NCBI GenBank assembly: GCA_035221665.1
Contig: CM069139.1
Location: forward strand, 75,082,001 to 75,146,000
Source: Okamejei kenojei
Taxonomy: Eukaryota
Length of the DNA stretch: 64,000 bases
Reading direction: 5' to 3'
A program made the position numbers and the translations under genes. How positions within the stretch are numbered: position 1 is the first letter of the stretch; each line of letters opens with the position of its first letter. The notes under the pieces are model-generated. The model saw only the letters and a program-made list of their open reading frames with translations, did not search any database and was not told the DNA's origin. This document shows positions 1 to 64,000 of the stretch, one piece after another.

Positions 1-29
1 CTAAACCCCCCCCCCCCCCCCCCCCCCCT

Positions 30-605
30 TGAACGTACAGCCCTGCACTCACTCTGCAACAATCCCGACTGGGTGATCGAACCTGCCGTGGTGGTCTGGC
101 GCGCTCTCCTCTACCGGTCTGAGGCCAGGCGACAACTCTCAGGCACCTCTTCCTACGTATCCTTGGACCAGGACCCCACAGACGAGCACCAGGCCATTAT
201 CTCAAACACCATCACGGGCTTCATCTCTTCCGGCTTCCAGCCCACCCAAGCCTCCAACCCCATCGTTCCCCAGCCCCGCACAGCCTGATTTTACCTTCTC
301 CCCAAAATCCACAAACCTGACTGTGCAGGGTTTGACCCATTGTTTCTGCTTGTTCTTGTCCCACCGAACTTATTTCCATCTACCTCGCCTCCATCCTATC
401 CTCTCTGGTCTAATCCCTCCCTATCTATATCCAAGACACCTCTTAGTCTCCTCCGTGACTTCCGTTTTCCAGGCCCCACTCCCTCATCTTCACCATGGAT
501 GTCCAGTCACTCTACACCATCCCCAATCAGGAGGGTCTTAAAGCCTTCGTTTCTTCCTCGACCGCAGAACCAACCAATCCCCATCTACAAATACTCTCCT
601 CCGCC
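30..605 (+). mobile_element. Penelope-like element, reverse transcriptase fragment (degenerate)
   Basis: Frameshifted peptides AVVVWR..EARRQLS..DPT, FYLLPKIHKPD and MDVQSLYT..EGLKA resemble PLE RT. Confidence 0.8.
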
Positions 606-1068
606 TCGGGTGAGAGGAGAGTGAAAGCGCGGATAACGATTCCCGGCTTTTGTGACCCGACATATGCATGGAAGTAAAGGATTAAGGGCACCATTGCGCG
701 GAATTACGAAGTGAAATGTGTGGTAATGGACATAGCGTATTGACAGGTTGGGTAAATGGATGTGAATTAAGAGAAAAATATGGATGGCGAAGATCCATTT
801 GATGAAACGCAGCAATGCCGCTGTAATGCGGTCCCTTTCCTTGTTAAGATCCATGGGAAGTATTGTTTTTAAGGTAACACTCAGCTCAGGTCCGGTTCCT
901 GTAGAAGGGATAAATTGAGGGTTACGAATAGCACTTTAACGGGGAAACATTTGGAGAGGGCGGCGGAGATAGGTTATGCAACTACCGGTCTGTTGGCCCG
1001 AGTGTTGGTAAAATACGTCCATGGAAGGGATTGCACACAGTGCATTGGTTACAGGCTGCTAGACTTAC

Positions 1069-1200
1069 GGGTTCCCAGACAAAACCAGAGACGCCGAGAT
1101 ACGCTCCTTTAAACGTCGCGATCGTTAAATGGTGTCCACTAAATTCATATTGCTTCTCTTCCTTTTCCCACAAGAGGGTAGTATCCTCAGAGCTGTTCAT
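1069..1200 (-). CDS. EEF1AKMT3: EEF1AKMT3/METTL21B-like paralog 0, exon 1 (remaining exons lie left of the window)
   Basis: ATG at 1200; 44 codons ending YEFSGHHLTIATFKGAYLGVSGFVWEP, then phase-0 GTAAGT donor at 1068. Homologous to exon 1 of the other copies. Confidence 0.85.
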
Positions 1201-1984
1201 CCTCTTTGGTTTTCAGTTGACTAACTGATCCACGGCAGGATGACTCCGGTCTTGGATATAAATTTCTACCAGATTGAGAACTACAAGTCTGGTAAAGCTA
1301 CTCTGAAGCAGAGATGCGTCGAATGTATTTCTAAAACCACTGTGCTGTATATTGGGGCTTGCGGAAAAACACATTGTGTCTACTGTGATAAAAAGATACA
1401 ACTGGCGAGTGAAATTATTCATTGAATTCAGCAGAGGGTATTGACCTTAGATTTTAGAACGGGTTCCTAGCCTGGTCGTGTTATAAATGTTACATTTACT
1501 TTACAAAGTACCCACGTAAATCCACCAGTTTTAGCTTAGTGACGTACTCTTATACTGAGCACATTGGTAATTATAATAACATTAACATCACCTGTCAGTT
1601 TTTAATAACACTTTTCTATCATAATCATATATTGGTGCTGCCGGAAGTTAATCTCCGAAAATAACCTAATATATTCGTATTTTTATTTCCAATGTTGAAG
1701 AAGTTGTTTCTAGTTGTTCGCTCCCTTCTATTTGGAACAAACTAGTTACAACTTAACGTGGATTTTTTCTTTAAAAGAAAATGGATGAGATATCGAAATA
1801 CCTTGACTGACATCCTCCCAAGTACTGTATTTAAGTGTTTATGGTGAGGCAAGCCCTTTGTTATAATATTGTTTTAAAGTATTATGTAATGACAACTTTC
1901 CAAATAATACTTTCAACGTTTAATCCTGCACTGCTACATCCACTACAGCTCAAAATAACGGAAGGGAACACATTTTTCAGGGTA

Positions 1985-2080
1985 AAACACAAGATCCTGG
2001 AATAATCCAGCGGGTCAGGTAACATCACTGGAAGACATGGATAGGTGACGTTTCGGATCGGGACCCTTCTTCAGAACGTC
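1985..2080. mobile_element. Penelope-derived short repeat with hammerhead-like core
   Basis: Minus strand reads CTGAAGA-AGGGTCCCGATCC-GAAACGTC; the same family recurs across the window. Confidence 0.6.
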
Positions 2081-4104
2081 GCGCACTGGTAGTTTCCTTG
2101 TGTCGGATGAAAAAAGTTCCCTTTATCCTAAGAACATTATTCTCGCAGGGGATGAAGAATCGCTGGAATTCTCTGCCCCATGGAATTGTGGAGGCTAGAT
2201 CATTGGCAGTAATTAAAGTTGTGGTAGATTGTTTTTAAGATTGAGCAGTTGAGGGATAGGGAATTGCCACAGAGATGGAGTTGAGGCCTGAGGTAGTTCA
2301 ACTATGGTTGAGGGTGTCAGGTGGCTTATTCATGCTGTTATCTTTTTTTATGTTCATGTGCACTATGCTGCTAATTTAGAGAAGAGCATGGCTGTTGCCC
2401 GCATCTACGGACTGCATATAAGAAGATTGAGGGCTGATTCCATTGAGATATATAATATTTTGCGAGGGAGAATGACGGTGCAGATATCACGATGGCGTGC
2501 CGGCAGACGAGAGATTCGAGAACTGGGTCACATATTGGGACAAAAATGTAACGTCGGAGTCACTCGCGGGTCAGTCAGACAGAGATATGGAAAGGGAAAT
2601 GGATAAAATTACAGATGCTACAGCCAGACCAGGTGACATAACGCGACAGTGAAAAATAAGTTAAGATCGATTATCCTTATTTATCTCTGCAATGCGTTTC
2701 TAATGGAGTTTTGGGATATTCCCAGCAGGCTGAACTATTCAGCAAATGAACAACTGAGTTACAATTATGATAGGATGAAGCAGAAGGAAAGAATGATTTT
2801 CCTCGTTCGATGATTCGATATTGTCTAGAAAACCCGTCTCCAATTTTCTGCAAGGTGGTCGCATGGATGTTTAGCTGCCGAGTACATCCAAGGCAAAGAG
2901 ATAAATCGGTTGGTGTATTCACCCCTAGATTAGTTGGGTAATCGGGACGTTGTGGGATATAAGTCTTAGAGAATAGGTTATTGGGAAATGAGCGGGAGCA
3001 TGGAACCAAGGCGAGTGCTCACAGATTTGCATTGACCATAGTTGATTCACGTCAGGCCTCAACAGCATATAAGATGGATTGACATTTGAACACTGATCAA
3101 GAGACATGGGGATTCGATGGGAAATGGATTAGAGGTGCAGAATGAACAGTTACCTGGGTCGTATCATATTGTTGCCTGTGGGAGCTTGCTGTGCTTAATT
3201 TCATTCCCTTCTTTCCAACATTACAATAATGACTACAATGAAAAGCATTTCGTTGAAGGTAACCCGCGACGGGCTCTTATCAGCATCCATTAATATATTC
3301 GAATAACTGGAACAAGAAAGTCAGAATTTTACGAATTTTGTAGAACTGGGGTCGCCAGCCATGACGTGATAAAACTCACCATTCTACAAACAACTGAATA
3401 ACAATGACTATAATAATCCTAATGTTAAAGATAATAACGTTAAAGTAATAAATACCACCACGGTGATCTAGATGTAATCCGTGATATGGATTTGCGTTTT
3501 TGACGGTTAATGAGATTGGCAATATAGATAGGAGATGTGCGAAAGACTAACAATCAAAATCACGGAAGACCAAGGACACCACACACCGCAAAGCGCCTGG
3601 AAATGCCTTTCCCATTCTGCAGAAAACATCGATGTCCTATGTTTCCGCCCGTACAACAAAGGTGGAATACTCCGCTTTAACCTTACGCTCAACGTTTAAC
3701 CTGCGCAAATCCGCATCACAGAATATTGCCCAATAATAACACGGTTATTATTTGATCACTGAGTGAATGGGAGCAGGCAGATGGGATTAGTTTTGCTTGG
3801 TCAATTTGGTCGGCATGGACGAATTGGCCAAAGAGCCAGTTTCCATTCTGTGTAGCTCTGTAACCATAATCCCCGTATTTGCTCGGGCCCATCTGATACA
3901 GTTCATTTGTTACCCGCTCATGTTACCCGCTCATGTTACCCGCAGAGAATAGAAAGTGCACTTGATCAGTGTGTTTTTGTCAGTACATAGAGTAACACTT
4001 AATCTACGCCTGTGAGGAGGTCAGGGGATGGGTGGTCTTGGTGAAATTCAAACTTGGTGAGTAAGTCACTGGTGAATGAGTGCTTCTTGATAGCTTTGTT
4101 GATG

Positions 4105-4350
4105 ATGAGCTTGATCGCCCCGACGAGGGGGGCCGCCGCCGGCCACTGGAGTAAGATCGCCGGAGGAGAAAGAAGGGAGAAGTGAAACTTTTTTTCCGCC
4201 TTCCGGAGGAGTCACTGTTGTGGATGTTTATGCTAAAGTGTATTTTGTGTGCTCTGCCGCTTTTTATTGGTATGACTATATGGGAAATCAAATTATTCAC
4301 ATGTTGCAAAACATACTTGGCCAATAAAGTATGATTATGATTGTTATGAT
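4105..4350 (+). mobile_element. Short retroposon remnant with AATAAA and (TGATTA)n tail
   Basis: GC-rich head and a 3' end (aataaagtatgattatgatt) similar in layout to the elements at 53600 and 56900-59095. Confidence 0.45.
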
Positions 4351-5089
4351 AACACAGCACTATGCTGGTGATCTAGAGCAGACTGAATAGGCAGTAAATC
4401 GTTATGGACGCACGGGCGGGTGGTCTCAAAGCTCTCAAAGCTCTCCGTGTACAATCCTCTGAGCCATTTGATAATATTTATGGAGAGAATGAAATTGGCG
4501 GGAGGCCGATTTATGTAATGGCGGAGACCTCACGAGAAAGCTGAGAGCTTGTCACAATAGCCGTTTCAATTCCACCACCATTTACGACCACGCCATTGAT
4601 TATGAGGTGGATTAGCTCTCCACGCTGACGTTGCTGTTTTGTGCGCATATATGAAAGCTTCACTCTGTTGGTAGCCATCATTTTTGTGCTGCTCCCGACC
4701 ATTCTGGCAACAGATGTACCTGACACACAGTACCCACAGTTTACATGCTGCTTACCTTTGCTTATAAGTCTTGGACATGCTTTGGGATTTTAATGAAACA
4801 TGAGATTCCCATATCCCTAGAAATATTCCCAATATAGATTCCCTAGAAATATTCCCAATATAGATATTTTGCCAAAGCCCCGACCTGTTCATTTTCCAAG
4901 GATATTTATCACAATTTTCGATGTTATCTTTGCGTTTCTCTACGCCCTCTTGGTAATTTCTGGCAAAGCATATCGTCGGCTTTGGGTATTAAGCGTAATA
5001 CGCATAACTAGGCTGTGGCGTATATTTATAATGGATGTTAATTGACGAAAGATTTAAAAATGAGTTTCTATCTGCTGATTCTTGGAGAG

Positions 5090-5780
5090 GTTGGAAGGTA
5101 GAACAAACAGTAGAGGAACAGACCCTTCGGCACACAATTACTATCCCGAACCCGATGCAAAGGGACACTAATCTTCTCTCCCTGCAAAGGCTCCATATTC
5201 CTGCATTTCCATGTGCTTATCTGAAAACCTCTTAAACGCCACCATTGCATCTCCTCCACCACTACCCCTGGCAGCGCGCTATAGGCATCCACTATTCTCT
5301 GTGTAATATTCATGTCCCGCACATACCTGTGAAATCTTCCCAACCTGACTAAGTCATGCCCTGTAGTCTTTGACATTTCAATTCTGGGAAACAGGTTGTG
5401 ACCGTGTACCTTATCTATGGCTCTCATAATTTGTATACACCTTTGTTAGGTCTTTACTCAACCCCCGACAGAGAAAATAATTTAAATCCGTCCAACATCT
5501 CCTTGTAGCTAACACTCTCGAAACCAAGCAACGTTCTGGGCAACCTCTTCTGCCCCCCTCTAAAGCTTCCAAATCCTTCTTCAAATGGGGGCGACCAGAA
5601 CTGTACACAATACTCAAAACACGGCCTATCCAAAGTGTTATAAAGCTGCCACATGGCTTACTGACATTTTACTCAATGCCCCGATCGATGAAAGCACGCA
5701 TGCCACCCCCCTCTATACCATCTGCCTACTCGTGTTGCCACTTCCAGGGAGTTTTGGACTTTAATCCCCTGTACATTCAT
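5090..5780 (-). mobile_element. CR1-type LINE 3' fragment
   Basis: [23 protein letters not shown]-like motif and a typical CR1 3' UTR. Confidence 0.85.
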
Positions 5781-7209
5781 GTTGTTAAAAATGTTGCCTT
5801 TATGCATTTTGATTATTTTTATTCCTGCCTGTGGGTTTAAATATAATTCAAACGTACAATGACGCTCTCAATATAATCTTGCCCTCAGATTTGGTGTTTC
5901 GCAATCTATTCCGCACATTCTGCTCTCCGTGGTTGCTTGAGAACAACGCAGAATTATTTTTCTTATTTCCTGGTATACACCAGTTTCCTTATCATTGACC
6001 TCAAGAAAGTATATATTTTTAGTTTCACACTAACATTCGTCATATTTGTGCAGAACAGGAGCATATTCTTCCCGAATGTCCTACGTTCGTGTTTGTTCCC
6101 TTATTGCATGATACTGAGTAGCATAATGCGTCTCCAAGTATTTATCTCAAAGGCAAGTCAAATCGAGCATGACGAAGCCGCTTGTAATTTAACACAAAGT
6201 AATCTTCGTTGTATAACTATTGAACCTTTGATAAAACAAAACAATTGTGTTGCAATATTCCTTTACGCAAGTTCCTTAATTTGTTATTATTCACTTTGAC
6301 GAAATGTGGTTCAAAATGTTACAACGAATACTTTACGAGGCCGGGCTTTCTTTCTAAATTAGTCTCGGGTTTCTTCAAAGTGTCCAGCTGCTGGGGCAGT
6401 GGAAAGCAGGGTTTTGACTTCATTGAAGACCCGTCTTCAGGCAAGCTATGATAGAAATGTTTTTTTTTAGAAAAAAGCTTTGCCAAAAATCCTCTTTGAA
6501 CATATCCCTTGTGTGCCTGTTTTTTTTTTAATGGCACAACATTGGATGTGGAAACCTGAAATCTAGAAAATTGACGGGTTGTGGGAATGGGTTATAGAAA
6601 AAAGTAAATGGGCCAATCTGGTTGTTCTTTTAGACTCCATAAACTTGATGGACCAAATGACCCCCTTTCCGTTTCGTAAAGAAATGTGTAAATAAGTCAA
6701 CAGGACTAGTTCCTCTTCTCACAGCGTGACGTCCACAACTTCAAGACCCGGATTGTTAAAGTTAGATAATTACTTTGCATTTCATTATTAACCAACGACA
6801 TAAGTGCAGTTCAATTTTACCTAGTCTGTCAAGAACCAAGATGGCTCTACTTTATAGAAACTAGTTGACTTCATCGTCACATGATCATTTTTCTCAATGG
6901 TACACCCACACAAACCATATCACATTTCACACATGTCACAACAAAATATTGCGAGATTAACCGAGAGTGTTTCTAAATATATTTAAAAGATTGAAGCTAC
7001 TATGTTGGTAGCCAGGGTAGAATGATCTAGGTAGCAACTGGGTCAGTTAAGACAATGTCCGTGCAAAGAGAAACAGTGTCAGCATTTCAAGTCCATGATC
7101 TTTCATCAGAACGAGACAAACCCCGAGATAAATGTATCGAACTGCAGAGATAATTGGATAGAAAGGTGGAAAAAAATGAAGTAAATGACTGGACAGATTA
7201 TGTGGTCTG

Positions 7210-8330
7210 AACATAGAAAAGTACAGTACTGGAACAGGTTGTGCCGAACATAATGTTAAGACCTACACTTATCTGCCTACATAAAATCAATACCCCTCGT
7301 TCCCGGCAAATCGATGTCACTATCCAAAATTTTCTTAAATCCCACTATCGTATCGGCCTTAACCATCTCTCCCGAGAGCGCGTTCCATGCACTATATAAA
7401 TAATTTGCCGCAAACATCTCCTTTAAACTTTGCCCCTTCATTAAAAAAAACCTCACACTCTCTATCTGTGGATCTCCTAATTTTATCATCTCATAAGGCG
7501 GCACCGAGGCACATTGGTAGAGTTGCTGTCTTACAGCGCCAGAGACCCGGGTTCGATCCTTCATTTTCTCCAGAGATGCTGCCTGTCCCGCTGAGTTACT
7601 CCAGCCCTTTGTGTCAATCTTAGGTGCCCCTAGGGTTCTGCGAATTGTCCCTAGTGCGTAGGATAGAAATAATGTAACCGTTGGTGGACGGGGTCTCGGT
7701 GGACCGAAGCGTCTGTTTCCAGGCTGTACCGCTAAACTAAACTAATTTTATATACTTCTACTAGGCCTCCCCTCAACCTCAGTGGAAGCAATCCAAGTGT
7801 ATCCAACCTATCCCTGGAGCTAATGCCGCCTATTCTGGTAAACGTCCTCTGCACCCTCTCCAAAGCCTTCACATCATTTATGTAATGGGACAACCAGAAC
7901 TGCACGCAATACTCCAAATGCGGCATAACCAAAATCCGATAAAGCTGCATCATGACTTCCCGCCTCATACTCATTGCCTGGAACAATGAAGGCAAGAATG
8001 CCATAAGCTTTCTTCACCACTCTATCTACTTGTGTTGCCATTTTCAGGGAGTTAAGGACTTGGACCATATGATCCCTAGTAACATCAACGTTGTTGTCTA
8101 CTATTTGTGTCATTTCTCCTTACGTTCATAGTGCAACACCTCACACTTGCTCGGATCAAACGCCATATGTCATTCTCCGCTTGTTTTTCTAGCTGGTCTA
8201 TAACCCCACTGCACACTGTGACAGCCACCCTCGCAGTCCGCGACACCAGCAATCTTGTTTGATCTGCAAACTTACTAATCAGTCCATCTATGTTTACCTC
8301 TAAGCACAAACAACAGCGGTCCTACAACAG
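7210..8330 (-). mobile_element. CR1-type LINE fragment interrupted by a SINE
   Basis: ISKFAD, VVKKAYGILAFI and [10 protein letters not shown] motifs. Confidence 0.85.
7497..7745 (+). mobile_element. tRNA-derived V-SINE-like element
   Basis: A-box-like TGGTAGAGTTG, B-box GGTTCGATCC and (AAACT)n tail. Confidence 0.7.
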
Positions 8331-8528
8331 ATCCCACCCAGCCTGAATATCGTCCTTCCATCCATCTATCCAAACCCCAGTGGCCAGCAGTCGGTATGTG
8401 GCCTTTCAAGGGGAGATGTTAATCACGTTGACAGAGATGATACCAATTACATTACATGCTTGAAATTGTCAATAAAAACATAAATGCCGCAAATTCTCAT
8501 TAACTAAAACTGCAAAGGTTATTATTGA

Positions 8529-8675
8529 TAGACACAAAATCCTGGAGTAACTCAGCGGGTCAGACAGCATTTCTGGAGAAAAGGAATAGGTGACCTTTCG
8601 TGTCGAGACCCTTCAGACGAAAGGTCATCCATTCCTTTCCATACTCCAGCTTTGTGTGTCTGCAGTTCCTTCTTA
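8529..8675. mobile_element. Penelope-derived palindromic element
   Basis: Inverted arms gacacaaaatcctggagta...tactccagctttgtgtgtc. Confidence 0.65.
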
Positions 8676-9335
8676 CAGATTATTATCGAGGCGAGAAGGT
8701 TGTTAAATGTGGTCGGAAGATTTGGCATGCTTACTAATTCCTCTACTGAGACATTGAGAGAGGGATAGAGTATGGGCAACACGATCGAGTTAGAACGGAA
8801 TGCAGAGTGATAGTGAGCGGGCGGTATGGTCACTCTTAAGACTGATGAGAGTGAGGGCTGGGGGTTAGAAAGGGTGTTCGGCAGAGCTGTCTCCTACATG
8901 TTTTAGCCTGCCTGGCACAGGGAAGGACAGGGAATGAACAGCGAGCGCAGTGCAACGTCCAAACAGGTTACAAGTAAATCGCCGTTTCACCGGGAGAGGG
9001 GCAGTGTAACCTGTGAAAGTTGCAGAGACATGCATCACCCGGCCCGCTGCACTGGGCGGCGGGGAATCGTGTGCAGGTAGAGATGGGGATAAGAACCAGG
9101 GCGGGATCGGTCCCAGCCAATGCAATATTGCCGAAAAGGATCGAATTAATGCAGGCACTGGGCAGTGAACTCAGTCAGCACCCTCCAGCTGCACACCGAC
9201 TTTTAAAATTAAAGTTCATGATTTTGGAGAGGGTTTCTTTGGCTGTCAGCTTGATCTAATTCTCCGGGCTTCCGTGCTTCTGGCTGATCACGCATTTCTT
9301 TATCACTGATCACAGCATAGCGCATAGACCTTATC

Positions 9336-9390
9336 TGATTGGTCGCTCGGGAGTTAGCGAGTGTGGGCGGACGTGTGGGCGCCATATAAA
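9336..9390 (+). promoter_or_regulatory. Candidate core promoter of paralog 1
   Basis: Inverted CCAAT at 9338-9342, GC box GGGCGG at 9365-9370, TATAAA at 9385-9390, about 50 nt before the ATG. Confidence 0.65.
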
Positions 9391-9441
9391 CGCTGCCTTC
9401 CACGCATCGCAGTTCACCAGGAGCGCATCGTACCGGCGAGG

Positions 9442-9612
9442 ATGACCACAGTCGCAATCTCAGAACATTCCGGCGATAATGAGCCGAAGGAGGAGCGTGC
9501 CGCCGCTGGTGGCTACATCACCTACAGCAACTTTCAGTTTTGCGGATACAATTTAAAGATCGCTCGAATAGTGGATGATATCATGGGCGTGTCTGCTTAT
9601 GTCTGGGACGCT
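9442..9612 (+). CDS. EEF1AKMT3: EEF1AKMT3-like paralog 1, exon 1 of 3 (225 aa in total)
   Basis: MTTVAISEH...FQFCGYNLKIARIVDDIMGVSAYVWDA, then GTAAGT. Exons of 171+112+395 = 678 nt join in frame. Confidence 0.9.
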
Positions 9613-10507
9613 GTAAGTCCGCGAAATGATTGGACTAACGGAAAGCCCATCTCTTAGAACTTGCTTACTTTTTGAATCTTAGTAATCACTTCCTTTCCGA
9701 TGAACTGTCTCCCAACTGAAACGTTAACTGGGTCCGTCTCCGCAGATGCTGCCTGACCCGCCGGGTGTTTCTAGTATTTTATTTTGTTTTCTTTTAAGTC
9801 ATCCTTTCCTCTTATTTCCTTTGCACGGATTTGGAAATCATTTCATTACAGAAAAAAAAACACTTCACGTTGATTAGCACGGTTAGAACATCCCGTGCAC
9901 GGGGGGGGGGGGGGGGGGTCTAGGTTGGGCTGGGTTGGTCTCTGCCGTATTATCAAGTTTAACATTAAATAAATGTGGGAGACCCAGTGATGCGAAGTAA
10001 ATAATCTGACCTCGAGATGGTAATAATTCCCTTGCCTCTTGTTGTTGGGTCTCATTTCCTCGCCATAAGTGGCCAAATGTCAGAGATATACACGATATGC
10101 TTGTGTAACTCAGTGGGGCAGGCAGCATCTCTGGAGGGAAGGAATGGACGACATTTCGGGTCGCGACCCATCTTCAGACTATGAGGACGAGTCTGGGAAA
10201 AGTAGTGTAAGCCCTGGCGACGAGGGTCATGGTGGCAGTGGGTACCGTTGGCGATTGCGTCTAACTATTTTCTTATGAAGGGTTCAGCAGTGCTTTCGCA
10301 AACAGCAAAATCAACCGGAGGGAACAAGACCTGCGGTGCATGCAATGCAGGAATATATCAGCAGGTCGGACAGCAGCTTTATAGTGAGAAACCGAAATGA
10401 TTTTGTAATCCATTGCCCTGTCATCAGAACAGATCAGGGCTGATCTGATGGAGAAGTGTCCAGTGCGGTATCCTCTTCCTTAACAATTGGTATCTGCTCC
10501 ACGATGA

Positions 10508-10684
<177 letters not shown>

Positions 10685-10769
10685 TGAAAAGATTGTGAAC
10701 TGAATGGAACAATCACATGCAAAATAATTAGGGGAATCTAAATCGGGGAAAGTGACCAAGTGCAATGTG

Positions 10770-11087
10770 GAAACAAAGAATCGCAGTTGCTGGTTTTCTG
10801 GAGAAAATGGGCAGTTGACGTTTCGGCTCGGGACCCTTCTTTAGACTGAAAGTTGGAGGTGGTGGTGGGGCTGTGGGGCAGTGGGGGCTGGAGGTGAGAA
10901 AAGACTAAGATCGCGCCCGGCACCAAATGACCTCCGGCAGGATGATGCCCTGATAGACCAATTGTTGGCTACCGAATGTGTGATCTCAAGAGGGATAGAT
11001 AGACTGTGGTGAACTGTGGAACTCGTTCAATGACTAGCGTGGGGAAGGGGGCAAGGACGGGAGGGGAGTGTTAGTAGAAGTGACTTC
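10770..11087 (-). mobile_element. Penelope-like element terminal part, split by the DIRS insertion
   Basis: Hammerhead-like terminal motif near 10817; the sequence appears to continue at 15324. Confidence 0.6.
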
Positions 11088-11509
11088 AAATAGTAAGATT
11101 ACACGAGAACTTTATTTTATGAGGAGTTACGATGAGCGATTACATGAAAAAGGCCGTCAGCCACATGCGCGTCATCCTACAAAGCAGCAGTGTGAAATCA
11201 CAGAATAACAGTTGCTGAACTGACTATATAGTAAGATACGAGAGACTAGAATATCAGCTGATACTCTATGAGGGTTGGGAGCGGTAGGCACCTAATCGCT
11301 CATCGTAACCCCTCATAAAATAAAGATCAAACTTCAAACTGGTAAGTTCTCATTTAATCTTACTATTTTACTCCGGAGTCATGTGAGACTATGTGAAGAC
11401 TTTGAAGCTCTGTGATTTCATGCCGTGGATGCAAGTCCAAGCCACACACTGTATTGGTTGACCAAGGATGAGAGATAAATGCAATCAGACATGACAATTT
11501 TTTAAAACA

Positions 11510-11866
11510 TATAACCATATAACAATTACAGCACGGAAACAGGCCCTCTCGGCCCTTCCAGTCCGTGCCGACCATTTGTTTTCCCCTAGTCCCATCTACC
11601 TGCACTCAGACTATACCCCTCCATTCCCTTCACGTCCATATACCTATCCACCTTAGTCTTAAATGTTAAGATCGATCCTGCCTCCACCACTTCTGCTGGA
11701 AGCTCATTCCACACAGCCACCACCCTCTGAGTAAAGAAGTTCCCCCTCACGTTACCCCGAAACTTCTGTCCCTCAATTCTCATGTCATGCCCTCTTGTTT
11801 GAATCTTCCCTACCCTCAATGGGAAAAACGTATCCACGTCAACTCTGTCTATCCCTTTCAACATTC
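11510..11866 (-). mobile_element. CR1-type LINE 3' end nested in the DIRS element
   Basis: TRGHDM..RGNFFTQRVVAVWNELP plus CR1 3' UTR and tail. Confidence 0.88.
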
Positions 11867-12276
11867 TTTCATCATTTCAACATGCTGATGCTTTTAATGG
11901 ACAAATTATAATAACAGTAGATCCTCTCATCCAGGGAACTACATAACAGAACTTAAACCGGTTGGCAAAAGCCCCTGGTCTGGTGACAGGTCTATGATAG
12001 AATGTCTGAAATGTGCGTTCTCTAGACCATCCTGCAGTCGCTAGGAGCTGGTCTTAGCGGGATGTCCATAATCCTCGCTGCTGACGTGGATGCAGCCCTG
12101 GTGGAGTGAGATTTAAAATAGTCAGTATTGTCTCCTGCATATGTCAGAACCTGTTACAGCCACCTCGACATGGTCTGAACTGAGACCTTTTTGTGAGGTT
12201 TCTTAAAACTAACAAATACTGCTTGTTCTGAGCCCCTAAGGCTTCTTAGTGACCTTTATATATAGCTGGAGGTGTG

Positions 12277-12876
12277 TTACCACACATAGCCGGAGTCCAA
12301 GGGGTAAGCCGCAAAATGAAGCTTTAGGACGGATGTACCTGTTCTACTTTGCTTGTGTAACGACTGTGCCCATTGAGCTAACACCAACGCCATTAGCATC
12401 ACTACTTTGTACGTGAGTTGGACCAGGGACAGGGATGTTGCCGGTACCCACCGGCGGAGCAGAGTTAACACTGTGCCTACATCCCATATTTCCGTATTCC
12501 TGGGCCTGGGAGGGCTCATGTTGAAGATGCCCTTCATGAGCCTGGACACTAGAGGGTGAGACCCAACAGGGTGGTGTCCAGATCCCTGCCACAAATATGC
12601 GGATAGTGCACTTCTGGCACAATTGATAGCACTATAACTGAGCTTCTCATCAAAGAATAGATTTGAGAGAAACTCTAACACATTGGTTATCTGTGCTGAG
12701 TCATATGATATATTGGCTTGTGAACAGTACACTTCCCACTTCCTAATGTAGGAGATGTATTGTTTCTTTGTACTGTCTCTCCAGCCTGCAGCGAGTACAT
12801 CGATCATGCGATCAGACAATCCGAGCCCCAAGAAAGGTCTTCCAGACTCTGTGAACCAATAAATTAATTTGGTCAT
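12277..12876 (-). pseudogene. DIRS tyrosine recombinase, N-terminal part (disrupted)
   Basis: WRDSTKKQY..IRKWEVYC..VLEFL..LSYSAINCARSALS..HPLVSRLMKGIFN..WDV..LTYKVVMLMAL. Confidence 0.85.
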
Positions 12877-15323
12877 GGAGAGGATGTCTCCCCCCCTCCC
12901 CGATCAGGGCGGTCGGCAGATGCTGCCTTGGGAATGGCCATAAAGGCTGATCATCCCCAGTGAGATATGTGACTAACGGTAATGTAGGCCAACTGGTATA
13001 ACCAGGAGCCTGTGGCAGAGTCTAGCTTGATCTTCAGCAAATATAGACTGATGAGGCAGAGTGGGGGAAATGCATACAGCACATCCTTCTTCACTGTAGT
13101 GGGGATACATCCACCGCCACTGCCTATTGGCCTTGTTCTTATGCAACACACTTTGGTGACTGGTGACAAATTGATATCCGGTGTTCTATATTGGTCGATA
13201 AAGTCATAAAACATGATATGATTACATCTGTTCTGTGTCCGCCACCATATTAAGCCTACCTGGCAGCTGGGTAGCTGATATTCCAATATTCCTTGGAATG
13301 CAATGCACCAGTGCCAACTAAGTTAGCCAATTTATCACAGGATACAGGCTTGATTCCACCCATGTGATTAACGTATGCCACCGCTGTGGTGTTGTGATTT
13401 TAAAGTTGAACATGCAGATGATGCATATTCCCGCAATAACCCGTAACCCATAGAGTGCACCCATCAACTCCGAGTGGTTAGTACTTGACCATAGAAGAAC
13501 TGATGACTCATGCGTATTTCATCTGTCACCACAACAGTCGTGATACACCTGGGGAATTGTGGGCATAATTACTGGGGTAATGCCAAATACGGAACGTCCA
13601 CCATGTAACTCAAAAAGGCTTCCGCTGGTCTTAAGAACCAGACCCACCTACCTCTATGGCTACCGCTGGTCTTATGGTAAGCCCAAAGGCCCCTGATGTG
13701 GGTTCTTTTTCCCATCCTAGATTGGAGAGTAGGACTGGTAGGGTGCGTGGATTCCATATTTTCCCTGAGACTGGCTTAGGCCTTGGTCTGAAAACCTCGT
13801 CATACTGAACCTGCCTCGAAAGACAACTCTGGCCATAATTCTGAGCCTGCCTCGAAAGACAACTCTGGCCATATTTCCATGCCCAGCTTTCAAGCTGCCA
13901 CCAGCTTCAGTGAACCCCTTACCCCCGATGGGGGCATGGGGTGTGTCGTTGCCTACCGATGAAACTTTGCTCATCATCGGTACCTTGATTAGTCCGACAG
14001 CTTTTTGCTTCCTCATTCTGGTCTTACCTGTGGGATAAGTCTTACCTGAAGAGAGGATTCTGCGGCTGGTTTGATTTCCTGGATTTCATGCCTCCAATGT
14101 CACCCTGATAGCGCTGTTCACTGCCGGCACTTGTAGCGTGAGGGGAACTCTGGCCCCTTCCGGGTATTCTGCCAATGACTGGAGACCAACTCTTCCGGCA
14201 GCAACACCTTCGTTTGCGAGTCTTGAAGCCGTATGCATGTGCTCCAGTATGTTCCACGGACATGCTTTCAATTTTGAAGTCAGTTACACACTGACCACTC
14301 GTACTCCCCTCCACAGCGAGGGAGATTCGTAGGCAGCCCTGAAAACAGGTGCTGCTGCAGGCCCCTGAGGATACCTGTGCAGACATGGCCCCTCCTAAGG
14401 ACCTCTATCAGGATTTTTGCTCTGTCAGACAGGAACTGAACCCAAATGCTCCCCTCCTCAGAGAGGGAGACATTGTGCAGCCCTGAAACAGGTACCACTG
14501 CGCCAGGCCCTGATGAGACCCGCGCTGATAACTCCCTCCTTTGGAGTATCATTGTGGAGCAACCTCTCCATCAGGTGCTCCATGTGGGTTTAGACGTCTG
14601 CAGACGCTACCCATTGAAGGCAGGGAACCCTCCTGGCCTGATTCCCCTCGTCCACAGGCCTGACCATCTTACTTTTGGTTTTACCCCCTTTCTGGGGACC
14701 CACAGCGGTCTGGAAGCAGCTGACCACTAGATGTCGGAGGGGTCGCTCCTGGCCTGACTTCCACAGGCCTACCCGACTTGCTGTTGGTTTTACCCCCATC
14801 CGGGGAACCACAGCCAGTCTGGAAGCAGCTGACCCATGTATGTCGGGTGGGACCGTCCTGGCCTGTATTCACAGACCTTACCGGCTTGTTGTTGGTTTTA
14901 CCACCTTCCTGGGAACTGCAGCCGGTCTGGAAGTCACTGACTGTGCTGTCAGTAACTTGGGTGGCGAACCCGATGGCCGCCGGCTACCCGCACTTCTGCG
15001 GTCTCTGTAGGTGGTTCCCCCTGGTCCCGGTATCCGTGGTCCAAGACCGGGATTCCCCGCATCCATAACCGGTTTCGCGGCCCGTCCGGACTTCGCCCCG
15101 AATTGGTCCAGCAGGTATATCTCTGTACAGAGATTCCTGCAGCAAAAGAAAACACAAAATCTGGGTATAAGTTTAAAAACTTACCTTCAGGTTTAAACTT
15201 ACCGCTGGATGGAGCAACGCGCCCGCCAGTCGGCCTGGTTGCGCAATGAGGTCAACGTAAAATGACGTGCAAGCGGGCTGACGGCCTTCTTCACGTAGTC
15301 ACTCACGTGACTCTGAAGTAATA

Positions 15324-15830
15324 TTAGACAATTCAACGTTCATCCTGCTGAGTTGCACGCAACCAAGCAAATATAAAATGCTTTTCCTCCAATTTGCGTG
15401 TGGCCTCACTCTGGCAATGGAGGAGGCCAGGGGTTGAAAGGTTGTTATGGGAATGGGAAGGCAACCGGGATATCCAATAGGTCTGGACGGTAAGTTGTAA
15501 GTGTTCAGGGAAACGGTCACCCAGTCTATCTTTGTTCTCGGCGATGGACAGGAGCCCATGGAAGTTCACATGTACTTCCTCTAACCTCATTTACCGTATC
15601 GGGCGTTCCAGATGTGGGTTCCTGTACATTGGCGAAACCATACATACAGAGGTTCACATGTACATCTCCTACACAGCGCCGAGACCAAATGAAGACTCGG
15701 CGACCGTTTCGCTCAACACCTTATATTTCGCTTGGGCAGCTTACAGCCCAGCGGTATGAACGTTGTTATCTATTTTTTATAACTTATACTAACGTTCCCC
15801 TCCCCCCTTGCCCCCTTCCTCCAACCTGAG
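15324..15830. mobile_element. Penelope GIY-YIG endonuclease fragments in inverted arrangement
   Basis: Plus strand FTCTSSNLIY..CGFLYIGET (GIY-YIG); minus strand RLGDRFPEHL..RKLEEKHFIF. Confidence 0.8.
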
Positions 15831-16678
15831 TTTCATATAACATGCAGATTGATTAACAAGTACATTAATAATCGGATTTGAACATCTACTCTTTGAATTC
15901 TCATTAAATGGAACCAACATCAGTCGCTTATGATGAAAGTCAAGTGTGTTAGCAAAGAATTAGTTTTCTCTCTTGAGGTGGCAATTGTGTGTTCAGGTAC
16001 TACTGGCCGTGACCGGACATCAAATTATAAACACCGATACATGGTATACGACATCAAGGTGGCCATGATTCAGGTCTGTGCAGTAAATACTCATAGTGCC
16101 TTAATTGGGTATTAAACGTTAATCATCACTTCAAACCGTATTTTTATAAGGTAAAATGTAAAAGTCATTTAAAAGGTAAAATATCCCAAGGCGCATTTCG
16201 GGGATGTGATAATTCACGCCTACATTGTTGGAGCCTAATGAATGTTGTGAATTCCTGGATTCGGGTTTGAAATGCTCCAGCGTGTGTTCCTGAAGCACCC
16301 GCACGACATTTCATTGTTGACGGGAATGTTGAGTCCCGTGCGCTCAGCGAGATCAGCTGCTGGCCCAGGGCTCTTGTGTTATTAACAAGATTGATTGGGC
16401 ATTTTCTGGCTCGAAGGGTCCTCATCGCTATAGATGGGTAGTTATTTAAGTTCTGAGATTGGAGCGATCTCTTCGTGGTGCAGTGAAACAAATTTCGGTG
16501 GCGTTCGGGGGGATTCAGTGAGTAATCAATTTATGAAATCTGATCAATTGTAAAACGTTGGTGCCATCATCGAGGACATCAATACATCGAGGAAACCGAG
16601 TTCAAATTGAAAGGGCATTTTGAACGTTGAATCAAAGTCTATAGCCCAGATTCTGTGATAGTTACGTTCTATTAATTT

Positions 16679-16681
<3 letters not shown>

Positions 16682-16726
<45 letters not shown>
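16682..16726. repeat. (TA)n microsatellite
   Basis: Read directly from the sequence. Confidence 0.95.
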
Positions 16727-16729
<3 letters not shown>

Positions 16730-16730
<1 letters not shown>

Positions 16731-17650
16731 CATTTGGCCCTTCAAGCCCGCACCGCCATTCAATATGATCATGGCTGATCATCCAAAATCAGTACCCCGT
16801 TCCTGTTTTTCCCCAATATCCCTTGATTCCATTAGCCATAGAAGCTAAATCTAACTCTATCTTGATAACACCCAGTGAATTGGCCCCCACTGCCTTCTGT
16901 GGCATATAATTCCACAGATTCACAACTCTCTGAGTGAAATAGTCTTTCCTCATCTCAGTCCCAAATGGCCTACCCTTTATTCTTGAACTGTGACCCCTGG
17001 TTCTGGACTCTCCCAAAATCGCGAATATTTTTTCTGCATGTAGTCTGTCCAATCCCTTAAGAATGTTATGTTTCTATAAGATACCCTCTCATCCTTCTAA
17101 ATTCCAGTGAATACAAGCCCAGACGATCCATTCTTTCATACGTCATTCCCGCCATCCAGGGAATTAACATCGTGAACCTGCGCTGCACTCCCTCAACAGC
17201 AAGAATATCCTTTCTCAAATTAGGAGACCAAAACTGCACAAAATACTCCAGGTGTGGTCTCATCAAGGCCCTGTACAACTGCGGTAGGACCTCCTTGCTC
17301 CTATACTCAAACCCTCTCGTCATGAAGGCCAGCATGCTATTTGCTTTCTTCACTGCCTGCTGTACCTGCATGCTTACTTTCAGTGACTGATGTACAAGGA
17401 CACCCAGGTCTCGTTGCACCTCCCCTTTTCCTAATTGCCACAATTCAGATAATAATATGCCTTCTTGTTCTTGCCACCAAAGGGGATAACCTCACATTTA
17501 TCCACATTATACTGCATCTGCCCACTCACCCAACCTATCCAAGTCGCCCTTTCGCCTCATAGCATCCTCCTCCATTGCCACTCAGCTTTGTGTCATCCGC
17601 ACACTTGGAGATGTTACATTTAATTCCCTCGTCTAAATTGTTAATATTCC
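16730..17650 (-). mobile_element. CR1/HER1-type LINE 3' fragment
   Basis: QRDLGVLVHQSLK..KKANSMLAF..RPHLEYFVQFWSP..FTQRVVNLWN. Confidence 0.92.
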
Positions 17651-18300
17651 TGCAAGGAACCTCCCCTATTCATCCACCTCCCCTAATGGAAGGTCATTTT
17701 ACCTGCTTTCCAAAACATTGGTTACATATGGAGTCCTGTATGCACCCTGGTCGCTACACTGAAGGAAGGATGTGATTACACTGGAGAAGCTGCAGAGGGG
17801 ACTCACCAAGAGGAGGAATGAGGCATTACAGTTTTAAGAGAAGTAGTTCTTTCCCCTAACTCGGTTGAGACGGGGGAAAGATCTGTTGGATTGAAAACTA
17901 AGGGTGAGGAAGATAGTAAACTTACTTTTCCCATGGTGGGTGTGTCCCTAATAAGAGGGCGCTGGTTTAAGTAAGACGGAGGAGGTCCAGAGGTAGGGTG
18001 CGGGGTCTGGGATGAACGTATTTGAAACAGAGCATGGGTGGATTCTGAAATGCAGTTCCGGTGGATATGGTGGAGGCAGGTACACTCAGAATATTTAGGA
18101 AGCGCATAGAAAGATAACTGAGTCGCCTAGTAGGATCTGTTCTACTACTCGATGTCACCCTCTGAAATCCTCCATCAAAGAACAGATGGTACAGCACTGT
18201 ACGGGGAGGCTTTGGGGCACGGTTCTCACTCGGGTGTGCCTTTGATTGCTTAAATAGGACAGTCAAAGAAAATGGGCACGATTTTGTTTTCTCTCATTAG

Positions 18301-18695
18301 GTGGAGAGGTCACCATGACTGATAAGCCGAAAATCCTGAGGCAAATAGAAAACAATATCAGCATCAACATCCCCTTTGCCTGCAGGCACCGTGTAAAAGT
18401 CCAGGCCCTGGTATGGGGTGAAGACCACACCAGCTTTCCCACCGATTATGACTTCATACTGGGTTCAGATATTGTTTATAGCTCAGCTTGCTACCCGGCG
18501 CTTGTGGAGACATTGCGCTATCTCGCCAATCAAGGAACCACAATTTACATCTCTTCCGAATTACGACCGAGGAATCGCTCGCCTGCTTTTCACAAGGAGG
18601 TTTTACCGCAGCACTTTGAATGCCAAGTGGTTGAAACGGTGGAGGACAAGGACATTGTGTTATACAAAATGACAAAAATCTGTTCAAATCGTTAG
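18301..18695 (+). CDS. EEF1AKMT3: EEF1AKMT3-like paralog 1, exon 3
   Basis: ctctcattag acceptor; GEVTMTDK..LVWGED..YDFILGSDIVY..TIYISSELR; TAG stop. Confidence 0.92.
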
Positions 18696-19069
18696 CATGG
18701 GCTGCCAAACAAATAACGTCTGGGAGTTGGTGATCGAATACTTGGGTTCTAACCAGCCTCCGATTCATTATCTCAGTGAAAGGTGACAGAAAAAATGCTT
18801 AGCATCTCTTTGAAAATGTATATTCAGCTTTGTCCCGAGGTTGGAAAGGTTTTTAAGTTATTAATCAAGCGCCTATTTTCCCTGCGTGAGCATCCAGTGT
18901 TGCAAACCTATTTAACGGTCTCTGATTGCCTCCTTGCAGACACCGGCTGCAAGGTATTCACGCAAAGTCAGGCAATGTCTAACGGACTTGGGATTTGCCA
19001 CTATTAGCTTTAAAGTATTACAAGGCAGTATTAGCCGTAAATCCGAACACATCAAGATAAACAACCCAG

Positions 19070-19250
19070 TTTAGTTTATTCTTCAGTTTAGTTCATTGTC
19101 ACGTGTACCGAGGTACAGTGGGCAGCTTTTGTTGAGTGCTAACTAGTCAGCGGAGAGACTATACATGATTACAATCGACCTATTCGCAGTGTACAGATAC
19201 ATGATAACGGAATAACGTTTAGTGCAAGGTAAAGTCTTTAAAATCCGGTC
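19070..19250 (-). mobile_element. Rex1/Babar-like LINE 3' tail
   Basis: cactgtacctcggtacacgtgacaat..(aaact)n end on the minus strand, related to the tail near 29340-29385. Confidence 0.55.
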
Positions 19251-20584
19251 AAATATGTCATCATCCATCTCCTATTGCTAATTTCATTAACCAACTTTAT
19301 TTTTATCGTGGAATGAGGCCATCGCTAGCAACCTGAGAAAATATGATCCATTTTTAATTGCCCCTGCTGGATGGCTTCCGGAGCCTGTTCAGAAATTCCA
19401 AGGGCCTTTAGAGCGAGGCACATTTTCATAGGCATTGAGTGCTCATTTGGAATGCTAGCTTCATTTTAAACAAATCCTTTTATGTATCTTTAAAAACATA
19501 TATCGCTTCAAGATATCGCCAAAGCCGACTGGAAATGCTCCATAAAATGTAATCGCATCCCCTTTGCTTAATGTTCCAATTGTTTGCATGGTATTAGCAA
19601 GTAAAACGTTTACATTTTAACTGATCTCAAACGCAAGGTATAAAACGCACCGAGTGCGTTCTGATATTTATATCGAAGCATAATGTCGAGATTCTAGGTT
19701 CTCTGAGGGAGTTTTCAAAAAGATTCCAATTATCTTGCTTTCATTAAGTACAATTATGAAATCTATCACATACAGTTGTGTGCGCAGTTCTAAACAAAAC
19801 CATCAGCTCGCTGGAAACCGGTGACTCGATTGTTTAAGCAATTAGTTCGATAATATAAAGATTTTGAGTTAGATGGTTTTAAGCAGTGTTTAGGCTTGCA
19901 AACTTACTGCTCGCGTTTTTCTCGTTTCTTGGTGGAATTATAAGCATGAGTATTATACTTAACTAGTTGCTGAAATATGGAGCAAACTGTAAACTAAACG
20001 CAGTGCGCAATTATCTGTGCATACAGTTAATATTACAGTTTTAATAAAACTAGTGACTTAAACCGTGTCGGTTTCACTTTTTTACTCCTGACTTGGATTT
20101 CTGTTGGACAACACTAATTTGCAAGCAGAGCGAGGTTGCGACACGATCCACCGAAAACCATCAAATTTGCTGGCATGTGGGCGGAGCTGTTGGAAAGGAA
20201 AATGTCGGTGCTTCCTTTCGTAGTGTCAAATTAAAAATGGAATACTATAAGCAACCTAGGGGATGAATTGATTGGCAAGCAAGGGTATGGTAAAACAGCG
20301 TTCCATTGCATGTAACCTTGTGACAAGGGAAGAGATGATTACTTGGGCTGGTTTTATGTCAAACCATCATGCAACGGGAAAGGGCAAACGAGATTTTATT
20401 CTACGAAATTGAAAAAAGAGGGGGGTGTGAGGATGGTTCATGATGGAGGGGCAGTGCGGTGTAGGTTAGAAGACACAAATAAGGCCCATGAAAGGTAAGA
20501 TAGTAGGGCATTTGTCAAAGGGGAACATAAAACATAAAAGGGCTGTGAATGTACAAATGGTTGCAAGAGCTTCTAACAATCTTA

Positions 20585-23110
20585 TCCTAACTATAAAACT
20601 CTGATCTTGGATGTGGATGTGTGTGTGTGTATATGTTTGTGTGCGATCACATCTACTCTAAGAAACGACGCGCTAACGGTAAAGTTTTTACATATTCCAG
20701 TAGAGATTTACCGTGTTAAATCACAAATCGCCTTATCGCCTTAAAATGTTCACAAATCTCAAATAACTTAGAAAATAAACGAGATGGTCTCGCTGATGAC
20801 TGCCTGTCTCTGCTCGCGCTGTGATGTCACCCCTGTTCTGTCTTCTGTACTTCTTGGCTTCTTAACTTTCACTTCTTTAAATGTGTCACTTAGCGTTTTT
20901 AAACCGCTGCTCAGGTCTTGCTGTGCCCTCCTTGAAGTTCTAGAACATGGCGCAGGTGAGGGTGCGGGGAAGCGTGATGGGAAGGTGCCCCTGGTGGCCA
21001 TTACTCCCTCTGGGAGAGGCCGTCTATGGAGACTTGTGATTCTTCAGTCGATCGCAGGGACTCGGGGAATCGTGATGCCTTTTCCTCACTGATGATCCCG
21101 ATCCCACCTGGTGATCTCTGGCCGTCACGGGGGATGACCTCCTCTCTGTCTCCATGCCAGATTGTCTGCCACGCAGGTGGGTGGGCTTCCCCTCGCGGAA
21201 GCCACTATCGGCCGGCACTCCACTGCTTTTGACCGTCTGCCCGCTCGCATCAGCAGGGTTGGCCACTCACAGCAGCAGGGACACTTTCTCTCTCTCCCCC
21301 TTGACTCGGCCCGGGGCTCCCCCCCTCTCTCTCTGCCCCTCGGCTCAGCCCGGGCCTCCCCCTCTCTCCCCATCTCTGCCCCCTCTCTCTTCCCCTCTCT
21401 CTCCCCACTCTCTCTCCCTCCCTCACCTCCCTCCTCTCCCCGCCCCTCTCTCCCCCCCTGGTCTCGGCCCGGTACTCCAGCCCCCTCTCACTCCCCTCCC
21501 CCTCCCCCTCCCACTCTCTCTCTCCCTCTCATCTCTCTTCCTTCCCCCTCTCCCCCCTCACCCCCCCTCCTACCCTCCCCCACCCTGCCTCCCCTCCACC
21601 CCCTCTCCCCCTCTCCCTCTCCCCTCCCCCTCCCCTTTCTCCACCCCCTCTCCCCCTCTCTCCCCTCTCTTTCCCCTCTCTTCCCTCCCTCTTCCCCTTC
21701 TCTCCTCCCCTCTCTCACTCCTTCCCCCTCCTTCTGTCTCTGCCCCTCTCTATTTGTCTCTGCCACCTCTCTCTCTGCCCTCACTCTCTACCCCCCCCTC
21801 CCTCTCTAGATGCGCCTGCAAGTTGGGGGCTACGCATCAGTGGATAGGGTGGGTATGGGGTATAAGGAGTCAATAAATAATATTAATATAATATTAAGGG
21901 GGGTAGTTAGTGTGTGTGGAGCGTAGTTACTGTGTGTGTGTGTGTATGTGGTGGTTAGTGTGTCCCCACCGTTGAGGAGACAGGACCCAACGGGTCCCAC
22001 TTGCAACGATTAAAAGTCTGATCTTGGATGTGTGTGTGTGTGTAATCATACTGCTCAAAAAAAGACGCTCTGACGGTAAAATGTTTACATATTCCTGTAG
22101 AGTTTTATCCCGTAGAGTCAAAAATCGGCTTACCTGAAAATGTCCAGCTTTGTTTCTTGAGTTCTTTATAAAATTGTTCAAAAATCTCAAATATCTTAAG
22201 CCGATGATGTCACAATGGGTCTGCTCACGCCGCCTGCTGCGTACTGCTTTCCACGCGCTGCGAGTTACATCACCCCCCCCCCCTCTTGACTCGCAGTCAT
22301 TTGGTCGCCGCCCGCTCGCAATCGACTTGCACTCGGCCGGCCGTCTGCCCACGCCGACAGCACAGCCGCCCGCCCCCCCGGGCTCTGGATTGAAGCCGCT
22401 GAACACGCAGTAATTTGGGTGACACGCGCACCGCTACCCGCTTCCTGCTCCTCGCTCCCCGCTCCCCGCTCCCGTCCTCCACTCCCCGCTCGCTTATCGT
22501 GGCCTGCTCACTTTTCAGACTTCGTCACGCTGGGCATCACGAGTTTCCATGAGCTGGTGGAGAAGATCACCTCCGAGAGGGCTGTGAGGGTGAGATAATG
22601 CAATGGCGGCTGCGGAGATGGAGGAGACGGATAATCACAGACATTCACCCGGGGGGACGGGTAGACGGGACCGCCGGTGCCGCAGAGGGCGGGCGGGGTA
22701 GAGGGGTGAGTGAGGGAGAGAGAGGCGGGGCCAGGGCCTCTACTGACCACCCCCGACCCCCCTGGAGATGGTAGATAAATTACTGTGAGGAGGGGAGAGA
22801 GGAGATTTGAATGAGGCCGGAGGAGGCACAGTGCAGGAATGGGGCACCGCCCCGGTTGAGTGACAGGAGCGGAGTCCAATCTGCGCAGTGCTGACAGACC
22901 AATCTGCGCATGCGCGGTTTTTTAAAGATCTTTAAACCTTAATAACTTTTGTATTATACCACCGATCGGAACAAAACGTGTTGCACTTGCAGCACAGGAG
23001 AATGGCGAGCAAGGTGGCGAAAAAACATAGTGCTATCAGCTACCTTTTTTACGCAAATGTAAAAACAACGCAAACCGGAAGAGCTCAAGATCAGAGTGTC
23101 TTTGTGCATA
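20585..23110. mobile_element. Cluster of non-autonomous Helitron-like DNA elements
   Basis: Shared end motif (a/g)tctgatcttg at about 20598 (+), 22016 (+) and 23095 (-); perfect hairpin GGACCC-AAC-GGGTCC at about 21983-21997; internal low-complexity tract. Confidence 0.5.
21285..21810. repeat. Polypyrimidine (CT-rich) low-complexity tract
   Basis: About 500 nt of nearly pure C and T. Confidence 0.9.
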
Positions 23111-23122
23111 GATAGAAGATAC

Positions 23123-23183
<61 letters not shown>
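23108..23183. repeat. (GATA)n microsatellite
   Basis: Read directly from the sequence. Confidence 0.95.
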
Positions 23184-23184
<1 letters not shown>

Positions 23185-23189
23185 CAGAT

Positions 23190-24740
23190 GCAGAGGGAGA
23201 AGAAGTCCAAGATGAAGAATAAACACTTCCAAGTGAATCACCCGCAAGTGGATGGGCCCATGCTCACACCTGAGCCCACCCAAGGGTGCCTGTTGGCCCC
23301 GGAGAGGTCCAAGGGGCGCGTAGCAAGGTTCAGCAAAGAGCTGAGGTGGTTCAGAAGGGGGCAGGGGAGGTTCAGATGGGAGCTGGGGTGGCAAGAGGAT
23401 GGAAAAGAGGAAGCTGGTACTGTGGTGGCGGAGGACTCCTCCTTTATGGAGGTTACCGTATCGCCGCACATCAGTGGGACAAAAAGGTGTGGGCCCTTTC
23501 AGGGAAAGCACGGCCCTGGGCCCAAAGTTAGAGGGCAGCCTACCTCGGGACCTTCCCTCCCTGTCGATGCTGGTGGCCCAGGACTAGTGTCAAGAGGTTG
23601 ACCCTTTGTTTCAGGGGCCTTCCGAGGGTGTTACCTCACCAGTTGTTGGTGTTGGCTCCCCTGGAAATGTGTCTCCTGGGATGGAGGACGAGCAGAGACA
23701 ACCCGAAGGGGTAGTCTCGTGTGTTGGGTGGTTTGCCAGCCTGTGCTCCTCATTAGAGCGACAAGAGTAGCGGAGGGGTGCGCTGCTCCAGCGGCTGGGG
23801 AAGTAGATGAGAATCCAGAAACATCGGCTTCTTCTGTGGGCCATAGTGAGGTTACTCCCCTGGTGCTGGAGGCTGGAGACTCTCTGGGTGATGCTGTTGG
23901 AGTGGGTTCCCTGGCTGCGGAGAGGGACGGGGCTGTTTCGGGTCGTGACCCTCAATCGGATTCCGGGTTAGCCTGCATGTCGCGGGCCCTGGGTATGCCT
24001 CTTATTTTTTCTCTCCCAGGCCCAGTTGTAGGAGGTGGTGAGAGAGTGCAGGAGCCTGGCCATTCACTGGCCGGCTCATTGCTGACAGAGGTATCGAGAC
24101 CCTCCGTCGACACTGATCCCGGGGGTGGGATCATGCCAGAGGAGGGGGAGCATGAGGTAGCCACCTTATGCAGTGGAGCGAGCAAGCTGTCAGCCAGCTG
24201 CAGTCCTCCGAACTCAGACGATGACTTGAGCGTAGTGAGGGGGAAGATGTTGCTTCAGGTGTCAGTGGGTTGGCAGAATGCCCGGATTCCAGTGCTGTGT
24301 TGCGAGGGGCCGATATCTGGGAGATTCCCGAGTTTCTGAAAGTAAACAAGGGCAGAAGGAGCAAAGGCCAGTCAGCTGGCAAACAATGAAGCAACATCTC
24401 CCCCCTCATTACGCTCAAGGTCATCGTCTGCCAGCACGCTCGCTCCACTGCATAAGCTGGCTACATCAAGCTCCCCCTCCTCCGGCATGATACCACCCCT
24501 GGGATCAGTGGCGAGGGAAGGGCAGAAGGAGCTAAGTCCAGTCAGCTGGCAAACGGTGGCCGGACCTGTCGGGGTTTATCCAGACACTTGATGCTATCCT
24601 TCGCAGTAAAGATAGTGGTCTTCTTGAGTCTGAGAAGCGTCAATTCGGGGACCTTTTGAATCTCCTAAGAGAGAGGGGCCAAACTCCCACGAGGTAAAAA
24701 ACCCTATTGTGTCTTCAACATGAAGATCACAGTTGCTATG
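23190..24740 (+). mobile_element. Possible Tx1/L1-clade LINE remnant (ORF1 3' region and ORF2 start)
   Basis: GC-rich decayed coding-like sequence ending in MKITVA, which resembles a Tx1 ORF2 start. Weak. Confidence 0.3.
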
Positions 24741-24846
24741 GCGAAAGCGGGAGGGGGGGGGGGAGAGAAAAAAGAGAGAGTGAGGGAAAAGGGAGAGCGA
24801 GAGAGGGGGGAGAAAGGAGAGAGAGAAAGAGAGAACGAGAGAGAAG

Positions 24847-25015
24847 NNNNNNNNNNNNNNNNNNNNNNNNNNNNNNNNNNNNNNNNNNNNNNNNNNNNNN
24901 NNNNNNNNNNNNNNNNNNNNNNNNNNNNNNNNNNNNNNNNNNNNNNNNNNNNNNNNNNNNNNNNNNNNNNNNNNNNNNNNNNNNNNNNNNNNNNNNNNNN
25001 NNNNNNNNNNNNNNN
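24847..25015. other. Assembly gap (169 N) within a GA-rich tract
   Basis: Run of n characters. Confidence 1.
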
Positions 25016-27313
25016 GGGGGAGATAGAGAGAGGGGAGGGAGAGAGAGAGTGAGAGAGAGAGGCACGCAACGGAGAGCGAGACTTGGTTGTATTTATGCTG
25101 GGTGCTCAGAGAAAGACCAGGCATTAGATGGTTGGGAAAGACCAAACATGCAAATGGATGGCCATTTCAGCACCGGAATCGCAGACGCTTGTTGAATTGT
25201 AACGCCCATAATGGAGAGATCCAGCTTGATTTATTAGACCTACCACTCCAGTGTGAGTCCAAAAAAAAAAATCATTTTCAGGCCTCAATATATCTAGCAA
25301 TGAAATACCGTCAGTCAATTCAACTTTCAATAACAAGTCAACGACGCCAATATTTTATTGTCACGGTCACATGCCACCAATGTGCAACATCGGCAAAGCC
25401 GTTTAGAAATATGTTTCCAGTACCACCTAACTTACACAGATCACATCGCAGATCTACCATTAATTAAAAATCACAAATAATTTAGCATTAACTGCATCCA
25501 ATCTGACATTCACACATTGGGTTGGCGTTTAGTATCTGAACTGATGTCCCCTATCATTTGCCCTTTGGCTCTGATGCTTTAATCGTTTGCAAGAGATATT
25601 TATTACATACAGTTGCGTTGTCTGCTTGGCCTGAAGCGGAGGTGATGTGATTACTGGAGACGTCACGTCCAAGTAGGCAACGACAGAGTGACGAGTCCTG
25701 AGTGGTCCTACCTTATCTCTAGTTATACTCTAGTTTGTAATGTAGATATAAAAGGTATTCGGGTTTTCGTTAATCTGACATGCCAAAGCCCACTTTGGCC
25801 TTTGTGATCGCCTGCTGAAATTCTTTACCCTTTGCTTTATATTCCTCAAAGACCATGTCCACTTCCATCTTCGTAAACCTTGCACACACTTTTGTTTTTC
25901 ATTTTGACCACGTTTACACCGTCTTTGGTCCTTACTTGCTTATTCTTATCCCCCCTCCTTACTGGACCATACTGGTCATCAACTTTGATCAACTGGGCGT
26001 TAAACGGCTCCGCGTGCCCGATGCGGGTTTATCTGATAACAACTCCTTTGAACGTTCCTTTCCGAGCTGCTGCCAATAACATTGTAATTTACATTATTCC
26101 AATTCAGTGCCTTCCGGATTGATCCCTTTCAAAGAAATCAAAAATCGTATGGAGCTGTGATCAATATCTCCCAAAAGGTCTTCCACTGAAACACTAGTCT
26201 CCTGTCCAGGTTTATTTCCCAACACAAGATCCAGTATATTCCCTTCTCGGATTGGACTATCCACGCGCTGCTACAGGACAACATGTGCTGCATGTCGCTC
26301 ATATGCCACAATCCAACCAGAATAGTGAAAGGCAGCATCAATAATGTTATGATTATCCATAAGGCCGATCCCTTATCACCCAGGGGCAGAAGGGCACACC
26401 AGGCCCTACTAAAATAACGAAGGTGTGGTTTGGTAAGCGAGGTAACTTGACTATCAAAGAAAATTTCAGATGCTGGAAATCTAAAATAAAAACATAAAAT
26501 GCTTGAAATACTCAACAGGTCGTACGATGTATGTGGACAATGAAACAGGGTTAACGTTTCAAGTCAAAACGCTCACTTCTCTTTCGTAATCTCACCGTCC
26601 ATACAGGCTTAATGGGTTGGCTGGCAATGCTTGTCCCCAGTTTATCCGCTATATATTATTGAGGGAGGTGTTAATAATGTTTTATAAAGATTCATCTTTA
26701 TGTTTTAACATAGCTTTCTTTTAACAGGTTTATTAGCGTCTTTTCCGCAAACCGCCGTTATACACATTATTTATTTCCAGTTTTGGTTTACCATCGTATT
26801 CAAATAGGGCGGTTGCACGTAAGGTCATCGGGTCAAAGGACGTGATGTACGGAGTAGCTCTTTCCTTCTGGAGTACAAGGCAGCTTCCGGCATACACTAG
26901 CAACACACGCAACACATATGTTCTTACCTGTTAAAAACCGCGCTGTAATAAATTGTGGAATTAGGGGTAACCGTGCGTGAAAGCCGCCAAAATCACTGCT
27001 GCTCACTACTTGCGAAAGAGCAGCGTGTCGGCGGATTAGGGCAAGTCCCAGTCCACGGCAGCCCAGGGCTGGAGGGTGACTGAGCGCTCTGAACCAAATG
27101 CTCTAGTATCTTTGCTCTGAACCCGAGCACTAAGGTGTAAGCGGCTGAAGAAGCGCATCCCTCGGGACAGCCCCCACTCTCCCCCCGGGGTCAGCGCTGT
27201 CCGGCCACGGCCACCCTCCGCCCCATCTCCCCCTGTGCGGCGGCACTGTCACGGGCTGTGGGTCGGCAGTGCCCACACACGGGGGTGGGTGGAGCGGGGC
27301 CGCGGAAAACCCG

Positions 27314-27570
27314 GCAACGTCCCCATCAGCTGCAACAGAGTTGAAGACAGTCTGGTCCATCCGCCCACTCAGAGTCACTGACCGCGCTGCACCGGCACCG
27401 GCACCGGCACCGGCACCGACACCGGCACCCCCCCCCCCCACCCCCCCTCCCCCCCCCCCCCCACCCCCACTCACCCCACCAGCCAGCAACGTCCCCATCA
27501 GCTGCAACAGAGTTGAAGACTGTCTGGTCCCTCCGCCCACTCAGAGACACTGACCGCGCTGCACCGGCAC
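27314..27570. repeat. Direct duplication of about 85 bp separated by (GCACCG)n and poly-C
   Basis: gcaacgtccccatcagctgcaacagagttgaagac... occurs at about 27314 and 27486. Confidence 0.85.
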
Positions 27571-28989
27571 AGGCACCCTGGCGAACCAGGCCTGCAGCCG
27601 CACATGGCCGTTTGGGGGAAGGGTTTGTGGGAAGGTGGGATGCAATTGGCGTTTCACATTAACTCAGTTTCACAGTTTCATGTTAACTCTGTTTTCAGTG
27701 AAGTACACGTGTAACGCGCTTGTACAAAATGACTTTGTTTCATGAGTAGTTTGGCGAAGTGAAGACAGTTCAAATATTATAATGCCAGTCACGTCCGGGA
27801 AACAAGACAATGAAATGTCGTCGTTTGTTTAAGGATACTAAGTTTCCCATAAATTAACGTCAGTGGAATGCCTAATGACGAGCGTAGTGTTTACCAGTAA
27901 CTTATTACTTAATAAATACAGCGTAGATAAAAATAACTTTAACTATACGGTAAATACGTTTTGTTTTGATTTGCGTAGTACTTCAATGTATTCAATTCCA
28001 TTTCGTTTACGCTTCTTTTGATAAAACAAAAACAAAATAGTTACTTAATTGGATTTGATACCTTGCTTGCTCTGCAACACAGATCATGCAATCACGTCAC
28101 CCTTTAACAAGGCTCGACTTTGTCCTTGCCAATTATATCGGCTATTTAATATTTAACGATATTAATCACCATGTTTTTATTGAGCATATCTGAGGTGATG
28201 CCTTAGATTACCCAAGAAATGGATCAAGTAATGGCAATCAATATGACACATTTCTTGGCATCTTATAAGGAGCAAACTGAGAAGTTTTGTTCCCAATTGA
28301 AAGGTAGTTAATAATTATAAGAAATGAAAGAGTCGGTTGTGTATTGAACATTCCATATCACTAGGTTTAACTGTAAAAATCAGAGCCAGGCCGCACGCTA
28401 AATAGTTGTTCCACACAAAACAAATGAAAGTTTGGAGTTGCCATTCTAAAAAGAAAACCTGACAACTGGGTAGCCGAACATTTCTAAGATCGACTAAGAT
28501 TTCACAACTAAGATCGTCAAGGTAAGGGATATTAAATGTTCCATCAGAGGACAGGGTTACCAATTAAATATCCAGAATGCTAGAGCAAATTAGCAGGCGG
28601 AATGCTCGACAGAAATTCATCCCGCCGCAACAGTGCGCCTAGATTGTTGATAGGTGCGGGAAGACCTCCTCGTTCCATTCCGAACGTATGACATGGCAAT
28701 TAACATCGTTCATTGCCTATTATTGAATCCTCTTCCACTGTTACCTTTGGCAGATGCCAGTATTTGAATCAAAAACATTTTCCGCTCATGTAATCCTGCA
28801 CTGACTGCATACATTTGAAACTGGGAGCCAAATTGGAAAGACATGAGCGTGAGATATGACTTGTTTCATTACACGAAACTTTGCATCCGGCAGAAACTAT
28901 GTTTTGCATCACTTCGTGTGATCAGCTTTACATAGTCCAAACTTCCCACCATTGGCTCCACCAACACTTCACGCTTCCTTGGAATAGCG

Positions 28990-29385
28990 GTCAACATAAT
29001 CAAAGACATGTCGCAACCCGGTTACTCGTTCTTCTCCGATTCCCATCCGACAAAAGTTAGAGAAGCTTGAAAGCGCGCACCTTCAGACTCAGGATCAGCT
29101 TCTCCCCCTCTCTTATAGGCTTCTAGCCGGTCCTTCCAGCAGGTGGGATACTGTCCAATTCACCTCTACCCGATTAAGGATATCGGACTTTGTTTATGGA
29201 ACTGATGCGCTACAATGCCGATAATTATATTCTACAATCCGTGTCTTCTCTTTTGATCTATTTATTGTACCTTAGTTTGACTTGATTGTGTTAATATAGA
29301 TATATCTGATCTCTTTGGATATGATGCAAAACAAAGCTTTTCACGATACCTCGATACACTTGACACGAACATACCTAAACCTAAG
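28990..29385 (+). mobile_element. Rex1/Babar-like LINE 3' fragment
   Basis: Decayed RSLKART.RLR.SF.P C-terminal motif and (cctaaa)n tail. Confidence 0.65.
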
Positions 29386-30368
29386 ATTCAAGACCCAAAA
29401 AGTCCTCTGACTATTTCCATCCACAGATGCTACCTGGCCCCCTGAGTTCATCCGGCTGTTTGTTTTCCCCCCCAAGGGTTTTGCTTAACTCTTCCTGAGT
29501 CCCTCATCCCTCGACACATTTCACCGTTCTAATGTTCTGCCCCTCCTCAATCTCACATGCACCTGTTGCACATCAGTGCTGTTGCATAACAGGTTCCAAG
29601 AATCTTTCGTCACCAAGGCTGGCTCACCTGAAGCAGTGCAGCTCTCGCAATGGTAAATCTGATACACAATCGTGTTTACAAACGACCTATAACTTGGTCT
29701 ATTGACGGAATCTGTCGGTAACCACCCTCCTCCCCTTTCACCCCCACTACCTTCCAGTATCTGGCCAACCTCCCCCAAGCCCGACCATCATCTGGACTTC
29801 TTCTGATTATGCCCTCTGCAACATTCTCGACTATAATTGTAATCCGCCTCTGTTGTTATCAACATATTGTTCCAGTGTCCATTAGCTCTCTCCTTAAACC
29901 TCATTGCATTTCCACCCCTCTCTGCTCATTTAATATTTTCCGGAATATACTCTCTTTTATTTGACCAGGGATCGTCTGTCCCGACAATTCCCAGTCATAT
30001 TCTTGAATTTGTACCACCGGAGTCCCTATACGAATGAAAATTGCCTTGTTAACTGGGCTACCAGTTGATTGTTACTGATAGAAAATACAATCTGTTGGCT
30101 GTGTCGGAAGACTCCTGATCGGTGGAACTGTACTCCCACTTACCTGTCAACGTTAATGACATGACTAATTAACGAGAACATCCCCAATTTATGCTGCTGC
30201 ATGCGATTGCCCAAGAAATTTGGACGCACGATTGGCTGTGAGATGTTTCAATACACCACAAGGACTTGAACTGGTTACATAACCGGAAGTTCAACTCTTC
30301 TCTCAGATTCGACTCTGAGCACGCCACGAACGTTCACATAGGTCGAACAAGAGGAAAGAATAGAACAA

Positions 30369-30539
30369 ATGGCAACGACACAGTATGGTCAACGTCCCAA
30401 GTACGACAGCGGCGAGAATGATGATCATGAATCGACGACTTTAATCCGCTGGAACAACTTCGAATTTTGTGGATTTAGTTTGAAGATCGCTCGAATGATG
30501 GATTCAAGATTGGGCATCTCCTCGTATATTTGGGATGCG
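30369..30539 (+). CDS. EEF1AKMT3: EEF1AKMT3-like paralog 2, exon 1 of 3 (228 aa in total)
   Basis: MATTQY...FEFCGFSLKIARMMDSRLGISSYIWDA, then GTAAGT. Exons of 171+112+404 = 687 nt join in frame. Confidence 0.9.
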
Positions 30540-31589
30540 GTAAGTCCATTGCGTCAGTCGTGTAGAGAAACAAACTAAATATAATGCCACATTTCTTATC
30601 AGTTTAGCGGATTACTGTTATCCTTTTCTTCCTGTTTTCAGTTACTATGAAATACATTTCCTGAAAAATAGTCTAACAAGCACATCAGAGATAAGATACT
30701 GCGTTAACGTGGTGCGCCGCGCATACGTCCCACGAATTATAAACAGCGCATTATTTTTAATCTATCAAGTGCCTTATGTTGAGGGACTTTTCTGCAGAAG
30801 AAAAAAGTTGAAATTATCGATCAACCTGATAATTACGGGTCATCATGTCCAGCCTGCATTTCCACCCGTTGCGCCCACGCCGACCCCCCTGACGCACTAT
30901 GATCTCAGCTGCTAATTAAACATCAAGCCCCAGTCCCGCACCAATTTCCGACGCTCGCATCATATTAATAAACATCGTCGATGCACCGGTCACCTGAAGA
31001 ATAGGGCAAGGACGATTATCGTCGTACATCCCTTGCATCTCTGTATCGCGATGTACAGCTGCGTCCGATGTGCGGCTTTAATTGGTCGAGGGCCGCTTCA
31101 TTGACGAAAGGTAGGAGCGAGGACCTCCCAATTGTTTTGAGCGTGTTATTGAGATATTCAGCCTAACTCCATCCTAAGTTGTAGGCGGGCGAACCAACCC
31201 CCCCTCCTCAGAATCTACCACAGAGTCAGCCATGCACTCAGAGCTATCACAAAGATGAGACGTTGAACCGGAATTGCGCTCCATTCTCTGAATTGGACAT
31301 TTAATTCCCCCCTGCGTTATTTGCATATGGTGGATAGATTCCTATTGCCCTGGCCAATCCCCTGCCGTTTAACCTAAACTGGCTTCTGAAATTTCCTTAC
31401 ATCATTAGGGGGATTAAACTTTAAATGTTCTGTATTGGTGAGACACTTTGCGATGTCCTTGTGCCGTGGAATGTTCTCTTCAAACGGAGTTTAAAAGAAT
31501 GTCAGCCCCACATTCATTTGACTCGATTAGGAAATGATCGGAGTGCTTCTTTCAACTGTCTTCTTTAATCTCTACAAATCGTAATTTGA

Positions 31590-31793
<204 letters not shown>

Positions 31794-33387
31794 TAGGAGA
31801 TGTGTCAATGGCTCGACGGGATGATTTCCTATGTGACAATAAAGTGTGCGATTACTCCCTTTAATGCCCCTGTCCCACTTAGGAAACATGAACGGAAACT
31901 TCTGGTGACCTTCAATTCCTTTACGATTTGGGAAAAATAGTTTCCTTATTTTAAGCCTTTCTTCGTTCCAAAGATATGAAGTGACGTTGAAGCGTAGGTC
32001 AATCTGTAGCAAAAATGTCACAATGTAACATGATATTCGGCAACAGTTCTCTGGAAATGGAATTCCCCCGGATTTATATTCGAAACATTGCAGTTTGGTA
32101 AAGCTGCTGCCAAATGACTCGGATCTGAATTCCACCGGTACTTGCCTTTGATTGAGACGCTGCTTAATCTGGTCATATTTCAAATATAAACCAAGATAAC
32201 TTACCTTTACGGTTGAGTTCGTTGGAAACATAGAATCGATTACCATAGAAACAGGCCACTTGGCCAAATTCGCTCATGCCGACCATTGGGCACCTATTGC
32301 CCAGCACTTGGTGAATAGCCCTTCGCAAACGATACGATTCAATGCTCATTCAGCCACTCCATTAGGCAGTGCAGGCGAGATACGCCCTGTCACCTGGGTG
32401 GTGAGGGTCCTCCTCATATCTCTTTTGAATCTCTTCCCCCTTCGCCCATGTATTCGAGTTTTATCTGCCTCTGCTAAGGGGGCACTTTTCCTGCAGTCTT
32501 CTCTCTACACCGCTCTTATGTTTAGATATCCAGCTGGGAAACAGGTCCTTCGGCCCGCCGAGTCCGTGCCGACCATCGATCGCCCGTTCACACCAGCTCT
32601 ATGTTATCCATTCTCTAAAAACTAGGGGCAATTTATATTTTTATTTTTAAACTCTTCCTTTTTAGGGCCAACGACAAACCTTCTCGAGTTTTTCCTCACA
32701 ACTGAATTGCTTCACCCTAAGCAATATCCTGTGAATCTCCGCTATACCCTTTCCAGCGCTATCAAACCTTTCCTAACTCTTGGTGAACAGAAATGCACGC
32801 AGTAATCCATCTGAGGTCTGACCAAGATGGTAAAAGTAGTACCCAGAGTGTCAATCTAGACCCTGCCTAATTCAATCACAGCAGAATTGAACTCCAACTG
32901 TTATTTATCTCAATTTCCATGATTTCCTGATAGTGAATTTGTTCTCCATAGGCGGGGTGAAATGTATGTCCTCATCTAATGGCTGTTACCCATCGTATGC
33001 TGCATTCCTAATCCCACGGTCAATTCCTCGCAGTGGATCCATCTTTCATCATAAGTCCCCCTATGCACTCCCTCAATAGCAAGAATTCTCTCAAATTAAG
33101 ACCAAAACTGCACACAATACAGGTGTGGTCAGTGTACAACTGAATTACCTCTTCTCGTCTTCTCAACTCCTCTCGTTAAGAAGGCCTAACCTTCATGAAT
33201 ATACACGTCAGACTGACACCCAGGTCTCGTTGCACCTCCCCTTTTCATAATCTGACACCATTCAGGGAATAATCTGCCTTCTTGTTCTTGCCACCAAAGT
33301 GGATCACCTCACATATATCCACATGCACGATATTGATTTTCTTTTTTCTCACTATCGGACGCACCCATGCATGGTATGATCTGCATG

Positions 33388-33590
33388 GTAGACACAAAAA
33401 TGCTGGCGAAACTCAGCGGATGAGGCAGCATCTCTGGAGAAAAGGAATAGGTGACGTTTCGGGTCGAGACCCTTCTTCTGACTGACGTCATCCATTCCTT
33501 CTCACCAGGGATGATGCTTGCCCCGTTGAATTTCCGCAGCATTTTGTGTCTACCTTCGATTTAAACCAGCATCTGCAGTTCTTTCTGCAA
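33388..33590. mobile_element. Penelope-derived palindromic element
   Basis: Arms gacacaaaaatgctg...cagcattttgtgtc around gacgtttcgggtcgagacccttctt. Confidence 0.7.
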
Positions 33591-34049
33591 ATTTAAACGC
33601 GATCTGTGCGGTCCGTTTTTCACACGAGATGCTGATTAATATATGCAGTTCAGAAGGCATTTGGGTCAGATACTATTTACAACGTTTGAAAGTTTTCTGG
33701 CGGGTACTCTGGCAGAGAATGAGCAGACGGACATGGCCCGAACGCGGGGAGATGGGCTAAAGTCGATGGGTATATCAATCGACAAATACGACATTTTGGT
33801 GCCTTGCGTTTCTGATTCTGGTCCTCTCGTTTTATCTTTCCAAAACTCTCGCCAGTTGTTTCTGGGAGAGGGCTCTCATCAGCAGAATCTGAGGTTTGTA
33901 AACCCAGGGGTATTCACGATTCTATTTACATATTTATTCCATTCTTCTGCAGCGAGAGGTAATATTTCGTTTCCACAAACACAGTCCAAGTGCTGATGTT
34001 TTCCAAGGATAACCGTGAATTAAACACCGATTTATTCTTTTGTTCTCAG

Positions 34050-34453
34050 GTGGCAATGTTACAATGACGGACAAACCGGATACCTTGAAGCAAATACACA
34101 GCAATATAGCTGTCAACATCCCTATTGCATGCCGACACCGTTTAAAAGTTAGTTCGCTGATTTGGGGAGAAGATCAAACTAAATTTCCCAACGACTACGA
34201 CTTCATTCTGGGCTCAGATATTGTCTACAGTTCGATCTGCTACCCTGCGCTGTTGGAAACTCTGCGTTATCTCTGCAATCAAGGGACCACGATCTATCTT
34301 TCCTCCGAACTCCGATCCGGGAATGGGTCCATTCCTTTCCATGACGTCATCCTGCCTGACTACTTTAACTGCGAGGTCGTGACCAAATTAGAGCCTAAAT
34401 GCATAGTCGTGTACAAATTGACTAAAATTAGTACAGGGCAAGTTAAGAAATAG
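34050..34453 (+). CDS. EEF1AKMT3: EEF1AKMT3-like paralog 2, exon 3
   Basis: ttctcag acceptor; GNVTMTDK..LIWGED..YDFILGSDIVY; TAG stop; AATAAA at 35022. Confidence 0.92.
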
Positions 34454-35999
34454 GGGATCTCAAACAGATATATTTGTCTCTCGCTTAATAACGCAGACAT
34501 CATATGTGTAGCACGTATATACATTTCCACTAACACGTTAAGCATTATGCAGATCCTCTAATATGCATTACTACATTATCTATGACAAAGATTTATCTGG
34601 AAACCTAACCAGGAGACAAGGGGAACTGCAGATGCTGGAATGTTGAGTGATCCACAACATGCTCGAATAGCTCCGCGGCTCGGGCAGCATGTCTGGAGGG
34701 AATGGACAGGTGGCGTTTTGGGTCAGGACCCTTCTTCATACCACAAACCTCGCTTGTCCATGCTGCTTGACCCGCTGAGGTACTCCAACATTTTGCGTTT
34801 CACTAAAAAAAAAATTAAAAAAAATGTCAATGATAAATTGAATATGTTCGGTGCCAGTATTTGCTATAGAATTCCCTGATGCATATCCATAAGTGCAGGA
34901 AGACTAGCAGAACTTATAAGTTAAGTTTAATTCCACTGCTTACAGCCCTGGACATGAATGCTAAGGTACTCTGCATTCTACATACATTAAAGTATGCATG
35001 TTACTGCGATGTTACTAGAGCAATAAATTCTGCGTAAATAAGCAAGCCCAACGTGCGATTTTTTTCCAAAACCATTTAGCACCACGAGAATAATCATTGT
35101 TTAAAATGAACCACAACGTGTCTGTGAAGTTCAAGACGGATTACGGTTAACCATCTACTCATCTGATGTGTTTAGAATCTACAGTCTTTATTTTATGAAA
35201 ATAATGTTCAGGTATCTCGGCAACGTGACTGGTCTTGAAAGCCACTCTGCCCTCAGGCCGCTCACGGATTGGCGAATTAAGCGGAGAGCAAACCCAAGTC
35301 CGTTGATCCTCTAGGAACTATTACCGAAAACTAGTATTACATTTGCTAGATCTGCCCGCGATATGTCCGTGAGGGAACGTTCCCTGTTTTCTGTCACTAC
35401 CCCAGGTTTTGTCCAGTCCAATAGAAGGTTGAGAACTACTTGTACATTCTGGGGAAAGAAACTGGAGCTTTCGTGAACATTCATCCCAGAAGGAAGATGA
35501 GGCAAGTAATCTTCCATTAAGTTATGCCGTCCACGTGGCGTCATCGACGAAACAGTTATCCTTAAATCAAAGAAACATTGGACGTAATTAAATTATGGAC
35601 TGGTTGGGGACTTCCGTGTACTTCGTCAAAGGTGGTTGGCAGTAAGCAAAATAACTCCATCGAAAATAACTGTCAGATATTCATTGAAGAACGAAACTTC
35701 CACTCTTTTCAATGTCGTTGGTGGTTTATCCGAGCCAAACCCTATTGAAACCAGATTATTCTACCCGGAGCAGAATGGGTCGTGTTACATGACAGCATTC
35801 GTGTGCTACGTCTGATAGAATACTGTAATGACTAATTTTGCCGCTTAATGATGACTTAAAGACGGCAGGCAGGAGGAATTTCACCACCACAATTGGTAAC
35901 CTCTGACAATTATATTGTTCTTTCTGCTTCCATTATCAAGGTAGATTACCCTACCAACGCTGTTTGAACGCTGTATCAATGATTTCTCGAGCAGCTTCA

Positions 36000-37890
36000 A
36001 AGAGCATTGGAGTTGTACAGCACAGAACGGAATTTTCAGCCAATCGTATCTAAGTTGTCCATCATACCTATCTATACTGATGGCAATTGCTATTTCCCTC
36101 TTTGCCCTGCTCATTCATGTGCCTATCCAGATGCTTTTCAAAATCATGCTACTCTTCCTGTTTCCATCACCTCCACCGACTCGCCCTAGATTACTACTGC
36201 TCTTTCAGTGAGCCACCCCTCAGAACTCATTTAACATAAATCTGACATCTTGACATAAATCTGTTCTCTCTTTGACACTGCTACCATGGCAAACTTTGGC
36301 TATCTACCACATCTATGCGTCACGTAGTTTTATACAATTTCATCATGTCACCACTCAGACGCATTCTCTCCATGGAATACAAAGCCCAGCGGCTCTAGTT
36401 TCTCCTAAAGATTCCAGCTATCGAATCCAGGCAACATCCGTATGAAGGCACAAGAGACTGCAGATGTTGGTACATTGAGCAAAACGCAAGATGGTGAAGG
36501 GATGCAGGGCGTCAGACAGCATCTTTGGAGAGAATGTGCAGATAACGTTTTGGTCTAAAGAAGGGTACCGGCCGAAACAGGCTTGTGAATCGTTTCTGCA
36601 CCCTCTCTAGATTAATCGCGAGGTTCCTATATTGTGTCGATCTGAAATGCATATGATACTTCCAACGCAGCCAAATAACACGTCCCAACTTTATACCACG
36701 TGTTTTCGCTGATGAAGGCACGGTTTACCATCTCAAAATACATCGCGTTGCACTTGTCCCCGTTAAATTCCATCTACCATTCCTTTGCCCTCGTTTCCAG
36801 TTGATCAATATCCAGTTGTCACTTCGCCACCACTTTTCACTGTGCACCATGCGGTCGTTCTGGGGGTCATCTGCAAACTAACTAATCACCCACCTAATAC
36901 TCAGCCAAATCAATAACATATATGACAAACAACAGGGGAGCCAGCACTGATCCCGGCAACGGACCATTGGTTACATGCCTCCAATCTCAACAAGAATGAC
37001 CCTCCATTACTCGTCTTTGCATCCTATATCAAGTCAATTGAGGGTCCAATGTGTTGATAGCTTCTGGCCATTCTGTCATCCGGGTCTTATTGAACACCTG
37101 CCCTCATAAATCTTGTTGGTCACCTCTTAAAAGATCAATAAATTCGTGAGACATTGCTTCCCATGCACAAAACCATGCTGTCTATCCTTGATTTTCCAAA
37201 TGCAAGTTAACCCTGTCCCTCAGATTCCCTTCCAACAATCTTTCCAACACCGATGTAGGGCCCACTGGTCTGACATTCTCTGCCTTATCTCTGCTACCCC
37301 TCTTAAATAAAGGGACGACATTAGTTATCCCCCAGCCGTGGCTGGTAAATCACCAATGGCGGACATAGACACAAAAATCTCTGCTCTGGCCCTGGCGATC
37401 TCCTTTCTTGGTGAAGAATAATAGGACGTTAGCCCTTAACTCAAAGGTATTGCCTTACAAAAGCAGTAGCGTTACGGCAGTTGTGCACGAGGGAATTGTG
37501 AACAATTAACTCCCTATATTTGAGATTTCATATTTCATTGAAGGTGATTCAGAGAAGGTTGATCCCGCAAAAACTCGGATTTAAAAGAGTTGTCCGACAT
37601 AGAAAGGTTAAGGAGGTTGGGACTTTCCTGATTGGAAGAATGAAAGTTGATGATATTGAAACACTTAGCACGAGGGAGCACGGCAGAAACATGCTGAGAG
37701 GCTGTTTCCGCTCACCAAGGTCTGGGAGGTCAGCAACCAGAAAGCATGGTCTCAGAATAAGAGGGCACCCGTTTCGAACCGAGTGAGGAAGAATTTCTTA
37801 AATCAGAGGGCTGTGTCTCCTTGGATCTCCTTGCCCGGGGAGCCGTCGAAACAGAGTCCTCGTATATATGCATACAAGGCTTAAATAGAT
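36000..37890. mobile_element. Old CR1-type LINE fragments, both orientations
   Basis: Decayed LERVQKRFT, ISKFADD-like and HGLRIRGHPFRTE motifs. Confidence 0.65.
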
Positions 37891-39750
37891 GACCGCTCAG
37901 TCAGATACCAAGGACCCACTGGGTTATTTTTTTCAATCAGTTAATTCATCCGTATCCTGTCGCCCGCTATTTGCCGCGGTTCCCCTTGCCTTTATGGTTC
38001 TGGTGGAAAGCATTGGCTTAAATATCCTTGGTCCAATTAAAATAACGCATAAATCGTGTTTCCGTACAGCTTAACATTGTGCATCATAAACGGCCGAGGA
38101 TAATCAGATCCACTGAAATAAGTCGAGCTATTTTGGTATTCGGAATTGAGTTATAAAGAAGAAGGAAAACCGATGGGAGACAGAAAACACGAAAACAACG
38201 GTGACAGATATGTTCATGTTGGTGCAAAGCTTTACGTGCGTAAACGAAAGGATTTTTGAGTAAAATATACTAATCAGATTAAAGGTCTTTGTATGACAAT
38301 AATTGTGGCTTAGGCATCTTTCTATGAGGGCTGATCAAAATATAAATCTGTGCTCTTACATAAATTATTACATCCGATGCCAAATCTCTGTCCTTTTCGC
38401 CCACAAAGATCACCCAGCACACCTGTTACTTTGCACCAACGAACACACGCCCAGCATTGTTCGCCTGCACCAATAGTGGGAGAATAAGTGCCTTCGGCCA
38501 TGCCAACTACTGGCCTTTAATGCATTTCACAACAATACACCTGGCTCTGCAGATGTTCAATTTGAATGCGCTTACTGTCTGTTAGATTATTGTTTATATA
38601 CTCCATTCTGAATCATATGATATGTCAGCCTTTCTTGAACCGGCATGAATGGTACTTTATTTGTCACATGTACCCATGTACAGTGAAATTCATTTTTATA
38701 TGCAGTTCGGTGCAAGTATCATAAGCACTAGAATAGATTTTAGATAAACATCTCAGATACAGCACTGGCGTCTAGCAGAAGCACACTGAGGCAGTAGAGA
38801 GAATCGCCAGTTCTTGGTGTCATTTTCGAGTTCCAAATGCAGGGAGCTTGACCTGACCGTGATGCCCGTTGCCCCGACGGCGTTGCATGGTCCCCGGCTA
38901 AGCGCAGCCGTCGTGTCCTCCACCGCTGCTCTGTCCCTGCTCCACCGGTGTCGGCCGCGTTTTGTCCACGTGCTTGGCTCTTGGAAGCGGCGCCCAATCC
39001 AGCCGACCCCATGCTGTTGCAGGGCCTCTCCAATGTTTCCAGGAGGTTTTTATTTTGTTCCACAAATTACGCCCACTTTAAAGAAGTTCTCCATTCTCTC
39101 ACAGGAGTGCCGTGAAACTCTCCCTCATCGATCTCTATCGGTGATTCTTGTTGCTCTCCTGCTCTTCAACCATGTTCCGACACATTCTCGTCACCACAGC
39201 CACATAGTTTCCACAATACTTGCAGCGTTTATCACTTACCCAACTTCAATCCCCCCCCCCCCCCCCCCCCGCCCCCCCCCCCCCATCTTAATGCCGCCCA
39301 TCCATTCTCTCCACGGTTGATGTCTGATTGGCTGATTTCCTCCAGATTTCAGCAACAGCAGTTCCTTGGCTCGTCAATTTTTATTTGAGATATATCTTTT
39401 CTGATTTTTTTTTTTTGCTTTTCAATTGACTCCAATTATTATGCCGAGCGGTGCACTTTCTCAATTCGCGCTTTACGATAGGTGACCGATTGCCAATACA
39501 TTGAGGAGCAAATTCCAGGTCCCATCGCTAACAATGTTATTAAAGAACAGCACTTCAAGTTGTCTTAACGCCCTCACATTGCCGTAATTAAGCCAGTGAT
39601 TATATACCGAATCAATCTGACTCTGCCGGACGCTGTGGGACGTCCTATGTTCGACATTCCGTGCTTTGTGATCTTTTAGGGATAGGCCTTAGAATTCAGA
39701 AAAACATAAATTGGAAATAACCTGTAAATACCTGCTTAATCGGGACCGTG

Positions 39751-39871
39751 GCGCCTGCTGGTGCGAATATCAGCTTCCTTCTACTCTCTAACCTGACAAT
39801 TCGCAGAGACTGCAACATCTCTTTGTTGGAAAGAAAACATGAAGTGGTGCATTAGTGGCGCCCTCTGGGGC
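39751..39871 (-). promoter_or_regulatory. Pair of candidate CTCF motifs
   Basis: Minus strand GCCCCAGAGGGCGC (39858-39871) and GCACCAGCAGGCGC (39751-39764) vs consensus CCASYAGRKGGCRS. Confidence 0.35.
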
Positions 39872-40374
39872 TCACGACCGGCGATGAAACTCATCAATCA
39901 AGAAGAAGAGAAAAAAAGGTCTCAGGAACTCCGCTTCAGCAATGTTTTGTTGTTGTTAAACGTTCACCAGCACCCCGCGTTAAATAAAGCCTGAAAGTAA
40001 TCAGCGACAATCTTTATAACCGATTCATACTTCTCTTTGTCTTTGATTATGTGTTTTTCTTTGTTATCAGCGCTGATCGTCTCGTTATTATTTAGCCTTG
40101 TGGCACACAAGACACAAGTATATTCAAGGCGATAGATACAATCGTTTTGCGCTAAAGGGATCAGGGCAAATGGTAGGAAATCGGAAACAAATTAAAAAAG
40201 AGGATAATCAACCTTGATCATTTTGAAGGGCTGAACGCCCTGCACCTGCTCATATTGCCTATGTTTCTAAGTTGCTAGTTTTCTCACCATTATTTGCTTA
40301 ATATGAGAGTGCTGCTCTATTGGGGCGGCACATGGTCTTCGCAGATTGCTCGAAGCAACGAACTGCGGTCCTTA

Positions 40375-42190
40375 TTCATCAGTCACTGAAAGTAAAGCAT
40401 GCAGGTACAGCAGGCAGTGAGGAAAGCGAATTATATGTTGGCCTTCATAACAAGAGGAGTTAAGCATAACAGCAAAGAAGTCCTTCTGCAGATGTACAGG
40501 TCCATAGTAAGACCACACCTGGAGCATCGTGTGCAGTTTTGGTCTCCAAATTTGAGGAAGGACATTCTTGCTATTGAGGGAGTGCAGCGTAAGTTCACGA
40601 GGTTAATTCCCGGGATGGCAGGCCTGTCATATGTTGATAGAATGGAGCGGCTGAGCGTGTTTAGGGGTTCAGTATTGATGTGGATAGAGAACTGGCTGGC
40701 AAACAGGAAGCAAAGAGTAGGAGTAAATGGGTCCTTTTCACAATGGCAGGCAGTGACTAGTGGGGTACCGCAGGGCTCAGTGCTGGGACCCCAGCTATTT
40801 ACAATATATATTAATGATCTGGATGAGGGAATTGAAGGCAATATCTCCAAGTTTGCGGATGACACTAAGCTGGGGGGCAGTGTTCGCTGTGAGGAGGATG
40901 CTAGGAGACTGCAAGGTGACTTGGATAGGCTGGGTGAGTGGGCAAATGTTTGGCAGATGCAGTATAATGTGGATTAAATGTGAGGTTATCCACTTTGGTG
41001 GCAAAAACAGGAAAGCAGACTATTATTTAAATGGTGGCCGATTAGGAAAAGGGGAGATGCAGCGAGACCTGGGTGTCATGGTACACCAGTCATTGAAAGT
41101 AGGCATGCAGGTGCAGCAGGCAGTGAAAAAAGCGAATGGTATGTTAGCTTTCATAGCAAAAGGATTTGAGTACAGGAGCAGGGAGGTTTCTACTTCAGTT
41201 GTACAGGGTCTTGGTGAGACCACACCTGGAGTATTGCGTACAGTTTTGGTCTCCAAATCTGAGGAAGGACATTATTGCCATAGAGGGAGTGCAGAGAAGG
41301 TTCACCAGACTGATTCCTGGGATGTCAGGACTGTCTTATGAAGAAAGACTGGATAGACTCGGTTTATACTCTCTGGAATTTAGGAGATTGAGAGGGGATC
41401 TTATAGAAACTTACAAAATTCTTAAGGGGTTGGACAGGCTAGATGCAGGAAGATTGTTTCCCGATGGTTGGGGAAGTCCAGGACAAGGGGTCACAGCTTA
41501 AGGATAAGGGGGAAATCCTTTAAGACCGAGATGAGAAAGACTTTTTTCACACAGAGAGTGGTGAGTCTCTGGAACTCTCTGCCACAGAGGGTAGTTGAGG
41601 CCAGTTCATTGGCTATATTTAAGAGTGAGTTGGATGTGGCCCTTGTGGCTAAGGGGATCAGAGGGTATGGAGAGAAGGCAGGTACGGGATACTGAGTTGG
41701 ATGATCAGCCATGATCATATTGAATGGCGGTGCAGGCTCGAAGGGCTGAATGGCCTACTCCTGCACCTAATTTCTATGTTTCTATGTGTTTACTCTGGAA
41801 TTTAGAAGGATGCGAGGGCATCTTATTGAAACATATACGATTATTAAGGGTTTGGACACGCAAGAGGCAAGAAACATGTTCCTCATTTTGAGAGACCAGA
41901 ACCATGGGTCACAGTTTAAGAATAAGGAGTAAGCCATTTAGAACGGAAATTAGGAAAAACCTTTTCACATAGAGAGTTGTGAATCTGTGGAATTCTCTGC
42001 CTCAGAGGGCGATGGAGACCAATTTTCTGGAGGCTTGCAAGAGAGAGTTAGATAGAGTTCTTAAAGACAGCGAAGTCAAGGGATCTGGGGAGAAGGCAGG
42101 AACGGGGTACTGATTGTGGATGAGCTGCCAGTGAAATGACGGTGCTGGCTCGAGGGCCGTATGGCACCTATTGCCTATTGTCTATTGACC
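40375..42190 (+). mobile_element. CR1 3' fragment split by a younger CR1 insertion
   Basis: Host reads ..YVDRMERL at about 40655 and resumes with tactctggaatttaga at about 41791. Confidence 0.88.
40664..41785 (+). mobile_element. Young 5'-truncated CR1/HER1-type LINE
   Basis: RT motifs [14 protein letters not shown] and [10 protein letters not shown]; (TTTCTATG)n tail; flanking GTGTTTA duplication. Confidence 0.93.
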
Positions 42191-42384
42191 CTTAACAACA
42201 CTATCGTGTGTCTTATTCCGGCGATTATTTCCCTCTCACTGTTAACTGAAACCGTTTTGTTTACTCTACGACCTTACATATTCCACGTCTCCTCATCAGT
42301 CAGGTAGGTGCCGACGACGAAGGCTGGAGATTGCGTTCACACGGGTCAGGTTTTGCCACCAAACAAAGGAATCGTTGTTTTCAG

Positions 42385-43418
42385 AAGACTTTTAATAAAG
42401 TGCCGTACATGAGTTTGCACAACAATTTAGGAGCCCGCAATATTAAAGGCCAGATACCAGCATGGATAACTGATTGGCTGACTGTTAGAAGACCAAGAGT
42501 AGGAATAAATGGGACTGTCTGTGACTGGTGGCGTTCTGCAGGGGGCGGTGTCGCGTCCGCAAATGTTACACGTTATATATTATTGATCTGGAATTGATGG
42601 GTTTGTGGTTAAGTTTGCAAATGACAGGAAGATAGGTGGGGGGGTCAGGTAATGTTGAGGAAGCAAGAAGGGTGGTCAGGTTGTGAGTGTGGGCAACTGG
42701 AATAGAGCGTAGCAAAGTGTAAGGGCAACTGGAATAGAGCGTAGCAAAGTGTAAGGTAATGCACTTTGGTAGAAGGAGTAAAGTTGTAGGCTATTTTCTA
42801 AACGGGGAAAGGATTCAGAAATCAGAGGTGCAAAAGAGACTTGGGAGTGCTGGTGCAGGGTTCCTGAAAAGTTGCTTTGTAGGTTGAGTCTGTAATAAAT
42901 AACGCAAATGCAATATTAGCGTTCATTTCGAGAGGAGTGGAATATAAAATAATGGGTGTGATGCTGAGGATCTATAAGATGATCGTCAGACCATATTTGC
43001 AACATTGAGAGCAGTTTTTGGGCCCCATGCCTGAGGAAGGATGTGCTGGTGTTGGAGAGGGTTCAGCGGAGGTTTACCAGAATTATCAAGGGAAGATTAC
43101 GTTAATTTTGAGGGACATTTGATGGCTCTGGGCCTGTACTTGCTGGTGTTTAAACGGATGAGCGTGTGGGGGGGGGGGGGGGGGGGGGGGGGAGAGTGGA
43201 GATTGAAACTGACGGAATAATTAAATATCTATATAGCGTAGGTGTAGCGAGAATGTTTCCGGTAGTGGGGGAGTTTTGGATCCAAGGGAACAGTCTCAGA
43301 ATAAAGGGACATCTTTAGAATTGAGCGGAGGGGATATTTCTTTAGCAAGAACGTGGTGATTCTGTTGATGTAATTGGGTATTTTTAAAGCGGAGTTTCAT
43401 AGGTTCTTGGTCAGTAAG
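42385..43418 (+). mobile_element. Old CR1-type LINE fragment
   Basis: Decayed FNKVP, WITDWLTVRRPRVGING and KFAND motifs; 32-bp tandem duplication at 42691-42754. Confidence 0.75.
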
Positions 43419-43424
43419 TGCCCC

Positions 43425-45200
43425 AAAGTGGCGCAGCGATAGAGTTGCTCCCTTACAGCACTTGGAGACATGGGTTCGATCCCGAATACGCGTGCTGTTT
43501 GTTCGGAGTTTGGACGTTCTCCCCGTGACCGTGTGGGTTTTCTCAGAGATAAGTAAACGAGGCATAGAGTGATACAGCGTGTAAACAGGCCCTTCGGCCC
43601 AACTTGCCCACATCAAGTGATGTAGAGCAGAAGAATCTAGAGTGCAGGTGCATGGATCCTTGAAGGTAGAGTCGCAGGGAGATAAGGTGGTCAAAAAGGC
43701 TTTTGGCACATTGACCTTCATCAGTCAGAGTATTGAGTTGGGAGGTCATATTGCAATAGTATAAGACGTTGGTGGGGCCGTATTTAGGGTATTGTGTCCA
43801 GTTCTGGGCACCATGTTATAGGAAATATATTGTCAAGCTTGAAAGGGTTCAGAGAAGATTTACGAGAATGTTGCCAAGGCTAGAAGGTCTGAGCTATAGG
43901 GAGAGATTGAGTAGGCTGGGTCTCTATTCCTTGAAGCGCAGGAGGATGAGGGGTGATCTACAGAGGTGTATAAAATCATGAGATGAATAGATCGGGTAGA
44001 TGCTCAGAATCGAGGACAAGAGGACATAGGTTCAAGGTGAAGGGGAAAATATTTAATAGTAGTTTGAGGGGTAACTTTTTCCGACAAAGGGTAGTGGGTG
44101 TGTGGAACAAGTTTGGAGGCGATATGGACCAAGCGCAGGCAAGTGGGACTAGTGTAGCTTGGACATGTTTGCTTTTTGACCACATTATCTCTCTGCGACT
44201 CGACCTTCAAGGATCCATGCACCTGCACTCTAGATTCTTCTGCTCTACATCACTCCCTAGAGGACTACCATTCGCTGTATCGGTCCTGCCCTTGTTGGAC
44301 ATCCCAAAATGCAAAACCTCACATTTCTCTGTATGAAATTCCATCAACCATTCCTCAGCCCACCTGGCCAATCTATCAAGATCCTGCTGCAATCTTTCAC
44401 AAACATCTTCTCTATCTGCTAAACTACCCACTTTTATATCATCAGGAAACTTGCTAATCTTGCCCTGAATGTTCTCATCCAAATCATTGATGTAGATGAC
44501 AAACAATAACGGGCCCAGCACCGAACCCTGAGGCTCACCATGAACCACAGGCCTCCAGTCCGAGAAGCCACCTTCCACCATCACCCTTCCATGGAGCCAA
44601 TTTGCTATCCATTCAGCTATCTCTCCTCGCATCCCATGCGAGCTAATCTTCCAGAACAGCCTGCCATGCAGAACCTTGTCGAATGCCTTACCGAAATCCA
44701 TGGATACAACAGCTACAGCTCTGCCCTCAACGGCCTTTTTGGTCACGTCTTCAAAAAAACTCAATCAGATTTGTGAGATACGACGTCCCACGTACAATAC
44801 CATGCTGACTACCCCTACTCTGTCCTTGCCCATCCAATTGGCTGTATAACCTATCCATCAGAATACTCTCAAGTAAAGTTCCAACAACAGATGTTAAGCT
44901 CAGCGGCCAATAGTTCCCAGTATTTTCCCTGCAGCCCTTCTTGAATAGATGCACAACATTTGCCACCCTCCAGTCTTCCGGCACCTCACCTCGGACGACA
45001 GGTAATTTTTTCAATCAGGGCTCCTGCAATTTCCTCTCCAGTTTCCCATCATGTCCTCTGATATGTCTGCAAAGGCCCTGGTGATTTGTCAACCTTCATC
45101 GATCTTTAGAGATGTTCGGTTTCCTCCCACACTCCAAAGACGTGTGTTGGTTAATTAGCTTGGTATAACATTAAATTTTCCGGCTCCTGTGTGATCTTTG
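43425..45200 (+). mobile_element. V-SINE-like element split by a rearranged CR1 insertion (43551-45107)
   Basis: tRNA head and V-domain at 43425-43550; resumes with cggtttcctcccacac near 45117; AGAGAT present at both junctions. Confidence 0.8.
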
Positions 45201-46124
45201 CAGCACGCCGAGGTGACATTTTCCATACACGCAAGTGCCAAAATAAACTTGGCTGCAGAGATTAACGTTGCTGGGAGATGTGACCTGCACATTCTGTGTG
45301 TTTGGTGGATACTCTGCTTGTCAAAACAGGTTTTCACTGTACACGTGACAATATGCCATACTAAACAAAAACTGAACACTCCGTTAAACCTGCTGACTGC
45401 AGACACGTGTGGTGAATGGTAACCCATGCAGAGGATCAACTTTGGCATAGGCGGAGCTAATGCAGGAGATAGACTCAAGAAACTGGAGTAAACTCAGCGG
45501 GTCAGAGAGCATCTCTGGAGAAAAGGAATAAGCCGTGTTGCGGGTAGAGACCCTTCTTAGGACTGAGAGTCGGTGGAAATGAAATTCTAGTGGTTTCCTG
45601 AGAATTCTAGTGGTTTACTGCCCGTGAGTACAACTGCTTTCACCAATATCAGTCACTGTCGTTTGAATATGACCAGAGGCTTCATTGCCAGTGGAAACTA
45701 CATAGTAGCATGATTGCAACGAACACAATGATCACAGTCCTTGGGCGATTGCCTTGGCAAATCCAAAATTAACACTTCGTTGACGAGGAACAAGTTGAGT
45801 GGAAACGGTGATAACACATAAAATCCAGAACAACCCGTGCTAGAACCAAAGTACATTTAGTGCAGAGAGCATTACTTGGTAATCTTAATTCGTAAGACTC
45901 TCGCAAACTGTGAGCGATAGAAGCAATGAGGCGTCCTGTCGATGTGCGAGTGACTTCTGTAGCCATTCGTATAAATCGAGCTATCTATTAAAGATCAAAC
46001 AATAACTCAGAGGATTAAAACCCAGCGTGAAAGTTCAAAGAGGGGTTTCGGCCTCCAGTCTAACTGATTTATACATGGGAAAGCGACGGAAATTGGAATT
46101 ACGCTGCACTGAGGTCATTTCAAT

Positions 46125-46650
46125 AAACAATAAACAATAGACAATAGACAATAGACAATATATAATAGGTGCAGGAGTAGGCCATTCGGCCCTTTGTGCC
46201 AGCACCGCCATTCAATGTGTTCATGGCTGATCATCTACAATCAGTACCCGTTCCTGCCTTTCCCCATAATCCCTTAACACCGCTATCCCTATGAGCTCTA
46301 TCAACTCTCTTGAAAGCATCGAGAGAACCAACCTCCACGGCCCTCTGAGGCAGAGAATTCGACACACTCACAACTCTCTGTGTGAATAAGTTTTTCCTCG
46401 TCTCCGTTCTAAATGGCTTCCACTTATTTTTAAACTGTGGCCACTGGTTCTGGACTCCCTCAACATCGGGAACATGTTTCCTGTCTCTAGCGTGTCCAAA
46501 CCCTTAATAATCTTATAGGTTTCAATAAGATCCTCTCTCATCCTTCTAAATTCCAGAGTATACAAGCCCAGCCGCACCAATCTATCAACATATGACAGTC
46601 CCGCCATCCCGGGAATTAACTTCGTGAACCTACGCTGCACTCCCTCAATA
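46125..46650 (-). mobile_element. CR1/HER1-type LINE 3' fragment
   Basis: [27 protein letters not shown]; (ACAATAG)n tail. Confidence 0.9.
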
Positions 46651-48926
46651 GTAATTTAATTGGCAGGGACGGTAATGCTCACTGAAAGTCGATTCACATA
46701 ATTGATTTATTGTAGATTCAGGATGTTTTCGCCTTGGTGTCTCACCAAGAAGCGACATGCTTCGTTTTGATGTGGGCATGAGTTAATTCCAGCTGCCAAT
46801 ATGATTGTACATGAGACAATTCATCAAATTACATTAATTACTTTATTTAACCGAATGTCACTTGGCTGATTTGACCTTTGGTTTGGCTATATTGGACACA
46901 ATCGCTTGACACCAATTGGGTACAATTGGAACAATTGGGTAGAGTGGAACGCAAAATCACATTTATCCTACATAGATGTTGTTCAGAAAGCGGTGTTGAT
47001 TTCATAAGCGATGCATTTTACCAAATATATGGCGCCAGAAATGACTAGTCCCCGTTTGCTCAAAATTCTTCAATGTTAACCGCAACTCAGATGTTTTACA
47101 CGATAAGGCACACATCCCCCTTCCTTCATATCCCTATCCAACATGACAGAAAAGTTTTAAAAATCACATGAGTTAAATGTTAAAGTTAGTTAACCTTCTT
47201 GTTTAATTGACGGATTATTTAATGGGAAGATCGACAACAACCGGAATTCTAAAGGCTGAGGTAAGTCATAGATATAAAATAATTTAATTTTAATACACTG
47301 CGGCGAGACTGCAAATGTTTCCAGTATTGACAATGCAGCTTAAGGCTGCGAATGGAAAGTTAAAAAAACCCGGGAATCCTTGTGTGGAGGTACTAATTCA
47401 AACTCGCTCGATCAATAATGGGGTGATTTCTTGGAATACATTTCAGTAAATCGTGTCCTGGTCCCACACGTGACACCGATGTTACAACCGCATCTTCTCT
47501 CCTTGACCACATGCGAGGATTGCAAAATGAGACCAAGGCCGCTCAACATTAAATCTTGCGACATTTTGGCAGGTTAAAGCCTGAGCACTAGTGCACCACA
47601 CGCATCTCCAAGAAGAGCGGAGTAAGCGCCGTGACAGAGAAGCAGCTTAGCGTGAGTTTTATGTCTTCTTTATCACTGTTGAATTCGCTTATGCTTCATT
47701 TTTATTTTAATTGAGAGTGACAATGGCATTTCTGAGCCGTCACAGTCACCGTGAACTAAAATAGTGAGCATTATTTAATGATATTGTTTAATAAGTAATG
47801 GAACACGATTCCTGAGCATCTAGATTTTAGATTGGGTGTACTTGATTGTATAAACCGTCCATTAGCTGAGCGTACCTGAGGAGGAATTCGTGTTTATTAT
47901 TGGAGTCGCAGCGTCCTAAAGATACAATAGGGAAACACGCCATCGAGTCGGCACCAAGCACGAACACCATAATTCCTATCACTAATTCCTAATTCCTACA
48001 ACCTAATTCCTACCAAAAGCCCATTTTATTCTCCCCACATTCCACCAACTCCCATCCATCCTCAGATTTTCACTCACTAAGCTAGATATTTGGGGCAATT
48101 TACAGCGGGCAATTAATCCACTTGCACTAGGCGACGGAAAGGTCCCTCCGGCACTGCAGGGCAGCGCTGTGATTAGCCCCGCCATCGCGCGCCCGACTAT
48201 ATTGATCCGGTGTATAACATACTTAATATTCCAGTCCTTGGAATTGCAGTATTACCAAATTGAATATTCGGCATCGGTGACCTGCTGTCGCGTGGCATCT
48301 GAGAACTGGCAAAATGCCCAAAAGGTACCAATGAACTCGCGGTTCGTAAATACATCTTGGCAACAGAAAAGGTGTAAATGTAACATTGATGCCAAGATAG
48401 GAAGTTTGGTCCCAACAGTTGGTGCTCATCTTAGTTCCTGAATGATCACCTTTCATAAGAAGGCTAGAATTAAAAAAAAAACAGGAGCAGGCTGCCGCCT
48501 CCTTGTAATCCTGTAATTCAATTACGTCCTGATGTTTTGCATCAACACCATTTTCTGAGACTAACCCTAAATTCTCTTAGCGCACAGTCATTTTCTTCTG
48601 AGGATCTTACAGCCAATGATTTGTTTTCGTACATAATAGTGTAACTGAAACCTCGACATTTGATTGTTCTGAATTATGTGAATGATTCTATATTTAATTG
48701 TAGTAACTGTTTTGAAGGTGGCTTCCTATATCTTGCTGCGGGTCTTCCTGCAAACATTGGGAACGAGATTTAAATGGCGTATTTAACTTCGTGCACCGCG
48801 TTTTCTTTGACTTCCTTCACCCAGAGCAAAACGTTGGAGTGGGAGTGGGTCCAGGACTGAATGATATAGCCGTCTATATTCGGGGAAGATCGACTTTTTT
48901 TGAGGGTCCGTTCAAAATCAGCAAGG

Positions 48927-49052
48927 ATGAGCGACGCCGATGACAAACGTGTCGAGACAACGGAGAGCAAATACGAATTCAGTGGACACACTTTAACGAT
49001 TACATTGTTTAAATACCCTAAATTGGGCGTCGCTTCTTTCGTCTGGCCCCCT
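48927..49052 (+). CDS. EEF1AKMT3: EEF1AKMT3-like paralog 3, exon 1 of 3 (210 aa in total)
   Basis: MSDADDKRVETTESKYEFSGHTLTITLFKYPKLGVASFVWPP, then GTAAGT. Absent from the ORF track. Exons of 126+112+395 = 633 nt join in frame. Confidence 0.88.
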
Positions 49053-50194
49053 GTAAGTAGATAGTCTAATTGCGCATATGTTACTGGGGGATTAAACTTT
49101 ACTTGCGAATTATTGGTAATATTTTGCAAAGTGTCACCACTAGCATGGATTATAAGGAAATGTGGCGCAGTCTACCCGTCCAGGCCTTGCGTGTGCTTTG
49201 ATTCCGAGAGAGAATAGTGCTGGACGTTAAGTAATTGGGCAAATGACTGCCAACGGAATAATAAATACTGTATAACGACCTGGGGGAGTCCTTAAATTAG
49301 TGAATTCCAACTCACGTAACCGTAATCGCATCTGAGCTACCTTCTACCACTGTCCACTACAAATACTGTCAGGACATCGTTCAAGTCCCTCTTGGAGTTA
49401 TTAAATCACTCCGCAAATGCAAAGGAACTTTCGCTCGTCCTTACCATTATGCGTACGTGTTATCTTATCTGTGTGCGCTTCCTTTCAAATCCGAGCCTTG
49501 CCCCGGCCCTGCTTCCCTTTCTTACAAAAGTCGTACAAAACCTCCGTTCTTTCTGCGCTCTTTCAATTTTACCATGCGCATCCGTGTTTCTTTTGAATCA
49601 CTTCCCCTATTGAAATTCTTGCCTTCGGGAGCCTGGGTCCCGAGGTCTTGATAATAGCAACTCCGCTATGAGGCGTCTCTCACCCCACCGCCGCCGCAGT
49701 CTTCCAGACTCTCAAATTCTCCATCTTTCTTCCTTCTTCAACGCTGGCCGTTCTTGGTAACGTCAACTATGAACAAATGCCAGTAGCAGAGGCGACAGTT
49801 GGCGGTAGAACGAGGTTCAGACTGAGTGACATGAAGTTCATTCACAGAGCAGAGAGCAATTATTCCGAAGCGAGTTCGGTTTGGCCACTGTGATACGATA
49901 CCAGAAATCTGTGCAGCATCCTTTGGTGCATCAAGACAGCCGGATAATGTAACTTTTTTATTTAATTCGAAATATGGGACTTCAAGTGAACGGTAATTAC
50001 CTATTTGCGTGTGCTGATCTAATGTGACGTCATTCACAGCAAGACGATTTAGAATACCTGCTCAAAGCTGGCCATTGACGATCTTGGAATGAATTCCCAC
50101 CATCTGGCACGCCTCCCTGTCCCCACTCTGTCCCAGAATCTGGCACGTCATGTAATGTCGTCGTCATTAACATTGAGCTCATTTTTTTTCCGAG

Positions 50195-50306
50195 GGCATC
50201 GTGCTTTGTGAGTACTTCCAAGATGAGAAGATCAACTTTGCTGGGAAGAAAATAATTGAACTGGGATCTGGCACGGGAATAGTGGGAATTTTGGCAGTAC
50301 TGCTTG
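50195..50306 (+). CDS. EEF1AKMT3: EEF1AKMT3-like paralog 3, exon 2
   Basis: ttttttccgag acceptor; [37 protein letters not shown]; GTAAGT donor. Confidence 0.9.
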
Positions 50307-51012
50307 GTAAGTTAACGCACCCCTCCCGTTTTAGTTTAAGCGTTGCAACCATTTTAAACCTATGTGCGGTAAGGACCAATGCTTGTTAAATATAACATTA
50401 ATATTAATCACTTCTACAGGGTGGCACAGTTGCGTAGTTTAGAGCGCCTCAGAGCGCCGAAGACGCGGGTTCAATCCTGACATCTGTTTCTTAACGCACG
50501 TTTTCATAGTTTTATATTCCTTTCTTGAGCTCCAGCCAATTAGTTAGGCTATTAGTTGACTATTAATGAGCGAAAATCAGTAATTACACTGAATTGTGCC
50601 TAACCCAATAGTTATAATTAGCTTAACTCCGTAATTATTATTTATAGGTCTGAACTATGTAATACCTCCTCCTCTGCGTCGCTACAGCTATATGTATATT
50701 ATCGTTATATGATTATGATTAATATTCACCACGCTTAAATCTACAATAACTATTAATTGCGTAAATGATTATAAATATTGGTCCTTCTAGTTGCCTAGAT
50801 GCTACTTGTTGCTCGTTCACTAGTTATTAGACTTTGTATCTAAAGCACAACTGGAATTGTCATTTATACTTTAACTTGCCGTTGCTTTGTTAGCAGTAGC
50901 TTCGTTTCCTGGGAAGATACGTTTTCGTAAAATTCGCAAATATGCAATGAGCGCTTCCATTTGTCACCAGTCTGGGTGGAATCCTACAGTATTTTACATT
51001 TTTTTCTTTCAG

Positions 51013-51407
51013 GCGGAGATGTCACTTTTACGGACAAACCATATGTTTTGGAGCAAATTGAACGGAACATTGCTGACAACATCCCGACTCACTCCAGGCA
51101 CCGGGCAAAGGTCGGTACCCTGAGGTGGGGCACTGATGAGGAAAACTACCCAGCAGACTTCGATATCATTCTTGGTTCCGACATCATCTATAGCCCAACA
51201 CAGGTTCCTATACTCTTGAAAACATTGACGCATCTCTGCGGCGAAAACACGAGCATTTATTTGTGTTCTAACTTTCCCGCCAGGGTGGGATCAGAGAATT
51301 TCCACAAGGAGGTATTACCAAAGCAGTTCAACAGCGAATTACTTCATTCAAACAAGGGAAATCACATTTACAAGCTAACGAAAAAATCTCCAGAACACGG
51401 GGACTAG
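51013..51407 (+). CDS. EEF1AKMT3: EEF1AKMT3-like paralog 3, exon 3
   Basis: ctttcag acceptor; GDVTFTDK..LRWGTD..FDIILGSDIIY; TAG stop; AATAAA at 51622. Confidence 0.92.
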
Positions 51408-52419
51408 TTTGTTTTTGTACAGGGAGAAGAGGGGCGTATATTTTAACTTATGAAAACTCTGAGATTCACAGGGTTTACTAATTATTTCAAAAGTTAGGTG
51501 AATAGAAGTTTATGTTTTGTCCTCTCTACATTTCCGCTCGCCCACAAATTACTAATACACGTTGAAACACGTTCTCATTCTTAGTGGAGATCACGCCGCC
51601 GTTTAAATCAAATCCTATATGAATAAATAAGTATCAAATTCTAACTATATTGAATGATAAAGGGGTTATACGGGTATATAATAAATCAGTTCAAAACTAC
51701 GGTTAGTAATGCTCATGTGAAATCCAAGACATTTTCCATGTCTGAGATATTCATCTTTGCTTTCTAGTGTTCCAAATGTTTATTATATGTTCCTCTTTTG
51801 ATGAATGTTCTCCCAAGTTGTAACCTCCCCTGATTTTCACCGGCTGCATTCCGCTCCATTTTTCGCTGTTTATAATATAATGTTCAATGTCATGAATTTG
51901 AGAGTGCACTTTTTGCAGGTAAATGGCCACGCACTTTCACTTCCTCTTGGTGTTGCTTCCACACTCGCTGTGAAATTATGAAAACATTAAACCTTGTTGA
52001 ATGAAATAGAAATGAGTTTTCAATATGTTCTCTGATTCCAAGCGTCACTGAGACTATGAGAAGTTGGAAGGATGACATTTCAAAATACTGATTAAACGCT
52101 TAATATAGACACTTAAAACTCGCTAAAATAAATAAATTTAACATTTAGAAATCAATTAGAAAACACATATCTACGCAGTGAATGAAGGCACGAAAATTAA
52201 CTGAAGGAGTGAGTAGATGCACCTGCTACACGAGGTGTAAAGTTGAAAGGTCAGGTGCTCTTCCTCTCAACGATCTGAACTCAATGCTGCGACCAGAGAT
52301 GGCGCTGAAGCTTAACTCAGGCAAACTGCACCGTGTCCGTCAGTCCGCGACGGTTAATTGCGGAATTATCGCTCGCCATGCACACGGTGCAGATGTTGTT
52401 TATTCGTTGTTCTCCACCC

Positions 52420-54640
52420 CCACCCCCCCAGTCCCTTTAAACTACAGCAAGTACAGACCCAGAGCCATCAAATACTCATCCTATGTTCTCAATCACCCCT
52501 GAAATAGTTATCCTAAACACCTTCCGGACCCTCTTCAATTCCAACACATTCTTCTTCGGAATTGGGGCCCAAAACTGCTCACAATGTTCCAACTCTGATC
52601 TGACGTGTCTTAGAAAGCCTCCGCATTATATCCGTGCGTTTACATTCTAGTCCTGATGAAATGATGCTAACATTGTATTTACCTTCCTTACTGCCGATCA
52701 ACCTGCAAATTAAACTTTTTGGGAATCATGCACCAGCACCTCCCAAGTCCCTTTGCACCTCGGATTTCTAAATCCCTCCCCATTTTGAAAATATTCTACA
52801 CCTTTATTCCTTCTACAAAAGGTGCATGGCCGTACACTTTGCTGTGCTGTATTGCATTTGCCATTTATTTGCCCAATCTCCCAGCCCGTCCGTGTCCTTC
52901 TGCAGGTTCCCGCTTCCTCAACACTACCTACCCCTCCAGATATCTTTGTATCATTCGCAAATTTTGCCACAAAACCATAACTTTAATCACCCAGATCATT
53001 TACATATAACATGAAAAGTAACCGACTGACACTGGCTTCTGTGATACACCACTAGTCACTGGTAGCCAAGCAGAAAAGGCCCTCTTGATTTCCACTCTGC
53101 CTTCTGCTGCTCTGGAAATATTCTATCCTCTAACACCATGTGCTCCTCTCTTGTTTATCAGCCTCGCAGCAACACCTTATTAAAGGCCTTCTCAAAATCC
53201 ATGTAAGCAACATGCATTGGTCTTTCTTTGTCTATCCCGCTTGTCGCATCCTCAAATAATGTCACCAGATATGTCATGCAAGATCTCCTTTTGACAATAC
53301 CATGCTGATTTTCGTCTATTTTATCATGTACTTCCAAGTACTTTGAAACATCCTTAATAATCCTGCCAACCATTGAAGTTGAGCTAACCGGCCCAAGATT
53401 TTATTTATATTGTTTAGCTACCTATGTAAACGGTAGAGTTACATTAGCAATTTCCACGCCATTCCTAACTCTAGTGATTCTTGAAAGGTCACTACTAATA
53501 TATCCGCAATCTCAACAACGACCTCTTTCAGAAACCTGGGGTGTTGTCCATTTGGTCCAGGGGACGTATCCACCTTCACGCCTTTCAGCTCCCAGTGTTC
53601 CCAGCGAAGAACGTGACTGGGAGGGTTCCCGGGGAGCGCCGCTGAGAACAAAAATGACACGCCGCTGAGAACAAAGAATATGTGCGTGTGTGTGTGGAGG
53701 GGAGGAGGGGGAGGGGGGGGGGGGGGGGGGGGGGGAGGATGCGAGAATGAAAAGGGACCCGGCGTGTGAGTCTCAACCTTGTTGACGCCGTTTACGTGGC
53801 GACTGTTTGCATACTTTGTGCATGGTATGCATCACAAATACTTTCGCTATGACATGTCACATGTGATAATAAAGTGTCATTAATTCAATCATTCATTCAT
53901 TCATTCATTCGTTTTTCATTCATTCATTCATTCACCTTCTCCTTAGTCATAATGACTGTACTCACTACTGCCACCTGACTCACATGAATTTCCGGCATGT
54001 TGCAAGTGACTTCCACTGCAAAGACCGATGCAAACATCCTATTCAATTTGTTCGCATTTCTTTGTTCCCGGTTACTACTTTTCCAGCATAATTTTCCAGT
54101 GGTCCAGTGCCCACTCGTGCCTCTCTTTTACTTATATATCTTTAGTGTTATATTTTATATTATTGGCAATCTTACCTTCATAGTTCATCTTTTCTCCCCT
54201 TATTGTTTTTATAGTTGCCTTCGGTTTGGTATTAATAGCTTCCCAAACCTCTAGGTTCTCGTTAATCTTTGCCAAATTTGACGCCTTCCCCGTTGCTTTT
54301 ATGCTGCCTTTGGCTCCCTTTGGGATGTTTCTTTCTCTGGGATGAAGAGATCCTGCATCTTCGGAATTGCTCCCAGAAATTCCTGCCATTGCTGTTCCAA
54401 CATCATTCATACGATTGGCTCCAATCAACTTTAGCCAGCCCCCCCCCCCCCCCCACCCCCACGTGGCTCTGCAGTTACCTTTGCTCAATAATAACACCAA
54501 TGCATCTGATTTCAACTTCTCCCTCGCAAATGTTAGGTTAAATTCTCTATTATAATCACTGCCACCTAGGGGTTCCCTAATTTAGTTCCCTAATTAAATC
54601 TGGTTCATTGCACAGCACCAAATCCAGAATTGCCTTTTCC
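52420..54640 (-). mobile_element. Old CR1-type LINE ORF2 fragment with a nested short retroposon (about 53600-53934, (CATT)n tail)
   Basis: SPGPNGQHPRFLKE, YMDFEKAFNKV and AKFANDTKI motifs. Confidence 0.8.
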
Positions 54641-54641
54641 A

Positions 54642-55790
54642 TAGTCTACATGGACTTCTGCAGGGCGTTTGGTAAGTTTCAATGTGGTTGGAGTCCTCTA
54701 CGAGGTTAGAATGCATGGGATCCAAGAAAAGCTAGCTAGCTGGAAACAGAATTTGCTACATGGTAGGCAGAGGATAATGGTGGATGCCTTTATGGGCTGG
54801 AAGCCTGTGATTAGCGACATGCCACGGGAATGGTGCTGGGCCCATTGGTGTTGTCAAGAATGTACAAGGCATGAGTAGTAAGTTTGCAGATGACACAAAA
54901 ATAGGTGGTTATGTAAACAGTGAAGATGGTACACAAAACTACAGTGGGAACCTGAGATGCTGAGCAAGTAGGGCAAGGAATGACTAATGGAGTTTAATTC
55001 AGATAAGCGTGAGCTATTGCATTTTGGGGAAGTTAAGCAAAGTCAGGAATTTCACAGTTAATGGCGGGGCGCTAGGGAGTGTTGTAGTTCAGAGAGATCT
55101 AGAAGTACAAGTACATATTTCGCTGAAGGTAGCGTCACAGGTGGATAAGGTGGTGAAGAAGACTTTTAGCTCAATAGCCTTCATCAAGCACGGAATTGTG
55201 TATCGTGGTTCGGACAACAGTTACATACATTTGTGGGACAGAAAAATACATTTGTGGGACAGCACTTCGAGTATTGTGCTCAGCTTTGGATACGTGCTAT
55301 GGGAAATATGTCATTAAGTTGGAAAAGGGTGCGGAGAAGATTTATGAGGATGTTGCCAAGACTCGATGGCCAGAACTATATGGTGAGGTTGGACAGTCTA
55401 TGACATCATTTCTTGGAGCACAGAAGGCCGAGGAATGGTTTTATAGAGATGTACACATCATATGCGCGGAGGAAATGAAAATATTTTTTTTCCTCGGGTA
55501 GGGGAATCAAGATCCAGATGTTCCAGGTTTAAGGTGAGAGGGGAGATATTTAATAAGAATCTGAGCACCCTTTTTCACATGGAGCGTGATAGAACTGTCA
55601 GAGGAATTTAGTTGAAATAGCTACAATAACAACATTAAAAAAACACTTGGACAAGTGCGTGGACACGAAGGTTTAGAGATACACGGGCACACGCGGGTAA
55701 ATTGAACTATCTTACATTCAGCACGTTCACTTGCATGGACGAGTTGGGCTGAAGGGCCTGCTTGCATGCTATATGACTTAATGCTTGCAT
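54642..55790 (+). mobile_element. Old CR1-type LINE 3' fragment
   Basis: SKFADDTKI and QRDLEVQVH..VDKVVKK motifs; CR1 3' UTR. Confidence 0.8.
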
Positions 55791-57220
55791 GCTATATGAC
55801 GTGTGTCTATTTCCTGCAATATACTCCCCCTAAGATGTTCAATAAAATCTGTTTCCAAGCAAGATTTCATTCCCACAATCTGTTTCGTTTTACGGATTTT
55901 GCGTCTACTTTCACACGGATCAAGTATCGCAGATTGTGTTGTTTTCACGGTTGTCTGAAATTACGCTACGGCAAGACTAGACACACAGTAACGTCGTAGC
56001 TCCCAAGTGAATTCCCCAAAGTTTCAATAATTCTCCGGGGTTGTCTGCCAATCTCTTTCGTCTACTATTGAGCTTGTATGAAATGCAGTTCCTGTGAACC
56101 GTGTCTAATATTGCACCAAAATACAGAGTGCTCGAGGAGTCAAGCAACATCTCTGGATTGAATGGACAAGCGACATTTCGGTTCGGAGCCAAAAAGGGTT
56201 CAGACCAAAAATCCATTCCCTCCAAAGATGCTGCCGGAGTCGCTGAAAGCCAGATTCAGGATGCACGGCAAACACTGAAATCACGCTATCGCAAGGAAAC
56301 AATCTGTTTCAAGGGTATCGGGAAGTAAGGTGGAATGGGCTCCTCTGAACACCGGCATGAACACGATAGACCGAATGCGCTGCCGCAAAATTGTTATAAG
56401 TAAGAAGTGTAGTTAGAAGGTTGCTGTGTGTGGACCGAGCGTCAGCGGCACAAAACTGCAATGCACAAGCTTTCTTTCTCTCCATAGTCACTGATCCCCC
56501 AAAGCACTTCACAGACTCGAGCACCCTATCATATCCTCTATCAGGGTACCTGGCGTCTTCCAGTGCACGCGGGGGTGACGCAGGGAGGGACATGGCTCTT
56601 ACGAATGCATGGACAATGGCAACATTGTATATTGTGGCGGCATCATATTAAAGAGGCCAGATATTAAAGATAGGTGATTAATGATCAGCTGAAGAATCAG
56701 GGCAGCCTGGTTCTGGCAGTAGGGAGCTAGATTAAAATTAAAAGTGTGGGAACTGGAACACGCACTGCTGGTGAGCCTATCATATCTACTGGTAGGGTGA
56801 AAAATGGGACACATCCTGAAACAATGGCTGAGCAGGGAGACTGGAAGACTTAACCGGAAGCTGGGTGAGCGGAAATGCAAACAGAAGGGAATTGCCAATT
56901 GGCGGAGGCGTAATGCATGTCACCGACGAGTCGCGCGTCCTGGAGTGTTGAAGGCGAGCGGATTAACCCCTCCAGTGGGCCCGACTCGCCCGGCGGGGAC
57001 GTCGACGGGACCGCGCCGTGATAACGAGGAGGGACCCGCGAACAACCGTCAGTGAGTGAGCTGGGCCGTCGGTGAGTGGGGAGGGTCGTCGCAAGCACCC
57101 GGCGAGCGCCGCGGAGCGCTGCAAGAGAGGACTAGACGTCGGGCCGGCGGTGGGTGCCGGAGGTCGGTCGAGGACGCGCCGCCGAGAACAAAGGGAGACG
57201 CGGAACGAGGGGTACGAGGT

Positions 57221-57359
57221 TGTTGAAATGATCAGACTCACACATATCATTTAGAAGTCATAGTCTTTTACTTGTAATTCTACGGAGAAAACACCTTGTG
57301 CTTTCGTCTCCACGGCATACATCTAATCTAAGAGAAAGAGAGAGCGCGACCGTGTGGTG

Positions 57360-57394
<35 letters not shown>

Positions 57395-58907
57395 CAGACT
57401 AATTTACATCCTTCCTCTTAAAGAATTAAATGCAAAATGTAAGAACTACTGATTACACAAAGTACATATAGTATGTGTCAATAAACTGGAGCACGTTCAA
57501 ACGCAGCCCGGGTACTTTACGGTGGGCTTGCAGATGGGACCTGCACGCGTACGGTACAGTCCTGCATCTTCTCCCGTCGCCGGAGACGCGATCGGTGGTA
57601 GAATAAATGCGGGAGATTGAAACAGCATCCCTGGCGATGAAACAGGAGACTCTGGCACAGGTGGAGGCGGTGTGGCCATATGCGAAGCGACTGGATCGGA
57701 AGCGGATGGCAGTGTTGGTCTGGTCAGGCCAATGACGCTGGATGGGGATGGGAGTATACCTGTGCGGTCGGGATAATACGGTGGTTGTGTTGGTTCGTTC
57801 ACAGGCAGGATGTGCAGTCGGTTACGTCTGTAGGTGCCACCATCGGCATTGACCAAATATGAACGTGGCTCGGAAGCAGTTCCAGAATTTACACCGAGGC
57901 GGTGGTAACCTCTGTCAGTTTGCAGATGCACCACCTGTCCCTCGGCTAGTGGTGGATGTGGTCTGCTCGTCTTGTCATACCACCCTTTTTGAATGTCACG
58001 CTTTTGTTGTAGCCTGGACTGGATTTCTGATGGTTGGAACACATGCGGTAGCAGTGCCTGTTTCGCCACAGGCAATGTGACTCGGGTCTGCCTTGACATC
58101 AAACGCTGAGCGGGAGAACCCAATATCAGGTCGCGCGGGTTAAGCTGGTCTGGGTATACGTCTGATTTTGTGGGATCCCTGTGGGTTCGTTCCATCAATT
58201 GTTTGGCACTCCTGACGGCACGTTCAGCTAGCCCATTAGACTGTGGGTATTCGGGGCTGCTGGTATTGTGGTGAAAACCCCAGCATGTAGCAAAGTCTTT
58301 GAAGTACTGGCCGGTAAATTGACTGCTTATCAGACAGTAGTTGATACGGAGACCAATGATTGGAAAAATGGCGTTCCAGCTTCTGGACTACCCCTGTAGA
58401 GGTGGGGCTACTAAGTAGATCGATGTCAAACCATCCGGAATACGAGTCAACTAGAACCAGGTATTGTTTGCCATGCCACTCAAAATTGTCATTCGCCACA
58501 GTGGAGCATGGGAGATCAGGAACTGGGTGTGAGAAAAGCTGGGGATGCTGTTTCAATCTCCTGCACTCATTCTACCACCGATCGCGTCTCCGGTGACGGG
58601 AGAAGATGTAGGACTGTACCATACGCATGCAGGTCGCATCTGCAAGACCCCATTAAAGTACCTGGGCTACGTTTCTATTTCATCCACTTCTAACACCATA
58701 TTGAAATGATCAGACTCAAACATAGCGTTTAGAACTCATAGTCTTTTATTTGTAATTCTACTGAGGAAACACCTTGTGCTTTCGTCTCCACGACATAATC
58801 TAATCTAAGAGAGAGAGAGAGAGAGTGGGTGTAAGACATGCAGGCTGCTTGTGGGCGGGTAGTGATGAAGATCTGGACTGGACATCATAAGGAATGTGCA
58901 GCATGCA

Positions 58908-58950
<43 letters not shown>

Positions 58951-58968
58951 GAGACACACTAATCTACA
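57221..58968 (-). mobile_element. Internally deleted Gypsy-type LTR retrotransposon
   Basis: LTRs at 57221-57408 and 58699-58968; PBS TGGTGTTAGAAGTGG (tRNA-Leu-like); polypurine tract AAGAGGAAGGA; flanks AGGT and GGGT; integrase peptide FEWHGKQYLVLVDSYSGW..LLSD. Confidence 0.9.
57497..58540 (-). pseudogene. Gypsy integrase core and C-terminus (frameshifted)
   Basis: rve-type motifs; SPAQRLMSRQTR..PRSYLV..YRRNRLHI. Confidence 0.85.
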
Positions 58969-60768
58969 GGGTGGAGGACGAAGAGGGTCTTTGTCGGCGC
59001 CCTGTATGTGGCGATTCTTTGCATACTCTGCATATTGGATGCAAAACAAAGAATGTCGCTGTGAAATGTCGCATGTGATAATTAAGTATCAATCAATCCT
59101 GGCAATGAGCCTATCACTTAAAATTAAGGGAAAAACAAATGTATGATGTCGAACTTAGAGTGGAAATTAACAGAGGGAAACAATGTTGGGGAGCAGGGAG
59201 CAGAGTAATGGTCATCCACTTCCTGTCATATTTGGAAAAAGTTCGAAGCTGAATTTCACCTCTCGCCCGGTCTTACAACGTCTCAAGTTCATTGAGCAGC
59301 GTCGCAGCAGTCAGGAACCTTATGAAGTTGATTATCCGCGATAGACACAAAATGCTGGCGTAACTCAGTAGGACTGGCAGCATCCCTGGAGAGAAGGAAT
59401 GGTTGGCGTTTCGAGTCGTGACCCTTCTTCAGACACATTACTTCAGACTAATTATCCGAGAACTGGAGTATACGTTATCCTTTAAGTAGAATACGTTGTA
59501 AGACACTGATGTCCTATGCATTCACTGCGTAGGATAGTGAAATTGCATCGCAAAAACATACACCTTAGCAGCAGGAGTTATTTCAAATCACTGGACAATT
59601 TAACAATAGTTGATACTTGTTTTATTGGTCAGGAACATTTTGAATATAAAATTTCCCGAGGCGTAACATCCTAAAGATTTAAACGGTAAATATATTTATT
59701 CTTCCATAATTTCGAGATCAAACATTGTGATATTCATCGGTTCTCCCTCTCCCCCAACCTATCTTGTGAATGATAGCTGAGCCAGATACGGGAGACAGGA
59801 AATTGACGACGACAGTTAACTTCAGCTGTTCTCCTTTGTAAATAAAGACGTACATTTAAAGTAATTTGTCTAACAGTCACAATGGGTGTTAACAAGAAAA
59901 CAAGATTTGTAAACGTGTACAGTGCACTCAGCCCAGAAAGTGAAGTGCAGATTGAAAGTAGAGTATCGACGGTAGAAACAGTTAAAACGTCTTCACAGAA
60001 GTAAGTTATTTAAACAGGGCAACCACCAATGCGAAATCTGCACAGTCATGGAAAGCCCCAAATCAATCGCCATAAAGTGCAGGGAATGTACAGCTAAAGT
60101 CAATGTCTTAAATATAGAGCTGAAGGCACTTGAAGTTTTAGGATTTGGCTACAATCATCAATTCCCTGGCCACTTTACCGATAACAGTCCACAAATAATG
60201 TCTTAATGTATGTGTATGGATACACACGAGACTGCAATTGCTCGAATCTTGAGTAATCTTGAGTTTACTCACCATCCTTCCCTCTTCCATCATTTCCCAA
60301 ATTCCTTATCAGATGCTACGAGCTTCAAGCTTTTATCCTCTCCTCACCTTCACCCTTCCCTCCCCCAGCTTACCTATCTGCCAATCGAAGCATCCTCGCG
60401 CGAGTCCGCCAGCTCATCCCTCACCCCTCCCTTCTCTTTTCTCTTCCAGCTATCTCCCATTTACTCCATCAGTGCGAAGCAGGGTCCCGTCCTGAAGCAT
60501 CATCTGTATGTTCCCCTCCACAGATGCTGCCTGGTCCACCGGTTTCCTCCAGTACTGTGTCTTTTGCACGGACATTTTCACAATTCCCCATGTTCTGTGT
60601 GTCTTTAAACCAATGACCAAAGAGAACCAACACAAATGAAACACTTCCATCGTCAAGTAGCACAAAGGGTAAAAAAATTGAATAAGATCTTCAGCGAATG
60701 ATAGTTATTTGATTTATTTTGAAAGCAAGAACTTATAAGATTCGCTGAGACGATCCGAAGCTTTTTTT

Positions 60769-61181
60769 TTAGTTTAAGCACCCATCCCGTGGATATGTAC
60801 CAATTCTGGTCATTTTATACACTATAACATTTTTTTCATCTACTTTATCAACTACCTGGCAATTAAAATGCCGAGGTAGAAGCTCGTCGTGGAAGAAGGG
60901 AGAACCATTCATCTTTCGTAATTCGGACGAGAGGTAAATTGTAGCTCCTTGCTTGGCGAGATGGCACAATGTCTCAACGAGTGCCGGGTAGCTAACGGAG
61001 CTATAAACAATATCAGAACCCAAGATGAAGTCATAATTGGTGGGAAAGCGGGCGTGGTCTTCACCCCATGTCAGGGCCTGAACATTTATCCGGTGCCTGC
61101 ACGCAGAGGGGATGTTGATGGAGACGTTGTTTTCTATTTGCTTCAGCGTGTTAGGTTTATCTGTCATGGTCACTTCTCCAC
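60769..61181 (-). CDS. EEF1AKMT3: EEF1AKMT3-like paralog 4, exon 3
   Basis: ctcgctag acceptor; GEVTMTDK..LTWGED..YDFILGSDIVY; TAA stop; AATAAA at 60718-60713. Confidence 0.92.
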
Positions 61182-61730
61182 CTAGCGAGAGAAAAGCGAA
61201 ATCCATTTCTCTTTCCTTTCAATTTCATTGATCACGGAGAAGATTAGGATACACAATGTCGGGCGGTATTGAAACTTACTTCGAAGAGGATGGGATAAAT
61301 CATTATCTTAAAACTAGCAGAAAGGTCAAATAGATTAGCGACGCGTGGGACTTCCAGAGTCCACCCGGTCCCTCGTTTATAAAGGACGACCACATTAATT
61401 AGGAACAGAACACAAAAGATGGCCTGGTTGTCTAGGTTGCTGTTGTTGTTTTAACCTTCCATGACACCTAGCAAACTGCCCCGCGCCATGATTTTGTTAT
61501 ACAGGCCACGACGGATGCAGATTCGCGTGAGAACATCATCCTTCAGACTTGACTTGCGTTCTCTAACTTAAATCCCCCGAAACACATTTACCAGCTGGGA
61601 AGTGATGACTCCAATATTCCTGAACAATAACACCTTTATCGCTACCCGCACGCCCATCATTATTATCCAAATTCATTTTTGATATCAGGAGGCGCTGGAG
61701 TTCAGTTCGCTTCGCCAAGTGTGCACTTAC

Positions 61731-61842
61731 CAAGTAACGTTGTTAAGATCCCCACGATCCCAGTGCCCGATCCCAGTTCAATCACCGTCTTCCCAGTAAA
61801 ACTGGCGTTCTGCTTCTCAAAGTACCGGCAAAGAGCGACCCC
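61731..61842 (-). CDS. EEF1AKMT3: EEF1AKMT3-like paralog 4, exon 2
   Basis: tttcag acceptor; [37 protein letters not shown]; GTAAGT donor. Confidence 0.92.
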
Positions 61843-62213
61843 CTGAAATAATGGAAGACGTAAAGGGCTCATTCGGGAAGTGATCTGAATCCGACCGCTA
61901 CTGTTGTGCAGGGGCAGAGAATGTGATACATATTCACTATAGAGACATGAGACTCCATCGTGCACTGTCCAGAATTAGCACCGGGTAGGTGTGTTTGCGC
62001 TTTCTTGTGAAGAGGCGCATGCCTCAAGAAAATGATCCATCACATCACCCAAAATTCAAAAACCCGCTGTCCCATCACTTTACCTATCAATATGTCCACA
62101 TCGCAGCTACAGCTGCAGCAATGACTGAGATCTCTCTGGGCGAACTCTGCCTGTTTTTTTTGGCGGGTTTGTACTACTCCAGCCAAGTGGCGGAAACATT
62201 CAATGCCTACCTT

Positions 62214-62640
62214 TAGAAACATAGAAACATACAAAATAGTTGCAGGAGTAGGCCATTCGGCCCTTCGAGCCTGCACCGCCATTCAATATGATCATGGCTG
62301 ATCATCCAACTCAGTATCCTGTACCTACCTTCTCTCCATACTCCCTGATCCCTTTAGCCACAAGGGCCACATCTAACTCCCTCTTAAATATAGCCAATGA
62401 ACTGGCCTCAACTATCTTCTGTAGCAGAGAATTCCAGAGAATCACCACTCTCTGTGTGAAAAATATTTTTCTCATCTCGGTCCTAAAAGATTTCCCCCAT
62501 ATCCTTAAATTGTGACCCCTTATCCTGGACTTCCCCAAAATCGGGAACAATCTTCCTGCATGTAGCCTATCCAACCCCTTAAGAATTGTGTAAGTTTCTA
62601 TAAGATCCCCCCTCAATCTTCTAAATTCTAGCGAGTACAA
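62214..62640 (-). mobile_element. Young CR1/HER1-type LINE 3' end in intron 1 of paralog 4
   Basis: Very similar to 41365-41785; (TTTCTATG)n tail. Confidence 0.92.
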
Positions 62641-63566
62641 GTCATTTTCGGGAGTGGGTGGATGGACTGCGCTCCCCACGCCATGCCTCTCGCACTTAGA
62701 GCGACAAGAGGGCGAAGGAAGATCTGTTTACTGCGGTCTGAGGTCAGGAGCCTCAGCAGATGAGGATTCAGTGGGAGGTAATTGAAGCCTCAATATATAA
62801 AATATAGCAGCGGCAATCGTGATCCAATGAGCTTCCATCGCACCTTAACCCAAGAGTTGAGACCACAGAAATACCCATTGTTTAGCCTAAACATGTGAGA
62901 CAAACGCAAGGTGTAGGTCGACATGGACTGGAGGCACCGGTTTGGTCAAAGATCCCGACAGCTTTACTTGTCTCGGTGCTTGGAACATCCGAACAGCAGC
63001 TGTGCGCTGAATCAAACTACTGCAGGCGTGAACTCTCCAATACATTCAGTCATCGAGTCATACCGTACGGAAACAGATCCTTCGGCCCATCTCGGCCATG
63101 CCGACCAAAATGCCCCATTTAAGCTAATTCCACCTGCCCGTGTTTGGCCAATATCCCGCTAACCCTCTCCTATCCATGTACATGTCCGGTTGTCTTTTAA
63201 ATGTTGTTATTGTACTAGCCTCAACCACTTTATCTCGCAGCTTGTTCCAGAAAGACGCCATCTTCTGTGTGAAATCCCTCCGTCAGGTTGTTTTGAATCT
63301 TAAACCTATACCGTCGAGATTTTACTTCCCCTAGTTACACGAGAGACTACAAATGTTGCAATCTAGAGGAAAAAAAGAAAAACTGCAAAATAATATTCGA
63401 TAGGACAGGCAGCATCTGTGGTGAGAGAAAAGACTTAACATTTCAGGTTGTGAACCTTTAGTCATCACATGAAAATGCATCTTGTTAAAATAGAGTTCTG
63501 ACTTTTTCCATCACAGGCGCTGTCTGACTTGATTGAGCGTTATTTCAGGTATTCAGCATCTGCCTG

Positions 63567-63683
63567 GGGTGGGAGATTGCAACCTTCACGTGGTCTGCCC
63601 TGTTTCGACGAATGCAATCAACCTGGCGTGCACAATCAAATGCGATCAAATACAACAAGTAGGCCTGCACGCCATACGCAAGA
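63567..63683 (+). mobile_element. 117-bp retroposon insertion with 12-bp target-site duplication
   Basis: AGCATCTGCCTG at 63555-63566 and 63684-63695; ends in aaga. Confidence 0.7.
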
Positions 63684-63766
63684 AGCATCTGCCTGTTGAA
63701 CTCTGGTAAATATAACACATGGGAAACGTCGCCTTTCGGCAAACTCCAGTTGTTGAGTTAACTTAC

Positions 63767-63934
63767 AGCTTCCCAGACGTACGCCGAGAAGCCGATGTTC
63801 GCATTGATGAAACGAGCGATCTTTAAATTGTATCCGCAGAACTCGTATTTGTTCTCGAATATGACGGTGGGATCACTTGCCCCGTCCTTTGCGGCGCCGT
63901 CGCAAGGGGTCTCCACCCGTCCGACAGCCGACAT
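63767..63934 (-). CDS. EEF1AKMT3: EEF1AKMT3-like paralog 4, exon 1 of 3 (230 aa in total)
   Basis: MSAVGRVETP...KYEFCGYNLKIARFINANIGFSAYVWEA, then GTAAGT. Absent from the ORF track. Exons of 168+112+413 = 693 nt join in frame. Confidence 0.9.
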
Positions 63935-64000
63935 CTTAATCCCCCGAAATTCACCCTATGAGTGCTGAAGAAGCTATGACGGGGCTCGCTCCTGGCGGGG

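Follow-up and report, generated by a model that had tools for sequence, protein, structure and literature searches.

The window, that is, the whole 64,000-nt stretch of DNA from the skate Okamejei kenojei analysed here, contains four complete three-exon genes (B, C, D and E); a fifth (A) is represented by its exon 1. The features are as follows:

1069..1200, minus strand: copy A exon 1; 44 codons, then a GT donor; exons 2-3 lie past the left window edge
9338..9390, plus strand: copy B promoter-like elements; consensus matches only
9338-9342, plus strand: copy B reverse CCAAT; consensus match only
9365-9370, plus strand: copy B GC box; consensus match only
9385-9390, plus strand: copy B TATAAA; consensus match only
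9442..9612, plus strand: copy B exon 1; beta1-beta2 hairpin and the loop closing with the conserved Trp
10568..10679, plus strand: copy B exon 2; 112 nt, SAM-binding motif I; PF10294 E 1.1e-6
18301..18695, plus strand: copy B exon 3; Post I, motif II, DxxY, C-terminal strands and stop; apparently converted from or with E in batoids
30369..30539, plus strand: copy C exon 1; gene model
31641..31752, plus strand: copy C exon 2; 112 nt
34050..34453, plus strand: copy C exon 3; whole C protein 99% identical to Leucoraja P0024
48927..49052, plus strand: copy D exon 1; gene model
50195..50306, plus strand: copy D exon 2; 112 nt, rare GAG acceptor just upstream
51013..51407, plus strand: copy D exon 3; A/D subclass, last hairpin two residues shorter; whole D protein 90% identical to Leucoraja P0036
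63767..63934, minus strand: copy E exon 1; gene model
61731..61842, minus strand: copy E exon 2; 112 nt
60769..61181, minus strand: copy E exon 3; whole E protein 97% identical to Leucoraja P0002 (97-98% to Leucoraja erinacea)

The complete copies encode proteins of 210-230 aa (B, 225; C, 228; D, 210; E, 230) that share 46-64% pairwise identity. In all four, exon 2 measures 112 nt, the introns are in phases 0 and 1 and run from GT to AG, and there are no internal stops or frameshifts; exon 1 of copy A is 89% identical to the N-terminus of the full-length Amblyraja radiata P0079. These gene models confirm the original prediction of at least five METTL21B-like genes, four complete and one partial, with the same exon layout and no lesions. 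The copies were also described as tandem, a term that needs qualifying: B, C and D lie on the plus strand and A and E on the minus strand (order of orientations - + + + -), and the genes are spaced 8-15 kb apart with retroelement debris in between. The span 1069-63934 runs exactly from the copy A donor to the copy E start codon, and a 169-base N gap is located between B and C (24847-25015). The CpG observed/expected ratio near the ATG is within the window's top 5% for four of the five copies; CpG-rich starts and the existence of RefSeq models are indirect hints of expression.

A profile of 122 relatives, compared with all six frames of the window, revealed 13 exon matches (E <= 2.3e-9), every other match having an E value of at least 8.8; the window thus contains neither a sixth copy nor a pseudo-exon. 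The introns and flanks had been reported to show no similarity, which holds for the 44 position-matched region pairs in general, since only four exceeded the best of 40 shuffles. Two of these four are out-of-register matches of ~50 nt that resemble, by eye, the window's dispersed repeat, and the pair at the start of C and E intron 2 is marginal (23 vs 22 for the best shuffle). The fourth is an in-register match of ~30 nt between B and E, directly before the exon-3 acceptor (24 vs 23), and it is this marginal trace that qualifies the earlier statement. No similarity was detectable between the regions upstream of the copies (0 of 10 pairs exceeded the shuffle maximum). The window also gave no Rfam match to structured RNAs at the gathering score and no tRNAs.

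Exon 3 of B, C, D and E matches PF10294 with 60.9, 55.9, 53.3 and 63.1 bits, respectively (curated cut-off, 21), and exon 2 of copy B with 29 bits; exon 1 of A and of B, searched alone, gave no match to this family (five of the seven queries matched overall). Motifs I, Post I and II and D/E-x-x-Y/F, which mark the MTF16/METTL21 family (PMC5416902), are present in all four complete copies. The motif-I Glu/Gly/Gly, the Post I Asp and the pre-helix Trp are invariant in all 84 aligned relatives, and the Asp and Tyr of DxxY are kept in at least 90% of them. By alignment mapping, the copies retain the equivalents of METTL21D W43, D144 and Y147, which constitute its lysine pocket and catalytic residues (PMC10339199, PMC9942839). 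The fold was assessed on the AlphaFold model of P0036, the Leucoraja orthologue of D, rather than on the window's own spliced proteins (pLDDT 89.9, pTM 0.87). The model shows a seven-beta-strand fold with the METTL21-type N-terminal hairpin, and its best structural match is human METTL21B (PDB 4QPN; Z 32.2, rmsd 1.9 A, 201 residues aligned), followed by METTL21A (Z 28.9) and METTL21C (Z 27.7); an ESM Atlas search returned only METTL21-family clusters, described at phylum level. Multi-domain representatives (P0124-P0126 and others), only 27-45% identical to the family, were left out. Judged by these residues and the predicted fold, the copies encode METTL21B-like methyltransferases of the seven-beta-strand type, in which the residues for SAM and for the lysine pocket are intact and catalysis is putative; the cluster is not a new enzyme class.

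Humans carry the EEF1AKMT3 (METTL21B) gene only once, and the cluster had been interpreted as an expansion of EEF1AKMT3. METTL21B is indeed the best human match of copy B exon 3 and of the Leucoraja orthologues of E, D and C, with 175-196 bits for the cluster orthologues, compared with 82-119 for METTL21A and METTL21C and 66-71 for METTL21D. The cluster also falls outside the METTL21A-like outgroup clade (support 99-100), whose rows were assigned by motif in a reference set without METTL21E. Thus, the copies do not scatter among different METTL21 subfamilies, METTL21B being the nearest for every copy tested, and their identification as METTL21A, C or D orthologues was rejected. However, a separate shark and ray protein scores 289.5 bits against human METTL21B. 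This canonical orthologue, represented by eight shark and ray proteins, occupies a single locus on contigs that differ in length from those of the cluster in the same species (for example, 73 and 256 Mb in Mobula, 38 and 131 Mb in Heterodontus, and 28 and 87 Mb in Heptranchias, the canonical contig being given first). Two of the eight are named TSFM by their source records, and TSFM adjoins human METTL21B (PMC9300649). The canonical clade is separate in our trees, and its union with E or with D was rejected (AU p=2e-5 and 3e-4). As judged from scores and trees, the EEF1AKMT3 orthologue is not among the copies and apparently lies on another chromosome in sharks and rays.

The copies have counterparts far beyond this species. 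Orthogroups A, C, E, F and G each include both sharks and batoids, and a clade comprising the four skate copies alone was rejected (AU p=5e-49), which rules out a recent skate-specific expansion. Hence, the family is lineage-specific, as had been proposed, but the lineage is the elasmobranchs and not this species alone. The distribution of the orthogroups dates the copies, as common to sharks and rays, to more than 270 million years ago. Orthogroups F and G, which in Leucoraja and Amblyraja lie on contigs equal in length to those of the cluster, agree with the earlier expectation that it extends past the window, and the cluster, as reconstructed, has at least seven members in skates and more in some sharks: among the matches listed, one contig carries at least 15 copies in Heptranchias, at least 11 in Heterodontus, at least eight in Mustelus and at least four in Leucoraja, and in the A/D clade genes multiplied within single shark species. 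Our sampling comprised 122 named proteins from 20 species. The best 120 of 240 profile matches are all elasmobranch and reach down to 308 bits; since human METTL21B scores 257 on the same profile, chimaera or bony-fish members may exist below this floor. The 50% representatives P0130, P0139, P0140, P0145, P0147, P0154 and others fall inside the expanded clade. Free trees join the shark canonical and cluster genes (support 96-97; SH-aLRT from quick trees, as for all branch supports here), which suggests that the subfamily arose by duplication inside the cartilaginous fishes. Alternatively, it may descend from an older ohnologue, as a tree with all canonical-type genes in one clade gave AU p=0.33 with five presumed bony-vertebrate rows.

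The copies are under purifying selection. The dN/dS ratio, which had been proposed as a check, is well below 1: it equals 0.25 for the B/E pair (bootstrap 0.15-0.37) and 0.10-0.24 for four saturated pairs, these values being rough because dS is saturated in five of the six pairs. Identity by codon position follows the order 2 > 1 > 3 in all six pairs. Together with the shark-to-ray orthogroups and the absence of lesions, this upholds the view of old paralogues kept intact. The paralogues are, however, apparently not fully independent, given the exon 3 of B and E. The exon-3 tree unites batoid B with batoid E (support 95), and exons 1-2 do not; exon-wise AU tests gave p=0.023 and 0.011, with significance inflated by the choice of groups after viewing the exon trees. 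According to these trees, gene conversion in batoids has passed exon 3 between B and E, and exon 1 stayed distinct.

Which parts of the proteins changed is informative in view of the known enzymes. METTL21D holds its substrate with three loops, S2-H1, Post II and S7-H5 (PMC10339199), and the targets of METTL21A-D are set apart by single residues away from the active site (PMC9942839). Of 132 columns invariant across the eight canonical proteins, 24 differ in all four complete window copies, and 19 of these are, as read by eye, identical in human METTL21B too. These 19 positions lie in the N-terminal motif, the beta2 tip, Post II, the strand-5 loop and the last hairpin, and are mostly equivalents of METTL21D substrate loops. 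The canonical N-terminal motif, Post II tail and strand-5 loop were defined here and have no published definition, and the docking surface was taken from METTL21D-p97, because no METTL21B-eEF1A complex was found among the solved-structure matches. Each paralogue keeps its own loop version from skates to sharks: identity of the exon-1 hairpin and loop is 64-90% within orthogroups and 48% between non-canonical groups, and that of the strand-5 loop is 67-85% vs 41%, with 67% between non-canonical groups in the SAM core.

Given this, functional divergence among the copies is likely, and they probably act on target proteins different from those of the standard enzyme, as putative methyltransferases. 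On balance, we lean towards an unnamed elasmobranch METTL21 subfamily whose members would methylate targets other than eEF1A Lys165. We propose that the window belongs to an ancient elasmobranch cluster, a METTL21/MTF16 subfamily derived from, yet separate from, EEF1AKMT3. Each protein would bind SAM via motif I, Post I and motif II and place the target lysine between the conserved Trp and the DxxY motif, which together form the pocket. The eEF1A Lys165 housekeeping role would most likely be left to the single orthologue, presumably at the TSFM locus, as its conservation with human METTL21B suggests. The cluster copies appear to have replaced the N-terminal segment and the substrate-docking loops, each paralogue fixing its own version, so that each would most likely have one or a few protein targets or sites of its own, like other METTL21 enzymes. 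Exon 1 and the loop that follows strand 5 would carry most of the specificity, and the exon-3 core could be swapped between copies through gene conversion.

Alternatively, the copies may still methylate eEF1A, at Lys165, at a nearby lysine or in tissue-specific eEF1A paralogues, and be kept through divided expression (by tissue, stage or stress) or dosage. We consider this unlikely, though it is the strongest competitor. It agrees with METTL21B being the nearest human relative and with the dissimilar upstream regions; moreover, human METTL21B is induced by stress and varies among tissues, and the region of eEF1A around Lys165 is variable and not the same in eEF1A1 and eEF1A2 (PMC5416902). The SAM core of the copies is 58-68% identical to that of the canonical enzyme, so eEF1A activity may have been retained. 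On the other hand, the canonical orthologue persists elsewhere, the conserved N-terminal motif is gone and the 19 invariant positions are changed in every complete copy, and dosage alone leaves the skate-to-shark conservation of paralogue-specific loops unexplained.

It is rather improbable that the cluster evolves by birth and death, selection being weak or shifting (e.g., in host defence or germline conflict), with no fixed substrate per copy. The varying copy number, the species-specific multiplications in the A/D clade and recurrent gene conversion would fit such a history, as would the divergence of D, whose identity to the Leucoraja counterpart is only 90% (C, 99%) and which diverges from Leucoraja ~5-10 times faster than do C and E (tree distances of 0.12-0.15 for D and 0.013-0.036 for the other two). 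However, the differences in D fall mostly outside the substrate loops, five orthogroups each span sharks and batoids, C is nearly identical between two skates, and the dN/dS values point to constraint. Still more doubtful is a role as methyltransferases of non-lysine targets (histidine, N-termini or small molecules) or as non-catalytic binders. The same Pfam family includes the histidine methyltransferase METTL18, which was matched in our searches, and the copies carry altered residues after DxxY (Ser/Asn for Leu) and after the pocket Trp (Pro or Glu for Asp); yet every pocket and SAM residue known from METTL21D is kept, and METTL21B/A/C/D score far above METTL18 (Z 25-32 vs 20.5). Finally, the idea that the copies are pseudogenes or products of misassembly (haplotype or false duplication), to which the N gap and the GAG acceptor of D might point, is effectively refuted by the intact reading frames of copies only 46-64% identical, their own orthologues in other species and purifying selection.

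With EEF1AKMT3/METTL21B, which in humans methylates eEF1A Lys165 (PMC5416902) in a GTP- and aminoacyl-tRNA-dependent manner, the cluster shares the seven-beta-strand fold, motif I, Post I, motif II, DxxY and the pocket Trp, but it lacks the conserved N-terminal motif, has a rewritten Post II tail, strand-5 loop and last hairpin, and is multi-copy, unlike the single gene beside TSFM. The MTF16/PF10294 fold and pocket are also common to METTL21A (HSPA-KMT), METTL21C (AARS1) and METTL21D (VCP-KMT), close paralogues that methylate unrelated targets (PMC10238732). FAM86/EEF2KMT in higher primates is likewise a multi-copy expansion of an MTF16 lysine methyltransferase, but its members arose recently and lie in segmental duplications, most of them as pseudogenes (PMC10238732), whereas the elasmobranch cluster is intact, more than 270 million years old and orthologous subclass-wide. 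The shark and ray RefSeq models named "EEF1A lysine methyltransferase 3-like" are the same genes as the cluster, and orthogroup OG0001578 comprises 92 proteins in 28 taxa together with human EEF1AKMT3 (PMC8455134 supplements); in both, the cluster and the true orthologue are lumped together, and the word "methyltransferase" is absent from the main text of PMC8455134. We found no paper on an elasmobranch METTL21 cluster in a search whose reach excluded most subscription papers.

Elasmobranchs retain urea and TMAO. Conceivably, although we give this little credence, the cluster is a methylation toolkit tied to urea/methylamine physiology, in which a conversion-homogenised catalytic core with exchangeable exon-1 specificity cassettes would methylate abundant proteins (chaperones, translation factors, cytoskeleton) to stabilise them in urea-rich cytoplasm or feed trimethyl-lysine into methylamine pools. 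If so, the cluster should be decayed or lost in freshwater stingrays, which no longer retain urea, and present in chimaeras. Returning to the reading we favour, an elasmobranch subfamily with its own targets, the paralogues would constitute a natural series for METTL21 substrate choice, and B and E, with a shared exon 3 and different exon 1, a natural exon swap. Databases could also be corrected, as the true orthologue and the cluster share the label "EEF1AKMT3-like". Seven-beta-strand lysine methyltransferases are mostly single-copy, one enzyme serving one site (PMC10844748, PMC10238732); if 7-15 paralogues with paralogue-specific docking loops have been kept for more than 270 million years, they would point to an unexplored elasmobranch methyl-proteome.

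Exons were located by searching the window with its own exon-like ORFs (tblastn), after which splice sites were read. This yielded five exon 1, four exon 2 and four exon 3 segments, and a profile of 122 relatives run in all six frames found no exon beyond these 13 in the window. The METTL21B-like copies are:

1200-1069, minus strand, copy A, partial gene (exon 1 only, splice-site reading)
9442-18695, plus strand, copy B, complete, 225 aa
30369-34453, plus strand, copy C, complete, 228 aa
48927-51407, plus strand, copy D, complete, 210 aa
63934-60769, minus strand, copy E, complete, 230 aa

All four complete genes have GT-AG introns in phases 0 and 1 around an exon 2 of 112 nt, carry no stops or frameshifts, and encode proteins with pairwise identities of 46-64%, confirming the intact copies of identical exon architecture proposed in the original prediction. 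The accompanying claim that introns and flanks lack similarity held for 40 of 44 position-matched pairs; the exceptions were two repeat-like pairs, one marginal pair and a marginal in-register B/E trace before the exon-3 acceptor. Intron 1 of D ends in GAG, not YAG (50192-50194), after a T-run, and the Leucoraja model shares this junction, with no indel.

Self-comparison of the rest of the window revealed only dispersed repeats, outside the gene copies. Matches were obtained for three of six ORF queries: RVT_1 on two and, below cut-off, a tyrosine-recombinase N-terminal domain on one.

40396-40974, RVT_1 match within a LINE remnant
44210-44764, RVT_1 match within a LINE remnant

LINE (CR1/L2-like) reverse-transcriptase remnants, 71-92% alike, lie at 16730-17647, 40377-42187, 44207-44764, 46151-46655 and 62219-62641. 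A minus-strand ORF remnant inside B intron 2 (12277-12903; weak Phage_int_SAM_4 match, 25.6 bits against a cut-off of 27) is probably a DIRS-type tyrosine-recombinase retrotransposon, and explains the 7.6-kb length of that intron. A broken LTR-retrotransposon-like integrase region, judged by eye and with no Pfam match, spans 57223-58821 and includes short inverted/direct repeats (57223-57631 and 58542-58821). Between B and C, a purine/pyrimidine microsatellite contains an N gap of 169 bases (24847-25015). For vertebrate DNA, the window has a high CpG observed/expected ratio (median 0.73 across 500-base windows), and this extends to sequence outside exons.

METTL21B methylates eEF1A Lys165 and is restricted to vertebrates, with a patchy distribution (PMC5416902). 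The copies had been taken for expanded EEF1AKMT3; this was not borne out, since a canonical EEF1AKMT3 clade of eight distinct proteins from eight species stands apart from the cluster, on other contigs, and tree tests rejected its grouping with E or with D. The Heterodontus canonical protein aligns to human METTL21B from human residue 13 (289.5 bits), and the cluster orthologues only from residue 31-32 (E 195.6, C 184.8 and D 175 bits). Two canonical-clade proteins are named 'elongation factor Ts' at source; we read these records as gene models merged with TSFM, which adjoins human METTL21B on chromosome 12 (58.166 and 58.177 Mb; PMC9300649).

Nor is the cluster a skate-specific expansion: a skate-only clade of the four copies was rejected (AU p=5e-49), and orthogroups A, C, E, F and G (shark/ray gene groups, the last two without a member in the window) contain both sharks and batoids with support of 95-100 (FastTree; IQ-TREE quick). 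D and B have orthologues in batoids, in clades that also hold shark genes. Hence, the cluster is older than the shark-ray split, more than 270 My ago (PMC11979771). Between window copies, dS is at least 1.8 in five of six pairs and dN/dS, where defined, is 0.10-0.25. The cluster may have originated within cartilaginous fishes or may be an older ohnologue; an ohnologue-type topology was not rejected (AU p=0.33).

Named relatives comprised at least 122 proteins from 20 species, all sharks or rays among the matches listed, the largest search contributing the best 120 of 240 matches. Identity to skate RefSeq models is 99% for C, 97% for E and 90% for D (Leucoraja), and 90% for B (Amblyraja) over whole proteins; for E exon 3 a Leucoraja erinacea protein reaches 98%, and for A exon 1 Amblyraja P0079 reaches 89%. 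These identities mark the DNA as that of a skate. Among the matches listed, proteins apparently on one contig were 15 of 18 in Heptranchias, 11 of 14 in Heterodontus, 8/8 in Mustelus, 7/7 in Cetorhinus, 6/6 in Pristis and 4/4 in Leucoraja, these counts being 90%-identity clusters that may contain isoforms, and a common contig not proving adjacency. Chiloscyllium P0064 and P0080 lie on one 1.05-Mb scaffold with locus numbers eight apart, which argues for physical clustering. Orthogroups F (Leucoraja P0105) and G (Amblyraja P0115) are absent from the window and apparently share contigs with orthologues of its copies; skates thus carry at least seven members, and the cluster is larger than the window, as had been thought possible.

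Two further METTL21B-like shark loci, beyond the canonical gene and main cluster, are represented by P0109 and P0119 (Heptranchias 75-Mb and Heterodontus 122-Mb contigs) and by the G-derived P0112 and P0123 (on contigs of 10-12 Mb, with 6 and 15 member sequences), the latter locus being perhaps a younger local expansion. Unnamed proteins P0124-P0126, P0131, P0137, P0138, P0144 and P0151 contain two to six tandem METTL21-like domains each, ~30-36% identical to the cluster family; P0131 carries METTL21C/E-like motifs. These may come from a further tandem array of methyltransferases or from fused gene models.

B/E dS is 0.70, far under the other pairs, and nucleotide identity rises from 73-77% in exons 1-2 to a peak of 80-90% over the first 270 nt of exon 3. 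Batoid B joins batoid E in the exon-3 tree (SH-aLRT 95-96) and C/B-type genes in exon 1-2 trees; both cross-constraints were rejected (p=0.023 and 0.011), for groups picked after seeing the trees. The gene conversion tracts, with a faint in-register trace over the ~30 nt that lead into the acceptor, are:

18268-18570, plus strand, exon 3 of B
60910-61215, minus strand, exon 3 of E

Similar patterns in Pristis B/E (98% in the first half of exon 3, 59% in exon 1) and Heptranchias P0010/P0040 (97% and 56%) indicate that exon-3 conversion recurred independently in these genera. B and E lie in opposite orientations in the window, an arrangement that would permit conversion with no deletion. Exon 1 and the strand-5 loop were spared from homogenisation, which supports a role for them as specificity elements.

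The four complete copies match PF10294, a D orthologue is predicted to adopt the METTL21 fold, and motif I, Post I, motif II, the pocket Trp and DxxY are all conserved. In METTL21D, the target lysine lies among V38, W43, Y147 and Y148, with D144 holding it; three loops, S2-H1, Post II and S7-H5, grip the substrate, and D44 forms the key salt bridge (PMC10339199). At the equivalent positions, all copies retain the catalytic residues, whereas the grip residues differ: the D44 equivalent is Asp in B and C, Glu in A and E, and Pro in D; that of V38 is Val, Ile or Phe; and that of Y148 is Ser/Asn, versus Leu in the canonical enzyme. The strand-5 loop is basic in the canonical enzyme, acidic in B, C and E, and of another motif in A and D. 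Of 132 columns invariant in canonical proteins, 24 are altered in all four copies, and at 19 of these human METTL21B, compared by eye, has the canonical residue. Alignment to the 4QPN chain (203 residues) begins at residue 24; hence, the N-terminal motif lost from the copies is probably flexible while the enzyme is unbound, and it may fold upon eEF1A. Loops are conserved inside each orthogroup and differ between orthogroups; 7BS enzymes read folded surfaces via contacts outside the catalytic centre, and as a rule each is specific for one site (PMC10844748, PMC9942839).

The sequence gives indirect hints of expression. CpG observed/expected around the ATG places B, C, D and E in the 96-98th percentile of the window, and A in the 58th. 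A CCAAT/GC box/TATAAA array upstream of B is a candidate promoter, and polyA hexamers follow all four stops. Logan is among the sources for two full-length Leucoraja-type clusters, P0036 and P0105, which would imply spliced transcripts if Logan holds the full-length sequence itself. P0001 begins in intron-derived sequence and is of genomic origin.

METTL21A-D targets and a primate FAM86 expansion have been described (PMC10238732). Sharks and chondrichthyans have no occurrences in a metazoan METTL survey (PMC8662637), PMC7590793 and PMC6305550 contributed nothing on sharks, and the supplement of a whale-shark paper lists an EEF1AKMT3 orthogroup of 92 proteins in 28/37 taxa, not discussed in its text (PMC8455134). 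Our literature search found no description of the cluster. Its genes are already in automatic annotation, mislabelled as EEF1AKMT3-like. The cluster is real, old and intact, and more than plain gene duplication. Elasmobranchs have a urea/TMAO physiology. Judged from sequence, the cluster represents a previously undescribed subfamily of elasmobranch methyltransferases that derive from METTL21B, keep their pocket intact and have diversified their docking loops; each paralogue would methylate its own protein target and not eEF1A Lys165.
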